The notes under the pieces were generated by a model. It saw only the letters and a list, made by a program, of their open reading frames with translations. It made no database searches and was not told the DNA's origin. A stretch of DNA of 63,807 nt, counting the filler, from Pelomyxa schiedti (lineage: Eukaryota; Protista; Evosea), in the NCBI GenBank assembly GCA_020536535.1. It is 10 parts of 10 records of this genome, joined end to end, with 100 filler letters (N's around TTAATTAATTAA, not from the genome) between each part and the next. Parts side by side here need not be neighbours in the genome. Positions count along the whole stretch, not along the records: positions 1 to 2,102 come from JAHLWZ010002133.1; positions 2,203 to 3,402 come from JAHLWZ010002703.1; positions 3,503 to 4,806 come from JAHLWZ010002605.1; positions 4,907 to 6,187 come from JAHLWZ010002621.1; positions 6,288 to 27,152 come from JAHLWZ010001082.1; positions 27,253 to 28,976 come from JAHLWZ010002304.1; positions 29,077 to 35,834 come from JAHLWZ010001396.1; positions 35,935 to 42,682 come from JAHLWZ010000188.1; 2 more parts are not named here. One strand, written 5' to 3'. Each line of letters starts with the position of its first letter. Position 1 is the stretch's first letter. The translations under genes and the position numbers were made by a program. Below are positions 1 through 63,807 of the stretch, piece by piece.

Positions 1-699
1 GTTGAATGCAATGCCTATGCACTCGAACCATAAGGACTCCTCCAAGATTTGATGGCAGTGGCGAAGCTTTACTTTACAACCAGCATCACAGTGTCTACAA
101 AATTTACTCTTCTTCTGATGAGGAAGGAGACTACTACGAGATTTACACTTTGGAGCCTCCAAATCACCCTTGCCCAGCAGCAAGCCCAAGTTAACAACCA
201 CCAGTGTTCTCTTCCTTATTCCGCCGTAATAATGCAGCCACCACTTGTGATTGGCGCGGTGGACGATAATATCAGTGTTGTGGGTTGCCTCGCTCAGCAG
301 CCACCTGCGCTTCCCAGTCACCACGTCCAGCAGAGAGAAGCTCTGGCTGCGCGCAGCCATCTTCGTGACGACCAGCCGGTCTGGGTCCACCACTGCAGGG
401 GGGCCCTGCGTAGCGCCCAGGCACCAGCTCCCGCGCGACGCCGCTTCCCTGGTCACGCTCATCAGCGTCGGCGACACCCCGAAGGTGTAGTAACTCGCGG
501 AACGGGTCCCCGGCGCGGAAACCACCAGCAGGCCAAAGACGGACTCGGAGCCGGGGCCGAGGCACCAGTCCCACAATGGCGCGGTTGCGAGCCGGGGCAG
601 AGACACGAAGTGGCGCGCGGGGCTCGACGCCCCGCACCGATTGTGGGACGCCATCACCAACGCGAGCAGTTGGTCTCGGGCACGCGGTGCATTGAGCAT
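1..699 (-). CDS. Expanded 'ARDQ..RCG..SP' family member, 3' end runs off the window
   Basis: Open frame absent from the ORF track (no stop before the edge): MLNAPRARDQLLALVMASHNRCGASSPARH...LWDWCLG...YTFGVSPTLMSV...ANHKWW. Paralogous to 790-1303 at DNA level. Confidence 0.75.
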   Translation of the reverse strand, partial: MLNAPRARDQLLALVMASHNRCGASSPARHFVSLPRLATAPLWDWCLGPGSESVFGLLVVSAPGTRSASYYTFGVSPTLMSVTREAASRGSWCLGATQGPPAVVDPDRLVVTKMAARSQSFSLLDVVTGKRRWLLSEATHNTDIIVHRANHKWWLHYYGGIRKRTLVVVNLGLLLGKGDLEAPKCKSRSSLLPHQKKSKFCRHCDAGCKVKLRHCHQILEESLWFECIGIAFN

Positions 700-789
700 G
701 ATGGTTGAATAAGTGACTTTTCGCGGAAGTTAATGATGCAGAAGGAGGGACAAACAAAGTTTTATTTGTGGAAATCATTCATCAGCGTT

Positions 790-1303
790 TCAAGAGGCAC
801 CAGCAGTGAACGAATCAATCTCTATGGGTAATGTGATGGTGCCCAGGAGGAACCCAGTGGAGTCTGTCACGAAAACGGATTGCTTGGTTCTTTTTCGGCG
901 GAAGATGAAGCCTGATTGTGAAATGACCAGAGGTGGTTCAGAAGAAGGAAGGTAGTGCAGAATCCGCAGTGGTTTTGAGGAGTGAAAATCCATCCTGCAG
1001 TCCCATACTTCGACAGCTGAAGAAATCTTTGATCTTTGATCGCAACGTCATTTCCCTGGTCACGCTCATCAGCGTCGACGACACCCCGAATGTGTAGTAA
1101 CTGGCAGAGCGATTCCCCGGCGTCGAAACCAGGAGACCAAGAACGACCTCGGAGTCTGGGCCGAGGCACCAGTCCCACAATGGCGAGGACGACGTGGCGA
1201 GGGCACGCACCAAGTGGCGCGCGGGGCTCGACGCCCCGCACCGATTGTGGGACGCCATCACCAACGCCAGGATCTGTTCGCGTGCGCGCTGTGCAGTCAG
1301 CAT
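790..1303 (-). pseudogene. Internally deleted tandem paralogue of the same family
   Basis: N-terminus MLTAQRAREQILALVMASHNRCGASSPAR...FGVSSTLMSVTRE is joined out of frame (~1040) to the family C-terminus VEVWDC..KPLR..QSGFIF..VTDSTG. The central part is missing. Confidence 0.65.
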
Positions 1304-1425
1304 CAGCCCCGCTCTTTTGGTTCGCTCTTCTGAGAAGATCACCAGGTGAAAAACGATTTCTTTGCCTTCAAAATGGAGTAATTGGTTGGTAATTCTACCT
1401 TAGGACGGGCTCTAGCCAACAACTT

Positions 1426-2102
1426 TCAAGGGAGTGCATTCACACGGAATTGGGACCATAGTGTGTCGAACTCGAAGGTGGCAACATACAAGCCAGTGGA
1501 GTCAGTCACATCAACGCTCTCATATCCATGCTTGTGGAACAGGAACCCTGATGCAGCAACCGCACGAGATTCCACACCATCGTGCCTTGCTGGCAGAACC
1601 CTCAGTGGTGCTGTGGTGTTGTTGCAATCCCAGATTTCAATCATCTGACATCTGTTCTTTGTGATGCAGAACAGAGAACCACTGAGCTGTGACAACTGGT
1701 TTGTGTCACGGCAGAGTATCCTCATGGAACCATCGTGAGCGTACTCTTTTACTTCATACACCGTGTTGGAATTCCTTCCAGTGCGCAGCTCCACAAAGAT
1801 ACCACGCTCACCGTTGGATTTTCTCAATGCAACCGCTGATTCGAAGAACTTGAAGGCTGATGGAAGCCCACACTTGGTCAAACTCAACACTGTGAGGTTC
1901 CTTCTCCTGTATGTCTCGTTGATGTCAACAACCATGAGAATCAGGCCGTGAGGGGCGAAGGAACCTTCAAGAATCACCAGCAATGCTTCATCTGGAACAT
2001 TCTTGTTGAATGAAATAGAGGTGCACTCGTTGCCATCAGCAAACACATCACTCAAAACAACAGCAGCATCGTCATCATCACCCTCACGATGTGCCGATGC
2101 AT
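1426..2102 (-). CDS. Same family, C-terminal half (5' end cut by contig end)
   Basis: Motifs FNKNVPDEAL, VDINETY..LTVLS, QLSGSLFC, EIWDCNN..PLR, SGFLF are shared with 36222-37484 and 48548-49810. Confidence 0.75.
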
Positions 2103-2202
2103 NNNNNNNNNNNNNNNNNNNNNNNNNNNNNNNNNNNNNNNNNNNNTTAATTAATTAANNNNNNNNNNNNNNNNNNNNNNNNNNNNNNNNNNNNNNNNNN
2201 NN
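2103..2202. other. Artificial contig linker N44-TTAATTAATTAA-N44
   Basis: The same 100-nt spacer with all-frame stops recurs at 3403, 4807, 6188, 27153, 28977, 35835, 42683 and 62531. Confidence 0.97.
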
Positions 2203-2262
2203 TATGGTTTATTTTGGGTTTTGCTTACAAGACTCTATTAAGAGTTGGAGGGTAATTTAATT

Positions 2263-3402
2263 TCACAAGCATGAGGTTTCTTCTTCAGCTCGTTTTGCAC
2301 ATTTGTGGTGAACTGGGTACTTGCACGCTTTTTTGTTGTGTTTGTGGGAAACGGAGTGCGGTGTTAATGAACAGAGGAAAAGCAGAAAGTGCGGGAGTAA
2401 TACCTCTGCAGGATTGTCCTTGTTTCACCAGACCCCAAATGAAGCCGCCGCAAAACTGTGAGATGTTAATGAGGGGTTTTTTGTAATTGTTGTGTGTGTA
2501 GTGCGGAAGTTTTACCTTGCAATCAGTGAATTCAGTGAAGTTTACTGTCACAAAATCGTGCTTCTTCCCTTTTCTGTTAAGAGTTAGAATGGAGGAAAAT
2601 TCAAGCGTCATATTAACATGGGTGCTGTGGCCAGCATTCTATCAATGGAATCCATTATTGCACCTCCGGATGAAGTTCCACAGAAAGAGATATTATTGGC
2701 CTTGGCCCATTGCTGCAAGATTAATGGATTTAGTAAGTAAACAGGAGATAAAAAAATTAGTTCTTAGCATTAACATTTAAAAATAAAGGTATTAACGGAC
2801 ACCTGAGCTGTGTCTTGGGTCACCAAGGGTGCTGTTTCACTTTCGGACCTTGGAACCAGCAGTCTCGGTGCTTGTGGGGCATATTTCTCGACTGTTGTGT
2901 TGAGGGACTTGACTTCCATGAAGGAATCCAGGTTGTGGGTGTTGTAAACATAAACCACGGCAGCACACTGCCGGAACACGTTGCTCATTACTGAAACGTA
3001 CCTTTACGTGTATTAGAAGAAACTTTTCAAAAGATAGACGAAAGCGATACTTGTCATGGCCCCAAAGTGTCCAAAGGTGCAGTATACACTGCATAGGATA
3101 TTATTTACAACGATTCAAAATAAACGCAACCAAATAACAATGCAAAGAAAAAAATACCGCTTGTGCAAAACCATATGACGGAGTATTAGATATAGTAAAA
3201 AGCAAAAGCAAAAGCAAAAGCAAAAGCAAAAGCAAAAGCAAAAGCAAAAGCAACAAAAGAAAAAACAACACACAACACACGCACCTTGTCATTTAGCATT
3301 GTTGCCACGAAGTCGACGCCGCACGACGGGGCCCTCGCCACCAGCGGCGTCCTGGGCGCCCCCGCGCTCGCGTTGAGCGCCCCGTGCGACGGCGACGGCG
3401 AC
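2263..3402 (-). CDS. Degenerate Rab/Ras-like domain fused to a C-terminal C1 (DAG/phorbol-type) zinc finger; multi-exon, 5' partial
   Basis: Spliced: ..SCGVDFVATMLNDK|CILHLWTLWGHDKYRF..VVYVYNTHNLDSF..QWAKANNISF..|KHDFVTVNFTEFTDCK|FCGGFIWGLVKQGQSCR|ACKYPVHHKCAKRAEETSCL*. Full C1 Cys/His pattern. Confidence 0.7.
3197..3252 (+). repeat. (AAAAGC)n microsatellite, about 9 units, intronic
   Basis: Read directly from the sequence. Confidence 0.9.
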
Positions 3403-3502
3403 NNNNNNNNNNNNNNNNNNNNNNNNNNNNNNNNNNNNNNNNNNNNTTAATTAATTAANNNNNNNNNNNNNNNNNNNNNNNNNNNNNNNNNNNNNNNNNN
3501 NN

Positions 3503-4636
3503 AGGAAGGGTGGGCTGACGTAGTCGTCACAGCAACCCCACAACAAGAGCCACCCACATCCATGGACATCACTCACACACTGGCAAACGCTGGTGGATTT
3601 GAAGAAGTTGAGTTCAGGGTTGCAGCACTCAATGGACCTTCAGCAGTCAGCCCATGGTCCAATGTTGCTCTGTTCAAATGTGTGTGTGTCCCTCCCCCCA
3701 CTGCACACCAAAAAAATAAAACATTACAGGTGAGCCACCAGGTTACCTCCACTTCACAACATTTCCCATGCTGGACTGGTCACCTTCACCATCACCACAA
3801 GAACCACAGTCACAACAGGGTAGAGAATTCTGCAAACCACAGTGGTACGTCGTGCAGAGGAAGCCACACAACGCACAACCTGAATCAGAATGGCAAGAAG
3901 TGTGCCGTGGAACACAGACATCGTGTGACGTCACTGCCGTTGGATCACCACCAATCAAGCACTATTTTTGTGGTGACAATACCTATGACTTCAGGGTTGG
4001 GTCACTGTGTGCTGGTGTGGTCATGTCAACCACTTGGAAGTTGCTGCAGAACATCACTGGTGCGTATTTTTCTTGTTCCATCAACTCCCACCAACCAACC
4101 AACACACACACACAGGCACATTCACGTGGGACCCCTCATCATGCTATAAAACTAACCTGAGTGACAACAACCACATTGCAACTGGTGTCAGTGGTAATAA
4201 TGCCACAACAGTGTGGACAACACAGTGCATCACAAATGGCTCGGTGGCAGTTGCACGAATCACACTCATCAAAAGGAAAAGGTACACCGGCTGCAGTACC
4301 CCATGCATCGGGGTGGTTGGCCCTGCAATCACGTCCACACCACCATCAGGCAACATCTACGACAAGGAGGGCTTCTGGGGCTTCAACCTGGGCAACAGGA
4401 CCTACACGTGGCACAACAGGAAGCAACAGCCCTCAGGTGACAACAGGAACGGGTACGACAGCACACCAGATGGGACTGTGATCACAGTGACAGTGGACAT
4501 GACACACCCTGATGGTGGTGGGATGATGAGTGTGAGGGTGGGTGACTGCGACAGGGGCGTGTGTTGCAGTGGTCTCCCGTCACCCCTCAGGTTCGCCTTC
4601 TCTGCCTGTTGTGATCACATCATCAAGATAGAGTAA
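3503..4636 (+). CDS. FN3-FN3-SPRY/B30.2-like protein, 3' part, spliced
   Basis: FN3 motifs 'EFRVAALNG..SPWS' and 'LDWS..WYVVQRK..WQEVCRGTQTSC..YDFRV', then SPRY-like 'FTWDP..CIGVV..WGFN..GTVITVTVDM..LPSPLRFAFS'. Confidence 0.65.
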
Positions 4637-5032
4637 CCTAGGATGTCTATCATTTTTACGTGAATTAAAGCTCCTGCCAACCTAGTCAGGTTTACAGAAC
4701 CCAGGAAATAACACCCAAAAAGCACAAAATTACAGTCAAATTGCAACTCTGTGGTTGATATTGTGTAAAAATCCTTGCTATTTTTGTTCAGTTGAGTGTC
4801 ATTTTTNNNNNNNNNNNNNNNNNNNNNNNNNNNNNNNNNNNNNNNNNNNNTTAATTAATTAANNNNNNNNNNNNNNNNNNNNNNNNNNNNNNNNNNNNNN
4901 NNNNNNCCAATCTAACCTTCTAAATTCGATCTCTTACGCCTATTACCCTGTTTGGACCCCCTTGGGACTTCTTTATATGGAGCCTCGTTGGAATTTGAAT
5001 CGAAAGAAAAACAATAAGTGAGGGGGGGTCCG

Positions 5033-5712
5033 AAAAATTGCACTGGGCAGAGGAAGGGTGGTGTTGGCCGCAGAAAAGTCGCAGGCAACTCGTGTGTTGG
5101 AGTCCAAACAAGGAAACCCCATCCGTAACAACTTTCGCGACATTTGACATTGATCGATCGTAACAGGTGCAACAAGCCGAAACCAAGTTGATGTCGGGTC
5201 CGTTGTGGCGGTTTCTAATGCCGTACCAAAGTGTGTCGTTTTGTGCTGCTGCGCATTCTATTGGGTGCACAGCACCCCTGGGTGTTCAGTGTAGGAACAA
5301 TCACACAAATTGTTTTTCTGTTGCCAACGGCCCCGATACTTACGGTGCAGTTACGTGTGTTGGTGTGGCAGTCTGTGACGCGGGTGTTGGGGTGCCTTCA
5401 TGGGGGCTTGTTGCCTACATTGGGCCAAAGCGAGGCTGTGCATCGTGCACCGCTCGTGTATGTTTTTCTGTGAGACCGCCAGTGACACAGTTACCAGGCC
5501 ACGGTGCAGTGCATCGTAACTGTTGACACTCTTCACCGGCGTCGGGACAGTCGCAACCCGATGCGTAATTAAAAATCGCGGGTTCTCTGATCAGTAAACA
5601 AATGTCGCGAAAGTTGTTACGGATGGGGTTTCCTTGTTTGGACTCCAACACACGAGTTGCCTGCGACTTTTCTGCGGCCAACACCACCCTTCCTCTGCCC
5701 AGTGCAATTTTT
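5033..5712. mobile_element. Putative MITE / non-autonomous DNA transposon with 114-bp perfect terminal inverted repeats
   Basis: 5033-5146 is the exact reverse complement of 5599-5712. The 452-bp spacer has no recognisable coding content, and both flanks are unique. Confidence 0.65.
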
Positions 5713-5907
5713 TTGTCAAAATTTTTTCACGACTTTTGCAAACCACTGTACAATCTCTTTCTTGATCTCGTTCTTGTTCTCTGTCTTTGCCGTCACACAA
5801 CAAACTACACCCACAGAAGCACACAGTGATGTTGATTTCTAAATTTGTTCAGTCCGCGCTGCACACTCAGCACCTGAGCCAGTTTTGAACACCAAGATTA
5901 CAGAAGA

Positions 5908-6187
5908 TCACAACAAGGAGGAATCAGTGTCAATCCAATCGAGGTTGTATGGTGCCTCGATTGTGAGAACAACAACCCCTGAAGTCACCTCAATCACAGT
6001 CACCTTGTCCCCACTGAGTGCAAACAGGAATCCATGGCCACAAGGAAGTTGTGGGAACTTCCTTATATTAAGGTTCATTGCCGTGCAATCCACGTTCCTC
6101 AGTGGTTTTGCAGGGTTGTTGCAATCCCACAATTCAAACCGCAAGCTGCTGAACCACAAGCCAAACAGTGACGAACTCACCTGTGAA
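5908..6187 (-). CDS. Expanded family member, C-terminal fragment
   Basis: SQVSSSLF..FELWDCNNPAKPLR..GHGFLF..VTVIEVTSG. Confidence 0.7.
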
Positions 6188-6315
6188 NNNNNNNNNNNNN
6201 NNNNNNNNNNNNNNNNNNNNNNNNNNNNNNNTTAATTAATTAANNNNNNNNNNNNNNNNNNNNNNNNNNNNNNNNNNNNNNNNNNNNAAAAAAAAAAAAA
6301 AAAAAAAAAAGCAAC

Positions 6316-6626
6316 CTGCTGCACTGCTTGTGCACGGTTGGATCCAACTTGGCCACGACGGTGCCGCAGCTCCAGCACTTGTGGGTTTGTGGTTGTGGGG
6401 GGGTGCCGTTGTCCGCTGTGGCGGTCGGAGTGCTCGTTGTTGTGGCTGTGGCTGTGGCTGTGGTTGCGGCGGTGGCCGTGGCTTCTACTGCAGCAGGCGA
6501 GGTGGTCGTTTGTGCCGCGGTCGTTGCTGCCGGGGTTGCAGGTGCGTTGTTGGTCGATGTGTTATCCGTTGCCGCCGCGGCCGTAGGCGTTGTCGCAGTT
6601 TTGGGCTTCGGTGTTGCGTCGGTCAT
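6316..6626 (-). CDS. First exon of a Thr/Ala-rich protein with probable MYND zinc finger (rest off contig)
   Basis: MTDATPKPKT..low complexity..HKCWSCG..HKQCSR followed by a GT donor and poly-T. Confidence 0.55.
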
Positions 6627-6965
6627 TTTATTTTTGTTGTCTTCCTTTTTGGCGACTGAGACGACGTCCACACAGAGGGCAACCGTCAACAACAATTTGA
6701 GAGTGATTCGCACCACAATTTACTCTTGTCCAAGTGGGATCGCGTCACATCATTCACCGCCGTGGCGTGAGGTTTTTCGATGCTGGTTCTGTGTAAGCGG
6801 GAACACACCCGCAACAGATCTGCTGGCCGGAAATAGCACTCCCTTGACACTTCTCTATTTCAAAGAGACTGGATTGGTGTTGCGTGGTTTGAAGTTACAA
6901 GATTCTTTTTTTAACACAACGCGGAATGAGGAAGGCAGTTGAGAAGAACAACTCGCAGACTGTTA

Positions 6966-9073
6966 TCAGGACCTTTTCGCAAATGCGCCGAAGAAACCCC
7001 GTTTCCTGGTGTTTGTGTTTGTTTCCTCACGGGGGACCGCCAATATCCAAGCCCTGTCATAAGCCTTGTAGTACTTGTCCAGAACCGAGTGCTCAATGCC
7101 GGGACTGTGTTTGGCAAGGGGGTGATTTACTGGGCATGTTGATCCACCACGGCATCTGTAAACATGGCCACACCCAGTGCAAAAGTTCCGTGACATCCAA
7201 ACAAAAGCTACATGTTTCCACTTTGGCGTTTTGGAATGTAAGGGAAGGTAAAGGTAAGGAAGGTACCTTGGTTTGGTCACAATCTCCAATCTCATTTAAA
7301 AAGTGGCTCAAAACTGTTCTGGCGTTCTTAGGCCACGTTGCACTGCTGTTCAACAATGCTTGCTAGTTTTGTGACTGAGTGGTCTGTTAAAAATATGAGA
7401 AAAGCGTACCTTCCAAGAGGAATTGGAACGCCCTACATGATACCTTTTTGAGAAAGAAGATTATGAAACTGGTACTGCGGGTGATGCGAGGGCAAACCAC
7501 AAACGGGAAGTCCGTTGAATCCTTCCAAGGGATTGAACATCAAGAAGCGCCAGCACTCCGGCAGTTTCTGCTTGGTACAGTGCTGCCATTGCTGTGGTAG
7601 CGTCATTTATCCTGGCGGTCTGGTTACCCAAATTGTTAGGAAAATACGGGAGTTTTACTCAACAGATGCAGAAACCATCTGTGGTGTTTCTGTTACTCTA
7701 CTTTGAGGCTCCACTACCATGACAGGCATGGATGCACGGAGCACGTCTGTTGAGCCGATGATTTCGGAATATTTTGACACCGAGATAGAGCCAGCAGCTT
7801 GATTTGAGAGCAACTCCAAGTATCCTGGTGGTTATAAAAAAAAAAAGGAAAAAGAGCAGAAAATTGCAGAAACCTTGTATGTGATCGTATTCCGAACCTT
7901 GATAGTGCTCCCAGAGGCCACAATCTTTAGTTGGCAGAACTCCACCCAGTTTCACCATTTCAGCCACCAACTCACTTTGGTCCAAGATTACAGCAAGAAT
8001 CATTGGAGTGAAAATGCCTTCATAACTACGAAGCTGACAGCTGCATGGAGCATTTGGATTTGCACCGAGGGATAAAAACTTCAGGACCAGATCTTGGTGG
8101 TTTCTCAATATTGCCATAAAAAGTGGTGTTCTTCTATTTTCAGTCTCCGAATTGAGGGATCTAGGGAAATTGGGATGATTGACGAGAATATCGAGAAGCT
8201 CCTTGTTTGTTTCACTCCAGTGCGGATATATTGTCGCATTCACAAAAGCACGGCCAAGGCCTTGGCGAAACACTTGGCAGAGATACTGCAAAACATCTGG
8301 ACGAGCTCCCTTTAAACCGCAGTATGTTACAATTGGAACTCTGTCGTCCACACCCGCGATGAATTCATTCCCACCCCACTTTTTATTCAGCAGCAGCTGT
8401 ATTAACTCCAAGTTGTTGCTGGACATAGCCATTTCCAGGGGAGACTCAGTATGAGGGGTACTTGATTGCATAGCAAGCCAACCCTGGTTGGAACATCAAT
8501 GTGAGATAGAATCATTTCAATGAGATCCAGCTGTAGCTTGCCAATGCACAAGTGCATAGCGCTGACATTTTTGCCATCTAACAAACACCACACCAGTGGA
8601 TCCGCGCCGAAATTGTCCAGCAAGAACCTTGCCACTTCCGCATGCCCCTCATACACTGCACATGCAAATGCAGTCCCTTCACCCCACTGGTTCCAAGTGC
8701 ATATGGAATCCACCATATGGGAAAAAAAAACTCTGGAGCGAGGCCTTTCGTGCCACGCATCGTGGACTATCTTTAGCTCCTCGAGGTGCCCGAGAACGGC
8801 ACAGACGAACATGACATTGACTCGCACCAATTTTTTGGCGCTGTGGTGGCCTGCTGACGTGTCCGGGACTTTGATCTCGCGCTCGAACACGTCCATTTCA
8901 CGGCCCAGGGGTGTCCGCGCAACCAACTTGGCCAATTTCTCGGGTTGGGCCTTGACCGCCGCTGTGAGGAGTTTGCTGCCCTTCACAACAGAAACGAGGC
9001 CAGCTTGTTTGGCGAGGTAATCTGTGGAGTGTTGTTGTTCATTGCCGGTGTCTGTTCCCACTGTCTGCCCCAT
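6966..9073 (-). CDS. Ankyrin-repeat protein with putative C-terminal F-box-like motif, multi-exon
   Basis: Ankyrin motifs TAFACAVYEGHAEVARFLL, SPLEMAM, TPLFMAILRNH..GANPN, TPMILAV. A 38-nt GT-AG intron near 8446-8483 joins the two ORF-track frames. Later LALLDVQSLGRIQRTSRLWFALAS. N-terminal MG. Confidence 0.75.
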
Positions 9074-9259
9074 GATAGTGTTCGTTCAGTGTTGAAAAAA
9101 AAACGGCTCTAGGATCAACGATTCGTCTTGTCGATTATGTACCAGAAGAACTCGGTGGACGAGTGAAACTTGGCAAACTCTGTCAACAACTGTGTGGGGA
9201 ATCCCGCTGTCTGAACCCGAAATCAAGAACCAGACCGCCGGTCTCAGCAATTTTTTTTA

Positions 9260-12200
9260 ATGTCGGGCGGAACGGAGCAACGGCTGGAGCTGACGGTTAA
9301 AGAGACAGGGGAGAAGTTGGTGCCCGAGAGCGTTGATGTGTCTGTTCGCGTGGTGCCGGGCGTTGGGGCCGAAACGGCAGTCACGGCGGTATTCCGAAAC
9401 GACGCGGACGAGGACAGGGAGGGGGAGCTGGTTATGGGACTCGGCGAGGGGGCGTCCGTGTGTGGGTATGCCGTGGACCACCCATCGGGAATCATGGTCG
9501 ACGCTGTGATTGTAGAGAAGGTTTGTGAATGGTTTACTGAAGATTGCTTGGTGCGATGCTTTTGAGACTGAAGTACGGGAGAAACGCGGTGGACCAGCTA
9601 TTGTGGAACACGTGGCTGGCAATGTTTTTAGGACAAAGATATACCCACTACCAAAGCATGGCTTCCGAGTCATCAAAGTGTGAAATGACTCAATGCGATT
9701 ATGCTAACCTTGCTGCTTCACAGGTTGTTATTTCTTCTGATCTTACTGAAGATTCCGTAAAGAGCTCTTATTTTTGCCCTATGCTGTTGCACGCAAATAT
9801 TTTAAAATCCTTCAGACTCCATGTCTCCTCTCATTTACTATTGCTTTATATCTTCGTGACAGTTCAAGTAGATTCAACTTGATATTGATACTCAAGTTTT
9901 CTGCCCACCTTTGTTGAGTTTAGAAACACAGAGTGCATTTGGGAACAAAGACTTTCAACCCAGCACAATAACAGGTTTTATGCTTGTTTGCTTGTTGTTG
10001 TTTTTAATAGAAAAAACCTCCAAAACCACATACTTGTAAAGGAAAAGTTACCACTTTTGAGTATGATGTTTCACTGTCATCTGCAAAGCCACCTGAAATC
10101 ATAGGTGCATCAACCTTGAGAAGAGTACTTCTGAAAGAAAGTCCTTCATCTTCTGGCTTACTATCTATTGAAGCGGGACCTCCTGAAGATTTGACCACAT
10201 CTTACTTTTGCTTTAAAGGTGATTTATCATCGATGTCAAGTTCTGTACCACGTGAAAAAGTAAAAATCAAGTCAAAAACCACTTCTTCTCTAATATTCAT
10301 TCCTCTACATACAGACAACGGCAATTGGAATCATCTGGGACAAGTCCTTGAGTAGGGCATTGAGCAACCACTCACGGTGTGGGGGTACGTCAGCACTTCT
10401 TTTTAACATGGGAAAAAAGTGCTTTTGAATTCGTACATGCCATTGGAAATATGTTTGTGAGTGTGACTTGGTCTTTGTACTTTCTCAATACTAAGCTTGA
10501 GTTCGCTGGATCATTCACAGTGTGGATTTCATCCCAAAAATTCAGAGCACTGAAATTCCAATAGAATGTTGCATTGTTACTTGAAAGGTTGAAGCAAATT
10601 ACCTACTGTGGTGGGACTAGCATAACCACTCTTGCACAACTTAATGAAAGTTCTTCCTTCAATTTATTCTTTTCTGATGGGTTCTGTTCATGGGGCGAGA
10701 GAGTGTGTAGTATTGTTATCACTTATCAATTTGACCTCTAAAAAGGAATTTGCTGTTCCTTTTTTTGCAAAGCCCATTTTTACTCTGAGTTACGAGGAAA
10801 AATGTGACACAAACTACCTAAAAAGAATTGCCAACGCAACTGGAGCCGTTTATCTCAACCTGCGAACATTGAGTGATGAGTAATGAATTGCTCTACAGTC
10901 TTTGACGGGAAAATCTAACTCACCAACACAAAAAAAGGCAGGCACTACAGCAGATATCATTTGAACCATTAATGTTTCTTGGAGCGAGATTTAATCAAAA
11001 CCAAGTTGATGATATTGTTCCAACTGCCCCATGTGCTGCATCTGGTCAGTTTTCCGTTGCAGGGAAAATTCTGAACCACATTGAACAAGGTACTATATCT
11101 CCAAATGCTCTTCTCTAAAACAATAGTTAGTGCATATTACATTGAACTTTGGTCTCCTTAGTTCCCGTACCCCGACGTTGAGTCTCCAGCTTGTGTTACA
11201 GCCAACGCAATATCATACAGGACTGAGTATGTCTTATTCAACACTTAATCTTTTATCAACAATATATTTGTGTAGTTTCCAGAATATGGGCAAATAAAAA
11301 AGTTGAAGAACTAAACCTTCAACCTCAAACTGACGAAATAAGGAAAAAAATACTGACTCTTGGAAGAGAATACCAGTAACACCTTGTTCCACTCTACAAA
11401 AAAAAGTTGACCTTTTTTTATAGCTTTGTGACGCCTAATACTTCTCTTCTTGTTCTTAATACATTGGATCAAGTATTCCACCCTCTTCCCAACAAACGAA
11501 TTAATCGAGCTACAGTATCTCAAATATGAAATCGAACCGCCCTCTTGCTTGGCGGAGATTAAACGCCAATACAACATAAAGATTGCCGAGCAACAGGCTT
11601 TGATCACAAGAAGCTCTTAAATAAACTAACTAGCTTCAACTTACACAGGCAACAAATCTGAAAAATAAAGAAAAGCAGTTCAATAAAACTAGGGTAATGT
11701 GGAAACGTCGCCGTATGTGGTGGACCAAAACGTACTCAGGCTCTCCTGTATGTAGCACCCATTTTTCTAAGTGTTGCACTCAGACATTTAGCAATCTCTC
11801 TTCAACCACTTCATGGATGTAGATAAGGAAATTGAGGACCCATGGACCCTCCCCTCTGTTAAACTTAGAGAGGTTTTTTTTTAACCTTGCAAGCAACAAT
11901 AACAACCATTGGCTATCTGTAGGAAGTCGTAACTCCACCTTTGGTTGTGGAAATACCACCACCCCCAGAAAGGGAGACGGGACAACCTGACAACTTTGAT
12001 CTGGAAAAGCCCAGGGTTGAGAAGTTTTTTCAAAGCACTTTCTTGAATGATGAACCAAATCTCACACGTGCATTGGATGCCTTACAGGGCCTCTTTAGTG
12101 TGCTACGCTTTTGTATCTCTATTTGTATAACTGCAAAAAGGTGCAAAATTTACAGTGGAGCAACAGGCACAATTTGGTACCGAGTCCGGGGCATTGCATT

Positions 12201-15200
12201 CCCTTTATGTTGACAAAAGTATTTTCTGGGAAATGTATGTCTTAGCCCGGGCAACTGGTCTTGACATCAAGCCCGATACTGAGGTCCATGCCAAGACAAA
12301 ACATGCGCTCAGCCTCCCAATGGAATTTGAGGAGTCCAAAATTGTGTTTAAAGACAAATGTTTCACAGGAGGATTCAAAGGCAAAAAAAAATCTTCATCC
12401 TCCTCTGACGAGAAACCCAAAGCGACACCACCACCAGTTTTCAATGGAATGAGACCCCGAATGGCAGGCCCTGCATCTTCTGCCAAATCTTGTGGCATAG
12501 ACCCAGGGAAACACCTGGCAATAAACTCTGGTGGATTTCGCAGGACTGGTACTGCAGCAGGTCCTGCCTCCTCCCATGCAATGTATACGGCAACACACGA
12601 CATAGGAAAGGTTATTTCAACTGGAGCAAGTACAGTATGCAACTATCGGCGTGTATCGCAGGAACCCCCACCACCTGTCGAAGTAACGCCCTCAGAGAAG
12701 CAACTATCACAAGTGACAAATGAAGTGCAGATACGCACAACCGCTATCAATGAAGCAAGGGGTTCACAAGCAGTCATCAGTACGTCATCTGGTGTAGATG
12801 AAGGAACTGTAAGATTCCAGCCGTTCCAGCCACCTGTAACACGGTTAGGGATTAATCCCGATCCTAGGCCACGGATGAACATTCGTAACCTGCAGACGAC
12901 CATTAGTCCAGAGAGCTTTAATCCAGATCCTAGGCCTCAGCCAGGCATGAGCATGCCAATGGCGCCACCAAATACCGGGCTAGGAATGATGCCAGGACAA
13001 CCAGGCATGATGAGTTCTTTGCAATCCCTGTCAGTCCCAGGCCTATATCCGAGCTCTCCAGCAGCTTCGATTCCCGTTTATCCACCCACCAGTTACCCAC
13101 CTCCTGGTTCTGCACATCCAGGTTATCCACCCCCTTTCTCAATGCCTCTACCCCCTCCAGGATATCCCCCTCCAGGATACCCACCATCTGGGTATCCCCC
13201 TCCAGGATACCCACCATCTGGGCCGCTACCTCAGCCCTCTGGATATCCACCTCCAGGATACACACTCTCTGGGTACCCCCCTCCTGGTTACCCACCCCCT
13301 GGCCATCTTCCTTCAAGTTCTCCTTATCCTCCTCCGAGTTTCGGGTACCCAGCAAGCTCCCCTCCAGGGTACCCGCCTCCTGGGTCTATACCTACCAGTT
13401 CTCCCAGCGGCTATCCACCTCAGCCAGGTATCCCATACAGTTGTCCACAGACGACTACTCTACAGAATGGTCAACTTCTGGGTTCCCTAAATCTGCCTCT
13501 ATCTCCCATTTCTGCGGACTTTGGTGCTGTTGGGAGAAAGCCTCAATTCTCTCTCGATGCCATGGTCAAGGAAACGCAGGAGACTGCAACGGCCAGTCCA
13601 GCTGTTCCCCCAACGATTGGGAGTAAGAATAAAAGCCGATTTTGGGCCAGTGCAAGTGGGAGTTCCAGTGATAGTGATAGTGATAGTGATAGTGATAGTG
13701 ATAGTGGGAGTAGAAGTAAAAGTAAAAGTGGAAGTGGAAGTGGAAGTGGAAGTGAGATACAAACCCACCCTCGAATGTGTAAGAGAGCTATTGGAAGCGT
13801 CGCACGACAAGGACTACGTAAAAGTGTTGCCAAGGGTACCAGTGCGAGACAGGCAGTACAAATGTCCGCAGCGGATGAAGACATTGCTTCATATGATGCA
13901 GTTCTCAGTGATTCATCAAGCAGTTCATCTAGTAGTGAACGGAGAAGGATTTTAATCTCCAATGAGGAAGAAGCTATCAAATCTTATGATACCATTGATA
14001 ATCTAAGTAGTTCATCCTCCTCATCCAAAAAGAAGAGTACTGTTTCCTATTCAAAAAAGCTTATTGATGCCGCGTTAACAATGGCTTTACAACGTGACAC
14101 GGGAAAAGAAAAAGAGGGGATTGTACGTGATTCTTCAAGGGCAGAGCACATAAAGCGCCACACTATATCAAAATTCTCTTCATCCTCCAGCCAAAGAAAG
14201 CAGACCTGGCAACTGGATGTTATTAAACCAGTACAGAAAGATCCCAAACTGCTGGAATTGCAAGCAATACAAAAACATGAACTTGCTCAGTCAAAATACG
14301 TTGCTTTACTAGAGGTTTTCCCAATAGAATAATTGAAGTTAACAACCATCCAAAGGTTCCTTGTAGCAGAGACCACATATTCTTTGTGCATGCTGCTCTT
14401 AGTTGTTGTCATTTTCCAGAATTGGCCACTGAGTTTAGATTTCTCTCCTCTAATACATAAATAATATCAAGGCAGAATTGCGAGCAATATTGCAGAGCTA
14501 GAACTTGATAGTGCTTCACTCCTACGAGTTGCAGCTACTTTATGTGAACAATTTTCTCAGTTCAAGTGAGAAGACCCCTTTTCTCATTCCACAACTCATT
14601 TACTGAAAAAAAAAAAAAAAGAGAAGCTGTCCAATTGTACGAACAGGTTTTGAAACTTAGACCTGAGGAACCACAGGTTTTCAACCTTAATTCACTGTTC
14701 TCTAATATTATTTCAAGTCATACCGCGATCTTGCGTTAGCACTGATCCGTTCTTCTGGGATTGAAACAAGTTGATTCTCCAATACAATTAGTTTAGTAAC
14801 CAGGCCAAGGAATCTCCGAGCGATCTCTGCAACTACTGAATACTGTGGTAGAAAAAGGTATAGTATAGTATGGAATCGAGCCTATCTCAACTGACCCGTG
14901 TATTAAGAGTGGGATAAGCGGTTTCCTCAAATAGAAGTTTTGGCAATGATGGTAAGATACTGAACGCTTCTTTGATCTTAGTTTCTTTGGGTAGGATATC
15001 AATTCTATTTGGAGACAAATAGATGCCTCAGGGTATAGTTAAAAACTGTGTGAAATATACTCAATGACCACAAGACAATCTGCTTTCATTTCCCATTCCG
15101 TTTTTTCTGATATTTTGCTGAACCCACTTGATGTGGATATCCGGATTGTGCTTTCATGGGACCTGGATATGACCGACGTTGTATGTTAATGGAGTGTAAA

Positions 15201-15646
15201 CAACAAATATCCACGACAAAACTGCAGGATCTATGCGTGGAAGAGCCCAATGGGGAACAATGCACACCATTCCACAACCAAACTGCATCGGGAGGTTTGT
15301 GCACCCGGAATCATTAGTTAACAAAACATCATCCCAAAACAGGAATTATGAGTGAGGATTTCACCCAAGGATACGGACCCGTGGAATATTTGAATAGGCA
15401 AGCACCACCCGGCAATTACAAAATATTCGTTTCTCTATTTCACGTACATATTCCGTATGGCACGCCCTTCCGTTTCCTCCTCTTAGAGAATACTGACGTC
15501 AATTCTCCCATAGTGGAAAACAAGTGATTGTATCACTTAAGGCGTACCTTAATTTCGGCCGACCTGGGAAGCAAACTGAGTGTGATTTTACTGCCGTTCT
15601 ATCGCAACCAAGAACACCTCTACTACTGGCCACTTTCGCCCTATGA
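9260..15646 (+). CDS. VIT + vWA-like + TPR + DUF2135 protein with about 700 aa of low-complexity insertion, many introns
   Basis: VIT (FRND..DREGEL..GASVCGYA..MVDAVIVEK..PAIVEHVAGNVFRTKIYPLP). vWA-like IIWDKSLSR, GGT, FFSDG, RIWA, FVTPNTSLLVL. C-terminal SNIAELEL, LRPEEPQSYRDLA, DIRIALSWD..DLCVEEPNGE..SEDFTQGYGPVEY. Confidence 0.8.
13095..13435 (+). repeat. Coding (G/S)YPPP tandem repeats
   Basis: Repeated GYPPPGYPPS units inside the long exon 12155-14310. (AGTGAT)n and (AGTGGA)n follow at ~13667-13753. Confidence 0.85.
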
Positions 15647-15742
15647 TTTTTCTGATTTCGTTGACTTTCTTCCAACCCAGGAATCAACGATAACGTTTTT
15701 TTCTCCGAATTTTGTTTTTAAAAAAAAAAAAACCCGGCCCCG

Positions 15743-17133
15743 ATGGAAGGGCTGGTAGTCGAGTTTGTGGCACCATTCCTATCGTTCAAGGACTTGGTTG
15801 CAATCGAGAGGGCTTGGTGTAGACGTGCACCAGATTCAGCCTGGTCCGTGTTGTTGCACCGAGACTGGCCCCACGTCGCAGCATCCCATAATTGCATTGC
15901 CTCCACTACCGCAACTGCCTCGTCGGCGGCGACAGAAACACCAATCACTACGACGCCAACGGTAGCCGTTCTCTCCCCGCCGGCAACGACTCCCGCACCT
16001 TCGACGAAAAAGGCCATCTACGCGTCCACCACGGCCCAAGTTGCTGATCTGTTGCGGTCTATGGCGGCTCCGCCCCTGAATTTCTTCTCAGTCGTTGTGG
16101 ACCAGTACTTCTGCGTCGCGATGTCACCCCCTCCAAGCCCTTATGGGAGCCGGCCGACGCGCAGGCAGCAGGCCATTATGCAAGAAAAATACTCCTCACT
16201 GAAAATCTTGCCCAGATCCGGCACCACATCCAAATCCGTCAGTCCAGATGATGGCGATGATGAGGATTTCCCAAGGAGGGAGTGGGAGGATAAGTTCTGT
16301 TGGGCCCCTGAGACTGAAGAAGACTGGCAGACGGTGGGCCAGTTGGGTGCGATGATGAAGATTATGCCATCTTTGTTGAAGAAGAAGACCAGATGCAAGA
16401 CCTTCACTAGTGAGTTGTCATAATTTTATTATAGCACCATGACGTTCAGAGGGTTGTAGATAAATATACTCTACTGTTTGACACAATTGGACACTGTAGC
16501 TTTTATATCGTATATATTACTCTATAGACGCTGACCCGGAATTGGTACATGTTTTTTGTAGACTATCCTTTCTGGGAAAAAGTGGACCCCAAACATGTTT
16601 CTTTCTTGGTGTGGCACTACCTCAAAGAAGGCAACTATTCGCTACAATGTATCAACAACAGGGACGACTCAGTAACTGAAGGCCTCATGATCGAATCCTA
16701 TCCCCCTTTTGAGACACGTTTCCCTAACATGTTTGCTGGACCTCCCAACCCCAAAAAGCCCAAAGTGGCAGACCCCAAGGATCCCAATGTCATTCTGTTT
16801 GGCCAGTATGACAAATTTGTCAAGGCATTCCTTTCCTTTGCCGAATTAAGTGGTATATCCCAAGTCTCACACCGCCTTCTTCCGATCTATTCTAAACAAA
16901 GTCTCCCAAGGTAACAATGTATGGATGTGCCGTAATTGTGGCAAACCCAGGGACGAACTGAGCAAAAGCATTACACTGGTAATAACCACTAAGCTGCACT
17001 TCTTGTGCCTCTGGGTGTACCTGTTTCGTCTGTATGGCTAAACTCCAATACCTTCACTGAGAACACCAGGATCAACAAAAAATTTTGGATTTCCTCCATC
17101 AGTTACAAGAAATTAGTAAATTGGAGTCTTTGA
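15743..17133 (+). CDS. N-terminal F-box-like protein, 3' exon structure uncertain
   Basis: MEGLVVEFVAPFLSFKDLVAIERAWC..AWSVLLHRDW matches the F-box pattern. Further exons at 16529-16851 and beyond. Confidence 0.5.
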
Positions 17134-17205
17134 TCAACCTTTTTTTTTCGCGTTTTCGTATCGTCACCTCTTGTATCGTTGCGTATATATATTTGCCCTC
17201 TCGAA

Positions 17206-18237
17206 ATGGCACAAGAGCAAGCTGCTCTATTGTATAAAAGTAGGTATCTCCTCCAAGGAAACATAAAACGAAAGCATACTATCAATGCAAACAAACTATA
17301 CAACGTGTTCACTGATTTTACGTTTTGGAGTTGTTATATTAGGAGACAGTGGCGTAGGGAAAAGCAACATCGTCACTCGATTTTACCGGTACCTGTCCTC
17401 TCCAACGTTATGCTATAAAATAATGCTTGTGTACGTAACGCTACCAAAACAAATAGAAACCAGTTCTGCTTGGAAACGAGAACCACTATCGGGGTTGATA
17501 TTGTAAATAAAGATGTCAATTTCCATGGCACCAAAATAACTCTCCAACTGTGGGATACAGGTGTACATTTTTTTTTTTTCGAAAAACACCACCTTAACTT
17601 GTTGATAGCTGGCCAAGAGCGGTTTCGGGCTGTTTCTCCTGGATATTATAGAGGCGCGGATGCTGCCTTACTGGGTTCTTACTTCACTCATTGATTTCTT
17701 AGTCACTGAATAGCTGAATGCAGTTTATGACATTACAAAGCATGAATCCTTCGAATCCATCACCCGCTGGTTGAAAGAATTAAGGTTCCTCCTTTTTTAC
17801 CATATCCACTCACCCTATTTAGAGAAATCTGTGATCATTGCCGTTCTATTGTTCTCATTGGAAATAAGTGTGATTTGCAGCACTTACGGGAAGTCACAGT
17901 TGCAGAGGGCCAAGCTTTGGCAAAGTCAAACTCCTTATCTTTCATGGAAACCTCTGGTGAGTGTGACAACCTTCTCCTCTTTTGTAACTTGAACAAACAG
18001 CAATGAATGCTGTTAACATTGAGGAAGTTTTTGACCACATTCTGCAAGGTTTTCCCTTTCCAACCAAAAAAAATCCTCAGTCCAAACTTACACTCTGTAG
18101 TACTGAGAGGAGGAAATCCAGGCCCCCCAGAAATGACAGGTGGTGAGGCTGAGATACGTTCAGGTGGTGTTACTTTAGGGCAATCACAAACACCAGGAGG
18201 GAGTTCCACAACCCCAGAGGAAAAATCATGTTGTTGA
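17206..18237 (+). CDS. Rab GTPase (Rab11-like), 7 introns
   Basis: Spliced: KIVILGDSGVGKSN, TTIGVD, LQLWDTAGQERFRAV..YYRGA, IGNKCDL, FMETSA, C-terminal CC*. Confidence 0.92.
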
Positions 18238-18317
18238 ATTTGAGTTGTATGTAAACAAAAAAAGATACATTGTTATTATCTCCGTCTAGTCCAGTTTCTT
18301 ACAAAAGTTGAGTGTTC

Positions 18318-20772
18318 TTATTCTGAATTTGATAGTCGTTTTGCATAGTCACTTAGCATCTCAGTGTACATTGTCTCCAGTGCTTTGGGGTTGGAAAAAG
18401 CACTCTCCGGTTCTGAGGGAGTAGGTGGTGTAACTTGTATAATTATGGGAGGCGGCATTGGAGCCGGCGTTTTTGGAGGGGGTGGGAGTGGCGGTGACAC
18501 TGACGATGTAGTTGTTGCTGATGATGAGGCTGTGGGAATGTCAATTATGGGGTCAGGCTGATTGCCTGGGCAAAATCGGGCTGTGGCTCCCCTCCAATCT
18601 ATTTTTGGCGGGTTTGTGAAATGAGCAGTGCAGATATAAGAGGGATTGATTCAGGGAGGATTATACTACATACCGCAGAGGTCATTACGTGGGTGGCTTC
18701 TGGGGAGGGCAGTGGCGGGTTTCAGTTCGGGGAATTTGCGGGGAACCACTTTCGCCTTGAGCTCATGAACCTGCTTGAGCTTCTTCTGTAGTATTACAGC
18801 CGAGGGCATTGCTGCTCTTGCCTTTAATGCTTCTCTTGCGAGGGTAAAAAAGGTTTCTTCAATGTTCCACCTTAGTTTAGCACTTACCTGGAATTTCGTG
18901 AATTCATAAAATACAGGGTGAATGAGATTGGTTGTACTTCAAAAAAAGGGCACCCTAAATCTTCTGCCAAACGTTTTCCTTCCTCACGAGAAACCACCCT
19001 ATCTACTTCCAAATCTGCACGGCCAGCAACCAAAACTTTTGGGTAGTTGGTTTCTTGTTTGATTGAGACTACTTTTTCATGGAACTCCCGAACGGACTCA
19101 AATGAGGACCGCGATGTAATGCTATACCTTTTTTGTCTTGAAAAAGCAGGGTAGTGGAAGGTGAATAGAAATACCCTAAAGAAAAAGCCTCACAGTTCCA
19201 GATGTACTGGTCTCTCATTGCGCTGTATCTTTTGGGACTTAAAAGAAGTAGAATAAGAGCGGAGTTCTACTCTTCCTGACCAGCTTTTGTTTGTGAGGCA
19301 AGGAAGGAGTATTGAATTGTTTGATAAGAAAGTACCTGTATCAATAATATCCAGAATAAGAGGTTTTCCGTCAATAACACACTGCTTCCTGCGCAGAGTA
19401 AGTAAACGGTTATTTTATTGACTCACCTGTAGCTGTCTTCGATAGTTGGATCATAGACTAAAGTTGTTAGTATAGCTGTTCATATGAAAATAGTGGAGTA
19501 CCATCCAAAAAAGTGTTCTATTGGCGTTAGTGCCATGAATACCAAAAAAGGAAGATACAAGAACAAATTGCAGGACTAGTGCTAAGAAACGTGAGGATGG
19601 GGGAAAAAGAGGGAGTGGGAATCACATGATTTTGATCCAATTCCTCCAGAACCTAGAAGACACATTCTCAGTTCGTTTGAAGTGGTGTCACATATTGCGT
19701 GGTCACAGTAACATTTAGAAATCATCTTGGATGCGAAAGAGCCAGCGGGATTCTCCACCAAGTCGACTGTTAACTTGTTCCAACTGACTTGGTATTTCTG
19801 AACAATAGCCTCACACAGCGCCATTGTGCCAATATCTCCGATATTACACCGTCTCATTGTCAATCTGTTTAATGAAGAGCGTCCAGGCCCGTCAGTGACA
19901 ATCGCGGCGAGGCAAACTGCCCCCTGGTCACTCAACTGTGGGTTGTCACTGAGATCAAGTTCGGTTAATTTTGAGTTCGCGAGTAACAGTGATCCAATGA
20001 CGATTGAATCCTCAACAAGCAAGCCACAGTCCAAGAGTGTGATGGATGTTATTGGAGCCCCAACAAGATGAGATGCAATTTCGTGCAAGTGGGTACCCAC
20101 ATTGACATGGACCAGTTCCAGTTTTGAGAGGTAACTCAAATGATGCATTAATGAAGAAATGATGGTTTCTGAGCGAGTGCTGCTTGTTCTGTGTCCAACA
20201 CTAGCTGATCTAGTTATCTTTGAGGCAATTTTCGACAGAGACCCCGCTCTTGTTCTGCTGCTAGCACTGTTATTATCAGATACTGATAGTAACTTCGCAT
20301 CCACAGGGGTAGGAGGAGGCTCTTCAACAATCCTCAGGCCACCGTGAATTTTCCCAGCAGGAATAAACTTGAGTTTCTCAGAAGCCACGGTTCCATCAAT
20401 AGTAAGCAATTCACAGGTAACTTTGCAGCAGTAATCGGGGCCGAGCTTGCGAGCTGATGACGCCATCGCGTCAATTATCATTGCGCCCACGGGTGGGTCA
20501 CCAGTCCTATAGCAGCTCAACTGACAATTGGATTCCAAAAGAGCCTTAATCAATGAAGACTGGGAACGAGGTACGTCAAGGAGTCCAATTTGTCCCATAA
20601 TTGATTGATCCCTATCCCAACCATATTACATTACATAACATAAATTACTTTTATCGTGTGGATTGGAAGCAATCAAGTACGTTGTAAGGGAGTAGTCGGT
20701 ATAAGAAGAGGTAGCAACGACGCCGAAAGCGGATTCGCTTATTGCAGAAGGAGACCCGTGGCTGAATTCCAT
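18318..20772 (-). CDS. RNI-like LRR + Ras GTPase domain + Pro-rich tail fusion
   Basis: LRR exon 19604-20598 (LTELDLSDNPQLSDQGA, CNIGDIG). Micro-exons then splice to GSGGIGSKSS LVLQFV..VYDPTIEDSYRKQCVIDG..LDIIDTAGQEEYSAMRDQY..FEVSAK. Confidence 0.85.
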
Positions 20773-21143
20773 TTGTGCTAACCAACGCGACATTTTTCGC
20801 TTGTTTTTTTAATTAATGTCTATCTGCCAGTTTGTTGATCCGCTTGGGTCGGGTACTGCTCGTGGAGCATTGGCTGTGGACTCTGGGAGAACTGCTGAAT
20901 TGAGTCCCTCTGTGCTCAGGGAGGATTTTCATCCTCAGAGTGGATCACATCCCCGACTCGGAAGATCCCCCTGCCGTTGAGAATCAAGGCAAACTCAGAG
21001 TCTTCAGAAAGAGTCGTGATCACGACGGCGTACGGCTTTTTATTTCTGAACCATCATCACCCCATAAGCCCAAAACAAACAAAGAAAAGAAAAAGGAAAA
21101 ACAGGAAAAGTCAAAACAAAAAAACAAAAGCAACAAGAAGAAG

Positions 21144-23242
21144 ATGCTTCGCCTTGAGAGGAATCGCGAGCTCTATGACGAACTAAAGACCAAATTCCCT
21201 GGTTGTGACAACGTGTGGAAGTGGTTCCTTGCCCTCAATGAGATCCCTCGTCCCTCTGGCCACACCGCGGTATGACACATCACCTTCACAAAGAAAGAAT
21301 TTCGTTTCGTTTCGTTCATTTCGTATTGGTTTTGCTCGCCCTTTGTTCTCAACCACTGGCATTTACAATAACAAAGGCGGCCTCTCGCTGGATAAGCGAA
21401 ATAGCAGCCAAAGTTCACCCTGAAGCCACTGTCAAGACTGACGCTGTTGGCAACGTCTGTCTCAAGATTCCCGCTTCAAGGTTTTTCCTCAATCTCCTTC
21501 CCCCCCTTTTTTTTTTCTTAACAAAAAACAACCCTCAGGGGCAAGGAACATCTCCCTGCTATTGTTCTACAAACCCACTTGGACATGGTTCCAACAACCA
21601 ACAGACCCGATTTCGACTTCACTCGCGATTTAATTGTTGTCCCTTTGTCTCTTTTTGGCGCCGTTTCTAATTCCCTATTCAGGAAATGTACGTTGATGAG
21701 GCATTCCTTCGTGCCAGGCAAACTACTCTTGGTGCTGATGATGGTAGTGGAGTGGCTATCGCCTTGGCTCTCGCTGAAGACCCAACTCTGGACCATGCTC
21801 CAATTGAGGTATGAGAAAACGAGGTTGCAATCCAGGTCTCATTTTATGCCCAGCTTCTCTTTACTATTGATGAGGAAACTGGCCTTATTGGAGCTTGTGC
21901 CCTGCAGCCAGGGGAACTTCTTTCAAACAATGCCAAATACCTCATAAACGTTGATTCTGAGGAGTTTGGAGAAATTTGTCTCAGCTGTGCAGGTACGAAT
22001 TCGTGCTCAAATACCCTCTCATCTTGCTTTATAGGGGGTGCAAATAGGCACCTCAGATTCCCCATGAGGCGCGGCCCTCTTGAGGCTAACTGGAAATGTG
22101 GAAAGATTAATATTGACATGTTGATGGGTGGTCACAGTGGCTGTGGTATCATCCTGTCTCATAACTTTGTTTCTTTTGAAACGTTTGTTTAGATATTCAT
22201 CTCAGTCGAGCAAACGCCATTAAGTGGCTTGCTCTCATGCTTTCCGAAAATGAGTGTGCACTTAGTGGTATTTAACTTCAATTTCTTTGCCTATTAACCC
22301 CTGGAACAGGTACCCCCTACAGAATTTGCTCCCTGAATGGCGGCAATGCTCACAATGCTGTTCCTTCCCATGCCGAGGTGGAATTTGCTGTTCCCGCAGC
22401 CAAGTACAACGAGTTCGTGACTGGGATGACCACTATCTTCAATGCTCTTGTTTCACGGTTGGTTTTTAATTGTGTAGCTTCTCTAATAAACGCACACAGA
22501 TGGCGACATGTTGAGACTAAGCCACCTCAATGCCACGTAGTAGATGCCACCTTTGACCAGGCCCTATCGTTCTCGTCATCTCGAACAGCGTGCCGCGTTT
22601 TGGAGTGCATCCATCATGGTGTTTTCTCGTGGAGCGAACAGGTTGATACCTTGGTCGAAACATCCCAGAGTTTGTCAATTGTGCGCCTTGAGAGGACAAG
22701 CAATGAGATTTTCATTGTGGTATGTAACAAATGTACGGAGTGTGTTCTAACAGGGCCCAAAGGTCTTCGCCAGGTCGTCTCACCCTACAGCTCTCACTCA
22801 TGTTCACAAGACACTGGAATCAATAACCGCTATTTATGGTGGTTCCATTGCTGTTCATGGCACAGGTATTCTTTTCCCTGTTTTGCACCCCCAATAACCT
22901 TATCAACCAATGAAAAGATTTGTCTGGCTGGCCCGCTGAGCCCAATTCTAAACTAGCCAAAACCGCTGTGAGCGTATTTGAGGCTGTGGCCAAAGGCCCT
23001 GCCAAGGTACTATCCTTTGTCCTTGTTGGAATTCAACCAAAACCCGCCAAAAGGTAACATCCATTCACGCCGGCCTGGAATGCGGTGTCATCATGTCCAA
23101 GTTCCCAGCAAACAACATGGAAGCAATATCCGTCGGGCCCACAGTGCTCAACCCACACACCGTCGACGAAAGGCTCGAGTGCCCCTCTGCATGCAAGTTA
23201 TACGAGTACATGGTCAAGCTCATTGCCGCCCTTTCCTCATAA
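21144..23242 (+). CDS. pepD: Aminoacyl-histidine (Xaa-His) dipeptidase, peptidase M20C, multi-intron
   Basis: IPRPSGH, LQTHLDMV, TTLGADDG, LFTIDEETGLIGA, INVDSEE, GGHSG.DIH, IHAGLECG, GPT..PHTVDERL. Confidence 0.9.
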
Positions 23243-23406
23243 AAACCCTTGAAGACCCAGCACGAAATACATTATTTCTGCAACCCACACATAATTTTTA
23301 CTTTTCTTTTACACAACAAAAAAAGAGAGAACGAACTCGTTTGAGGCAAAGTTCTCGATCGTTGGCGATGAGTGTGGGGCGTTGGGATTACGGCACCGCA
23401 GTCCAT

Positions 23407-24200
23407 TTAATTGAGGGGATGTGGGTGGCCACAAGAGCCAAGCGCCAGAGAGACAGCATCTACGAAAGACAGCCATTCCCACAGCGGTACATTTCTGGCT
23501 GGGTCGGTACAGGCAAAGTTGGTGTGGTTTATATTGTAGAGCAGGCATTTTGCTTGGCAAAGCACTTGTGGCTGCTGAAGTGACTTGAGGCTCCATTCAC
23601 CTGATTCGGAAATGGCCGCAATAATCCTGTGCTCCTTTGAGTGGAACATGTACCCCACGTGTGAAAGCTCCAATTTCTGAGTTACAACCAGGCGATGTGA
23701 CTCGAATGACGCTTTAAGGTCCACACACCACACTTCAGCCTTGTTACACTTGGGAAGCTGTAGCGAGACAACTCCAGCCTCATCGTCGTTTATCATGCAC
23801 ACCTTTGAAACACCCCTGCCAATCTCCCCACCGCAACAATCTCTCTCCAGCTCACTCATGTTGAGTATCACAATGTAGCCCAGGCAAGGGTATGACACAA
23901 CCGTCCACTTCCTGCCACCGAACACCCAAACACAGGTGTCGGCCAACGACAGCAGGCTTGGCGGTGGTGGTGCAGCCACAGCCCTCGTCACGCCCGGACC
24001 AGGATTCGCAAACTGCAACATCCTTTTATCTCCCAGCACCACCAAGGCGCCACCATTCCCAACCCAGCACGAGCATTAGTTCCGGAGCTGCGCCTCTGCA
24101 CCACATCCGGCACTCCACAACGCCAATAGTGGGTGACGCCCCCAATTGGGGCTTCGTGCCGCCACCAACTTCGGGGCCACTTGCACCAGCCACCAAATTG
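23407..24200 (-). pseudogene. Expanded family member, frameshifted and lacking the N-terminal module
   Basis: GASPTIGVVEC lies in one frame and GDKRML..GRKWTV..VDLKASFESHRLVV in another. A TAA at ~24076 closes the downstream frame. Confidence 0.55.
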
Positions 24201-24259
24201 GAAAGCATCCAAAACGAACGGGTTCGTTCGCTTGTTCACAATTTTTTTTGAAACACGAA

Positions 24260-25222
24260 ATGGCCGCACGGCACCAACACGCAAGTGAGGTCGCACGAGA
24301 GTTTTGTCGCGCTTCGGCAGGGATTTTCGCACCCATTTGTGCCAGTGTGAGGCTGCAAGTCACTGGGCTTCAGCAAGCGGCTTTCAGGACCCAGGAGATG
24401 ACACCACTTGGGCCAGGAGAAATTCCAACCGACCGGACGCTGGACGCGTTCCCAACCAACGCGAGTGTCGCTCCACGAAGGCCAAACGTGAGCGTGTATC
24501 TCACCGGAGCAGCCGGAATGATCAAGGCGTTCGGCACATACATCCAAGACACGCAGGTAACTGCAGTCGACTGCCCGGCTGCATTTTCTTTCCTGGATAC
24601 TATGGTAATAAACTGCGAGCACAAGGACTTCTACTCGCCCGATGGGGCTCCGGACAGGGCCAAGGTGTTTTCTACTATCGTGCACGAGTATTTCCACACG
24701 CAGTCTTTTCAAGGCCGTGGGCTACAGCCATTTGTCAATCAGTTTCGCTCGGAGGATGACCCGACTCAGTTACATCACGTTGATGAAGCTGTTACTGACC
24801 TTTGTGCCTACCTTTCGTTCAGTGCGTTGGTTGAACGGCTCTCTATTCTGAGAGGAATGTCATACAAGTCGGCTTACGTGTGCCCTGGGAATGCCACACT
24901 GGCACTGCCCCATCCATGGGAAATTACTGGGAACCCCGCAAGATACCCCCCAACTTGCGGTTGGCTTTCACTTATCCTCGCCATTGGTGACCTTAAGGAT
25001 GAGAGAAGGTCCATATGCTCTCAATATTTCCGCGGTGTTGCCCCAGAAAACCAAGGTCGCCAGTACTGTCCCAGCATAAAAGAGGTTACGGTATCCCTGA
25101 TAAAAAATACCAGACAAGACGGACTGTGGCCCCTTTCTCGCATGAACCACAATGCCTACATGCAAACAGGAATCGACACAGCTTTTGCTGCTCAATTTCT
25201 ATCCTGGTGGGGTAATCTCTGA
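24260..25222 (+). CDS. Intronless zincin (gluzincin-type) metallopeptidase, 320 aa
   Basis: TIVHEYFH (HExxH) with downstream HVDEAVTDLCA as candidate third ligand helix. First ATG at 24260. Confidence 0.65.
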   Translation: MAARHQHASEVAREFCRASAGIFAPICASVRLQVTGLQQAAFRTQEMTPLGPGEIPTDRTLDAFPTNASVAPRRPNVSVYLTGAAGMIKAFGTYIQDTQVTAVDCPAAFSFLDTMVINCEHKDFYSPDGAPDRAKVFSTIVHEYFHTQSFQGRGLQPFVNQFRSEDDPTQLHHVDEAVTDLCAYLSFSALVERLSILRGMSYKSAYVCPGNATLALPHPWEITGNPARYPPTCGWLSLILAIGDLKDERRSICSQYFRGVAPENQGRQYCPSIKEVTVSLIKNTRQDGLWPLSRMNHNAYMQTGIDTAFAAQFLSWWGNL

Positions 25223-25333
25223 ATGTATCAGCCTGGCAGAACAAAAGAAACACAGCCGGGTACAGGGATTTAAATCTGTAGGAAGAGAAAATACTTGTTT
25301 TACTGGGGCTTTATTAGGGTATTCCGCCAGGTG

Positions 25334-25481
25334 TAGAGCACCGATGCTTGAAGGCCTAGCGGGAAAAAAATCGAGCTCGAGTACTCCAGTTGCTCTTCGA
25401 CTTTTTCCCTGCTCTTCGGATTAAGCATCGCTGCTCTATTTTTTTTTTAAAAAGGAGGGTGGCGAAGTTCGCCGAACCCTC
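25334..25481. other. Two adjacent hairpins separated by a T10 run
   Basis: TAGAGCA.CGATGCTTGA..AGCGGGAAAAAAATCGA pairs with TCGACTTTTTCCCTGCT..TTAAGCATCG.TGCTCTA (25334-25438). GAGGGT-GGCGAA-G-TTCGCC-GA-ACCCTC follows (25455-25481). Confidence 0.7.
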
Positions 25482-25997
25482 GACTCAACAGAAATTGTGT
25501 ACTAGGGATCCCCTTGCGGAGACCCATACCAGAACCTCACCTTAGAGTGCAAAAGGCAAGGTTCCAATACGCCTCACACCCTGAGTGATCAGCGGAAGCG
25601 AGTACCAGGTAAGTATGAAAGCTTCAATTCCTGGATCGATCGCATAAGTCCGGAGTTTCTTGGCTGCGAATTGTGGGATGTTTTCAACAAATTCGGAGAA
25701 ACTCGAACCATAATTCTTTTCGGGCCACCTCTTTTTAAAGCGAGGGAGGTGACATTTAATTTCTTCATACATACCTGACTGTGCATGCCCTTGATCATCA
25801 AGGAGCGGTGTGCTGTTGTTAATCTCCATTTGCACTCTATGGAGGTTGCGGCATGGATTCCCGAAAGGGAAGCCCAGCAGTGTAATTTTTGTTTAGATGG
25901 GGTTTGCGTCTTGCGCGCAACTCCTTCATGAAAAAAAACAAAAAGAAATTCCTTTTAAATCAAGGATTACATGTAGCTAGGGTGGTCCACCGAAGAC

Positions 25998-26630
25998 ATG
26001 AAAGTTTGTGAAAGAACCAAGTGGACGAATGTATACTCTTGAAGTGGATATCACAATTTGCGAACTGAAGGAGAATTTTGTAGGTCTTATCGACGAGCCC
26101 CAGCGGATGAAGGTTTATTTTTGCAGGGAAGCAACTTGAGGACCATAAAACACTCCGAAGCTACAATGTCGACAACGGGAGCACCATCCACCAAGTGATG
26201 AGGCTGGCTGGGGGTGTTTGAATACACATCAGGACCAGGCTGGTTCTGCTCCAAGGTGAACCTGGCTCTTGCTTCTGACAGCCTTCCAGGGCTTACCGAG
26301 CACTGTAAGTATATCCGCGAGCTCAAATACGTTATTGTATTGATTTGACTCCGGCGGAACTAGCGGCCTATAAAGCGATGGGAACACGCGAATTTTACAT
26401 TCCCAGCTTCACTTCAGCATAACAACACAAGGGTTCGACAAAAACACTATCATTCACTTCCACATGCACTCTCGTACTGGGGCAATTGTGATTCAGAAGA
26501 ACTGGACAAAGTACCCAATAGAGAATGAGGTTCTGCTCTCGTGCTACAATGTTTACAGGATAATCAGTATTGACTCATCAATCACATCCATTAAGGGTTC
26601 AGTTATGATCAGCGCGGAAATAATCAACAG
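25998..26630 (+). pseudogene. Ubiquitin-like domain + ADP-ribosyltransferase fusion, decayed
   Basis: Across frames: MKV/VKEPSGRMYTLEVD..ELK../[102 protein letters not shown]. About 5 frameshifts. Confidence 0.7.
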
Positions 26631-26644
26631 GCAAACATCAGCAA

Positions 26645-27152
26645 GCTTTGTGATAGCATCCTCACTGTTCCTTGGCGGATTCAGCCAGTTGGTGGCTTCA
26701 GTGATGGAATTTGTCAAAGGAAACACACAATGCGGTCACATTTGGAGTATTTGCTGGATTCTGGTTTGTCATTGGCGGGTTCCCTCTGATAGTGGCTGGT
26801 AAGGCTGTTTCTGAGGCTGTTGGTCCTGGAACAATGGCACTGTTCTTCTTGTTGTGGGCCATTCTCGCTGGTGGGCTTTATTTGGGGGTTGTCAGGCACA
26901 GTGTGGAGAAAAACTTTCTATGGCTGAGCATTGTAATTACATTCATTCTGGTGGCTGTCGCCTATCTGCTTTTCCAGATAAGGTACTGCCTCTTCTGCAA
27001 ACCAATCCAAGTTTGACAATACAAAAGCTCCGTGAAAGCAGGAAGCGCTGTGCTTCAAGTGGCAGGGTACTTTGGTATTGTCTCAGGTTTATCTGCAATT
27101 TATGTTGGCTTTGCAGAAGTGAATGGGTGGCCTCAGCTTCAATGGTGGCCAA
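26645..27152 (+). pseudogene. GPR1/FUN34/YaaH (SatP) acetate transporter fragment
   Basis: LFLGGFSQLVASVMEFVKGNT /NAVTFGVFAGFW..FFLLWAI..VAGYFGIVSGLSAIYVGFAE. Frameshift at ~26728, N-terminal NPAPLG signature absent, intron 26982-27028 retained. Confidence 0.7.
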
Positions 27153-27252
27153 NNNNNNNNNNNNNNNNNNNNNNNNNNNNNNNNNNNNNNNNNNNNTTAA
27201 TTAATTAANNNNNNNNNNNNNNNNNNNNNNNNNNNNNNNNNNNNNNNNNNNN

Positions 27253-27661
27253 TCTTTCAGTGGAGAAGTGACACACTTTGTGACCAGCCCAAATTTACCC
27301 AAGAACCTCGGAGAATGTGGTTTGCCAGTTGGGTGTGTGATAATCCCGATGTATGCCTCCACATTCCATCAACGCTAAACCTCATCTACCAATGGTGTTG
27401 CACACCTCATCAGTTGAAAACAAACAAACAAACAAACAAACAAACAAACAAACAAACAAACAAACAAACAAACAAACAAACAAACAAACAAACAAACAAA
27501 CAAACAAACAAACAAAAAAAAAAAAGGACGATTCGCACTTTGTAGGAATGGTACTTGTAGAGTACATCAGCGTTGATGAGTAGGTCAACAAACGAGGTGG
27601 ATGTGTTGCTTTCACTCTCAGCACAACTACTACTGGTACTTGGGTTTTTCCTGTTGTTCAT
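27253..27661 (-). CDS. 5' exons of an unknown gene
   Basis: MNNRKNPSTSSS..LYKYHSYK then a GT donor. The intron carries the microsatellite. Confidence 0.3.
27418..27514 (+). repeat. (CAAA)n microsatellite, about 24 units
   Basis: Read directly from the sequence. Confidence 0.95.
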
Positions 27662-28105
27662 ACGTGAATTTTCTTTTGTGCTTTCTTACCGTTTTTCGAT
27701 GAAGAAACACCTGTTTGCTCAACCAAACTAAAAAAACCAACGCCTCCACGGCGAAGCACAAACTGAAACCCCAAAACGATCAATCAACGATAGTGTAGTG
27801 GCATTTAGAGGAATCCATAGTCGGTTTTCTGTCCCGATTCGAGCACTGATCACACTTGTCCTCATTGGGATTTCATGTTCCGTCAGATTGTCGAGATCCG
27901 GGCTCAGATGCCGCTCTGCACAACAACAAGGGGATAGTGATTAGTGGGACTGTGGGTGTTATAATAAACAAACAGGAAATGTATTTATTATGGATTTCGC
28001 CTTTTAGACGAAATCGCTCTTGTTGTTGTAGGAGCCACGACAGGGCATTTATTCTGTCTGGCCAAGCTGTATACAGGGGTGATGATGGGATGTTGTGCGG
28101 TGCTC

Positions 28106-28976
28106 TCAGAATATCTGGGAGAAGGTGTTGTTTGCCCACCCAATGAATGAGATTATGGGATTGGGTTGTGTGAGGTCGATATGGAATGGGTTGTTTCCTC
28201 GTATAAAACAGTACAGGGCATAAGTGCTGTAGCAGAAATTCTCCACGGAATTGTGTTTGGTTGTCATTACATACAGGTTATCTGGGGAAAGCAATTGTTA
28301 GGTTCCTTTTCCGGGACAAAGGTTGGGTTCATACTTGCTAGTTTTGTGTATTGCACCGAAAAATCCAGGGGAGCAGCGTAACTACTCATAGCACTCGCGA
28401 GAGGATAGAAGTTCTCGTCTTTGATCCAAATTATAGTGACGAAAATGGCGGGGCCTATGTTTCATTTGTATCATTAAAAGAAAATAAATCCCGCGTGGAG
28501 TTCTTACGCCGAAGGATTCGCTCCGGGATGGCTGCAATTGTTGATTCAGGAACTAGTGTTGGGGAGTGTGTTAAGTTAAGCGGAATGAAAGAGTATACAC
28601 ACGTCTCGGAACAAATCGGCTGTCCACAATGGATTGCCGGCTGGATGAAGTGCTGAGGGAGGTAATTTCTGAAACAACTGTTCTTGCAAGGGTCTCGCCG
28701 TGTGGGATTCGCACTGGCTTTCCTCTTGGTGGTTCAAGTGAGTCAAACTCGTGCAGGAATTCTGCAGGTGGTTTGGCGTCGTAGTCTTTCAGGTGGCAGT
28801 TCGGGTTCTTGATGATACTCTCCAGTACCGAACGTGCTTTTGAAGGAATTTGGCTTGATAATTGGTGTGTATTCCTTGAGCGATTGAGCTTGACGCCGTA
28901 CTTATGACGCTCTCTTGCACACAACGAGATCGGATTTGAAGAGAAACCGGCAATTCCAGGGACAGTGTTCACAAGC
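28106..28976 (-). CDS. Hypothetical multi-exon protein, 3' part
   Basis: Three short GT-AG introns join ORF 28571-28972 to ..PESTIAAIPERILRRPAIFVTIIWIKDE..NLYVMTTKH..FSQIF*. No family recognised. Confidence 0.35.
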
Positions 28977-29076
28977 NNNNNNNNNNNNNNNNNNNNNNNN
29001 NNNNNNNNNNNNNNNNNNNNTTAATTAATTAANNNNNNNNNNNNNNNNNNNNNNNNNNNNNNNNNNNNNNNNNNNN

Positions 29077-31713
29077 GATGGGCTTATTCCACCCTCGTTT
29101 TACAGTGATAAAGAGCCCGCGTTCACTGTTAGTATGATGGAGCCCCCAGCTTTCCCTTTGCAGTTCCGCAACCTGGTTTACGGTTTGCTTCAGTTTGATC
29201 CCGCAAAGAGGACCACACTCCTGGAGGCGCGCAAGGCAATCGACGACATTGAATCACCCAGTCCATTGGAACTGCTTTCATTTTACTCTCATGTTGTTCC
29301 CTCCTCGAGGGATGCAGGTTTGAAAAAAATAGTCTCACTCCAACCACCTCTAACGAAACACAAAAGGTTGGCTGACAATGAAGGCAATGTGCCAACTTAA
29401 CACTGGGTCAATTCCAATTGCAGAGTGTGTCTCCACTCTGCGTGATGCTCTTCAGGCCACAGCCTCATTTCCACCGGCTTTGTTGCTGCTTCACTTGATC
29501 TGCTCTGCCTCTCTCATTCCACTTGTTGCACTCAATAAAGATGAAAAAAGGGGAATTGCGAGAGTGCTCACAGGGAGGGCATCATTCACATCCACCTCCG
29601 TGGACTTCAAGAGAGCCATCATCAGCCGCCAACCACACAGGAGCACACTCCCTGAGTTGATGATGACTGCACTGTGGTTGAGGTTCCTCAGCCAAGCTGA
29701 TGAGGTTGAGGAAAAACAAAACTCTGTTCAGTTGCAACTGAAGAAAGTGTCATCATTGGATTTGCCAAAAATTTGGGCCACATTATTGCAGAATTGCACA
29801 GCGTTGTCTCGTGAGGATCAGATGTGGAGTGACAAGATTTCAGCATGCTCCTGTTGAGAACATTTCCCTCCCCATTATTCCAGGCAACCAACTAACATTG
29901 TAGAAAGATGGCTGTCATCCACGGAACGAAATGATGATGAAGGCACTGTTGGAGTGGGAGTTGGGACACACAGCCTCTGCAATCGATCTCGTTGCCCAAG
30001 CTTATGCTCATTTCAACTCTGAACAAAAGCTTTCAGGTTAGTTGTCAAGAACTTGAGTTTGCTAACACAACCACCAATCCATCATCCTACATCAGAGGAT
30101 GATATGTGCCTTCAACAGCAGCACTACCTTCCTGGATTGATCTTTTTGTGTGGTCTGTCGTTTGTCTCCCCAAATCAAGAGCAGCTTGGACTCCAGCAGA
30201 TTCCGGCAGAGCTGTTCTGTGCTTTTTCACGTGCAAACTCAACCCCAACTGACGAGTTCTGTGCCTTCTGCAAAGCAGTGCTCGTGTTCAACAGAAACAC
30301 ACCAATTGTCGAGGAATGGCGCGAACTCCTTTATGCAGCAACATTCGGGCTTGGTATCAAAGAATCGAAGCACAAAAATTCCATGGAGGGTGAGGAGGAA
30401 GACCTTAGCGTCATCAACTTCACATGTGACTTGGATGATAATAGGTGCTCAATACAAACATCGTGGGCTTGTATGTTCTTTGTGGCTCTCTGGCTGACTT
30501 ATTCCAGTGACAGCAGCTCAACCCCAATTTTGGATTTATTGTCAAGCAAGACTTGCACAGCTGTGCAACCACCACAGGCTTTCCTACCTGTGTGCACCAC
30601 AATTTTGGCATCTGGCAACCAATTTGGAGACCTTACTAAGGCAGTTACACTGCTGGAGGTAGCAAAGGAAGGTTATCCCTTTGCAAGTGCTTGCCTTGCC
30701 GTGAATTATGAGGATGGAGAAGGTGTTCCCAAAGACCCACACAAAGCATTTACATTGCGTCAGAGGGCAGCTGATGGTTTTTGCACTGCAGGCCTCCGTG
30801 CACTTGCACGCCACTTTGAAGAGGGTAAATGTGTAACCAAAGACCCAAGCAAAGCCGTTGAGCTTTACAAGAGGGCAGCAAACGCTGGTGAGTGTGATGC
30901 AATGATAAGGTTGGCAGAGGCATACGTGACTGGGGACTGTGGCTTGGAAAAGGACGCCACCAAAGCAGTGCCACTTCTAAAGATGGCCGCCAATGCCGGT
31001 GCAACATGGGCACTTCGTGACCTTGCCAGCTTGTATCAGCTTGGTGAGGGTGGTCTTGCCCAGGACACCAACAGAGCCATTGCGCTTTTCAAGAAGGCCG
31101 CTGGCATGGGTGATACCCTGGCAATGTTCGCGCTTGCCAGCTTGTATGAAGACGGCCATGGTGACATCCACGAGGCTGTATTGCTTTTACAGAGAGCTGC
31201 TGAGGCCGGTGAGACTATGGGACTCCACAACCTTGCCATGAAGTACTGGAATGGTGAAGGTGTCGAGGAAGACAGGAAGAAGGCAGTTGCGCTTTGGCAG
31301 AGGGCAGCAGAGGACAGAGATGAGCCAGATCCCAAGGCAATGGTTACCCTTGCGGGATGCTATGAAGCTGGGCAAGAGTTGTGCAAGGACGTCCGGACTG
31401 CAATGAAGTTCTACAGGCTGGCAGTTGATTCTGGCTATGACGATGAANNNNNNNNNNNNNNNNNNNNNNNNNNNNNNNNNNNNNNNNNNNNNNNNNNNNN
31501 NNNNNNNNNNNNNNNNNNNNNNNNNNNNNNNNNNNNNNNNNNNNNNNAGATCCCAAGGCAATGGTTACCCTTGCGGGATGCTATGAAGCTGGGCAAGAGT
31601 TGTGCAAGGACGTCCGGACTGCAATGAAGTTCTACAGGCTGGCAGTTGATTCTGGCTATGACGATGAACCACTCAACGACTTGCTCCACCTACAGCCAGC
31701 AAATACCCCGTAA
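29077..31713 (+). CDS. Protein kinase (C-lobe end) + Sel1-like repeat protein, 5' partial
   Basis: Kinase subdomain XI FRNLVYGLLQFDPAKRTT. Tandem Sel1 repeats such as LAVNYEDGEGVPKDPHKAF and LAMKYWNGEGVEEDRKKAVALWQRAA. Confidence 0.8.
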
Positions 31714-31841
31714 TTTCAGGTATAAAAAGTAACTAGTAAAAGTGTGAAGTCTTCTAACTACAGCAGCGTCCATGCCATGGCATTATGGTTTTGATTTTGA
31801 TTGTTCCCTCTTTTCGATCGAAAAACAGTTGGTTCGTATCG

Positions 31842-33023
31842 ATGGAGGTTGTTGTGTGGGGACGTGACCAGTTGGTTGCATTCGGAGGTGGTGTGATCGA
31901 CAGGTGTGGACAACACAGTGCAGTGCGTTTTCTGGGGCGTCAGCTGTGTGAGGAATTCGGGCGGCGGTGGGTCGTTGGGTGTTGCAGCCAAGTGGGGGCC
32001 ACTCTGACTTGTGAACTCAAGGCAGAGTCATTGCTACAATCGTACAGGTCGGTACCGTTGGTTTCTGCGAGGAGGAAAGTGCATCTGTTCATGGGATTGA
32101 GTGCAACTCTGGGCGTGGTGTGGTGCAGGGTGTGGAGTGGCTCTGATAATGAAGTGATGGGGCCGGCTGACTGCTGGACGGTCGTGCAGACTGTGGGCGA
32201 TGAAAGGTTCTTGGTGACCAACAGTTCTGTTGGAGAGGATGGAACTTATGTAGTTGACAGCAGTGGAGGTGTTGTGGCACAGCTGGGCCTCCTGGAGGGA
32301 TTGGTGCCAGGTTCTGACATCTGGGTAAGTAACCGCAAGTGGCTTGTTGGTGCGGATGTACCGTCTTGGGAGGGTTCACTGCTAAGGGTGTGGAGGATGA
32401 GCAAGGGGATCCCCGTTGGTGCTGGTGTTTGTGTTACCTGCACTGTGCGAATCACTGGAACCAGGTTCTCCCCTTGCAGTCCGGACAGTGATGAGCTTGC
32501 TGTTGTCGGCCAAAGTTCTACCGGTTGTGGATGCCTGTCCTTTGTTGACCTTGATAAGAGTGTTGAATCAGGAGTTTCTGTGGTGACGAGGAAGTACCTC
32601 CTGCCCCAGTCAGATCCATTCGATCTGGTGTGGATTTCCCCTGACACAATCCTCACAATGCACATGGGTAAGCTGCACAACAGTGTTTATAATACCAAGA
32701 CCTGTGAGTGGCATGTGTTCCCTTCCACTTCAGGTGGCGGGTGCCTGGCCCCAATCCCACCTTCACACATCAGTGTAAACCCAAGGCCCGGCAGCACTGC
32801 GACTGGAGTGTACAGGGCCACTGACCTGATTCATCCAGTTTGTTTTTGGGATGGACAGATTACTTGTTCAGATTGCAGAATCTATGCAACCACTGGCTCT
32901 GGAACTACAGAAGCACCCATGGATGTACAGACATCAATGTTGCTGGTGTCAGTGCATGATGCCATCACAGGCCTGAAAATTGGAAGGCTCACAGTGACAC
33001 TGCCATCAATACTTGGTTGCTAG
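31842..33023 (+). CDS. Expanded family member (subfamily 'VIDRCG'), intronless
   Basis: MEVVVWGRDQLVAFGGGVIDRCGQHS..EFGRRWVV..GLSATLGVV..NRKWLV..VDLDKS..VHDAITG. Confidence 0.75.
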   Translation: MEVVVWGRDQLVAFGGGVIDRCGQHSAVRFLGRQLCEEFGRRWVVGCCSQVGATLTCELKAESLLQSYRSVPLVSARRKVHLFMGLSATLGVVWCRVWSGSDNEVMGPADCWTVVQTVGDERFLVTNSSVGEDGTYVVDSSGGVVAQLGLLEGLVPGSDIWVSNRKWLVGADVPSWEGSLLRVWRMSKGIPVGAGVCVTCTVRITGTRFSPCSPDSDELAVVGQSSTGCGCLSFVDLDKSVESGVSVVTRKYLLPQSDPFDLVWISPDTILTMHMGKLHNSVYNTKTCEWHVFPSTSGGGCLAPIPPSHISVNPRPGSTATGVYRATDLIHPVCFWDGQITCSDCRIYATTGSGTTEAPMDVQTSMLLVSVHDAITGLKIGRLTVTLPSILGC

Positions 33024-33085
33024 CAAACCTCCTGGGTTACACAAACTGATCATTTTTGAACTTAATGCACAGAGCAACACAAAAA

Positions 33086-33847
33086 TCACAGGATGTTGCA
33101 GCCACCACCACCATTCTTTGAGGTCGATGATGACCTCTTGGCAGGTGGGTAATAGACATTATAGGCACACCTGATTGCCTCGTCAAACACATCCTTGAGG
33201 CCCTTCTGTGTCAGTGCGGAGCACTCCATGTACTTGATGGCGTTTATCTCCTTGGCCTTGGCCAGCCCCTGCTCGTAGGTTATGGGAGTGGCTGCCTTTA
33301 CCTCGGCGTGTGGGGCCTCACTGAAGCCATCGCGGAGGTCGGTTTTTGTTCCCACGAGGAGCCGCATGGCCTTGGGGCAATGATGGGACATCTCAGGGTA
33401 CCACTTGCTGCTCACGTTCTCGTGCGACGATGGGCTGATCACTGAGAACACAACAAGGAACATGTCTGTCGATATATATGAACGAGGCCTCTTTTGGAAG
33501 AGAAAGGGAGCAGTTTGAGATGCTAAGAAGGAGGTTGTGTATGTTTGCTGTGTGAAGGTGATAGACACGCGTTTTACACGTTTTCATTTGCTACTGGTTA
33601 TTATTAGACAAAAGTGTTTGGCAATAACGGGAAAAGAAACAAATAAACAGAATACAATGTTGTCATCGTCCTCTGTGTCCATGAATGCTACATTGTACAC
33701 CCCGCCATCAATCAAGCGGTTCGAAATGCATTCATAGAACGCAGTGGGCACGTAGTCTGTGGGAAAAGCGTTTGTAGTGTAGCTGATCAACATGCACGTC
33801 TTGCCCACGCCACTGTCCCCAACAACAACGAACTTGATCGCCTGCAT
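33086..33847 (-). CDS. Atypical Rac/Rho-family GTPase, one intron, CaaX
   Basis: [43 protein letters not shown]|[43 protein letters not shown]. Confidence 0.9.
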
Positions 33848-33894
33848 TCAACGAACTTGCGGTTTGTGATTGAATTTCGGAAGGAGGTTGTTTT

Positions 33895-34290
33895 TTGTTT
33901 TTGTTTCCTCCGTCACCAGCACCGCCAAACAGGATACTCCCTGTTCCTCATTTCTTGCCTTGGTCAAACCGACCGTGTTAGATGTCACCCGAGCCCTCAG
34001 GTGACATCCACGTTCCCACGCCGTGCCACTTGTCCCTGTCCCACTCCCCCTCATACACCGTCACCGCCGCCGCCGCCGCTGCTGCGGCTCCTCCCCCTTT
34101 CTCGCCCTCCTGCTCCTCCTCCTTTGCACACCCCACCCCTGCATCTCGTTATCGTCCGTTGCTGGGTTCCACGCCCACTCGCCGTCGTGGACATCGGCGC
34201 CGTCGTGCCACTCTCCGTCCCAGGTGCCGCCGTCGGGCCACCTGTGCGCCCCTCGGCCGTGCATGACTCCGTCGAGCCACACGCCGTGTC
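33895..34290 (-). pseudogene. MORN-repeat gene remnant
   Basis: WLDGVMHGRGAHRWPDGGTWDGEWHDG..MQGWG, frameshift, then VYEGEWDRDKWHGVGTW..DI*HGRFDQGKK*GTG with in-frame stops. Confidence 0.7.
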
Positions 34291-34536
34291 TTCATCAATC
34301 ACGTGACTTGAATGCATTCTCTGACCAGCCCGTACAATCCCAAAAAGAACTTCGAACTCGAGAAGGACAACTGGGAACTATCAAAGGCAGCCATAATAAA
34401 TGCTCCAAAGATAACATCAACGCCGCACAACGTTTGTTGTTATGGTAATGAATATCATTTTTATTAAAAAATTTCACAGGGTGCATCAGTGGATGGTGGT
34501 TGATGATGGGAAGATGGAGATGAGTGATCACCACAC

Positions 34537-35834
34537 TCACAATAAACCCCTGACACGCCAGCTAAATTCCATGCCGGATCTGGGGAAAACCAGAGAAAAC
34601 ACAAAGTGGCCTGATGACTCCTCAGTCACTTCCAAGTGGTAACTGGAGGTGTGGACCAGGAACCCTGACTGGGCATACACCTCAGAACATCCATCCCTGT
34701 GTTTGATGGTCCTAAGTGGCTTTGAAGTGTCGTTGATGTCCCAAATCTCGCAGCAGTGTTTCCTTGACAAACAGAGCCGGGAGTGATTGAGCTGTGTCAC
34801 TCGCAGAAAATCTCCTCTGGAACCTGTTGCTATTTCTGCTGCGTTTCCTGTGCCCTCTTCAATCTCTGACAGAACACTACCAGGACCAATCACCGTCACA
34901 CCAATGAACGAACGCTGCCCATTTCTCTTCTGCAGTAGAGAAACTTCTGTTGAAGAAGTGAAACTTAAGTTTGTGGAACTCCTCACAACCAGAGTTCCAT
35001 AGTTGTATGTCTGTGGCACATCAATAACCAACATCTCCAGCTCGTTTTTGGAAAAGCACAATCCAAGGAGCACTTCATCTTCGTTGAACTTGTTGAAGAA
35101 AAACTGCCCCCCAGCGAGAAGTGGGGACTTTAGGGGAACAGCGACTCTGTGGAAAATCCCCTCGTTATCACTTTCCTCTCTGCTATCCACTTTGCACATT
35201 TCGGCAATGACCAGCTCCATCCTGCTGGACTTACTGCTGCTTCCGCTGGCATCGCAACTGTGATGCGTGATAGGCAGCCACCGCCAATACACAAGCCACT
35301 TCCCATTGGCAATAACATCACAGGCACACACAGTCCTCCCCCACAGAATCCTGTTCCTCTCAGGATTGTCAATGTTCACAAGCAACTGTGACCCGCGATG
35401 CACGCGCCCGTTGTATCCCATAATGGCGTAGATGCGCGACCCGCGCTCGCGGGGCACTTCCTCCGGCTCCCAAGCGTGGTTGTTGTCAATCACACGCCCG
35501 TTGCACGATAAGGAAGAAGGATTCACAGGCCTCCTCCTCAGTCCCCTTGTGATTCCAAGCAAAAATGGAGAAAATGCCAAAGATAGAACTGTCATGTGGG
35601 AGTTGAAATGTCTGAGGCCAACTTCGACGTCGATTTGCACGTCGGTGGCCGGCGAGCAGCCGCAGAGCTCCCACAATTGGAAAAGCACGGCGCTGGTCAG
35701 GGCCGAAGAGGGCGGCGACGGCCGGGCGACTGCGGCGATCGCCGTGAGCGAGCCGCACCGAGGGTGGGAGGCCATCGCGAAGGCGAGGAACTGGTCTCGG
35801 GCCAGGATGGGGATTATGGGAATGCAAGTTCCCT
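34537..35834 (-). CDS. Expanded family member, intronless, start off contig
   Basis: ILARDQFLAFAMASHPRCGS..ANGKWLV..FFFNKFNEDE..IDVPQTY..EIWDINDTSKPLR..QSGFL. Confidence 0.8.
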
Positions 35835-36221
35835 NNNNNNNNNNNNNNNNNNNNNNNNNNNNNNNNNNNNNNNNNNNNTTAATTAATTAANNNNNNNNNN
35901 NNNNNNNNNNNNNNNNNNNNNNNNNNNNNNNNNNTGAAGCACGTTGTTGGGGGCTCTGGGTTCTTGTTTGCAGTGAGTGACAAGGAGATACAGGTGATGG
36001 AGGCGCTCTCTGGTTCCGTTCTCATGTCAATCGAACCCTCCTCATTTGGCAGTCCCCAAATAGATCCAGCTGTTTCTCTGTTGTGAGGAGCCTCAGACAG
36101 AACTCGAAGTTCGATTGATCAATTCTCCGAGAAGGAGAATTCAGGGTGTCAAACAACCGCGAAACATTGATTTTATTTGATTTGTTCCCCGAAAGAAGGG
36201 ATGTGGTTGGTAGGTTTCGAG

Positions 36222-37484
36222 TCACAACAAAGAGGCCAACCTGTTGATTTGATCAACAGCGCACGTGACAACAAATGTGAGGAGAGGAGTGCCGGTTAAT
36301 GCCTCAATCACAGTGACCTTGTTGCCACCCGCGAGCACGAACAGGAAACCACTCCCCCCAACAACTTGTTGGATGCCACTGTCACCACCACCCCCGGTGA
36401 TGCAGACTGACCTCAGTGGGTGTGCTGTGTTGTGGCAGTCCCACAGTTGGTATTCGTTTCTGCAGCACACACAGAACAGTGAGGAACTCACTTGTGACAA
36501 GTTGTTGCATTCTGTTGCCAACTGCGTGGCTCCGCCAGTTGATGTCTCAACCAAGAGGAGAAGCAAAACCCTTTGGAACTCCTGGGAAAGTACGTGCACA
36601 TTGACAACATAAACAACCTCACCACTCAGCCTCCTCAAGATAATGGCCTCTTGGTACAAATTCCTCGTGGGAAAGGAACACCTTGTTGAGTTCAGAACAA
36701 CCAAGTCATTGGTCTCGTGTGTCTGAGCAACATCAATCAGTGCAAAATGTGCTTCACCCGCATAAGCACCCCATGCCAATGCCTCATCTGGATGTTCCTT
36801 GTCCACAACTACATCATAGATACCAGGGAATGCATTCCTGTAACAAGTAACCACAACAGGCGTTTCCCTAGCTTCCGGTGGCTTCTCAGGATTCTGGAAC
36901 TCTTGCGGGATGGCAGTGATGCTCAGCGTCTGTTCCCCATTGAAAAACGGAATCTCCCGAACAATGAGCCACCTCCCGTTGGCAGCATACGCGCAGCGGT
37001 ACTGCTCCCCCAGCACGCACACACTCTCCTCATGCCGGTCAGGATGCACAAGCAGCAGCTCCCTGGAGAACGTCCGCCTCAGGACCCTGTGCAGCAGATA
37101 CACCCCAGGACCCAGCCAGTGCGCGTAATCCTCGCCCACGTGAACGGCACGCGGCTCCTGCGTGACGCCCAGCGTGAAGCGCGACACACCAAAGCACACG
37201 CTCACGCGGACGTTGTCGTCGCCGTTGCTCGGTGGGTCCGTTGCAACGACGAGGCAAAGGGACGCGTCGGGCGCCGCCACGAAGCTGCGCCACATTGACA
37301 GGACCAGCGGGGAGTTGGAGACGAGCAGCCTGGCCGGGCTGTTGCACCCGCACCGCGGGACCGACGATGCCAAAAGGGCGAGAAACTGGCCACGGCTGGT
37401 GTTTATGTACGACGTGTACGTCGTTTCTGTTGGTTTTTGTGCACAACGTTGTTGTGGCGGGTATTTGTCTGCCTGCTGTTGCAT
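36222..37484 (-). CDS. Expanded family member, intronless, 420 aa
   Basis: SRGQFLALLASSVPRCGCNSPAR..FGVSRFTLGV..ANGRWL..HPDEAL..SQVSSSLFC..LWDCHN..PLR..SGFLF. Confidence 0.8.
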   Translation of the reverse strand: MQQQADKYPPQQRCAQKPTETTYTSYINTSRGQFLALLASSVPRCGCNSPARLLVSNSPLVLSMWRSFVAAPDASLCLVVATDPPSNGDDNVRVSVCFGVSRFTLGVTQEPRAVHVGEDYAHWLGPGVYLLHRVLRRTFSRELLLVHPDRHEESVCVLGEQYRCAYAANGRWLIVREIPFFNGEQTLSITAIPQEFQNPEKPPEARETPVVVTCYRNAFPGIYDVVVDKEHPDEALAWGAYAGEAHFALIDVAQTHETNDLVVLNSTRCSFPTRNLYQEAIILRRLSGEVVYVVNVHVLSQEFQRVLLLLLVETSTGGATQLATECNNLSQVSSSLFCVCCRNEYQLWDCHNTAHPLRSVCITGGGGDSGIQQVVGGSGFLFVLAGGNKVTVIEALTGTPLLTFVVTCAVDQINRLASLL

Positions 37485-37868
37485 TGTCTGTTGATTGCCA
37501 ATTTGAATTCGTTATTGTGATGACTCCCCAAAAAGGGAATCACGGAGTCAGCCCTGAGAAACCCTCAGAAGTCGGACAACTTCTGGGAATTCAATGGCAC
37601 ATGATGCTGTGCTGTGCATCATGGTTCATAGTGAATAATTGGAATTCATGAGAGACAGGGCTTATAAGCGACACCACTGTCACCACAAACTCCACCAGAT
37701 CAATTAAAATAAATAAATACTTTGTTCCTCCTTATCTCGCTACAAACATATTTGTCACTCCCCGTTAGGGACACAACTCACACTATCGTTTTTTTACTGT
37801 AAAAAGTTTTTGATGCAGTGTGGCAAAAAGACTACCTCCTGATGGGGGAGACTTTTCGCTTGTGAGTG

Positions 37869-38454
37869 TCACTCAGAGTTACTGTTGCTGCTACTGCTGC
37901 TCTCAATGTCACTGCTACTTTCCCCACGGAGAGGGTCAAACCCCAGTGTCTTGATGGTGATCTTCACAGCCAGTGGCGTGGCTGTGGCCCAGTTCAGCAT
38001 GTACTTCTTGGCAAAAGAGGCTGTGATTTGTGGAAAAACACGCAGGATCATCTTCCAAAATCTTGATTCAACTTCATTGTGGCCCCATGAGACATTCATT
38101 TCTGCAACCTGTAGTATGGTATACCACTTTTGTTGTTACTTGTTGGCTCATACCTCAGACAAAGTGACATTAAACTCGTGGATTATCCACTCTGCACAAC
38201 TTGTTTTGTTGACTAAAATCACCAGAGCAAGGAGGTAGTTGCACTTCGCCTTGACTTGTTGCTCATTCAAATGGAAATGTTGAAGGACCCACTTGACTAC
38301 TTTTCCAGATTTCACATAACAATGAGAGTGGGCCAAAGCCTCCAGGAAATCTGCTTCTGATAAGTCACCAGAAGCAACAAGTTGTTTGGCTTGGGAGATG
38401 TTTGCCTTGGAAAAAATGAGTTGGCAGGCTGCCCTTTTTGTCTCAGAGGAAAGT
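37869..38454 (-). repeat. Near-identical duplicate of the 3' end of the ankyrin-like gene (39081-39660)
   Basis: Same exons and intron (LSSETKRAACQLIF..FNVTL|VAEMN.SWGH..SNSE*) with scattered substitutions. Confidence 0.85.
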
Positions 38455-38554
38455 NNNNNNNNNNNNNNNNNNNNNNNNNNNNNNNNNNNNNNNNNNNNNN
38501 NNNNNNNNNNNNNNNNNNNNNNNNNNNNNNNNNNNNNNNNNNNNNNNNNNNNNN

Positions 38555-38808
38555 CAACGACGAGGCAAAGGGACGCGTCGGGCGCCGCCACGAAGCTGCG
38601 CCACATTGACAGGACCAGCGGGGAGTTGGAGACGAGCAGCCTGGCCGGGCTGTTGCACCCGCACCGCGGGACCGAGGATGCCAAAAGGGCGAGAAACTGG
38701 CCACGGCTGGTGTTTATGTACGACGTGTACGTCGTTTCTGTTGGTTTTTGTGCACAACGTTGTTGTGGCGGGTATTTAACTGCCTGCTGTTGCATTGTCT
38801 GTTGATTG
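38555..38808 (-). repeat. Near-identical duplicate of the 5' end of gene 36222-37484
   Basis: Matches ~37244-37497 with a few SNPs (MQQQAVKYPP vs MQQQADKYPP). Cut by the N100 gap. Confidence 0.85.
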
Positions 38809-39080
38809 TCAATTGAAGATCGATCTGGAAGTTTCAAGTTTTCACACTCTCAGGCCTTGAAAATTAATGAGGCATGTTGTGCTGTACAGCCGACCACTCG
38901 AGTCGAGATGAACATCTTCACCAAGATTTTGAGAGACCACGTGATCATTTTTCGCGGAATGAGAATTTCTCTCCAATCAAACGGCATCCTACACTGTTTG
39001 TTCGTTGCCACCATGGTGGTGAAGTCGTTTTTTCACTTTAAGTTTTTGATGGGGTGTGGGGGACTTTTCTCAAGTGACAC

Positions 39081-41405
39081 TCACTCAGAGTTACTGTTGC
39101 TGCTACTGCTATCAATGTCACTGCTACTTTCCTGACGGAGAGGGTCAAACCCCAGTGTCTTGATGGTGATCTTCACAGCCAGTGGCGTGGCTGTTGCCCA
39201 GTTCAGCATGTGCTTCTTGGCAAAAGAGGCTGTGATTTGTGGAAAAGCACGCAGGATCATCTTCCAAAATCTTGATTCCACTTCATAGTGGCCCCATGAG
39301 GCATTCATTTCTGCAACCTGCAGTATGTTACCACTTTTGTTGTTACTTTTGGCTCATACCTCAGGCAAAGTGACATTAAACTCGTGGATTATCCACTCTG
39401 CACAACTTGTTTTGTTGACTAAAATCACCAGAGCGAGGAGGTAGTTGCACTTCGCCTTGACTTGTTGCTCGTTCAAATGGAAATGTTGAATGACCCACTT
39501 GACTACTTTTCCAGATTTCACATAACAATGAGAGTGGGTCAAAGCCTCCAGGAAATCTGCTTCTGATAAGTCACCAGAAGCAACAAGTTGTTTGGCTTGG
39601 GAGATGTTTGCCTTGGAAAAAATGAGTTGGCAGGCTGCCCTTTTTGTCTCAGAGGAAAGTTGAATGTTGAAGGACTTGAGCAAAAGCAGTACTAGGTGCA
39701 GGCTTGTACGGCAAGGAAAAAGAAAGAAGCTCACTTGGGATTGAACCACGTGCTCACTGACGTTGTGCAGTGTGGCATGGGAAAGAAACCACTGCAACCC
39801 TCTGACTCCACAGTTTATGTCATGGCAGATGTTGCTGAAAGCCCCTCCTGCTGCGCCAGGCATTGCATTCACAGAGTCCATGACATGGAACTCTGCTTCC
39901 AACCAGTCTGCAACTGATGTGTTGTTGCTGCCAAGTGCCTTGACCAGGCACTCTCTAAGTTGGTTGTTGGTGAGGGGTGGTGGTGTTACTTTGGGTAACA
40001 GGAAAAGCAGCACCGACACACTGTCTTTCTCGTTCCCACATGCTTTGATGAAGGTTTCAGGTGTTATGAGCGCACCAATGGTTGGGAACTGTTTCAGTGA
40101 CCACTCAAGGAGATTGGGGTCTGATAAGTGGCAGCACCTCTCAAGAAGTAAACCCATCTCTCTTGGATCAGGGAAATTTCTGACCCACCACCTGACTGTT
40201 TCAGAATCAAGATGTGACTGATCCAAAGGGGAAAGATCTATGGACAATAAGGATTTCTCCTTCAGCCAGTCACAGCACTCCTTGATCTTGTTGAAGGGGC
40301 TTTTCAGAAAGGCATAGATATCCGTCTCCTTGAACTCTGGATGTCCATAATCTTCATAATGGAACCAGTCTGCACACAGCTTCATAACTTCCAAGCTTGT
40401 GCTGAAGAAAAGCTCCCCTGCTGTAGGTGGCTCCTCAATAGGACCAGATGACCTCGACCTTATGCAAGCAGTAACAGCACAAGTGGATGATGCCAGCCAC
40501 TTAACAACATCAGAGTGGCCCTTGAGCACGGCAACAATGAACGGCACCACGAGCCCCATCCCATCCTTGTCAACACCAAATGTGGATATCACCCACTTGA
40601 CAGCTTCCAGGTGTCCACCACGGCACGCCTCGAACAGCAGGCTGTGTGTCGTTACTGTTCCAGGCACCTCCCTGATTTCCTCAGCAATTTCTCTCCTTCC
40701 ATAGACAGGCCACCTGAGTGCACCACCCCTCCATGGTGCGTCCCCACTCTCAAAGAGCTCTTGTGCAAGCCCCATGTGTCCTCCTGTAATTTTCACAATT
40801 GATTAGCCTGAAGGTCATGAATGGTAACCCTGAACCCATCTCCCCTTTCATTTTATTTTATTATTATTTATTATTATTATTTTTTTGACATAATAATAAG
40901 AATTAAATTTATGTGGTTACTTTCATGCTAAAGTGTGAGACACTTTGACAATAATATTATTATTATTAACATACATACCAGCACACAGCCCCTTGAGCAC
41001 CGCGACGCACTCCCTCACATTGTTCCTGGTAACTTTGTTTCTGAGAATCCACTCGATGCACCTCGTGCTGCCCGCCGTCGCGGCGCACTGGAGCACCGCG
41101 TACCGCGACGTGCGCTCGGTCGGCGACCCCCCGCCGGCGATCCTGCCGGTCTCCTCGCTCAGGGCCGACGCGCCCATAATGGCCCGGCACGCCCTGGGCA
41201 CCAGCGGGAACAGGGCCTCGGCCACCGCCATCACCCACACGCAGTCGTCGGCGGGGACGGCCGGGCCGGCTTCGGCGATCCGGGCCATCACGGGGGAAGG
41301 GGCGACGATGTGGTCCCAAACGACGCGCGACACCATCATGGTGTGTGCAACTGCACCGCCCTGCTCCCCTTGATGTAATCGTGTGCGAGTGTGGTGGCTG
41401 TGCAT
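39081..41405 (-). CDS. Degenerate ankyrin-repeat protein, 3 exons
   Basis: VSRVVWDH..AAT.GSTRCIEWIL..LKGLCA|GGHMGLAQEL..ACRGGHLEAVKWV..KGHSDVVKWL. Introns at ~40786-40979 and ~39319-39359. Confidence 0.7.
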
Positions 41406-41570
41406 CTTTTCTTGATGGTGTGTTTCACACCTTCCCAGAACAACGATGAACGAACACATCAGAGAACCAATCTTACTCGCTGCCAAAAGTCCTCCCAGTG
41501 ACTGTGATGGGATGCTTACCAAGGTGATGATTGTTCGCTTCAGCACAGAGTCAGTATTGTGATAGACAAC

Positions 41571-42682
41571 TTAAAAAGCAGGCAGTGAGAGTACAGCAAG
41601 GAGTGAACAGGAGGGAACATCAACAATTGTGATTTGTGAGGGGCTTGCCTTCACAGCTACTATTCCTTGCCGTCTGCACATTGGCACAATGAAGACAGCT
41701 CGCGCTGAAGGAACTGACATGAAAGGCCTGGTGAGTTCAGGGAGGAGATAAAAGTGATTATCTTTCGTGGGAGGGAGCTCAGACGCCACAATGACGTAAT
41801 CACTGACACAACTGAGACTCAGGCACCGGTGGAACACGGACTGTTGGGTTTCTTGAGTAGTTATCACCAAGTCAGTACCACGGCATTCTTCGGTGAATAC
41901 AGGGTTGGTGAGGAGTAGGTTGTAGACCAAGAAGTCTGGAAACTGCAATTTGTTGGAAAATACAACACCATTCTGCTGAATACTTTTCTCCAGGTCTAGA
42001 TACCAAACATGAGCACAAACTGGGTGCCAATCCACAGTGCCAACCAAGACCACAGTGTCACTCTGCAAACAAGAACGGCCACCCCACAGGAAGCCACTTG
42101 GCAACCTCGGTAGCAGCACGGCCGCATCGCCAACAAGTGTGCCATTTGTGACTCTCCACACCTCCATCACTTGATTCTCGTCACCTGATCCAGCCACAGA
42201 AACAACAACCAGCCACTTGCAGCTGCACACAGTAAGCTCTGATAGCTTCCTTCCAGGACATGACAGAACCCTCAAAGTGTGGAGCTCCCCATCCATTAAA
42301 TGCACAGAATTGCTATCCCACATTGTGACATAAATTCCCCCTCCAATGCTCCCCACTATCTCCCCATCAGTGGTCCTGCAGTGCACACCCCTGCTGTAAT
42401 CATGGCACCCGCAGTACACTGTGCCCCCAGTGCATGACACCCCCATCCACACATTCACCCTTCGCGACTTTCCACCCGCACTCAGATCAAGCGTGGTACC
42501 AATGTGCCTTGCAGTGCATACCACCCAGGACCTGCCAAACTCGCACAAAGAAGCCAGTGACCCCCTCATGAGTCCCACTGGGCTACGCACTCCGCACCTG
42601 TCAACAATGGCCCCAGTTGCCAGTGCAACGAACTGGTCACGGGCCGATATAACTCCCTCAATAACGGCTGCTTCTGTTGGGG
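41571..42682 (-). CDS. Expanded family member (subfamily 'IVDRCG'), start off contig
   Basis: ISARDQFVALATGAIVDRCGVRSPV..LCEFGRSWVV..GVSCTGG..SCKWLV..LDLEKS. Confidence 0.75.
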
Positions 42683-43155
42683 NNNNNNNNNNNNNNNNNN
42701 NNNNNNNNNNNNNNNNNNNNNNNNNNTTAATTAATTAANNNNNNNNNNNNNNNNNNNNNNNNNNNNNNNNNNNNNNNNNNNNCACAGCTGATGGCGTGGG
42801 CGCCGGCGCTGTTGGGTAAACCTTCACCCCTTCACTCGGTATGTTGCTGCTGTTGTTCCCAACACCGCCGCTCGACGCCTACACATACGTGGGTGCCGAC
42901 ACCAACAGCGACACCAACAGCCTTTCCTGATCGTTTTCGAAAAAACGGAGACTGGACAAATCTGTTGCTGTAGACTGAGGCAGAGTACTGTTGTTGTTGC
43001 CGCCCCTTTTTACTTCCCCCTATTGTTGTACTACCCTGTTGTTTGGTTTCCCGTGACTTTCCAGCCAGAACAGACACCCTTCGATTAATCACGCTCCTGT
43101 GCTGTTTTGATAGTCTCGCCCACAAGGAGACACATTTTCCTTTCGTGCCCACTTC

Positions 43156-43367
43156 CTGAAGTACTTCAGACAGCCGCCCCTTGGGGCGGCTGTTTTGCAC
43201 ATGCTTTTGATAGGACAGCCGCCCAAAAAAAAGGGGCGGCTGTTTTTACAGGAATTTGACAGGCCAAAAAACAGCCGCCCTTTGATCCAGATATGATGCC
43301 CGGGGAACCCGGGAAAACGCCCCCTCTTCCCAGGAATGCCTGGGAAGCAAAAAAAAGTGTTTCCCGG
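43156..43367. repeat. Cluster of palindromes and nested hairpins with 5 copies of ACAGCCGCCC
   Basis: CTGAAGTACTTCAG; ACAGCCGCCCC-TT-GGGGCGGCTGT; ACAGCCGCCC-A8G-GGGCGGCTGT; ACAGCCGCCC; CCGGGAAA..CTTCCCAGG-AATG-CCTGGGAAG..TTTCCCGG. Confidence 0.8.
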
Positions 43368-43676
43368 CCAACACTGTGTGGAACTCAGACTACTCCCACA
43401 ATTTGAAGTCCAGGATTCTGATTTTTATTCGAGGAGGGTGGAAGAAAGATCTTCAACTTTTATGCAAGTGGACATCATTTGCTGTCGTAAGGCAGTTTTT
43501 TCACTGTTTTCACCCGCAAAGCGTGGTGCTGTTTCCATCAAACATTCCTTTGATTGGAGACAGTTTTTCAAAAATCAAACCAATTCCTGCTTTTTATCTG
43601 TCTTCTTTCTTCTTTCTTTTCTCGCACAATCATCATCAAAACAAAATTTCCGTGAATGAAACCATAGTTTTCATCC

Positions 43677-46280
43677 ATGTTCAAAGTCAGCGTTCGTGTA
43701 GTTAGCAACGAAGGCAGCGGGGGCAGTGGCCTTGTCCGATATGTGGCTCTTCCACCTAGTATCAAGCAGCTCATGCACGCGGCTGGCAGGGCTACCAATG
43801 TCCGGAACCCCACTACTCTGTTCACCTCCGAGGGTTTATCCCCATGGACTTGGTTTTTTTTTTTTTTTTTTGACATTTGTCCTAAGGCCAGGTTCTTACC
43901 TCTTTGAGAAATTTGAATGACGGCGACCTTATCGTTGTAAGTGCCGGAGAGAACTTTTCCCTGCCGAGTTCTCTCCAACCCACACAAACTTCCTCTAGTT
44001 CCACGTCCGTTTCCACCCCTATGACCCCAACTTCTACACCTACTTCTACTGCTTCTGCTGCAACTACAAGTAGCAGCACTTCTACTATTGAAACTACGAA
44101 CCAAGTTCCTACCCCTGATGAAGCACATGCCGCGGAACTGAACTGTTCGACGGTATCACCAGCTTCCACAACGAAAAATGCAGGTCCAGCTATGTCTTCA
44201 TGGTTCGAAGAACAGCTTGGTTTCCTCAGCATCTCATCAACGAATACACCTTCCTCTTGCTCATCCCGGACCACAGCACCGGAGCCTCCATTAGATACAC
44301 AGATATTTTCCCTGTTTGATGACAGCCAGGTACAGGCAACTCGCAAGCCCTCTGCACCTGCTCCAACGACAATAAGCACCAGTACCTCTCAGCCACCTGT
44401 CAAACCGAGAGAACCTGAGCCCATTGTGAAATCCTCTCTGCCAATGTCAGAGAAATTTAGTGACGATGAAGTGACTCGATATCTCCAACGTCAAAAAGAG
44501 GAGTATTTAGCCTCTCAGAAATCCCCCCTCCCGGCTCACTCAACTCCCCCTCCTTCTTCGGCTGCGCTCTCGCCTCCTTCAACACTAACTGCTGTTCCTC
44601 CTCCAATGACTATCCACCCTCCTCCTTCAACTGCAACGTCCTCGACTACTTCATCCAGGTACGCTATCTACCTTTCCACAATGTAAACCTTAAGGAAAAA
44701 AGTGCCATGTCAGATGAAGACTATGCTCGTCTCCTCCAGCAGGAAGAGGAAGCTGCATTAGAGGTAGAAAGACAAGAAAGAGGCGACAGGGAAACAACCA
44801 CTATGACTGACGAAGAGTATGCCCGTCTCCTCGCACAGCAGGATACACATGAGGTCGACCTCAGAAAGACCCGAGAACGGGAAGAGGAGGAAGCAACGAA
44901 AGCCCTTTTACTGAACGATCCGTCGATAACAGAACCACTCTTCGAGTGCAACATATGCCTTGATGAAAAGAGGATATCAGAAATGTTTATCATCGATGGT
45001 TGCTATCGTATGTCCACTACTTTTCCTGTAGGCTTCTTAAGCACCCCGACCACCAGATCTGGGGGGTGCTTAACTCAATTTGTGGCAAGACAAATTTTGC
45101 AGGACTTGTGTAAATCAGCATATAAAAACCATGGTTACTTCTGGAGACATCAGCCGAGATAGGGTGGAGGTTGTAAAACCAAAACCTAATGTACTGGAAA
45201 TAAGGGAAACAACGGACTATGGTGTCAAATGTCCTGCACCCAATGTATTTCAATTTCAACTTACTGTAATTTTTCACTACCTTATTATAGTGTCGCCACT
45301 TCTTACAATATGGAGAACTGAAACAATGCACAGACCCTACTGTGATGCGCAAATTTGAACAATTTTCACTTGGCAAAGGACTAAGTCAGCTGAAAAACTT
45401 GGGTATTATTTTTTATTTTTTTTAAATCAAAGTGTTGATAACTTCGCACAGTATGGTGCCCCAGAGGGTGTGGATATGCTGCAGAACGCGTCGCAAAAAA
45501 CCCACGGTTCACGTGCACTAAGGCATGACTTGATTGACATTCAATCTTTTTTCGTTTTATCAGTAGCTTATTCTTTGGGATTTAATGCATTTTAGTGTCG
45601 ATATGCGCATTGTTTGGACTGTGAGGTTCCATGGACTCCCGGCCATGATTGTGAGGAATACAAGAGCCAAGTTGCATTTCAAGTGAGATTTCCCTTTTTA
45701 CAAAAGAAGCAGTATCCAAGAAAACTTAGCACATGGTTCAAAATTCTGCATATCTAAATTCAGCGCTCCTTAATAAGATGGTTGATGACTATCAGTTTGC
45801 CTATTGTCCTTCGTGTTCCACTGGAATAGGTGGGCATCCCAAACCATCTTATCTCGTCTCTCACCTCACTCACTTTTATTCCCAGAGAAAACCGAGGGCT
45901 GTGATCACATGGTGTGTACGTGCGGCTCAACATTCAGTTGGATTTCCGCGGTACGCGCCACAAAAGCCAAGCTTCAGCAGATTCTCCTCGCCAGCCCCCA
46001 CGGCTTCCAGATGCCCCGCCGAACAGTAGTGAGATCATCACACGGTAAAACCGCTCCATGGGGCGAAGTTTCAATGTGCCCGTTCTGCAGAGTTCTTATT
46101 GAGAAAAATGGAGGCTGTGACCACATGATTTGCTCAAGCTGCAGAAAAAGCTTCAGCTGGGCAGACAGCTTCAGGAAGACCCCAAATTTCGCCACAATGG
46201 AGAAAATGCTAATCAAGAACGGAATACTTCCTTCAAGAATAGACCGCAACAAACCCAACAGACGAAAAAAAAAACACTAG
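43677..46280 (+). CDS. RBR (RING-IBR-Rcat) E3 ubiquitin ligase with N-terminal DCX/KHA-like domain, ubiquitin-binding-like helices and two Rcat modules
   Basis: [21 protein letters not shown]; [10 protein letters not shown] and [10 protein letters not shown]; CNICLD..GCYHKFCRTC..KCPAPNC; WCPRGC..CTKC..CLDC; [15 protein letters not shown]; [15 protein letters not shown]. Confidence 0.85.
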
Positions 46281-46358
46281 TGAAGTGTTCTGTTTGTGTC
46301 CAACGAAAAAACATTTTCGCCTTTGGAATTTATTTGGGTTCATCAAAGCACAAATTAG

Positions 46359-47412
46359 ATGAGCCAAAGGGGGTGGGACTGGTCACAAGTGACTCCTGAA
46401 GAGGCACTGGTGTGGACAATTCCTGATGGTTAGGAAATAAATCTCTTAGCTCAACCAAAACTATAATGACCTGGTGTTTGTATTTTCCTCAATAGGGGGC
46501 GTTGTGACTGCTTTTCAATACCTCAAAGTTGCTCTGGGTCTCGGTACTAATTTCGTTTGTTTTGTGTTTTGAAGGTAATTCTTTGGGATTAGGGACTACA
46601 GCTAATTCAGAGACTTACAGTAGACTGAGGGTTTTGGACCTTGGTTGTGGGTTGGGAAGGCATACCTGTCACTTTGCATTGCAAGGTATTAATATGTTTA
46701 TTGTTTAAATTGGAACCATATGTGTAAGTTTCATTCAAGTTGGAAAATCAATAGTGACTCTCAGAAAACAGGATGCCAGGTGTGGGCAATGGATATTATG
46801 GAGCAGGCCGTTTCAGCCACAACCAATTTATTACAAACTCGAACTGGAACAGTCAGTGCAACCGAGGCAGAGAATCTTAGACTTGCTACAGGCAGAGTAT
46901 CTTGTGGTAGAATGACAGAACTGCCTTACGGGGACGCATTCTTTGACCTAGTAATCTGCTTCAATGTGGTTTACCATGCAAGAAGGCTAGAGATTGAAAA
47001 GGTTGTTGAATGCTTACACTGCGATTACGTTCCTTACTCCTGTTTAATATAAGGCTCTCAGTGAAATACTTCGTGTAACCAAACCAGGTGATTTTGTTTT
47101 AATTAATTACTTATACACCGGAGTCCACTCTAATTTACAAACAACTCTCTAGGAGGCTTTGTATTCATAACATTCCTTTCTAAGCTTGACTGGAATAAGC
47201 CCTTTTCAGACCCAGTGATTGAACCCAACACTATAGTAAAACAAACAGGACCAGAGGCTGGTGTTCCTCATTTCTTCTCTACGAGGCAAGATATTGACCA
47301 ACTAATGACTGGATTCCGACTTGTTTATGTGGAATACAGAGAAGACCTTCTCACACTCCAAGGACAACCAGACCATGGGTCTCATTACCGTGTTTTGGCA
47401 AGGAAACCATGA
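46359..47412 (+). CDS. Class I SAM-dependent methyltransferase, multi-intron
   Basis: RVLDLGCGLGRH, AMDI, LPYGDAFFDLVICFNVVYH, EILRVTKPGG. Confidence 0.85.
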
Positions 47413-47506
47413 TAGTCTCCAAGCTGTCACAGTACACAAACAGGTCCAATCTTTGAGGGGAAAAAACAGCAATTCTTTGTTTCTTTTGGACCAAACACTG
47501 TTACAA

Positions 47507-48456
47507 TTACAGACCATCAGAACAACACCGGAACCCAATTTCATAAAACATGAAGTCATCTCCATGTGTTGTAACACTGGACTGACATGTTCTGGCCTCT
47601 GCCCAGTACCTTCCTTTGAGATTCCCATGAAAGTCAGTGGTCCCACCATCTCGCCTTATCGTCCATTCCTTTTGATTTTTTTTAGAATTTTTGAAATTAC
47701 CCAGCAAAAATAAATCTATCACGTACCTCCATGTTTCCAAATAGATCATACACTCCGAAATCCTTGTAAGTGCAGTCCGGTTTCGCGCCGGAAGGAGTAG
47801 CTTGGTAGAGCCAGTGTTCATGGTCACCAGAAGTGTCACACATCCAATCTCCAAGGCCATGTACACAGTCTTGAAGTGTGTCATATGTCTGTTCAGAAAT
47901 TAACAACAGGAAAAATTCAGGAACAAAACAAAAGGAAACGAGTTAAATTAAAGAATTTGTACCTGTTGAGTTGTTGAACTGCAACTTCTCGGCCACCAAT
48001 TGAGCTTGGTCTGGTTGTATGTGCGCCAAACCTTGTTGTCATTGCACATGCCAGGCACCCACACCGACCCATAAGGATACGGCATCCCATCCGGCCCTCC
48101 ACACACATAATTAAACTCATCATCATAACCTATTCCTATCATCACGAAAAGTTCCCAAAAAAAAAAAAAAAAGGAAATGGCCAGGCATAAACTGGGAAGA
48201 TGCCAAAGGAAAACATACAGAGCCTCTTGCCGGCCTCTTGGCACCAGTCCCTAGACATGTTGTATGTGTACATTACAAGTGGGAAGGCCCCCTCGATGTT
48301 CGGTGCCTCGTAGACGTCCATGCACCACTCCCTGGCCACACCACCAAGCGTGGCGCTGAATCCCATCATTCCGCTGCTGCACGTCGGCGTCCCACAAACC
48401 ATAACCCCGCATCCCATAATAACCACCGCCATCGCGCCTATGGCAACCCGCGCCAT
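47507..48456 (-). CDS. Secreted FGE-sulfatase (SUMF1-like, C-type lectin fold) domain protein
   Basis: Signal-like N-terminus; CMDVYE, WCQEAGKRLC|YDDEF, YPYG, FGVYDLFGNME|EW, KGRYW, IGFRCC. Confidence 0.8.
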
Positions 48457-48547
48457 TGGTGTTTTCTTTTTTTTTTTCTTCTTCCTTTTGGCCTTCGACG
48501 GAAAAACGAAAAAAACCCGTTGGAACCGACACTTTGAAGCCAAGTCG

Positions 48548-49810
48548 ATGTCCCAACCCCCAAAAAAGCGTCGTCCCCCTGTGACAGTATCACCAACAAC
48601 CAAGTTCTCAGCCACCGACCAGTTCCTTGCTCTGCTGATGTCATCCCATCATCGCTGTGGCGCCCGCAGCCCCGCTGCCCAAGTGTGCTCCCTCGGGTGC
48701 CTTATGCACCAAATGTGGTGCGACTGGGTCCTGGCCACGTCCACCACCGTTGTCCTCGTAATCGAGCCCGAGGGCTTCCTGACCGGCGACTCACCTGTCT
48801 CAGTCTCGTTCGCAGTGTCCCGCACCATGGGATTCTCCACTCGCGGAGAAGTCGTGGTGGACCTGGCGTCGGGCAGGCCGTGGGTCACTCCAAACGTGTC
48901 ACTCAGCACGCGGTACGGAATGTTTGGGTGCACCGCCTTGTGGATTAGCAGGAGGAGAATGGGCTGTGCACAAGGGAGCGATGAATTCGAGTCGCCGGTA
49001 CAAATGTGCAGGAGCCTGTTTGTGGCGGACGCAATTAACAGCAAGTGGTGCATAGTATCTTCCTGTGAGGTGCCTGGGGCTATCCCGGGGGCTAGTGCTA
49101 ACCTCAATGCCGTGTCCATGACAATAAGCTACATTAAGGACTATACTGCCTATATGGTGGGCGAAGATGGCATCACTTCTGTGAGTGTTATGATGCCACC
49201 GAATGATGGCGGGGAGACTATCACAACAAGGTTGTTCTTGAACAAGCTTGTTCCAGACGAGGCATTGATTTGTTCCTCTCGTGAAATGAGTACGGCTGTT
49301 ACATTCATTTTATTTGATGTACAAAAGACATTCCAAACCAAGAAGCTCTCTGTATTGGTATCAACAGTGACCAGAGCAACTACTGTTTTGTTTCACGTTG
49401 CACTGGTGATGAGGAAAAGTACCAGTCCTGCCGTTTTCGTTGTGCTGTCAGCATCTTATTTCACGGTGCTTCACGTTAACCCCTCAACTGGGAAAAGCAC
49501 AAAGATATCATCAACATGTTCTGACTTGTCACAGCTGAGCGAATCTGTGTTCTGCATTGGGAGGGCGGGTGAAATGTCCTATGAGTTATGGGATTGTTAC
49601 AACACTGACCGACCCCTGAGAAATGTGCGGAGCAGTGATCATTTCAACCAAGTGCTGTGCGGGGGTGGCTTCCTGTTCGCTGTGAGGAGAAGCGAGAAGA
49701 AGATTATTGTCTTCGAAGCATCATCCGGGCGTGTTGTAGTTACCCTTGACGTCTGGATTCTGGCGCCAAAAGGCTACAGTATCGCCCCATCTTGTTCGAT
49801 TTTAGAATAA
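48548..49810 (+). CDS. Expanded family member, intronless
   Basis: SATDQFLALLMSSHHRCGARSPA..FAVSRTMG..NSKWCI..FLNKLVPDEAL..FDVQKTF..QLSESVFC..ELWDCYNTDRPLR..GGFLF. Confidence 0.8.
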   Translation: MSQPPKKRRPPVTVSPTTKFSATDQFLALLMSSHHRCGARSPAAQVCSLGCLMHQMWCDWVLATSTTVVLVIEPEGFLTGDSPVSVSFAVSRTMGFSTRGEVVVDLASGRPWVTPNVSLSTRYGMFGCTALWISRRRMGCAQGSDEFESPVQMCRSLFVADAINSKWCIVSSCEVPGAIPGASANLNAVSMTISYIKDYTAYMVGEDGITSVSVMMPPNDGGETITTRLFLNKLVPDEALICSSREMSTAVTFILFDVQKTFQTKKLSVLVSTVTRATTVLFHVALVMRKSTSPAVFVVLSASYFTVLHVNPSTGKSTKISSTCSDLSQLSESVFCIGRAGEMSYELWDCYNTDRPLRNVRSSDHFNQVLCGGGFLFAVRRSEKKIIVFEASSGRVVVTLDVWILAPKGYSIAPSCSILE

Positions 49811-49889
49811 AGACAAGAAAAAAAAGCATTTTGGGAAGAACGTGCCCACGTTAAAATTTTTGGTTTAGACGAACAGTGAAGGAGCTTGT

Positions 49890-52258
49890 TTAAAGCTCCA
49901 TGTCGGAGTCAGAGGAAGAAGAGGAGTCGGGATCGGCGCCTTCAGTGGGTGACTCTGGTGGTGGGGTCGATGCGGAATGTTGTGCGGCATTTTCGGCTTG
50001 TTGCCGGAGTTGTTGTGCACGCCTCTCGGGGTCAACTTCTTCTTCTGCCCAGAGCTTCCAGGTGCGATCGTACGAGGCGGTGATAAGTTTCGTGGTATCT
50101 GTTCGTGAATTAGATTAACCACGGTGGAGTGTGGACCAGACCATGAGAAATGTCCAGAGAAATGATTTTGCTTTCGTGCCCAGTCAGACAAGATAATAGT
50201 GACCACTGCGATCTCTTTACGGACCACAGCTTGCAACTGTTGTCAAATGAGCCAGAGACCAGAAAATCTCCATTTTGTTTCTGTTTAGGGAAGGTGGAAA
50301 AGAAGAGAGAAAGTTTGTTTACTTGAAGGGAGAAAGAGGATGAAGGGGAGTGTCAGATATTTGGGTTGAGACGGGAAGGGATACCTCAAATTTTACACAT
50401 GATATAAGAGTGTTGTGTGCAGGAATTACTGCCACGGATTTGCGTTTCCGCAAATCCCATAAACGGACAGTATTATCGTCGCTACTTGTTGCAAATACAT
50501 ACCTTTTGGTGATGAGTATCGAGAAATCAGTAAGAGTGACAAAAAGGTACCCATTAGGAGACCAATCCAGTGCCAAAGCTTGCTTCACATGACCTTCCAA
50601 AACAGATATGCAAGCACCTGAACGTAAATCCCACACACGCACGTGGGCATCAACTCCACACGTGGCTACCAAGGAACCATCTACTTGAAAACCAATTCCA
50701 TAAACCTAACATATGTGAGATACAGAAGTTAAAGGGTGCATACAGGTCTGCTGTGTCCCTCTTGTTCTAAAACGCAACAACCAGTATCAAGATCCCACAG
50801 ACGCCATGTTGCATCATTACTATGTAAGCATTAGGAAATAGCTGGCTTCAAAAATTTCATGCCTTGTCGAGGCCAAAAGTTTGCCGCATGGATGGAAGGC
50901 CACTCTGTTTACTCTGTCTGCATGGCCATGTAATGTAGCAATTGAACTCGTGCTATACAGGTATCAGTGTTTATCTTCAAAAAGAGCACGCACCACACGG
51001 AGTACTGCAAACATTGGAACATGTATGACATACCTTTCCAAAGACCACAGTCTCACATCAGAATCAGCACCACACGTTGCAAGGTTCAATGAGGCTGGAT
51101 CTTGTGACAAGCAAGATTGTGGATGGAACGCTAGTCCTTGTATTCTTTCATTACTTCCTATTTCAACTGTCAAGTGCCTTACAAAAAAGGAAGTGCAAAA
51201 CCTTTCAAAGAAATCAAGGTCTCGCAAGTTTTTACAGACCACAACTTGGCCATTCCCGACCACGAGCAGGTTGCAACTATGCTGCTATCAGGACTAAAGG
51301 CACAACCTGATAATGGTCTCTCGTCACCAACCTGACTTGAGATATTTCCCCATTTCTGTGGATTTGTAAAAAGACATATTCACACATAGAGCTGGTAGGT
51401 ACTTTTACACGATCCCAAACGAGGGTCATGGCATGCTCCCACTGTGCCAGGGCGGGTTCATTGTCATGTAATCTCTGTGAGTCTAAAACCCGTTTTCGAG
51501 CACTACAGAACTTTAAGAAAGGCAAAAGCAATACAGGTGAAAATATACTATTGTAGAGAATGGTATGCTATCCACTGCCGGATTTTTTTAAGTGATTCCG
51601 TGCCTTCTGTATAGTAGAGTTCCCCTTCCTGTTGTTTATTAATTGATACATCTAAGCCTCATAAGAGCAACCTCTGAGCGGTCACTATCCCGTAGTTGTG
51701 CTTTGGCTATTGAGGGCATGCCTTGGTCAGATCCTAGACGGGCCAACACATCACGAAGGCGCTCTCGGCGGTCGCCTGGGTATTCTCCGAACAGCATGAT
51801 TGGTTCCTTAAGTTCTCGCAACCTCATCATCACGAGTTTGTCATTTGTTGGAATAGCAATCTAAGGAGCCAGGAAAAAAGAGGGGAAGAGAAGAAAAGAG
51901 ACACTTAAATGTGAGAATGGAAGGCAAAAGCCATACTTGTCGTGCTCTCCATTTTTGTTCCATCCTAGTAAGAATCTCCCTGTGCTTTTCCCTTGCTTGA
52001 AGAGTGTGCAATGAAAAGCCCACTTCATCTGCACTTCATTTTCAAAACAAAGGTGGAAAAAAAAAAGGAAAAAACCTTCCATCGTAGAGTCATCCTGTAG
52101 AGTTTTTTTTTTAAGTTTCGATGTTAGCCAGCAGAAATTCACGAAGGGAGGTTTACTTTCTTGTCGCGTGGTTCCACGTTGATCACGACAGGCGCGAGTG
52201 TGGGTGCCGGTACCAATTGCATCTTGCCACAGCACTAAGATCCGATTTATTTTCGTGT
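49890..52258 (-). CDS. PRPF4: U4/U6 snRNP protein Prp4 (SFM motif + WD40), start approximate
   Basis: [31 protein letters not shown]; [10 protein letters not shown]; [17 protein letters not shown]; RVWDLRSG; [17 protein letters not shown]; [11 protein letters not shown]. Confidence 0.9.
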
Positions 52259-52357
52259 TTTGTTGACACGGACAAAAAAAAAGAAATCGATTAAAGGAAG
52301 AAATTTCTGGTTCTATTTTCCCTTGTCTATCGCGCTATTTTTTTCCGGTTCCTGTGC

Positions 52358-55044
52358 TTAGGGGTTATCATCTGCCAGGCTTGTTTGTTTTTTGGTGGTT
52401 GTGATTGCAACAGGGTGTTTTGTTGCTCGGCAGGAATCTGGATTGCATCCCACGGTGCAATGAATTCCGCCTATCTGAAGGAGTTCCCAGGTAGCCCGGT
52501 TGGTTCTCACTGTATCATAAATTACAGCAGTGCTTGGGAACAGCTGGGACAGAAATAGGTATAGTGGGCCGGCACTCACGTCGATGAAGGTAACTGAGAG
52601 CTGATCCACGGTTACTTTTGACCGGTCCATGTAGCTTGCAACTGCCTGGCCTTGCTCCCTCTCCAAGTCACCCTTGGGGTGTAATGGTTAATTATGTGTG
52701 GCTGCTTTGCTGGTAATGCCTACATACCTGCAGAAAGAATTCCTCGGCTATGAGATGAGACCATCGGTGTGCAATTGGCCAAGGTCGGCCGGCGTTGCAC
52801 AAGTCACCACATTTTAGGAAAAGAGTCAGAACAGAGTCTCGTATGGCACAGTCAGTCTTGGCAAAAGGGAGAACTGGCTTGCCCAGTAATTGGGTGTGCC
52901 ACTTGGTTTTCAGTTAGGTCAATGAGTGTTGTCTTCAGAAAATACCATATTTAATAAGCTGTAGTGAACTGCCATATCAGTACCAAGGATTTGTGTTATA
53001 ATAATCTTTCTCGCGAGCTAATATTAACTTTAATTCAGTGGGTAAAAAAGAATTGTGAGTACGCGATATTGGTCTGGTGTGAGGCCTGCTAAGATGTTTA
53101 ACTCTTCATGGGACAGAATCTGAAATGTTAGGGATGCATGCATATTCTCTAGAACGGCATTGTCATTGTAGAGAAGTGCAAGATCGCTATTTGAATTTAT
53201 CTTAAACCTTATGAGTAAGGGGAAAACCTTCAGAAGAAAAGCTTACTTGGAAATTATTGTTTAGACCAGGGTGGCCAATCTAAGTCTTATGTTACTAACG
53301 AGAAATCCAGAAGAGTACACACATCATGACAGAGTGCTGATATAAAAAGCGCAAGTACTTCCAAGTGGTTCAGGTACTGAGCCAGCATCATCGTTGTCAA
53401 AAAGGAGTAAACGCATTGGAGTACGTCAAATGCATGACGGAAGTTGTGGTAACTGAAGCAATGCGGAAGAAGTTATGTGTGGATTTTCAATTTCTTAAAG
53501 GAATGAAATAAAATACCTGTTATGGTGGTATTGCCTCTGAACAGCCGAGATCCAGTTCCGAAGTTTGTCCAAGCTGATGTTAAACTTTTCCAGGAGTTGA
53601 AATGTAGAAAACATTTCAATTACGCAGGGAACAAGGTCTTGCTCACTATACTGGAATTGGTTAAATTCCCACTGAGAAAGTTGCTGACGATACAGAGCAC
53701 ACTCCGCGCTCTAAAGAGTGTCACAGATAATATCTGTGAAAAAGGAATTAACCTGAGATGATGCTGGGGGATCGAAGAAGATATTTCTTCCATCAAGTTC
53801 GCCAAGTAATACAGCTTTACTTAAGGTGTCTAGTCCACTCTAAGCATTCTCAGTCTCCCTTTGTTTACTTGTGTCCGGAAATAACCTCGAAAACAGCTTT
53901 CATAGAGGGTTGATACGGATTTGAATTTGATATTTCAGCTACGACTTGCTCTAACTCAAGTTTCAGCTCTTCACTGATTTCTCTCTGTGAGTGTCATTGT
54001 GGGAAAGGCAGAGTATGAAGGAAACATACCTTGATTAAATTGTCCAATTTGCGCAACACACCTTGCATGGGAGATTCCATCATGTTAACCATCTTCTTGT
54101 CGAAGACACTCCTTTGTGCCTTCCGTGAGTTGATCTCTTCATCCAGTCCGATATGCTTTTTCAGTGACAAAACCAACTCTATCTTTCTTTGCAAAATATC
54201 CCTTCCTTATTTTAGATTGACTGAGAGGGAAAACGGGAAAGGGAAGGATAAAAACCTATTGGCTTTTGAAGGTAGTCCGCAGCTACACCAACCAGGGCGT
54301 TTTCAGGAGCATTAGACAAGCCAGACATTACTGGGGTAAAAAAGGAGTAAACAAAAAGGTGCGGATTAAAGATTTTCTACTGATTATTGGGACTCTTTTC
54401 AGCAAGTCGCAGCTTCTCATGAGTTCTATAAGATGGTATCCATTGTCAACAGGTAAAACCAAATCCAGTAGCACGATATCAAAACTGCACTGTTGAAGCC
54501 ACTGCCACGCATCGTTTACAGACGAAACCATGACCACTAAAATTGGGGGTCATAATGATGAACCACAATGGTAAACTACAACAACAATGCAAAAACATAG
54601 GAGGAGAGTACCTTTGTAGTGGGGGAGACTGGACCTTATGATGGCCTGTGACACCAAGTCGTCCTCCACAACCAGCACATTTCCGCGAATGTCCGACGCC
54701 GCCGGGGACTCGTGCGTGAGCCCCCCCGGGGCGCACACGGGAGCCAAGTCCACGTGGACTTTCACAAACGCGGAGTGGCAGCAGCAGTGGTTGTGCAATC
54801 CTCCCACAATCCCGGCCCCGCTCGCCGCCGTCCCCAATTCCGCGCACGCGGGCGCCGGCGTTTCTGGCGACGGCGACGGCGAAGGTGATGGCTTGGTTGC
54901 TGCCAACGACGACGACGACAGTTCCACGTGAGGGGCATGGGACAGGGCAGGGGACGGCGAGCGAGACCGCGAAGACGACGACGAAGAAAGCAGGGGGCGG
55001 GGCGCCGTGGTGGCAACTCGGGGTACTGGAGACCCAGGAAACAT
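52358..55044 (-). CDS. Response-regulator receiver + class I cyclic-nucleotide phosphodiesterase (RegA-like)
   Basis: Receiver VLVVEDD..FDIVLLDLVLP..DYLQKP; PDE YHNFRHAFDV, CHD LGHPGLNN, LYNDNAVLENMH, GTDM, KCGDL, EEFFLQGD. Confidence 0.9.
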
Positions 55045-55419
55045 TATGGGTGGTGTTGAGTATCAGTTGGGTTTTTTGTCAGCAGCCCATGGTGCTCTGA
55101 GAGGCATTGGGCGGCCCAATGACTCAAGTGTTCATCAAATACGAAATTTCAAGGAATTCTTCCTTCGTGGAACGGGATCAAAAAAACAACCTGGGAGAAA
55201 AAAGCACGGAAAAAGGAGCATTGATTCTAGCCCCAAAAGCTGCCTTGCGAATTTCTTGTCCCCAAAGAAACATGCTTGAACTTTGGGTTCGAATTCACCT
55301 TTATAAAGGCCTTGTTTATTACCAGTCACAACAAACAAACAAATAAACAAACAACAACTCAGCCACACAACACAAACACACCATCCCACAAATTATTGGG
55401 ATAAGAGAACAAGTCTATT

Positions 55420-58400
55420 ATGTCAGCATCAAACACATTCAGGAGGCTACTTTGTTTGACCCTCCTTCTGGGCCTGTTTTTTGGTTGCATACATGCAAAG
55501 CAGCTTTTTGGAAGAAGTAGGGCCACCAATGGACCTCTTGTAGTCAGGATGTTGCCTCATGAGTGTCCTTTCTCGTCGAGGAATGAAAACTTGGCTTGGT
55601 ATTGTTAACCTCTCTTTTTGAGTTTAAAAAATAACTTTGTGAGTTCAGGTTCCTGAAGAATCACTTCCATGGTGTCTCTCTGGGTGACATGCAAGTTGTT
55701 AGCAGTATGCCCAAGATATTCGGAGATAAGTCACAGGAGATAGTTACATTCAAGCAAACATTCCATGGCATCCCTGTGGAAGGTTTTCCTTTTTAGATCG
55801 AGTCTTTTTGTTATTAACATCCTTTAGGAGCAGGAATGAAAGTAATATTTGACAATGCAAACAAAATTGTGCAGGTCTCCTGCAAAATTGTTGATAGGTA
55901 TCATTTTTTTTTCTTTTATTCACTGATTTATTTATCTTTTGACAGAATCACTCTCAATCACGTTCCCACTGTGTCCAAGGAAGTTGCAATGAACAGTGCC
56001 CTTTATACTGCTTCTCTCATGACTGAGCCTTCAACTCTAAGGCACATCACCTTACTTTCTGGTACCTTATGCTTGCTATTATTTTTCAAATTTTACCTGT
56101 GTTCTAGACATGCAAGTAGAGGAAGTATCCCTGAAGGTTTACCGCACTGGTCTTACTTCTGACTACATTGGTGACAACCATCTTATTTACCAAGTGCAGC
56201 TTCGTTCCGCATCCTCCAAATTCATGAAATAGTAATGCTCCTCTTGGTCTCTCATTTTCTCACATTGAACAGTTCCTTCTTGGTTGACGCACATACTGGA
56301 ATAGTTATTGGTGTCCGAGATGTGTTCAAGGGATCAATGTACAGGTACTCTCCATCCTTTCAATTCTTGTTAATAACAATGGCTCAAGGGAAGTACGATA
56401 CTACCCATCCACTACACCCTATTGGGTTGAGGGTGACTCGATGCCAGTAGACGATTTTGAGGCAACCTCATTTTTGAATGCAGCTGGTGACTATTACACC
56501 ACCCTGTATAACATGTATCAGTGGCGTAGTTTCGATAACCAAGGTTTCCAGCCATTACCTGCAATTCCCGGGATCTAATTGAATCCAGATTCTGCACTAA
56601 TTGGAAACGTATACATGGTCGACTTCATATGCCCTAATGCCTACTTTTCTCCTGAGGATAACATGACCTACTTTTGCACTGGGTTAGCGCGCTTTGATAG
56701 TGAGTTTAGTGGCAGTTAGAATTTCCCTCATTCCATCAAATAGTTGCTACACACGAACTTGGGCACGCTCTCACATCTTGCCTTGATAACGGAGTCTATG
56801 AATACATGTCTGGTGCTCTGCAAGAAGCTTTCTCTGATACTATTGCAGAAACTTTCTCTCAGTTCTGGAACGGCAGTGGTAGCTCTCTATCGCCCTTTCC
56901 TTCCACCTAAACTCACTCCCATCAGGCTACTATGAGCCTCGCAGTCTTGACAGAAAGTGTTTAGATACAGTAACAGCAACAGAAAAGAGATGGATTTGCG
57001 GTGATGACTGCGAAATGTTCGATGATGGTAACTATCCACACGTCCATGAATTAAGACTGAAGAATACCATCAGGGTTACGCGACTTGTACAACCCCACTT
57101 GCTATGGCAACCCTGAACTTATCTCTGAACTTATCTGCTATCCTTATGACATGAACGGCGTTCATGACAACTGTGGTACGTTTTATTTGTTTTCTCTACC
57201 ATTAGAGTAATCGTGTACAGGTCCTCCAAGTGTGCTATTTGCCTTACTTGCAGATGGTGGATATTTCCACGGTCCTCTGTTTAATGGGATAGGATTACTT
57301 AAGGTTAGTTATTGGTTGAGTTGTGGGTTTCTTTAAGTAAACACTTTACTAGGCATGGCACATTTTCTTCCAAGCTAAGTACGAGTACCAGACTTCCTCT
57401 GAAACCTTCTCTGAGTACGCTACTCATCTCAAGATGGCCTGCCAAGACTTGTTGTTCGATGAGGCTTATCTCATTGACCAATTTGGCCAAAACACAACCC
57501 AACACGTGACACAAGACGATTGCGTTGTACTCGGTAATGAAATTACAACCAGTATTGGCCAACATGTTAACATACATTATCAGAAAGTGTCATTGGAGCC
57601 ATTGGGATGGATGATCAACCTTGTGAGCTGTTAACTCACTCATTTACTCATTTCTGATTCTGTTTAGGCTCTGAGTATACTTTGTGGGGTGCGTATCCCT
57701 CCTACGTCCCCACCTCTGGTGGTGCCACGGCCATCTACACCTCTGGCTGTGAAGGGTGCACAACATACATGAAGGTATTGACTTCTTTCATACCTCCTTG
57801 GCGTTTCTCATTCGTCCTTCAGATTCAAGACACCATTCTTGCTAAGGAAACACAACCGTTCACGTTTTACGGTACAACATCTGGCTGGAATCAATATGCC
57901 GGAATGATACTACCAGCATTCGCCGGTGGTGATAGAAATGTGAACTACGCAATTGCCAGCGACGCCGATTTTGAGACCACCCCAGCACTCAATCCCGATT
58001 ATTCCCTTCCCATGACCATTACCTACTACGGTTTATCCCTCTCTACTATTTCTCGCAATAATGTATATAGATCAACCCAAGTTGGATTCCCTGGACCCAT
58101 CATTTGGTGATTACACTGGCGGCTACATGGTATCCATTCTCGGCGAGGGATTCCAAGCCTTCAAGGGTCCTTGCAGCCCCATAAGTGGTTTTGACTATGA
58201 CTGCTTGGCCTGTACGCAAAACACCCCACCGCTGCTTTGTTTGTTAACTTAAAAACACTAGGTGTCTGGTGGAATTCAAGATTCCCCACTATGAAGAGAG
58301 CCGGACACGGCTATTTCGTATCTGAAAAAGAAGTACAGTGCGAAGCACCCGCAGTACCAAATCCAGGCACATGGAATGTCACTGTGACTCTCAATCTTCA

Positions 58401-58440
58401 CTCTGAGGCACCCACATCATTGCAGTTTGTGTTCCAGTAA
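55420..58440 (+). CDS. Secreted thermolysin-like M4 metallopeptidase with propeptide and C-terminal IPT/TIG-like domain
   Basis: Signal peptide; FKQTFHGIPVEG; FLVDAHTG; CPNAYF; ATHELGHA; SGALQEAFSD; GLRDL; GVHDNCG; LDPSFG..GGYMVSILGEGF. Confidence 0.85.
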
Positions 58441-58649
58441 TAAACAATACAATTATTCCATTTTTGTTACGCCTTCCTGGCTCTATCACTACAACACATT
58501 TTTTTTTTTTTTTTTTGCTGAATTTAAAACTTTATTTTTCGGTTTGTTTTTAACAGTGGCTTTTTTTTTGTACACATATTGTACCATGGTGAATGTTGCA
58601 GAATTCAACTCAACAACATACAGACCAGCAAATCCTCCCATGACATTGG

Positions 58650-61600
58650 CTGGGATTTCTCACAGTCATCATCACTTATGTCGTCAGTACTTGACTGTGT
58701 TTCTTCACAGCTAGTGGAGATTGCGCTCACTCCGGGATGGTGAGCCGGTTCAATGACAGGTGGTGGGTCCTCCTTTCAGGGGTGAGAATGAAATAGATAA
58801 GATAGGGTGTGCGTTACCTCAACTAAAGTGTTGCAGCCAAGTGTATTGTCATTCATGTATGAGGGTTCCTGGCAGTCACCCTTTATTGTGATTAAATGAG
58901 GGCTTCAATTGGAGAGTGAGACTTACGTTGGAGACAACCGCGTATCGTGGATTGGTTTCATTTTTCTCCGCAATGTCGTGATGGGAGGGAATCTCAGGTT
59001 TCTCCGCAATGTCAATGTCATGATGAGAGGGAATCTCAGGTTTCTGTGTTGCAGAGGGTTGGGGTAAGGTGACTTGTGCGCTACATTCAATAGGGGAAGT
59101 GGGACAAGGAGGTGGTGTGGCTGGCTGAGTGCTTTTCGCGGTAGTCGGAAGCACGGGTTGATGAGCTACAGGTGGCATTGGAGTGCCTCCAGCTGAGTGA
59201 ACGGGCACAAATGTATATCTTGGGTTTTCCTCGTCGGATTCGGTTGCAGTCTCATCGTCTGTATCATCTGATGTTTGAACTGAAGACTTTTTCGGTTCCA
59301 CAGTAGAACTTTGAGGCGGTGTGCTGTGTGGAGGGCTCGGAACTGGATTTGTTGTGGGTGGACTTGCGGCATTTCCTGTTTTCTTCTTCCTAGCAGTTTT
59401 ACTTGTGCTAGTAGGCAGGGGAGCGAGGTCTGCACCAACCACGCTATATCCAGCGTAGGCAGAGCCACCAACATAAGGGAATGTAGGATCTTGCAATCTT
59501 TTCAACTCGGTCTGCAACCTGCGGAGTATAAGGCGTTGGAGGTGCAACTGTGTTATCAAAAGTATTTCTTCTGGGGTATGAGAACAGGAGGCAGAGAAAG
59601 AAGTTGAACAACGAGGACGTTTGCCAGGACGGCGTTTTCTTACAAGCCCGTCTTCCCCATACTTCCTGGAGTGAATGTGTTCATCACGATAGTCATCATC
59701 CGAATCATCTTCCTCGGATTCGTTTTCGTTCTCCTCAGCTTCACTGTTTTCGTCTGTCTCAGGATTGTATTCATCAGTGCTTTCTTGTTGATGTGTATTC
59801 TTGCCCGAAGATTTCTTTGGCTGGGGTGCAGTCTTGGAAGGTTTTTTATTCTTGGCTCTTGTTTGTATAGTGCTTGACTTAGAGTGGTGTCGGTGAGCAT
59901 CTGCTTTTTTTGAGGTAGTGCTCCCTTCTTCTGGAACTGCTGAGGTTGATTTTGACGGTTTTTCTTCACTTTTTTCCATTGTTTTTCTTCTTTTGTCGTG
60001 TAGTCTGGTTTTCTTTATTCCTCTCGCGTGGTGGTGTGCTTTGCTCTTTGGGGATGTTTTCTGGGGCTGAGGAGGGGCTGTGGACCCCGTTTCTACTTGT
60101 TGAGGACATTGATCTTGAGCTTGCGGAGTAGTGGAGGGAGTGGGGGTAAACTGAGGTGGCACGGGTTGATTTTGAACGACTGGTGGGGGACTGGCGGGTG
60201 TAGAATTTTGCGGAGGCTGCGGGGTAAATGGGGAAGGTGCAACTGACGGTGATAATTGAGGACTCCTTTGTTGATTAAGGCCAGGGTCATCTTCCATAGG
60301 AACAACGTTTCCCACCTGAGCCTGTTGGTTATTGGGAGGAATGTATGGTACTTGGATTGCTTGTGGTGAACTTTGCGGGGGAGTTGGTGGCTGTGTCGAT
60401 TGAGCAGAATGTTGAGGGAGTCGAAGTTGTTGTGGCGGTTGTGGTTGTGGCTGTGGTTGCTGTTGTGGTTGCGGTTGTTGTTGAAAGCCCACTACACGGT
60501 AAGTCTTGGTTTGAACTGAACCACTGGGGTACACATTCTGGTAGATCTGACTTGTTCCTGGAGGGTTCATGGAGACCGCTTGGTTGACTGCAGCCTGGTG
60601 TAGGGCAGCTTGGGCCAGTGCCTGTTGTTGTAATTGCTGTTGTTGCTGCTTTTTCTGTTCTTGTTGGGCATAAGCCCGGATCGCTTCCACAGCCTTTCTT
60701 TGCAACTGAAGCTCGTCCATTTGCTGTTGGTGTTGCTGACGTTGAAGGGAATACTGCTGCATCTTTTGATTAAAAGCGTGTTGGGAAAAGGGCTGAGGTG
60801 GTGGAATATAAGATTGCGTATGCGTGGAAGCGGGGGGAATTCTCACATCTGTCATATGATTTACTTCTACAGAATAAACTTGTGAAACCGGCATAGCAGC
60901 CAAGAAAGTAGGGTGCACACCTGAAGGTGAGTTGCCTCCATCACGAATTGCATTCCCGTTGACCAGCGTGCCCGGCTCACCATCATCACTGTTCATGAAC
61001 GAAGGATTGGAAGAGTGGTTCCCAGTGCCATGAGGGTCATTTTTCACCCTGCGGGCGTGCAAAGAAGTTCTCGAGGACCGAGTAGGTTGGTGGTTCACAT
61101 ATTCTCTTCCAGGGGCCGCTGCATTTGGGGTTCCAACACCAGAATTGCACCGGACAGCCATGGGCATATTCGGCGTCATATGGATCATGCCTTGTGGAAT
61201 AACTTCAGTAACAAGGTATCCAACTGCGGGTCCTGGAATCGGCGAAGTCCCCATAGGAATTTGCACCAATTCGCCCCCATGAGCCATGACTGGGCCCGAA
61301 AAAGACACGCAAGAAGCAGAAGAGCCCACGCCGGCTTCTGCACTGGCCAATGTCCCATTCCCTATTCCCGTAGCTGTTCCATTTACTGTAGTTTCAGTTC
61401 CGTTCGTCTTTATTGGCTACATATGTGATAAGTATGTGAATTGAATATGTTACTGTAATAGGTTACAATTGCACAATTGCAACCCCAAGAATACATTTCT
61501 ACACAATCAATATCATTAATCAAAACCAAACACTCAATCAATTGATAAATTAATAAACCAAATATATAAATAGACAAAGGAGAAGGAACCAGGGCACACC

Positions 61601-62070
61601 AAGGGCTCAGAGCAATCCTCAGGCCCAAGAGAACGAGATGCCGATGCTGATGAAGCTGGCATGGGAACAATCCCAACGGCCGGATTTGAAACTGGATTGA
61701 CAGTATTGGCAGTATTCACCGGATTGGGAACAGGAACAGGATTTGCGGGCTTGGCAGGATTAACCGGACTGGGACAAGAATTGGCGGGATTGGCAACAGG
61801 ATTGGAGCCCACGGGTGTCACAGCCACTGTAGTTGCATTAACGTCACCATTGCTGTTTGTAGTGGTGATACTGATGGACGTATTGGTACTTGGACTAGCG
61901 TTGGTTGCAGGGGTGGCCGAGTTGGTTGCTGTTGTAGTAGTAGACGTAGATGCAGATGTAGATGGTGCTGTCGTCGTAGTGGGTGGCGGTTGTGGGGTGT
62001 TGGTGCTGGGATTTGTTGTTGATGGAGGGGGCGTGGGCGCCGACGAGAGATCTGGGTGTGGGGAGGTCAT
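58650..62070 (-). CDS. Long low-complexity (Q/P/T-rich, basic and acidic tracts) protein of unknown function; 3' end uncertain
   Basis: Exons 61585-62070 and 58880-61370, with further short exons downstream. Confidence 0.55.
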
Positions 62071-62877
62071 CGTATCGTGATACGTTCGTGTCGTGACGGA
62101 GGATACTTGTTGTGTTGTTGGTTGGTTTTTCGTGTGCGGGGCGAGGATTTCACGCTGTGGGTTGGTCGTGGTGGTGAAAAGTAGGAACAACGGATGAAAT
62201 CCTGGATTGGTGGCACCGAGGTGTGAGGATTGATTTTTTTTTCTTGTGCTGTCGCGTGCGATCTCGCCTTGGCAGGGCGAAAGTTTTTTTTATCGGCTTG
62301 TGGCAGTTGTTTTTCCCCCTTTTAAGGACTCGAGAGAGGAAAAAAAATGGTCCTTTCAAAATAGATGTCGCTCTGGTCTGGCCCGCTTAGCACATCATTT
62401 TTTTTTTTCGTTGTTTATTAGATGTTTAGAAAATCACCGCAGTTGCAAGACTCAAAGTGGAGAGCGAAGGTGCCGACCCTTGAACAATTTTTCCTCCTCT
62501 CGCAATAGATGGCGTTTCCGTTCAAAGTGANNNNNNNNNNNNNNNNNNNNNNNNNNNNNNNNNNNNNNNNNNNNTTAATTAATTAANNNNNNNNNNNNNN
62601 NNNNNNNNNNNNNNNNNNNNNNNNNNNNNNCGCGTGATACCATAGGTAAATAACTTTGAGGTTACATTTAGTGTTGTAACGGTGCTAGAGTGACACTGCC
62701 CGAGCTTAGGCTGAGGTTGTAAGAGTGACAAGTCAATCAGTACGTGTTTTTAGGGAACTTTTTCTTGAGGAATGTAAGTGGGGATGCAAAGGGCGGAAGT
62801 GGATACCTTGTGGCTTTTGGTTATGATCTTAAGAGAAGACTCTGATGGCTTGACTTTTACCCCTTCTAAGATACCCC

Positions 62878-63350
62878 TATTCACATTCCTCAGCAAACTG
62901 GGAAGGGGTTTTGCCGCCGTTATCTTGCGCCATTTTCGCTTGGGACCCTGTTGAGGCATCTTTCAGTAAAAGGTTCACAGCTTCAATATTTCCCCCAGCT
63001 ACTACAAGATGAAGGGCATTTCTGAGTGAATGGGATTAGAGTTGGCTCTTATTTAGTGTACTACACACCTTCCATTCACATCTGTTTCCAACGGGGAGCA
63101 CCCAGAAGCGAGCAGTTTTTTCATACATTCTACATTGCCATAGTACACTGCCACGTGAAGTGGTGGTGGTGCGTTGGGTGTCCTTGGGGGGAGATGTGCC
63201 ACCACACTTTTGGAGCAAAGTTTCGACTACTGCCGGATTCCCAATGAAGGATGCTCTGCTGAATTCAGTAGGAGCAGTTGTTATGCTTGTATCATTACAA
63301 TTTTCTTCGCTTGTTCGGTTCCTGTTGGAGTGAAGCTGGTCAGCTACCGA
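62878..63350 (-). pseudogene. Ankyrin-repeat gene fragment with a frameshift
   Basis: ASFIGNPAVVETLL..KDTQRT /PLHVAVYYGNVECMKKLL..DVNGR|NALHLVVAGGNIEAVNLLL..DNGGKTP..*. One extra base in the (ACC)n run at ~63165. Confidence 0.6.
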
Positions 63351-63807
63351 GTCTACCAGATAGCGAAATTGAGTCTGTACTTAAATGCCTTTTAAGCCAA
63401 GAGTGTCACTGAATGGAATGTCACTCGCTTACTAGGCTTTTAAGCTCAGAAACCTAAATCACCTGTGGTTTGCGACTCGAGTCGAATTCTAGTGGCACGT
63501 TGGATTAAATGATAAGAGCGGGAAAATGGTACCATTTTCACACTTTAAAGTGCGGGAAGATTCATGGTGCCCGGGGTATAATGTGCCAAGCAGCCAAGGA
63601 GTGCTTTGTAACTCATCGAAGCCTAACGTAACATGGGTTTGTGATTGTCTCGAGACGCAGGTGAGCCAAAATCTCGAACTTAGATGAAAAAGCTATTAAG
63701 GTACAATACAATTGTATGCAAGCTGTACGAGGAGATTATAGGCGATCAAATGCAGAAAACACCGTATGTGATTATTAGCCGAGACTACAAAGAGCCACCC
63801 ACCACTA

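What the first reader, a model, noticed from the sequence alone, without database searches (positions are those of the whole stretch)
1..49810. Massively expanded intronless family with a conserved N-terminal 'ARDQFLAL..SH.RCG..SP..LW' module: candidate substrate-receptor repertoire
Seen: about 11 copies or fragments on 6 independent contigs (1-699, 790-1303, 1426-2102, 5908-6187, 23407-24200, 31842-33023, 34537-35834, 36222-37484, 38555-38808, 41571-42682, 48548-49810). Full copies are about 370-430 aa and intronless while neighbouring conserved genes are intron-dense. They share a ~45-aa N-terminal module and spaced motifs (GVSxTL, NxKW, NKxxxDEA, QLSxSLFC, WDCNxxxxPLR, SGFLF) with very divergent sequence in between. 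Tandem copies, two subfamilies and pseudogenes indicate birth-and-death evolution. Inference: a constant short helical adaptor plus a variable beta-propeller-like body resembles F-box or SOCS-box cullin substrate receptors. This may be a diversified recognition/ubiquitination system, for example against ingested microbes or endosymbionts. The function is untested.
Basis: partly seen in the sequence, partly recalled or inferred. Interest (0 to 1): 0.8.

Follow-up and report, generated by a model that had tools for sequence, protein, structure and literature searches.

The report
Amoeba propeller repertoire with mobile tag
The anaerobic amoeba Pelomyxa carries hundreds of very divergent genes for predicted ring-shaped binding proteins that all start with the same small unnamed tag; a related tag sits on repeat proteins of a few small-genome bacteria, and it likely plugs these proteins into the cell's protein-destruction machinery, which is untested.

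Summary
Observation confirmed: 12 copies or fragments on 6 contigs (the 11 listed plus one), five as uninterrupted 370-432-codon frames. All 42 named homologues are Pelomyxa schiedti hypothetical proteins; 631 clusters at 50% identity match the family profile (459 at E<=1e-10), median identity 24%. AlphaFold2 (pLDDT 89) gives a distorted beta-propeller of about seven blades behind a three-helix N-module that is predicted to fold alone (pLDDT 94). Loops of one propeller face are hypervariable, those of the other face conserved (entropy 3.6 vs 2.5, p=3e-5). New here: the N-module belongs to an unnamed mobile 'HxR[LC]G' module that also sits on ankyrin, LRR and RCC1 proteins in a few bacterial genome bins and one eukaryote-like contig (HHalign 96%; an HMM of those modules hits 76 of 155 Pelomyxa proteins, 0 shuffled). 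It is not a canonical F-box, SOCS/VHL box or WDxR DCAF by sequence tests. Best reading (0.5): a receptor repertoire for a cullin-type ubiquitin ligase that docks through an undescribed box. Partner, targets and any link to symbionts or prey are unshown.

The parts
1..699 (-). copy, N-terminal 233 codons, cut by the contig end; N-module 559-681
790..1303 (-). broken copy: codons 1-88 (N-module 1163-1285) joined out of frame to the last blades; about 230 codons missing
   Evidence: (against P0034)
1426..2102 (-). copy, C-terminal 224 codons, 5' part cut by the contig end
5908..6187 (-). C-terminal 92 codons, cut by the contig end; 88 residues identical to P0004
23407..24200 (-). weak divergent remnant in two frames, no N-module detected
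31842..33023 (+). full copy, 393 aa, divergent clade; N-module 31860-31982
34537..35834 (-). near-full copy, 431 codons, start cut by the contig end; N-module from 35802 downward
   Evidence: (E 4e-10)
36222..37484 (-). full copy, 420 aa; N-module 37275-37397
38555..38795 (-). N-terminal 80 codons, 98.5% identical to the previous copy, cut by a scaffold gap; N-module 38586-38708
41571..42682 (-). near-full copy, 369 codons, divergent clade, start cut by the contig end; N-module 42519-42641
48548..49810 (+). full copy, 420 aa (415 residues identical to Pelo_16253), the modelled one; RNA-run contigs cover three parts of it without a skip
48611..48733 (+). N-module of the modelled copy: helix, HxRCG loop, short helix, helix
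48740..49783 (+). predicted beta-propeller body (residues 65-412), about seven blades

Best explanation
This is a Pelomyxa gene family of several hundred divergent members, each predicted to pair a constant three-helix N-module with a beta-propeller whose loops on one face are hypervariable, and it likely works as a repertoire of substrate receptors in which the variable face would bind different target proteins and the N-module would dock them onto a cullin-type ubiquitin ligase. Shown: the family, its size, the conservation contrast, and the sequence kinship of the N-module to a module on ankyrin, LRR and RCC1 proteins elsewhere. Predicted: both folds and the assignment of faces. Inferred: one shared docking partner (about 0.75) and that it is a cullin ligase (about 0.5 overall). 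The adaptor (Skp1, Elongin C, DDB1 or a cullin directly) is open, and the module would be a new kind of box rather than an F-box or SOCS box.
For: Size: 631 clusters at E<=1e-3, 459 at 1e-10; 42 of 42 named hits are P. schiedti. Fold: pLDDT 89.2, pTM 0.89; propeller matches at Z 15-17, rmsd 4-7, 250-320 aligned, none standing out. N-module alone: pLDDT 94, three helices; entropy 2.12 vs 2.92 in the body. Face contrast over 163 copies: BC+DA loops entropy 3.63, AB+CD loops 2.52, p=3e-5; BC+DA is the top, peptide-binding face by convention (PMC13587420 passages). Mobility: 17 non-Pelomyxa modules, 12 within 80 residues of the C-terminus, on ankyrin, LRR, RCC1 and other bodies; HHalign 95.7%; their HMM hits 76 of 155 Pelomyxa proteins, all at the RCG motif, 0 of 155 shuffled. 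In those 17 the last helix fits the Cul2-box pattern in 7 (1.3 by shuffle) and a recalled F-box first-helix pattern in 3 (0.02). Precedent: Orientia ankyrin proteins with a short C-terminal F-box bind SCF1 (PMC4148323 passages); F-box and BTB families expand by birth and death in chlamydiae (PMC4209131 abstract).
Against: No BC box in 135 Pelomyxa or 17 other modules; Cul2-box pattern at chance in Pelomyxa (7 of 135 vs 5.5); recalled F-box first-helix pattern 0 of 135. No Pfam F-box, SOCS or WD40 match in 92 members at E<=0.05 or in 12 other modules. WDxN in 104 of 163 copies, WDxR not among the eight commonest forms. Within Pelomyxa the module was seen almost only before this propeller (159 of 162 hits; the set was collected with the propeller profile). 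The model has a strand (13-17) in front of the module, so the module may be an insert that caps the propeller. The four seed modules outside Pelomyxa were picked with a pattern chosen to resemble the motif, so part of the HHalign score is by construction. The module is rare in the bacterial groups sampled (2 of 64, 4 of 400, 2 of 400, 2 of 22, seeds included). Positive selection is not shown: the one pair measured has dN/dS 0.45 over 88 N-terminal codons.
Confidence: 0.5

Rival explanations
1. The N-module is a docking tag, but for a machine outside the cullin ligases (for example a trafficking coat, a chaperone or p97, or a cytoskeletal or membrane anchor), so the family is a recognition repertoire with another output.
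For: All evidence for mobility and for one variable face fits any shared partner; every cullin-box sequence test fails or is at chance in Pelomyxa.
Against: The Leu-Pro-started last helix is enriched for cullin-box-like patterns in the 17 outside modules; short tags at the ends of ankyrin, LRR and propeller proteins are the known layout of cullin receptors (PMC3355856, PMC4148323 passages).
Confidence: 0.27
2. The N-module is only a folding cap on the conserved face of the propeller, and the family grew by tandem duplication and drift without one shared partner.
For: 159 of 162 modules precede this propeller; a strand precedes the module in the model; the module leads into the conserved face; tandem and broken copies are common.
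Against: The module is predicted to fold alone and relatives sit on unrelated folds; hundreds of clusters keep about 400-codon frames and fixed motifs at 24% identity.
Confidence: 0.14
3. The genes are of mobile, viral or symbiont origin (or contamination) rather than a host repertoire.
For: Intronless in a genome with 7.43 introns per gene (PMC8887013 passage); GC 0.49-0.56 against 0.43-0.46 for intron-rich contigs; the module also occurs in bacteria and on a contig with histone, MORN and chromo genes.
Against: Copies lie between spliced host genes on the same contig (GT-AG joints on both sides of 48548-49810); no transposase or viral neighbour was seen; all 42 named hits are from the amoeba; two motif scans of viral contigs for close forms found nothing.
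Confidence: 0.09

Closest known systems
F-box/WD40 receptors of SCF (FBXW7, beta-TrCP; PDB 2ovr among Foldseek rows) and expanded F-box families
   Same: Short helical N-terminal module plus beta-propeller; large lineage-specific expansion with tandem and broken copies.
   Different: No Pfam F-box or WD40 match; the module has a 9-residue HxRCG loop after its first helix, and its F-box-like helix comes last with no further helices before the propeller; propeller similarity is generic (TM about 0.37).
SOCS-box and VHL-box receptors (ASB, WSB, CRL2 receptors; PMC3355856)
   Same: Three-helix tag of about 40 residues that ends in a proline-capped amphipathic helix; relatives sit at the C-terminus of ankyrin and LRR proteins.
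   Different: No BC box in 152 modules tested; no LPxP Cul5 box seen; Cul2-box pattern only in the non-Pelomyxa modules.
DCAF receptors of CUL4-DDB1 (DDB2, CSA; PMC3938054)
   Same: N-terminal helix-loop-helix followed directly by a propeller whose opposite face would bind substrate.
   Different: WDxN instead of WDxR; no WD40 repeat match; the module also occurs C-terminally on non-propeller proteins.
Ankyrin-PRANC (short F-box) proteins of Orientia and poxviruses (PMC4148323)
   Same: The bacterial relatives of the module have the same layout: ankyrin repeats plus a short C-terminal helical tag.
   Different: No Pfam PRANC or F-box match in the bacterial proteins scanned; the HxRLG loop is not part of the described motif as far as the passages read show.

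Membership tests
F-box proteins (SCF) | F-box profile match | tested here: not met
   0 of 92 members at E<=0.05; 0 of 12 outside modules; N-module profile finds nothing in PDB sequences at E<=10
F-box proteins (SCF) | F-box three-helix fold | tested here: inconclusive
   49-residue model, best Z 3.9 (rmsd 2.7, 42 aligned) to an unrelated protein; too small to rank folds
F-box proteins (SCF) | First-helix Leu-Pro-x-Glu pattern (recalled) | tested here: not met
   0 of 135 Pelomyxa modules; 3 of 17 outside modules
F-box proteins (SCF) | Binding to Skp1 and Cul1 in cells | not testable with these tools
   needs a binding experiment
SOCS/VHL-box proteins (CRL5/CRL2) | BC box (S,T,P)LXXX(C,S,A)XXX-hydrophobic | tested here: not met
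   0 of 135 and 0 of 17 in the 20 residues before the RxG motif (consensus)
SOCS/VHL-box proteins (CRL5/CRL2) | Cul2 box hydrophobic-PXX-hydrophobic-XXX-hydrophobic | tested here: inconclusive
   7 of 135 in Pelomyxa (5.5 by shuffle); 7 of 17 outside (1.3 by shuffle)
DCAF/DWD proteins (CRL4) | N-terminal helix-loop-helix before a propeller | tested here: met
   helices 22-31, 43-47, 50-62 then propeller in the model; layout only, no sequence match
DCAF/DWD proteins (CRL4) | WDxR motif | tested here: not met
   WDxN in 104 of 163; WDxR not among the eight commonest forms at the one conserved WD
DCAF/DWD proteins (CRL4) | Binding in the DDB1 double-propeller cleft | not tested
   stand-in DDB1 frames were found but the single complex job went to other partners
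WD40-repeat proteins | WD40 repeat profile | tested here: not met
   no Pfam WD40 match in 92 members; only weak PDB-sequence hits to WD40 proteins, best E 0.014
Beta-propeller fold | Ring of four-stranded blades | tested here: met
   predicted model; Foldseek at least 500 rows at E<=0.001, VIA Z 16.9 (rmsd 7.2, 316 aligned) to 14.6

The most novel reading that the evidence does not exclude
The HxR[LC]G module is an unnamed class of cullin-ligase docking box, distinct from F-box, SOCS/VHL box, BTB and DCAF H-box, that is shuffled onto propeller, ankyrin, LRR and RCC1 recognition domains in microbial eukaryotes, copied by host-associated bacteria, and amplified to about 3% of the Pelomyxa proteome as an innate recognition repertoire.
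Probability: 0.33. Interest if true: 0.87.

Novelty: new variant of a known kind. Interest (0 to 1): 0.7.

Why it matters
If the module is a ligase docking box, it adds a receptor class that domain databases miss, explains several hundred hypothetical proteins (up to about 3% of 19,876 predicted proteins, if all 631 clusters are from this species) in an amoeba that lives with obligate endosymbionts, and flags a possible host-mimicry tag in uncultured bacteria. Even if the partner is something else, a conserved 45-residue mobile module with one pull-down between it and its function is directly testable.

Tried and rejected
Complex prediction of the N-module with stand-in Skp1 and Elongin C: no answer, score 0.01 against a mark of 0.34, alignments not used, partner fold uncertain; no evidence either way. 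Fold searches with the isolated module: no F-box, SOCS-box or DCAF chain among the 50 rows shown of 487 at Z>=2, no Foldseek row; uninformative at this size. Atlas: Pelomyxa proteins not held; a bacterial module gave 27 of 30 feature hits to unnamed short clusters (0.92-0.93) and no named family above 0.83. RSV fusion-protein hit at E 2e-4 with a 16-row profile vanished with 92 rows: rejected. Extra domains in long public models (macro, kinase/Roc, eIF4E, E2, Sel1, MBOAT, Med22, ankyrin) differ each time, and P0092 and P0093 visibly join neighbouring window genes: treated as gene-model fusions. Methylamine dehydrogenase and prolyl oligopeptidase lead the VIA lists but tie with other propellers and cover only their propeller chains or domains: no enzyme claim. 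Motif scans that found nothing: viral contigs, genomes with a narrower pattern. Of 11 loci, 6 had no in-frame motif and 1 lay in a 41-codon frame; these 7 were dropped. No RNA contig lay on 31842-33023: no evidence of silence. No whole genome was held, so copy number, intron status and dN/dS could not be measured genome-wide. Earlier scan notes held nothing on this family.
Full report
1. Observation. The window is ten contigs or scaffolds joined by N spacers. All 11 listed pieces are present, on six of them, and a twelfth fragment lies at 35937-36086. A family HMM run on 1946 six-frame pieces gives 13 pieces at E<=6e-5 and nothing else below 0.2 (five copies are in the alignment). Eight pieces carry the N-module. 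Five are uninterrupted frames of 369-431 codons. One copy (790-1303) has lost about 230 codons and changes frame, one (23407-24200) is a weak remnant in two frames, and the others are cut by contig ends. One pair is 98.5% identical across a gap and may be alleles.

2. Organism, size, expression. The 48548 copy is identical over 415 residues to Pelo_16253 of Pelomyxa schiedti. A 16-row profile matched 631 clusters (50% identity) at E<=0.001, 459 at 1e-10 and 183 at 1e-30; the best 150 were shown. Names were seen for 42 of the 155 proteins held, and all 42 are P. schiedti; the 481 lower-ranked clusters were not seen and may include other organisms. 32 of 154 proteins hold two long copies. 163 near-full copies have 24% median identity and form many deep clades, with copies from one model often sisters. 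The published assembly has 19,876 predicted proteins and 7.43 introns per gene, and its main text has no 'intronless' or 'gene famil' (PMC8887013, passages; supplements not read). Contigs from two RNA runs (one sample, one study) cover 48989-49437, 49472-49659 and 49613-49787 without a skip, while neighbours show GT-AG joints (8 joints not shown). Loose ends that I recall as a template-switch adaptor sit on the 5' side of the + strand for this gene and on the opposite side for the minus-strand neighbour, a hint of sense transcription; contigs cannot prove strand or exclude DNA. One 250-base RNA contig with 4 differences lies on the 34537 copy.

3. Fold. AlphaFold2 on 92 sequences gave pLDDT 89.2 and pTM 0.89: a strand (13-17), helices 22-31, 43-47 and 50-62, then about 28 strands. 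Foldseek and VIA return only beta-propellers, Z 14.6-16.9 with rmsd 4-7, none standing out: a distorted, generic propeller. No Pfam family passes in 92 members; two propeller families touch one member each at E 0.0014 and 0.04. I grouped the strands into seven blades from their order, with the conserved WD ending strand C (no coordinates were available). On 163 copies the 14 BC and DA loops have median entropy 3.63 and the 13 AB and CD loops 2.52 (p=3e-5); length spread 3.05 vs 1.37 (p=0.05). By convention DA and BC loops form the top face, where peptides often bind (PMC13587420, passages). So one face is variable and the other, which the N-module leads into, is constant.

4. The N-module. Alone it is predicted at pLDDT 94, pTM 0.72, three helices. 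It is more conserved than the body (entropy 2.12 vs 2.92), with near-fixed Gln, Ala, Arg-Cys-Gly and Trp, and it tolerates long inserts after the RCG loop. Following a recalled lead, I scanned bacterial and archaeal genomes for F-x-M-G-x-H-x-R-L-G-x-x-S-P: 11 loci, 5 in frame, 4 in long frames: ankyrin proteins in bins titled Rickettsiales and Coxiella sp., one protein without a family, and an RCC1 protein on a contig with histone, MORN and chromo genes. HMM rounds added more. Tallies, seeds included: 2 of 64, 3 of 301 then 4 of 400, 2 of 400, 2 of 22, and 1 of 251 in the phylum of the misbinned contig, the seed itself; two genomes were not scored. Of 17 such modules, 12 lie within 80 residues of the C-terminus, on ankyrin, LRR, RCC1, Lcl and unknown bodies. 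HHalign with the Pelomyxa module gives 93.6% and 95.7% over 31 columns. An HMM of 12 outside modules scores 76 of 155 Pelomyxa proteins at 5 bits or more, all at the RCG motif, and 0 of 155 shuffled. The seeds were chosen by a resembling pattern, but the later hits were not, and several share positions outside the pattern. I put homology at about 0.85.

5. Is it a known box? BC box: 0 of 135 and 0 of 17. Cul2 box: 7 of 135 (5.5 by shuffle) and 7 of 17 (1.3). A recalled F-box first-helix pattern: 0 of 135 and 3 of 17 (0.02) (consensus from PMC3355856, passages). WDxR is not met, although helix-loop-helix plus propeller is the DDB2/CSA layout (PMC3938054, passages). No Pfam or PDB-sequence match names the module. 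So it works like a receptor box by layout but is not a member of these families by the sequence tests.

6. Mechanism. Shown: family, size, conservation contrast, mobile module. Predicted: folds and faces. Inferred: each member would bind its own targets on the variable face and dock through the module on one shared partner, most likely a cullin ligase (0.5), because a short terminal tag shuffled among ankyrin, LRR, RCC1 and propeller domains, expanded by duplication and echoed in host-associated bacteria, is the pattern of F-box, SOCS and PRANC receptors (PMC4148323, passages; PMC4209131, abstract), and the outside modules end in a cullin-box-like helix. Rivals: another shared partner (0.27), a folding cap with drift (0.14), mobile or foreign origin (0.09). 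Nothing here links the family to symbionts or prey, and the one dN/dS value (0.45, 88 codons, one copy broken) shows no positive selection.

7. Novelty. Eight literature searches (listings and abstract starts only, apart from the papers named above and passages of PMC12816148) found no description of this family or of the HxR[LC]G module; subscription journals are not covered. Earlier scan notes gave only analogies in other genomes: one on a virus-encoded Elongin C led me to stand-in sequences, one on a foraminiferan mobile module is a parallel that I did not test. Verdict: real, large, undescribed in the sources searched; a new variant of the receptor-repertoire kind, with a fair chance that the module is a new class of ligase box. 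Interest 0.7.

Noticed in passing
window 39357-41570 (-), and 37872-38454 (-): Ankyrin-type gene with long open frames whose start (about 41520-41370) looks by eye like a degenerate N-module (first helix, an RC, a last helix with W); neither module HMM scores it. If real, the module fronts a second body type in Pelomyxa.
   Followed up: partly
window 24260-25219 (+): Uninterrupted 320-codon frame with an HExxH motif (HEYFH) and a later glutamate, like a zincin metallopeptidase (motif reading recalled); no Pfam or PDB-sequence match. It abuts the broken copy on the other strand.
   Followed up: partly
window 35935-42682: Duplicated block across a 100-N gap: 37244-37503 / 38555-38814 (98.5%) and 37843-38454 / 39055-39660 (95%); tandem duplication or two alleles in one scaffold.
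   Followed up: partly
window 31327-31447 / 31548-31668 and 5033-5146 / 5599-5712: Exact 121-base direct repeat across a scaffold gap and an exact 114-base inverted repeat; probably assembly or whole-genome-amplification artefacts.
   Followed up: no
window 33089-33847 (-): Rac-type small GTPase gene in long exons; DNA-run contigs show close paralogues.
   Followed up: no
window 29900-31700 (+): Sel1-repeat gene similar to the Sel1 part of P0117.
   Followed up: no
window 43000-43500: High-copy repeat: summed contig depth about 800-1000 against 24-50 beside it in two DNA runs.
   Followed up: no
L172 (G004:C19:1-13331): Contig in a bin titled Opitutaceae that encodes a histone-fold, a MORN and a chromo-domain protein beside the RCC1 gene with the module; looks eukaryotic or giant-viral and misbinned.
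   Followed up: partly
G001, G205, G122, G554: Small-genome bacterial bins with 5, 4, 2 and 5 module-bearing genes on ankyrin, LRR or unknown bodies.
   Followed up: partly
L007:334-624 and L003:283-750: Skp1/Elongin C-family genes on giant-virus-type contigs.
   Followed up: no
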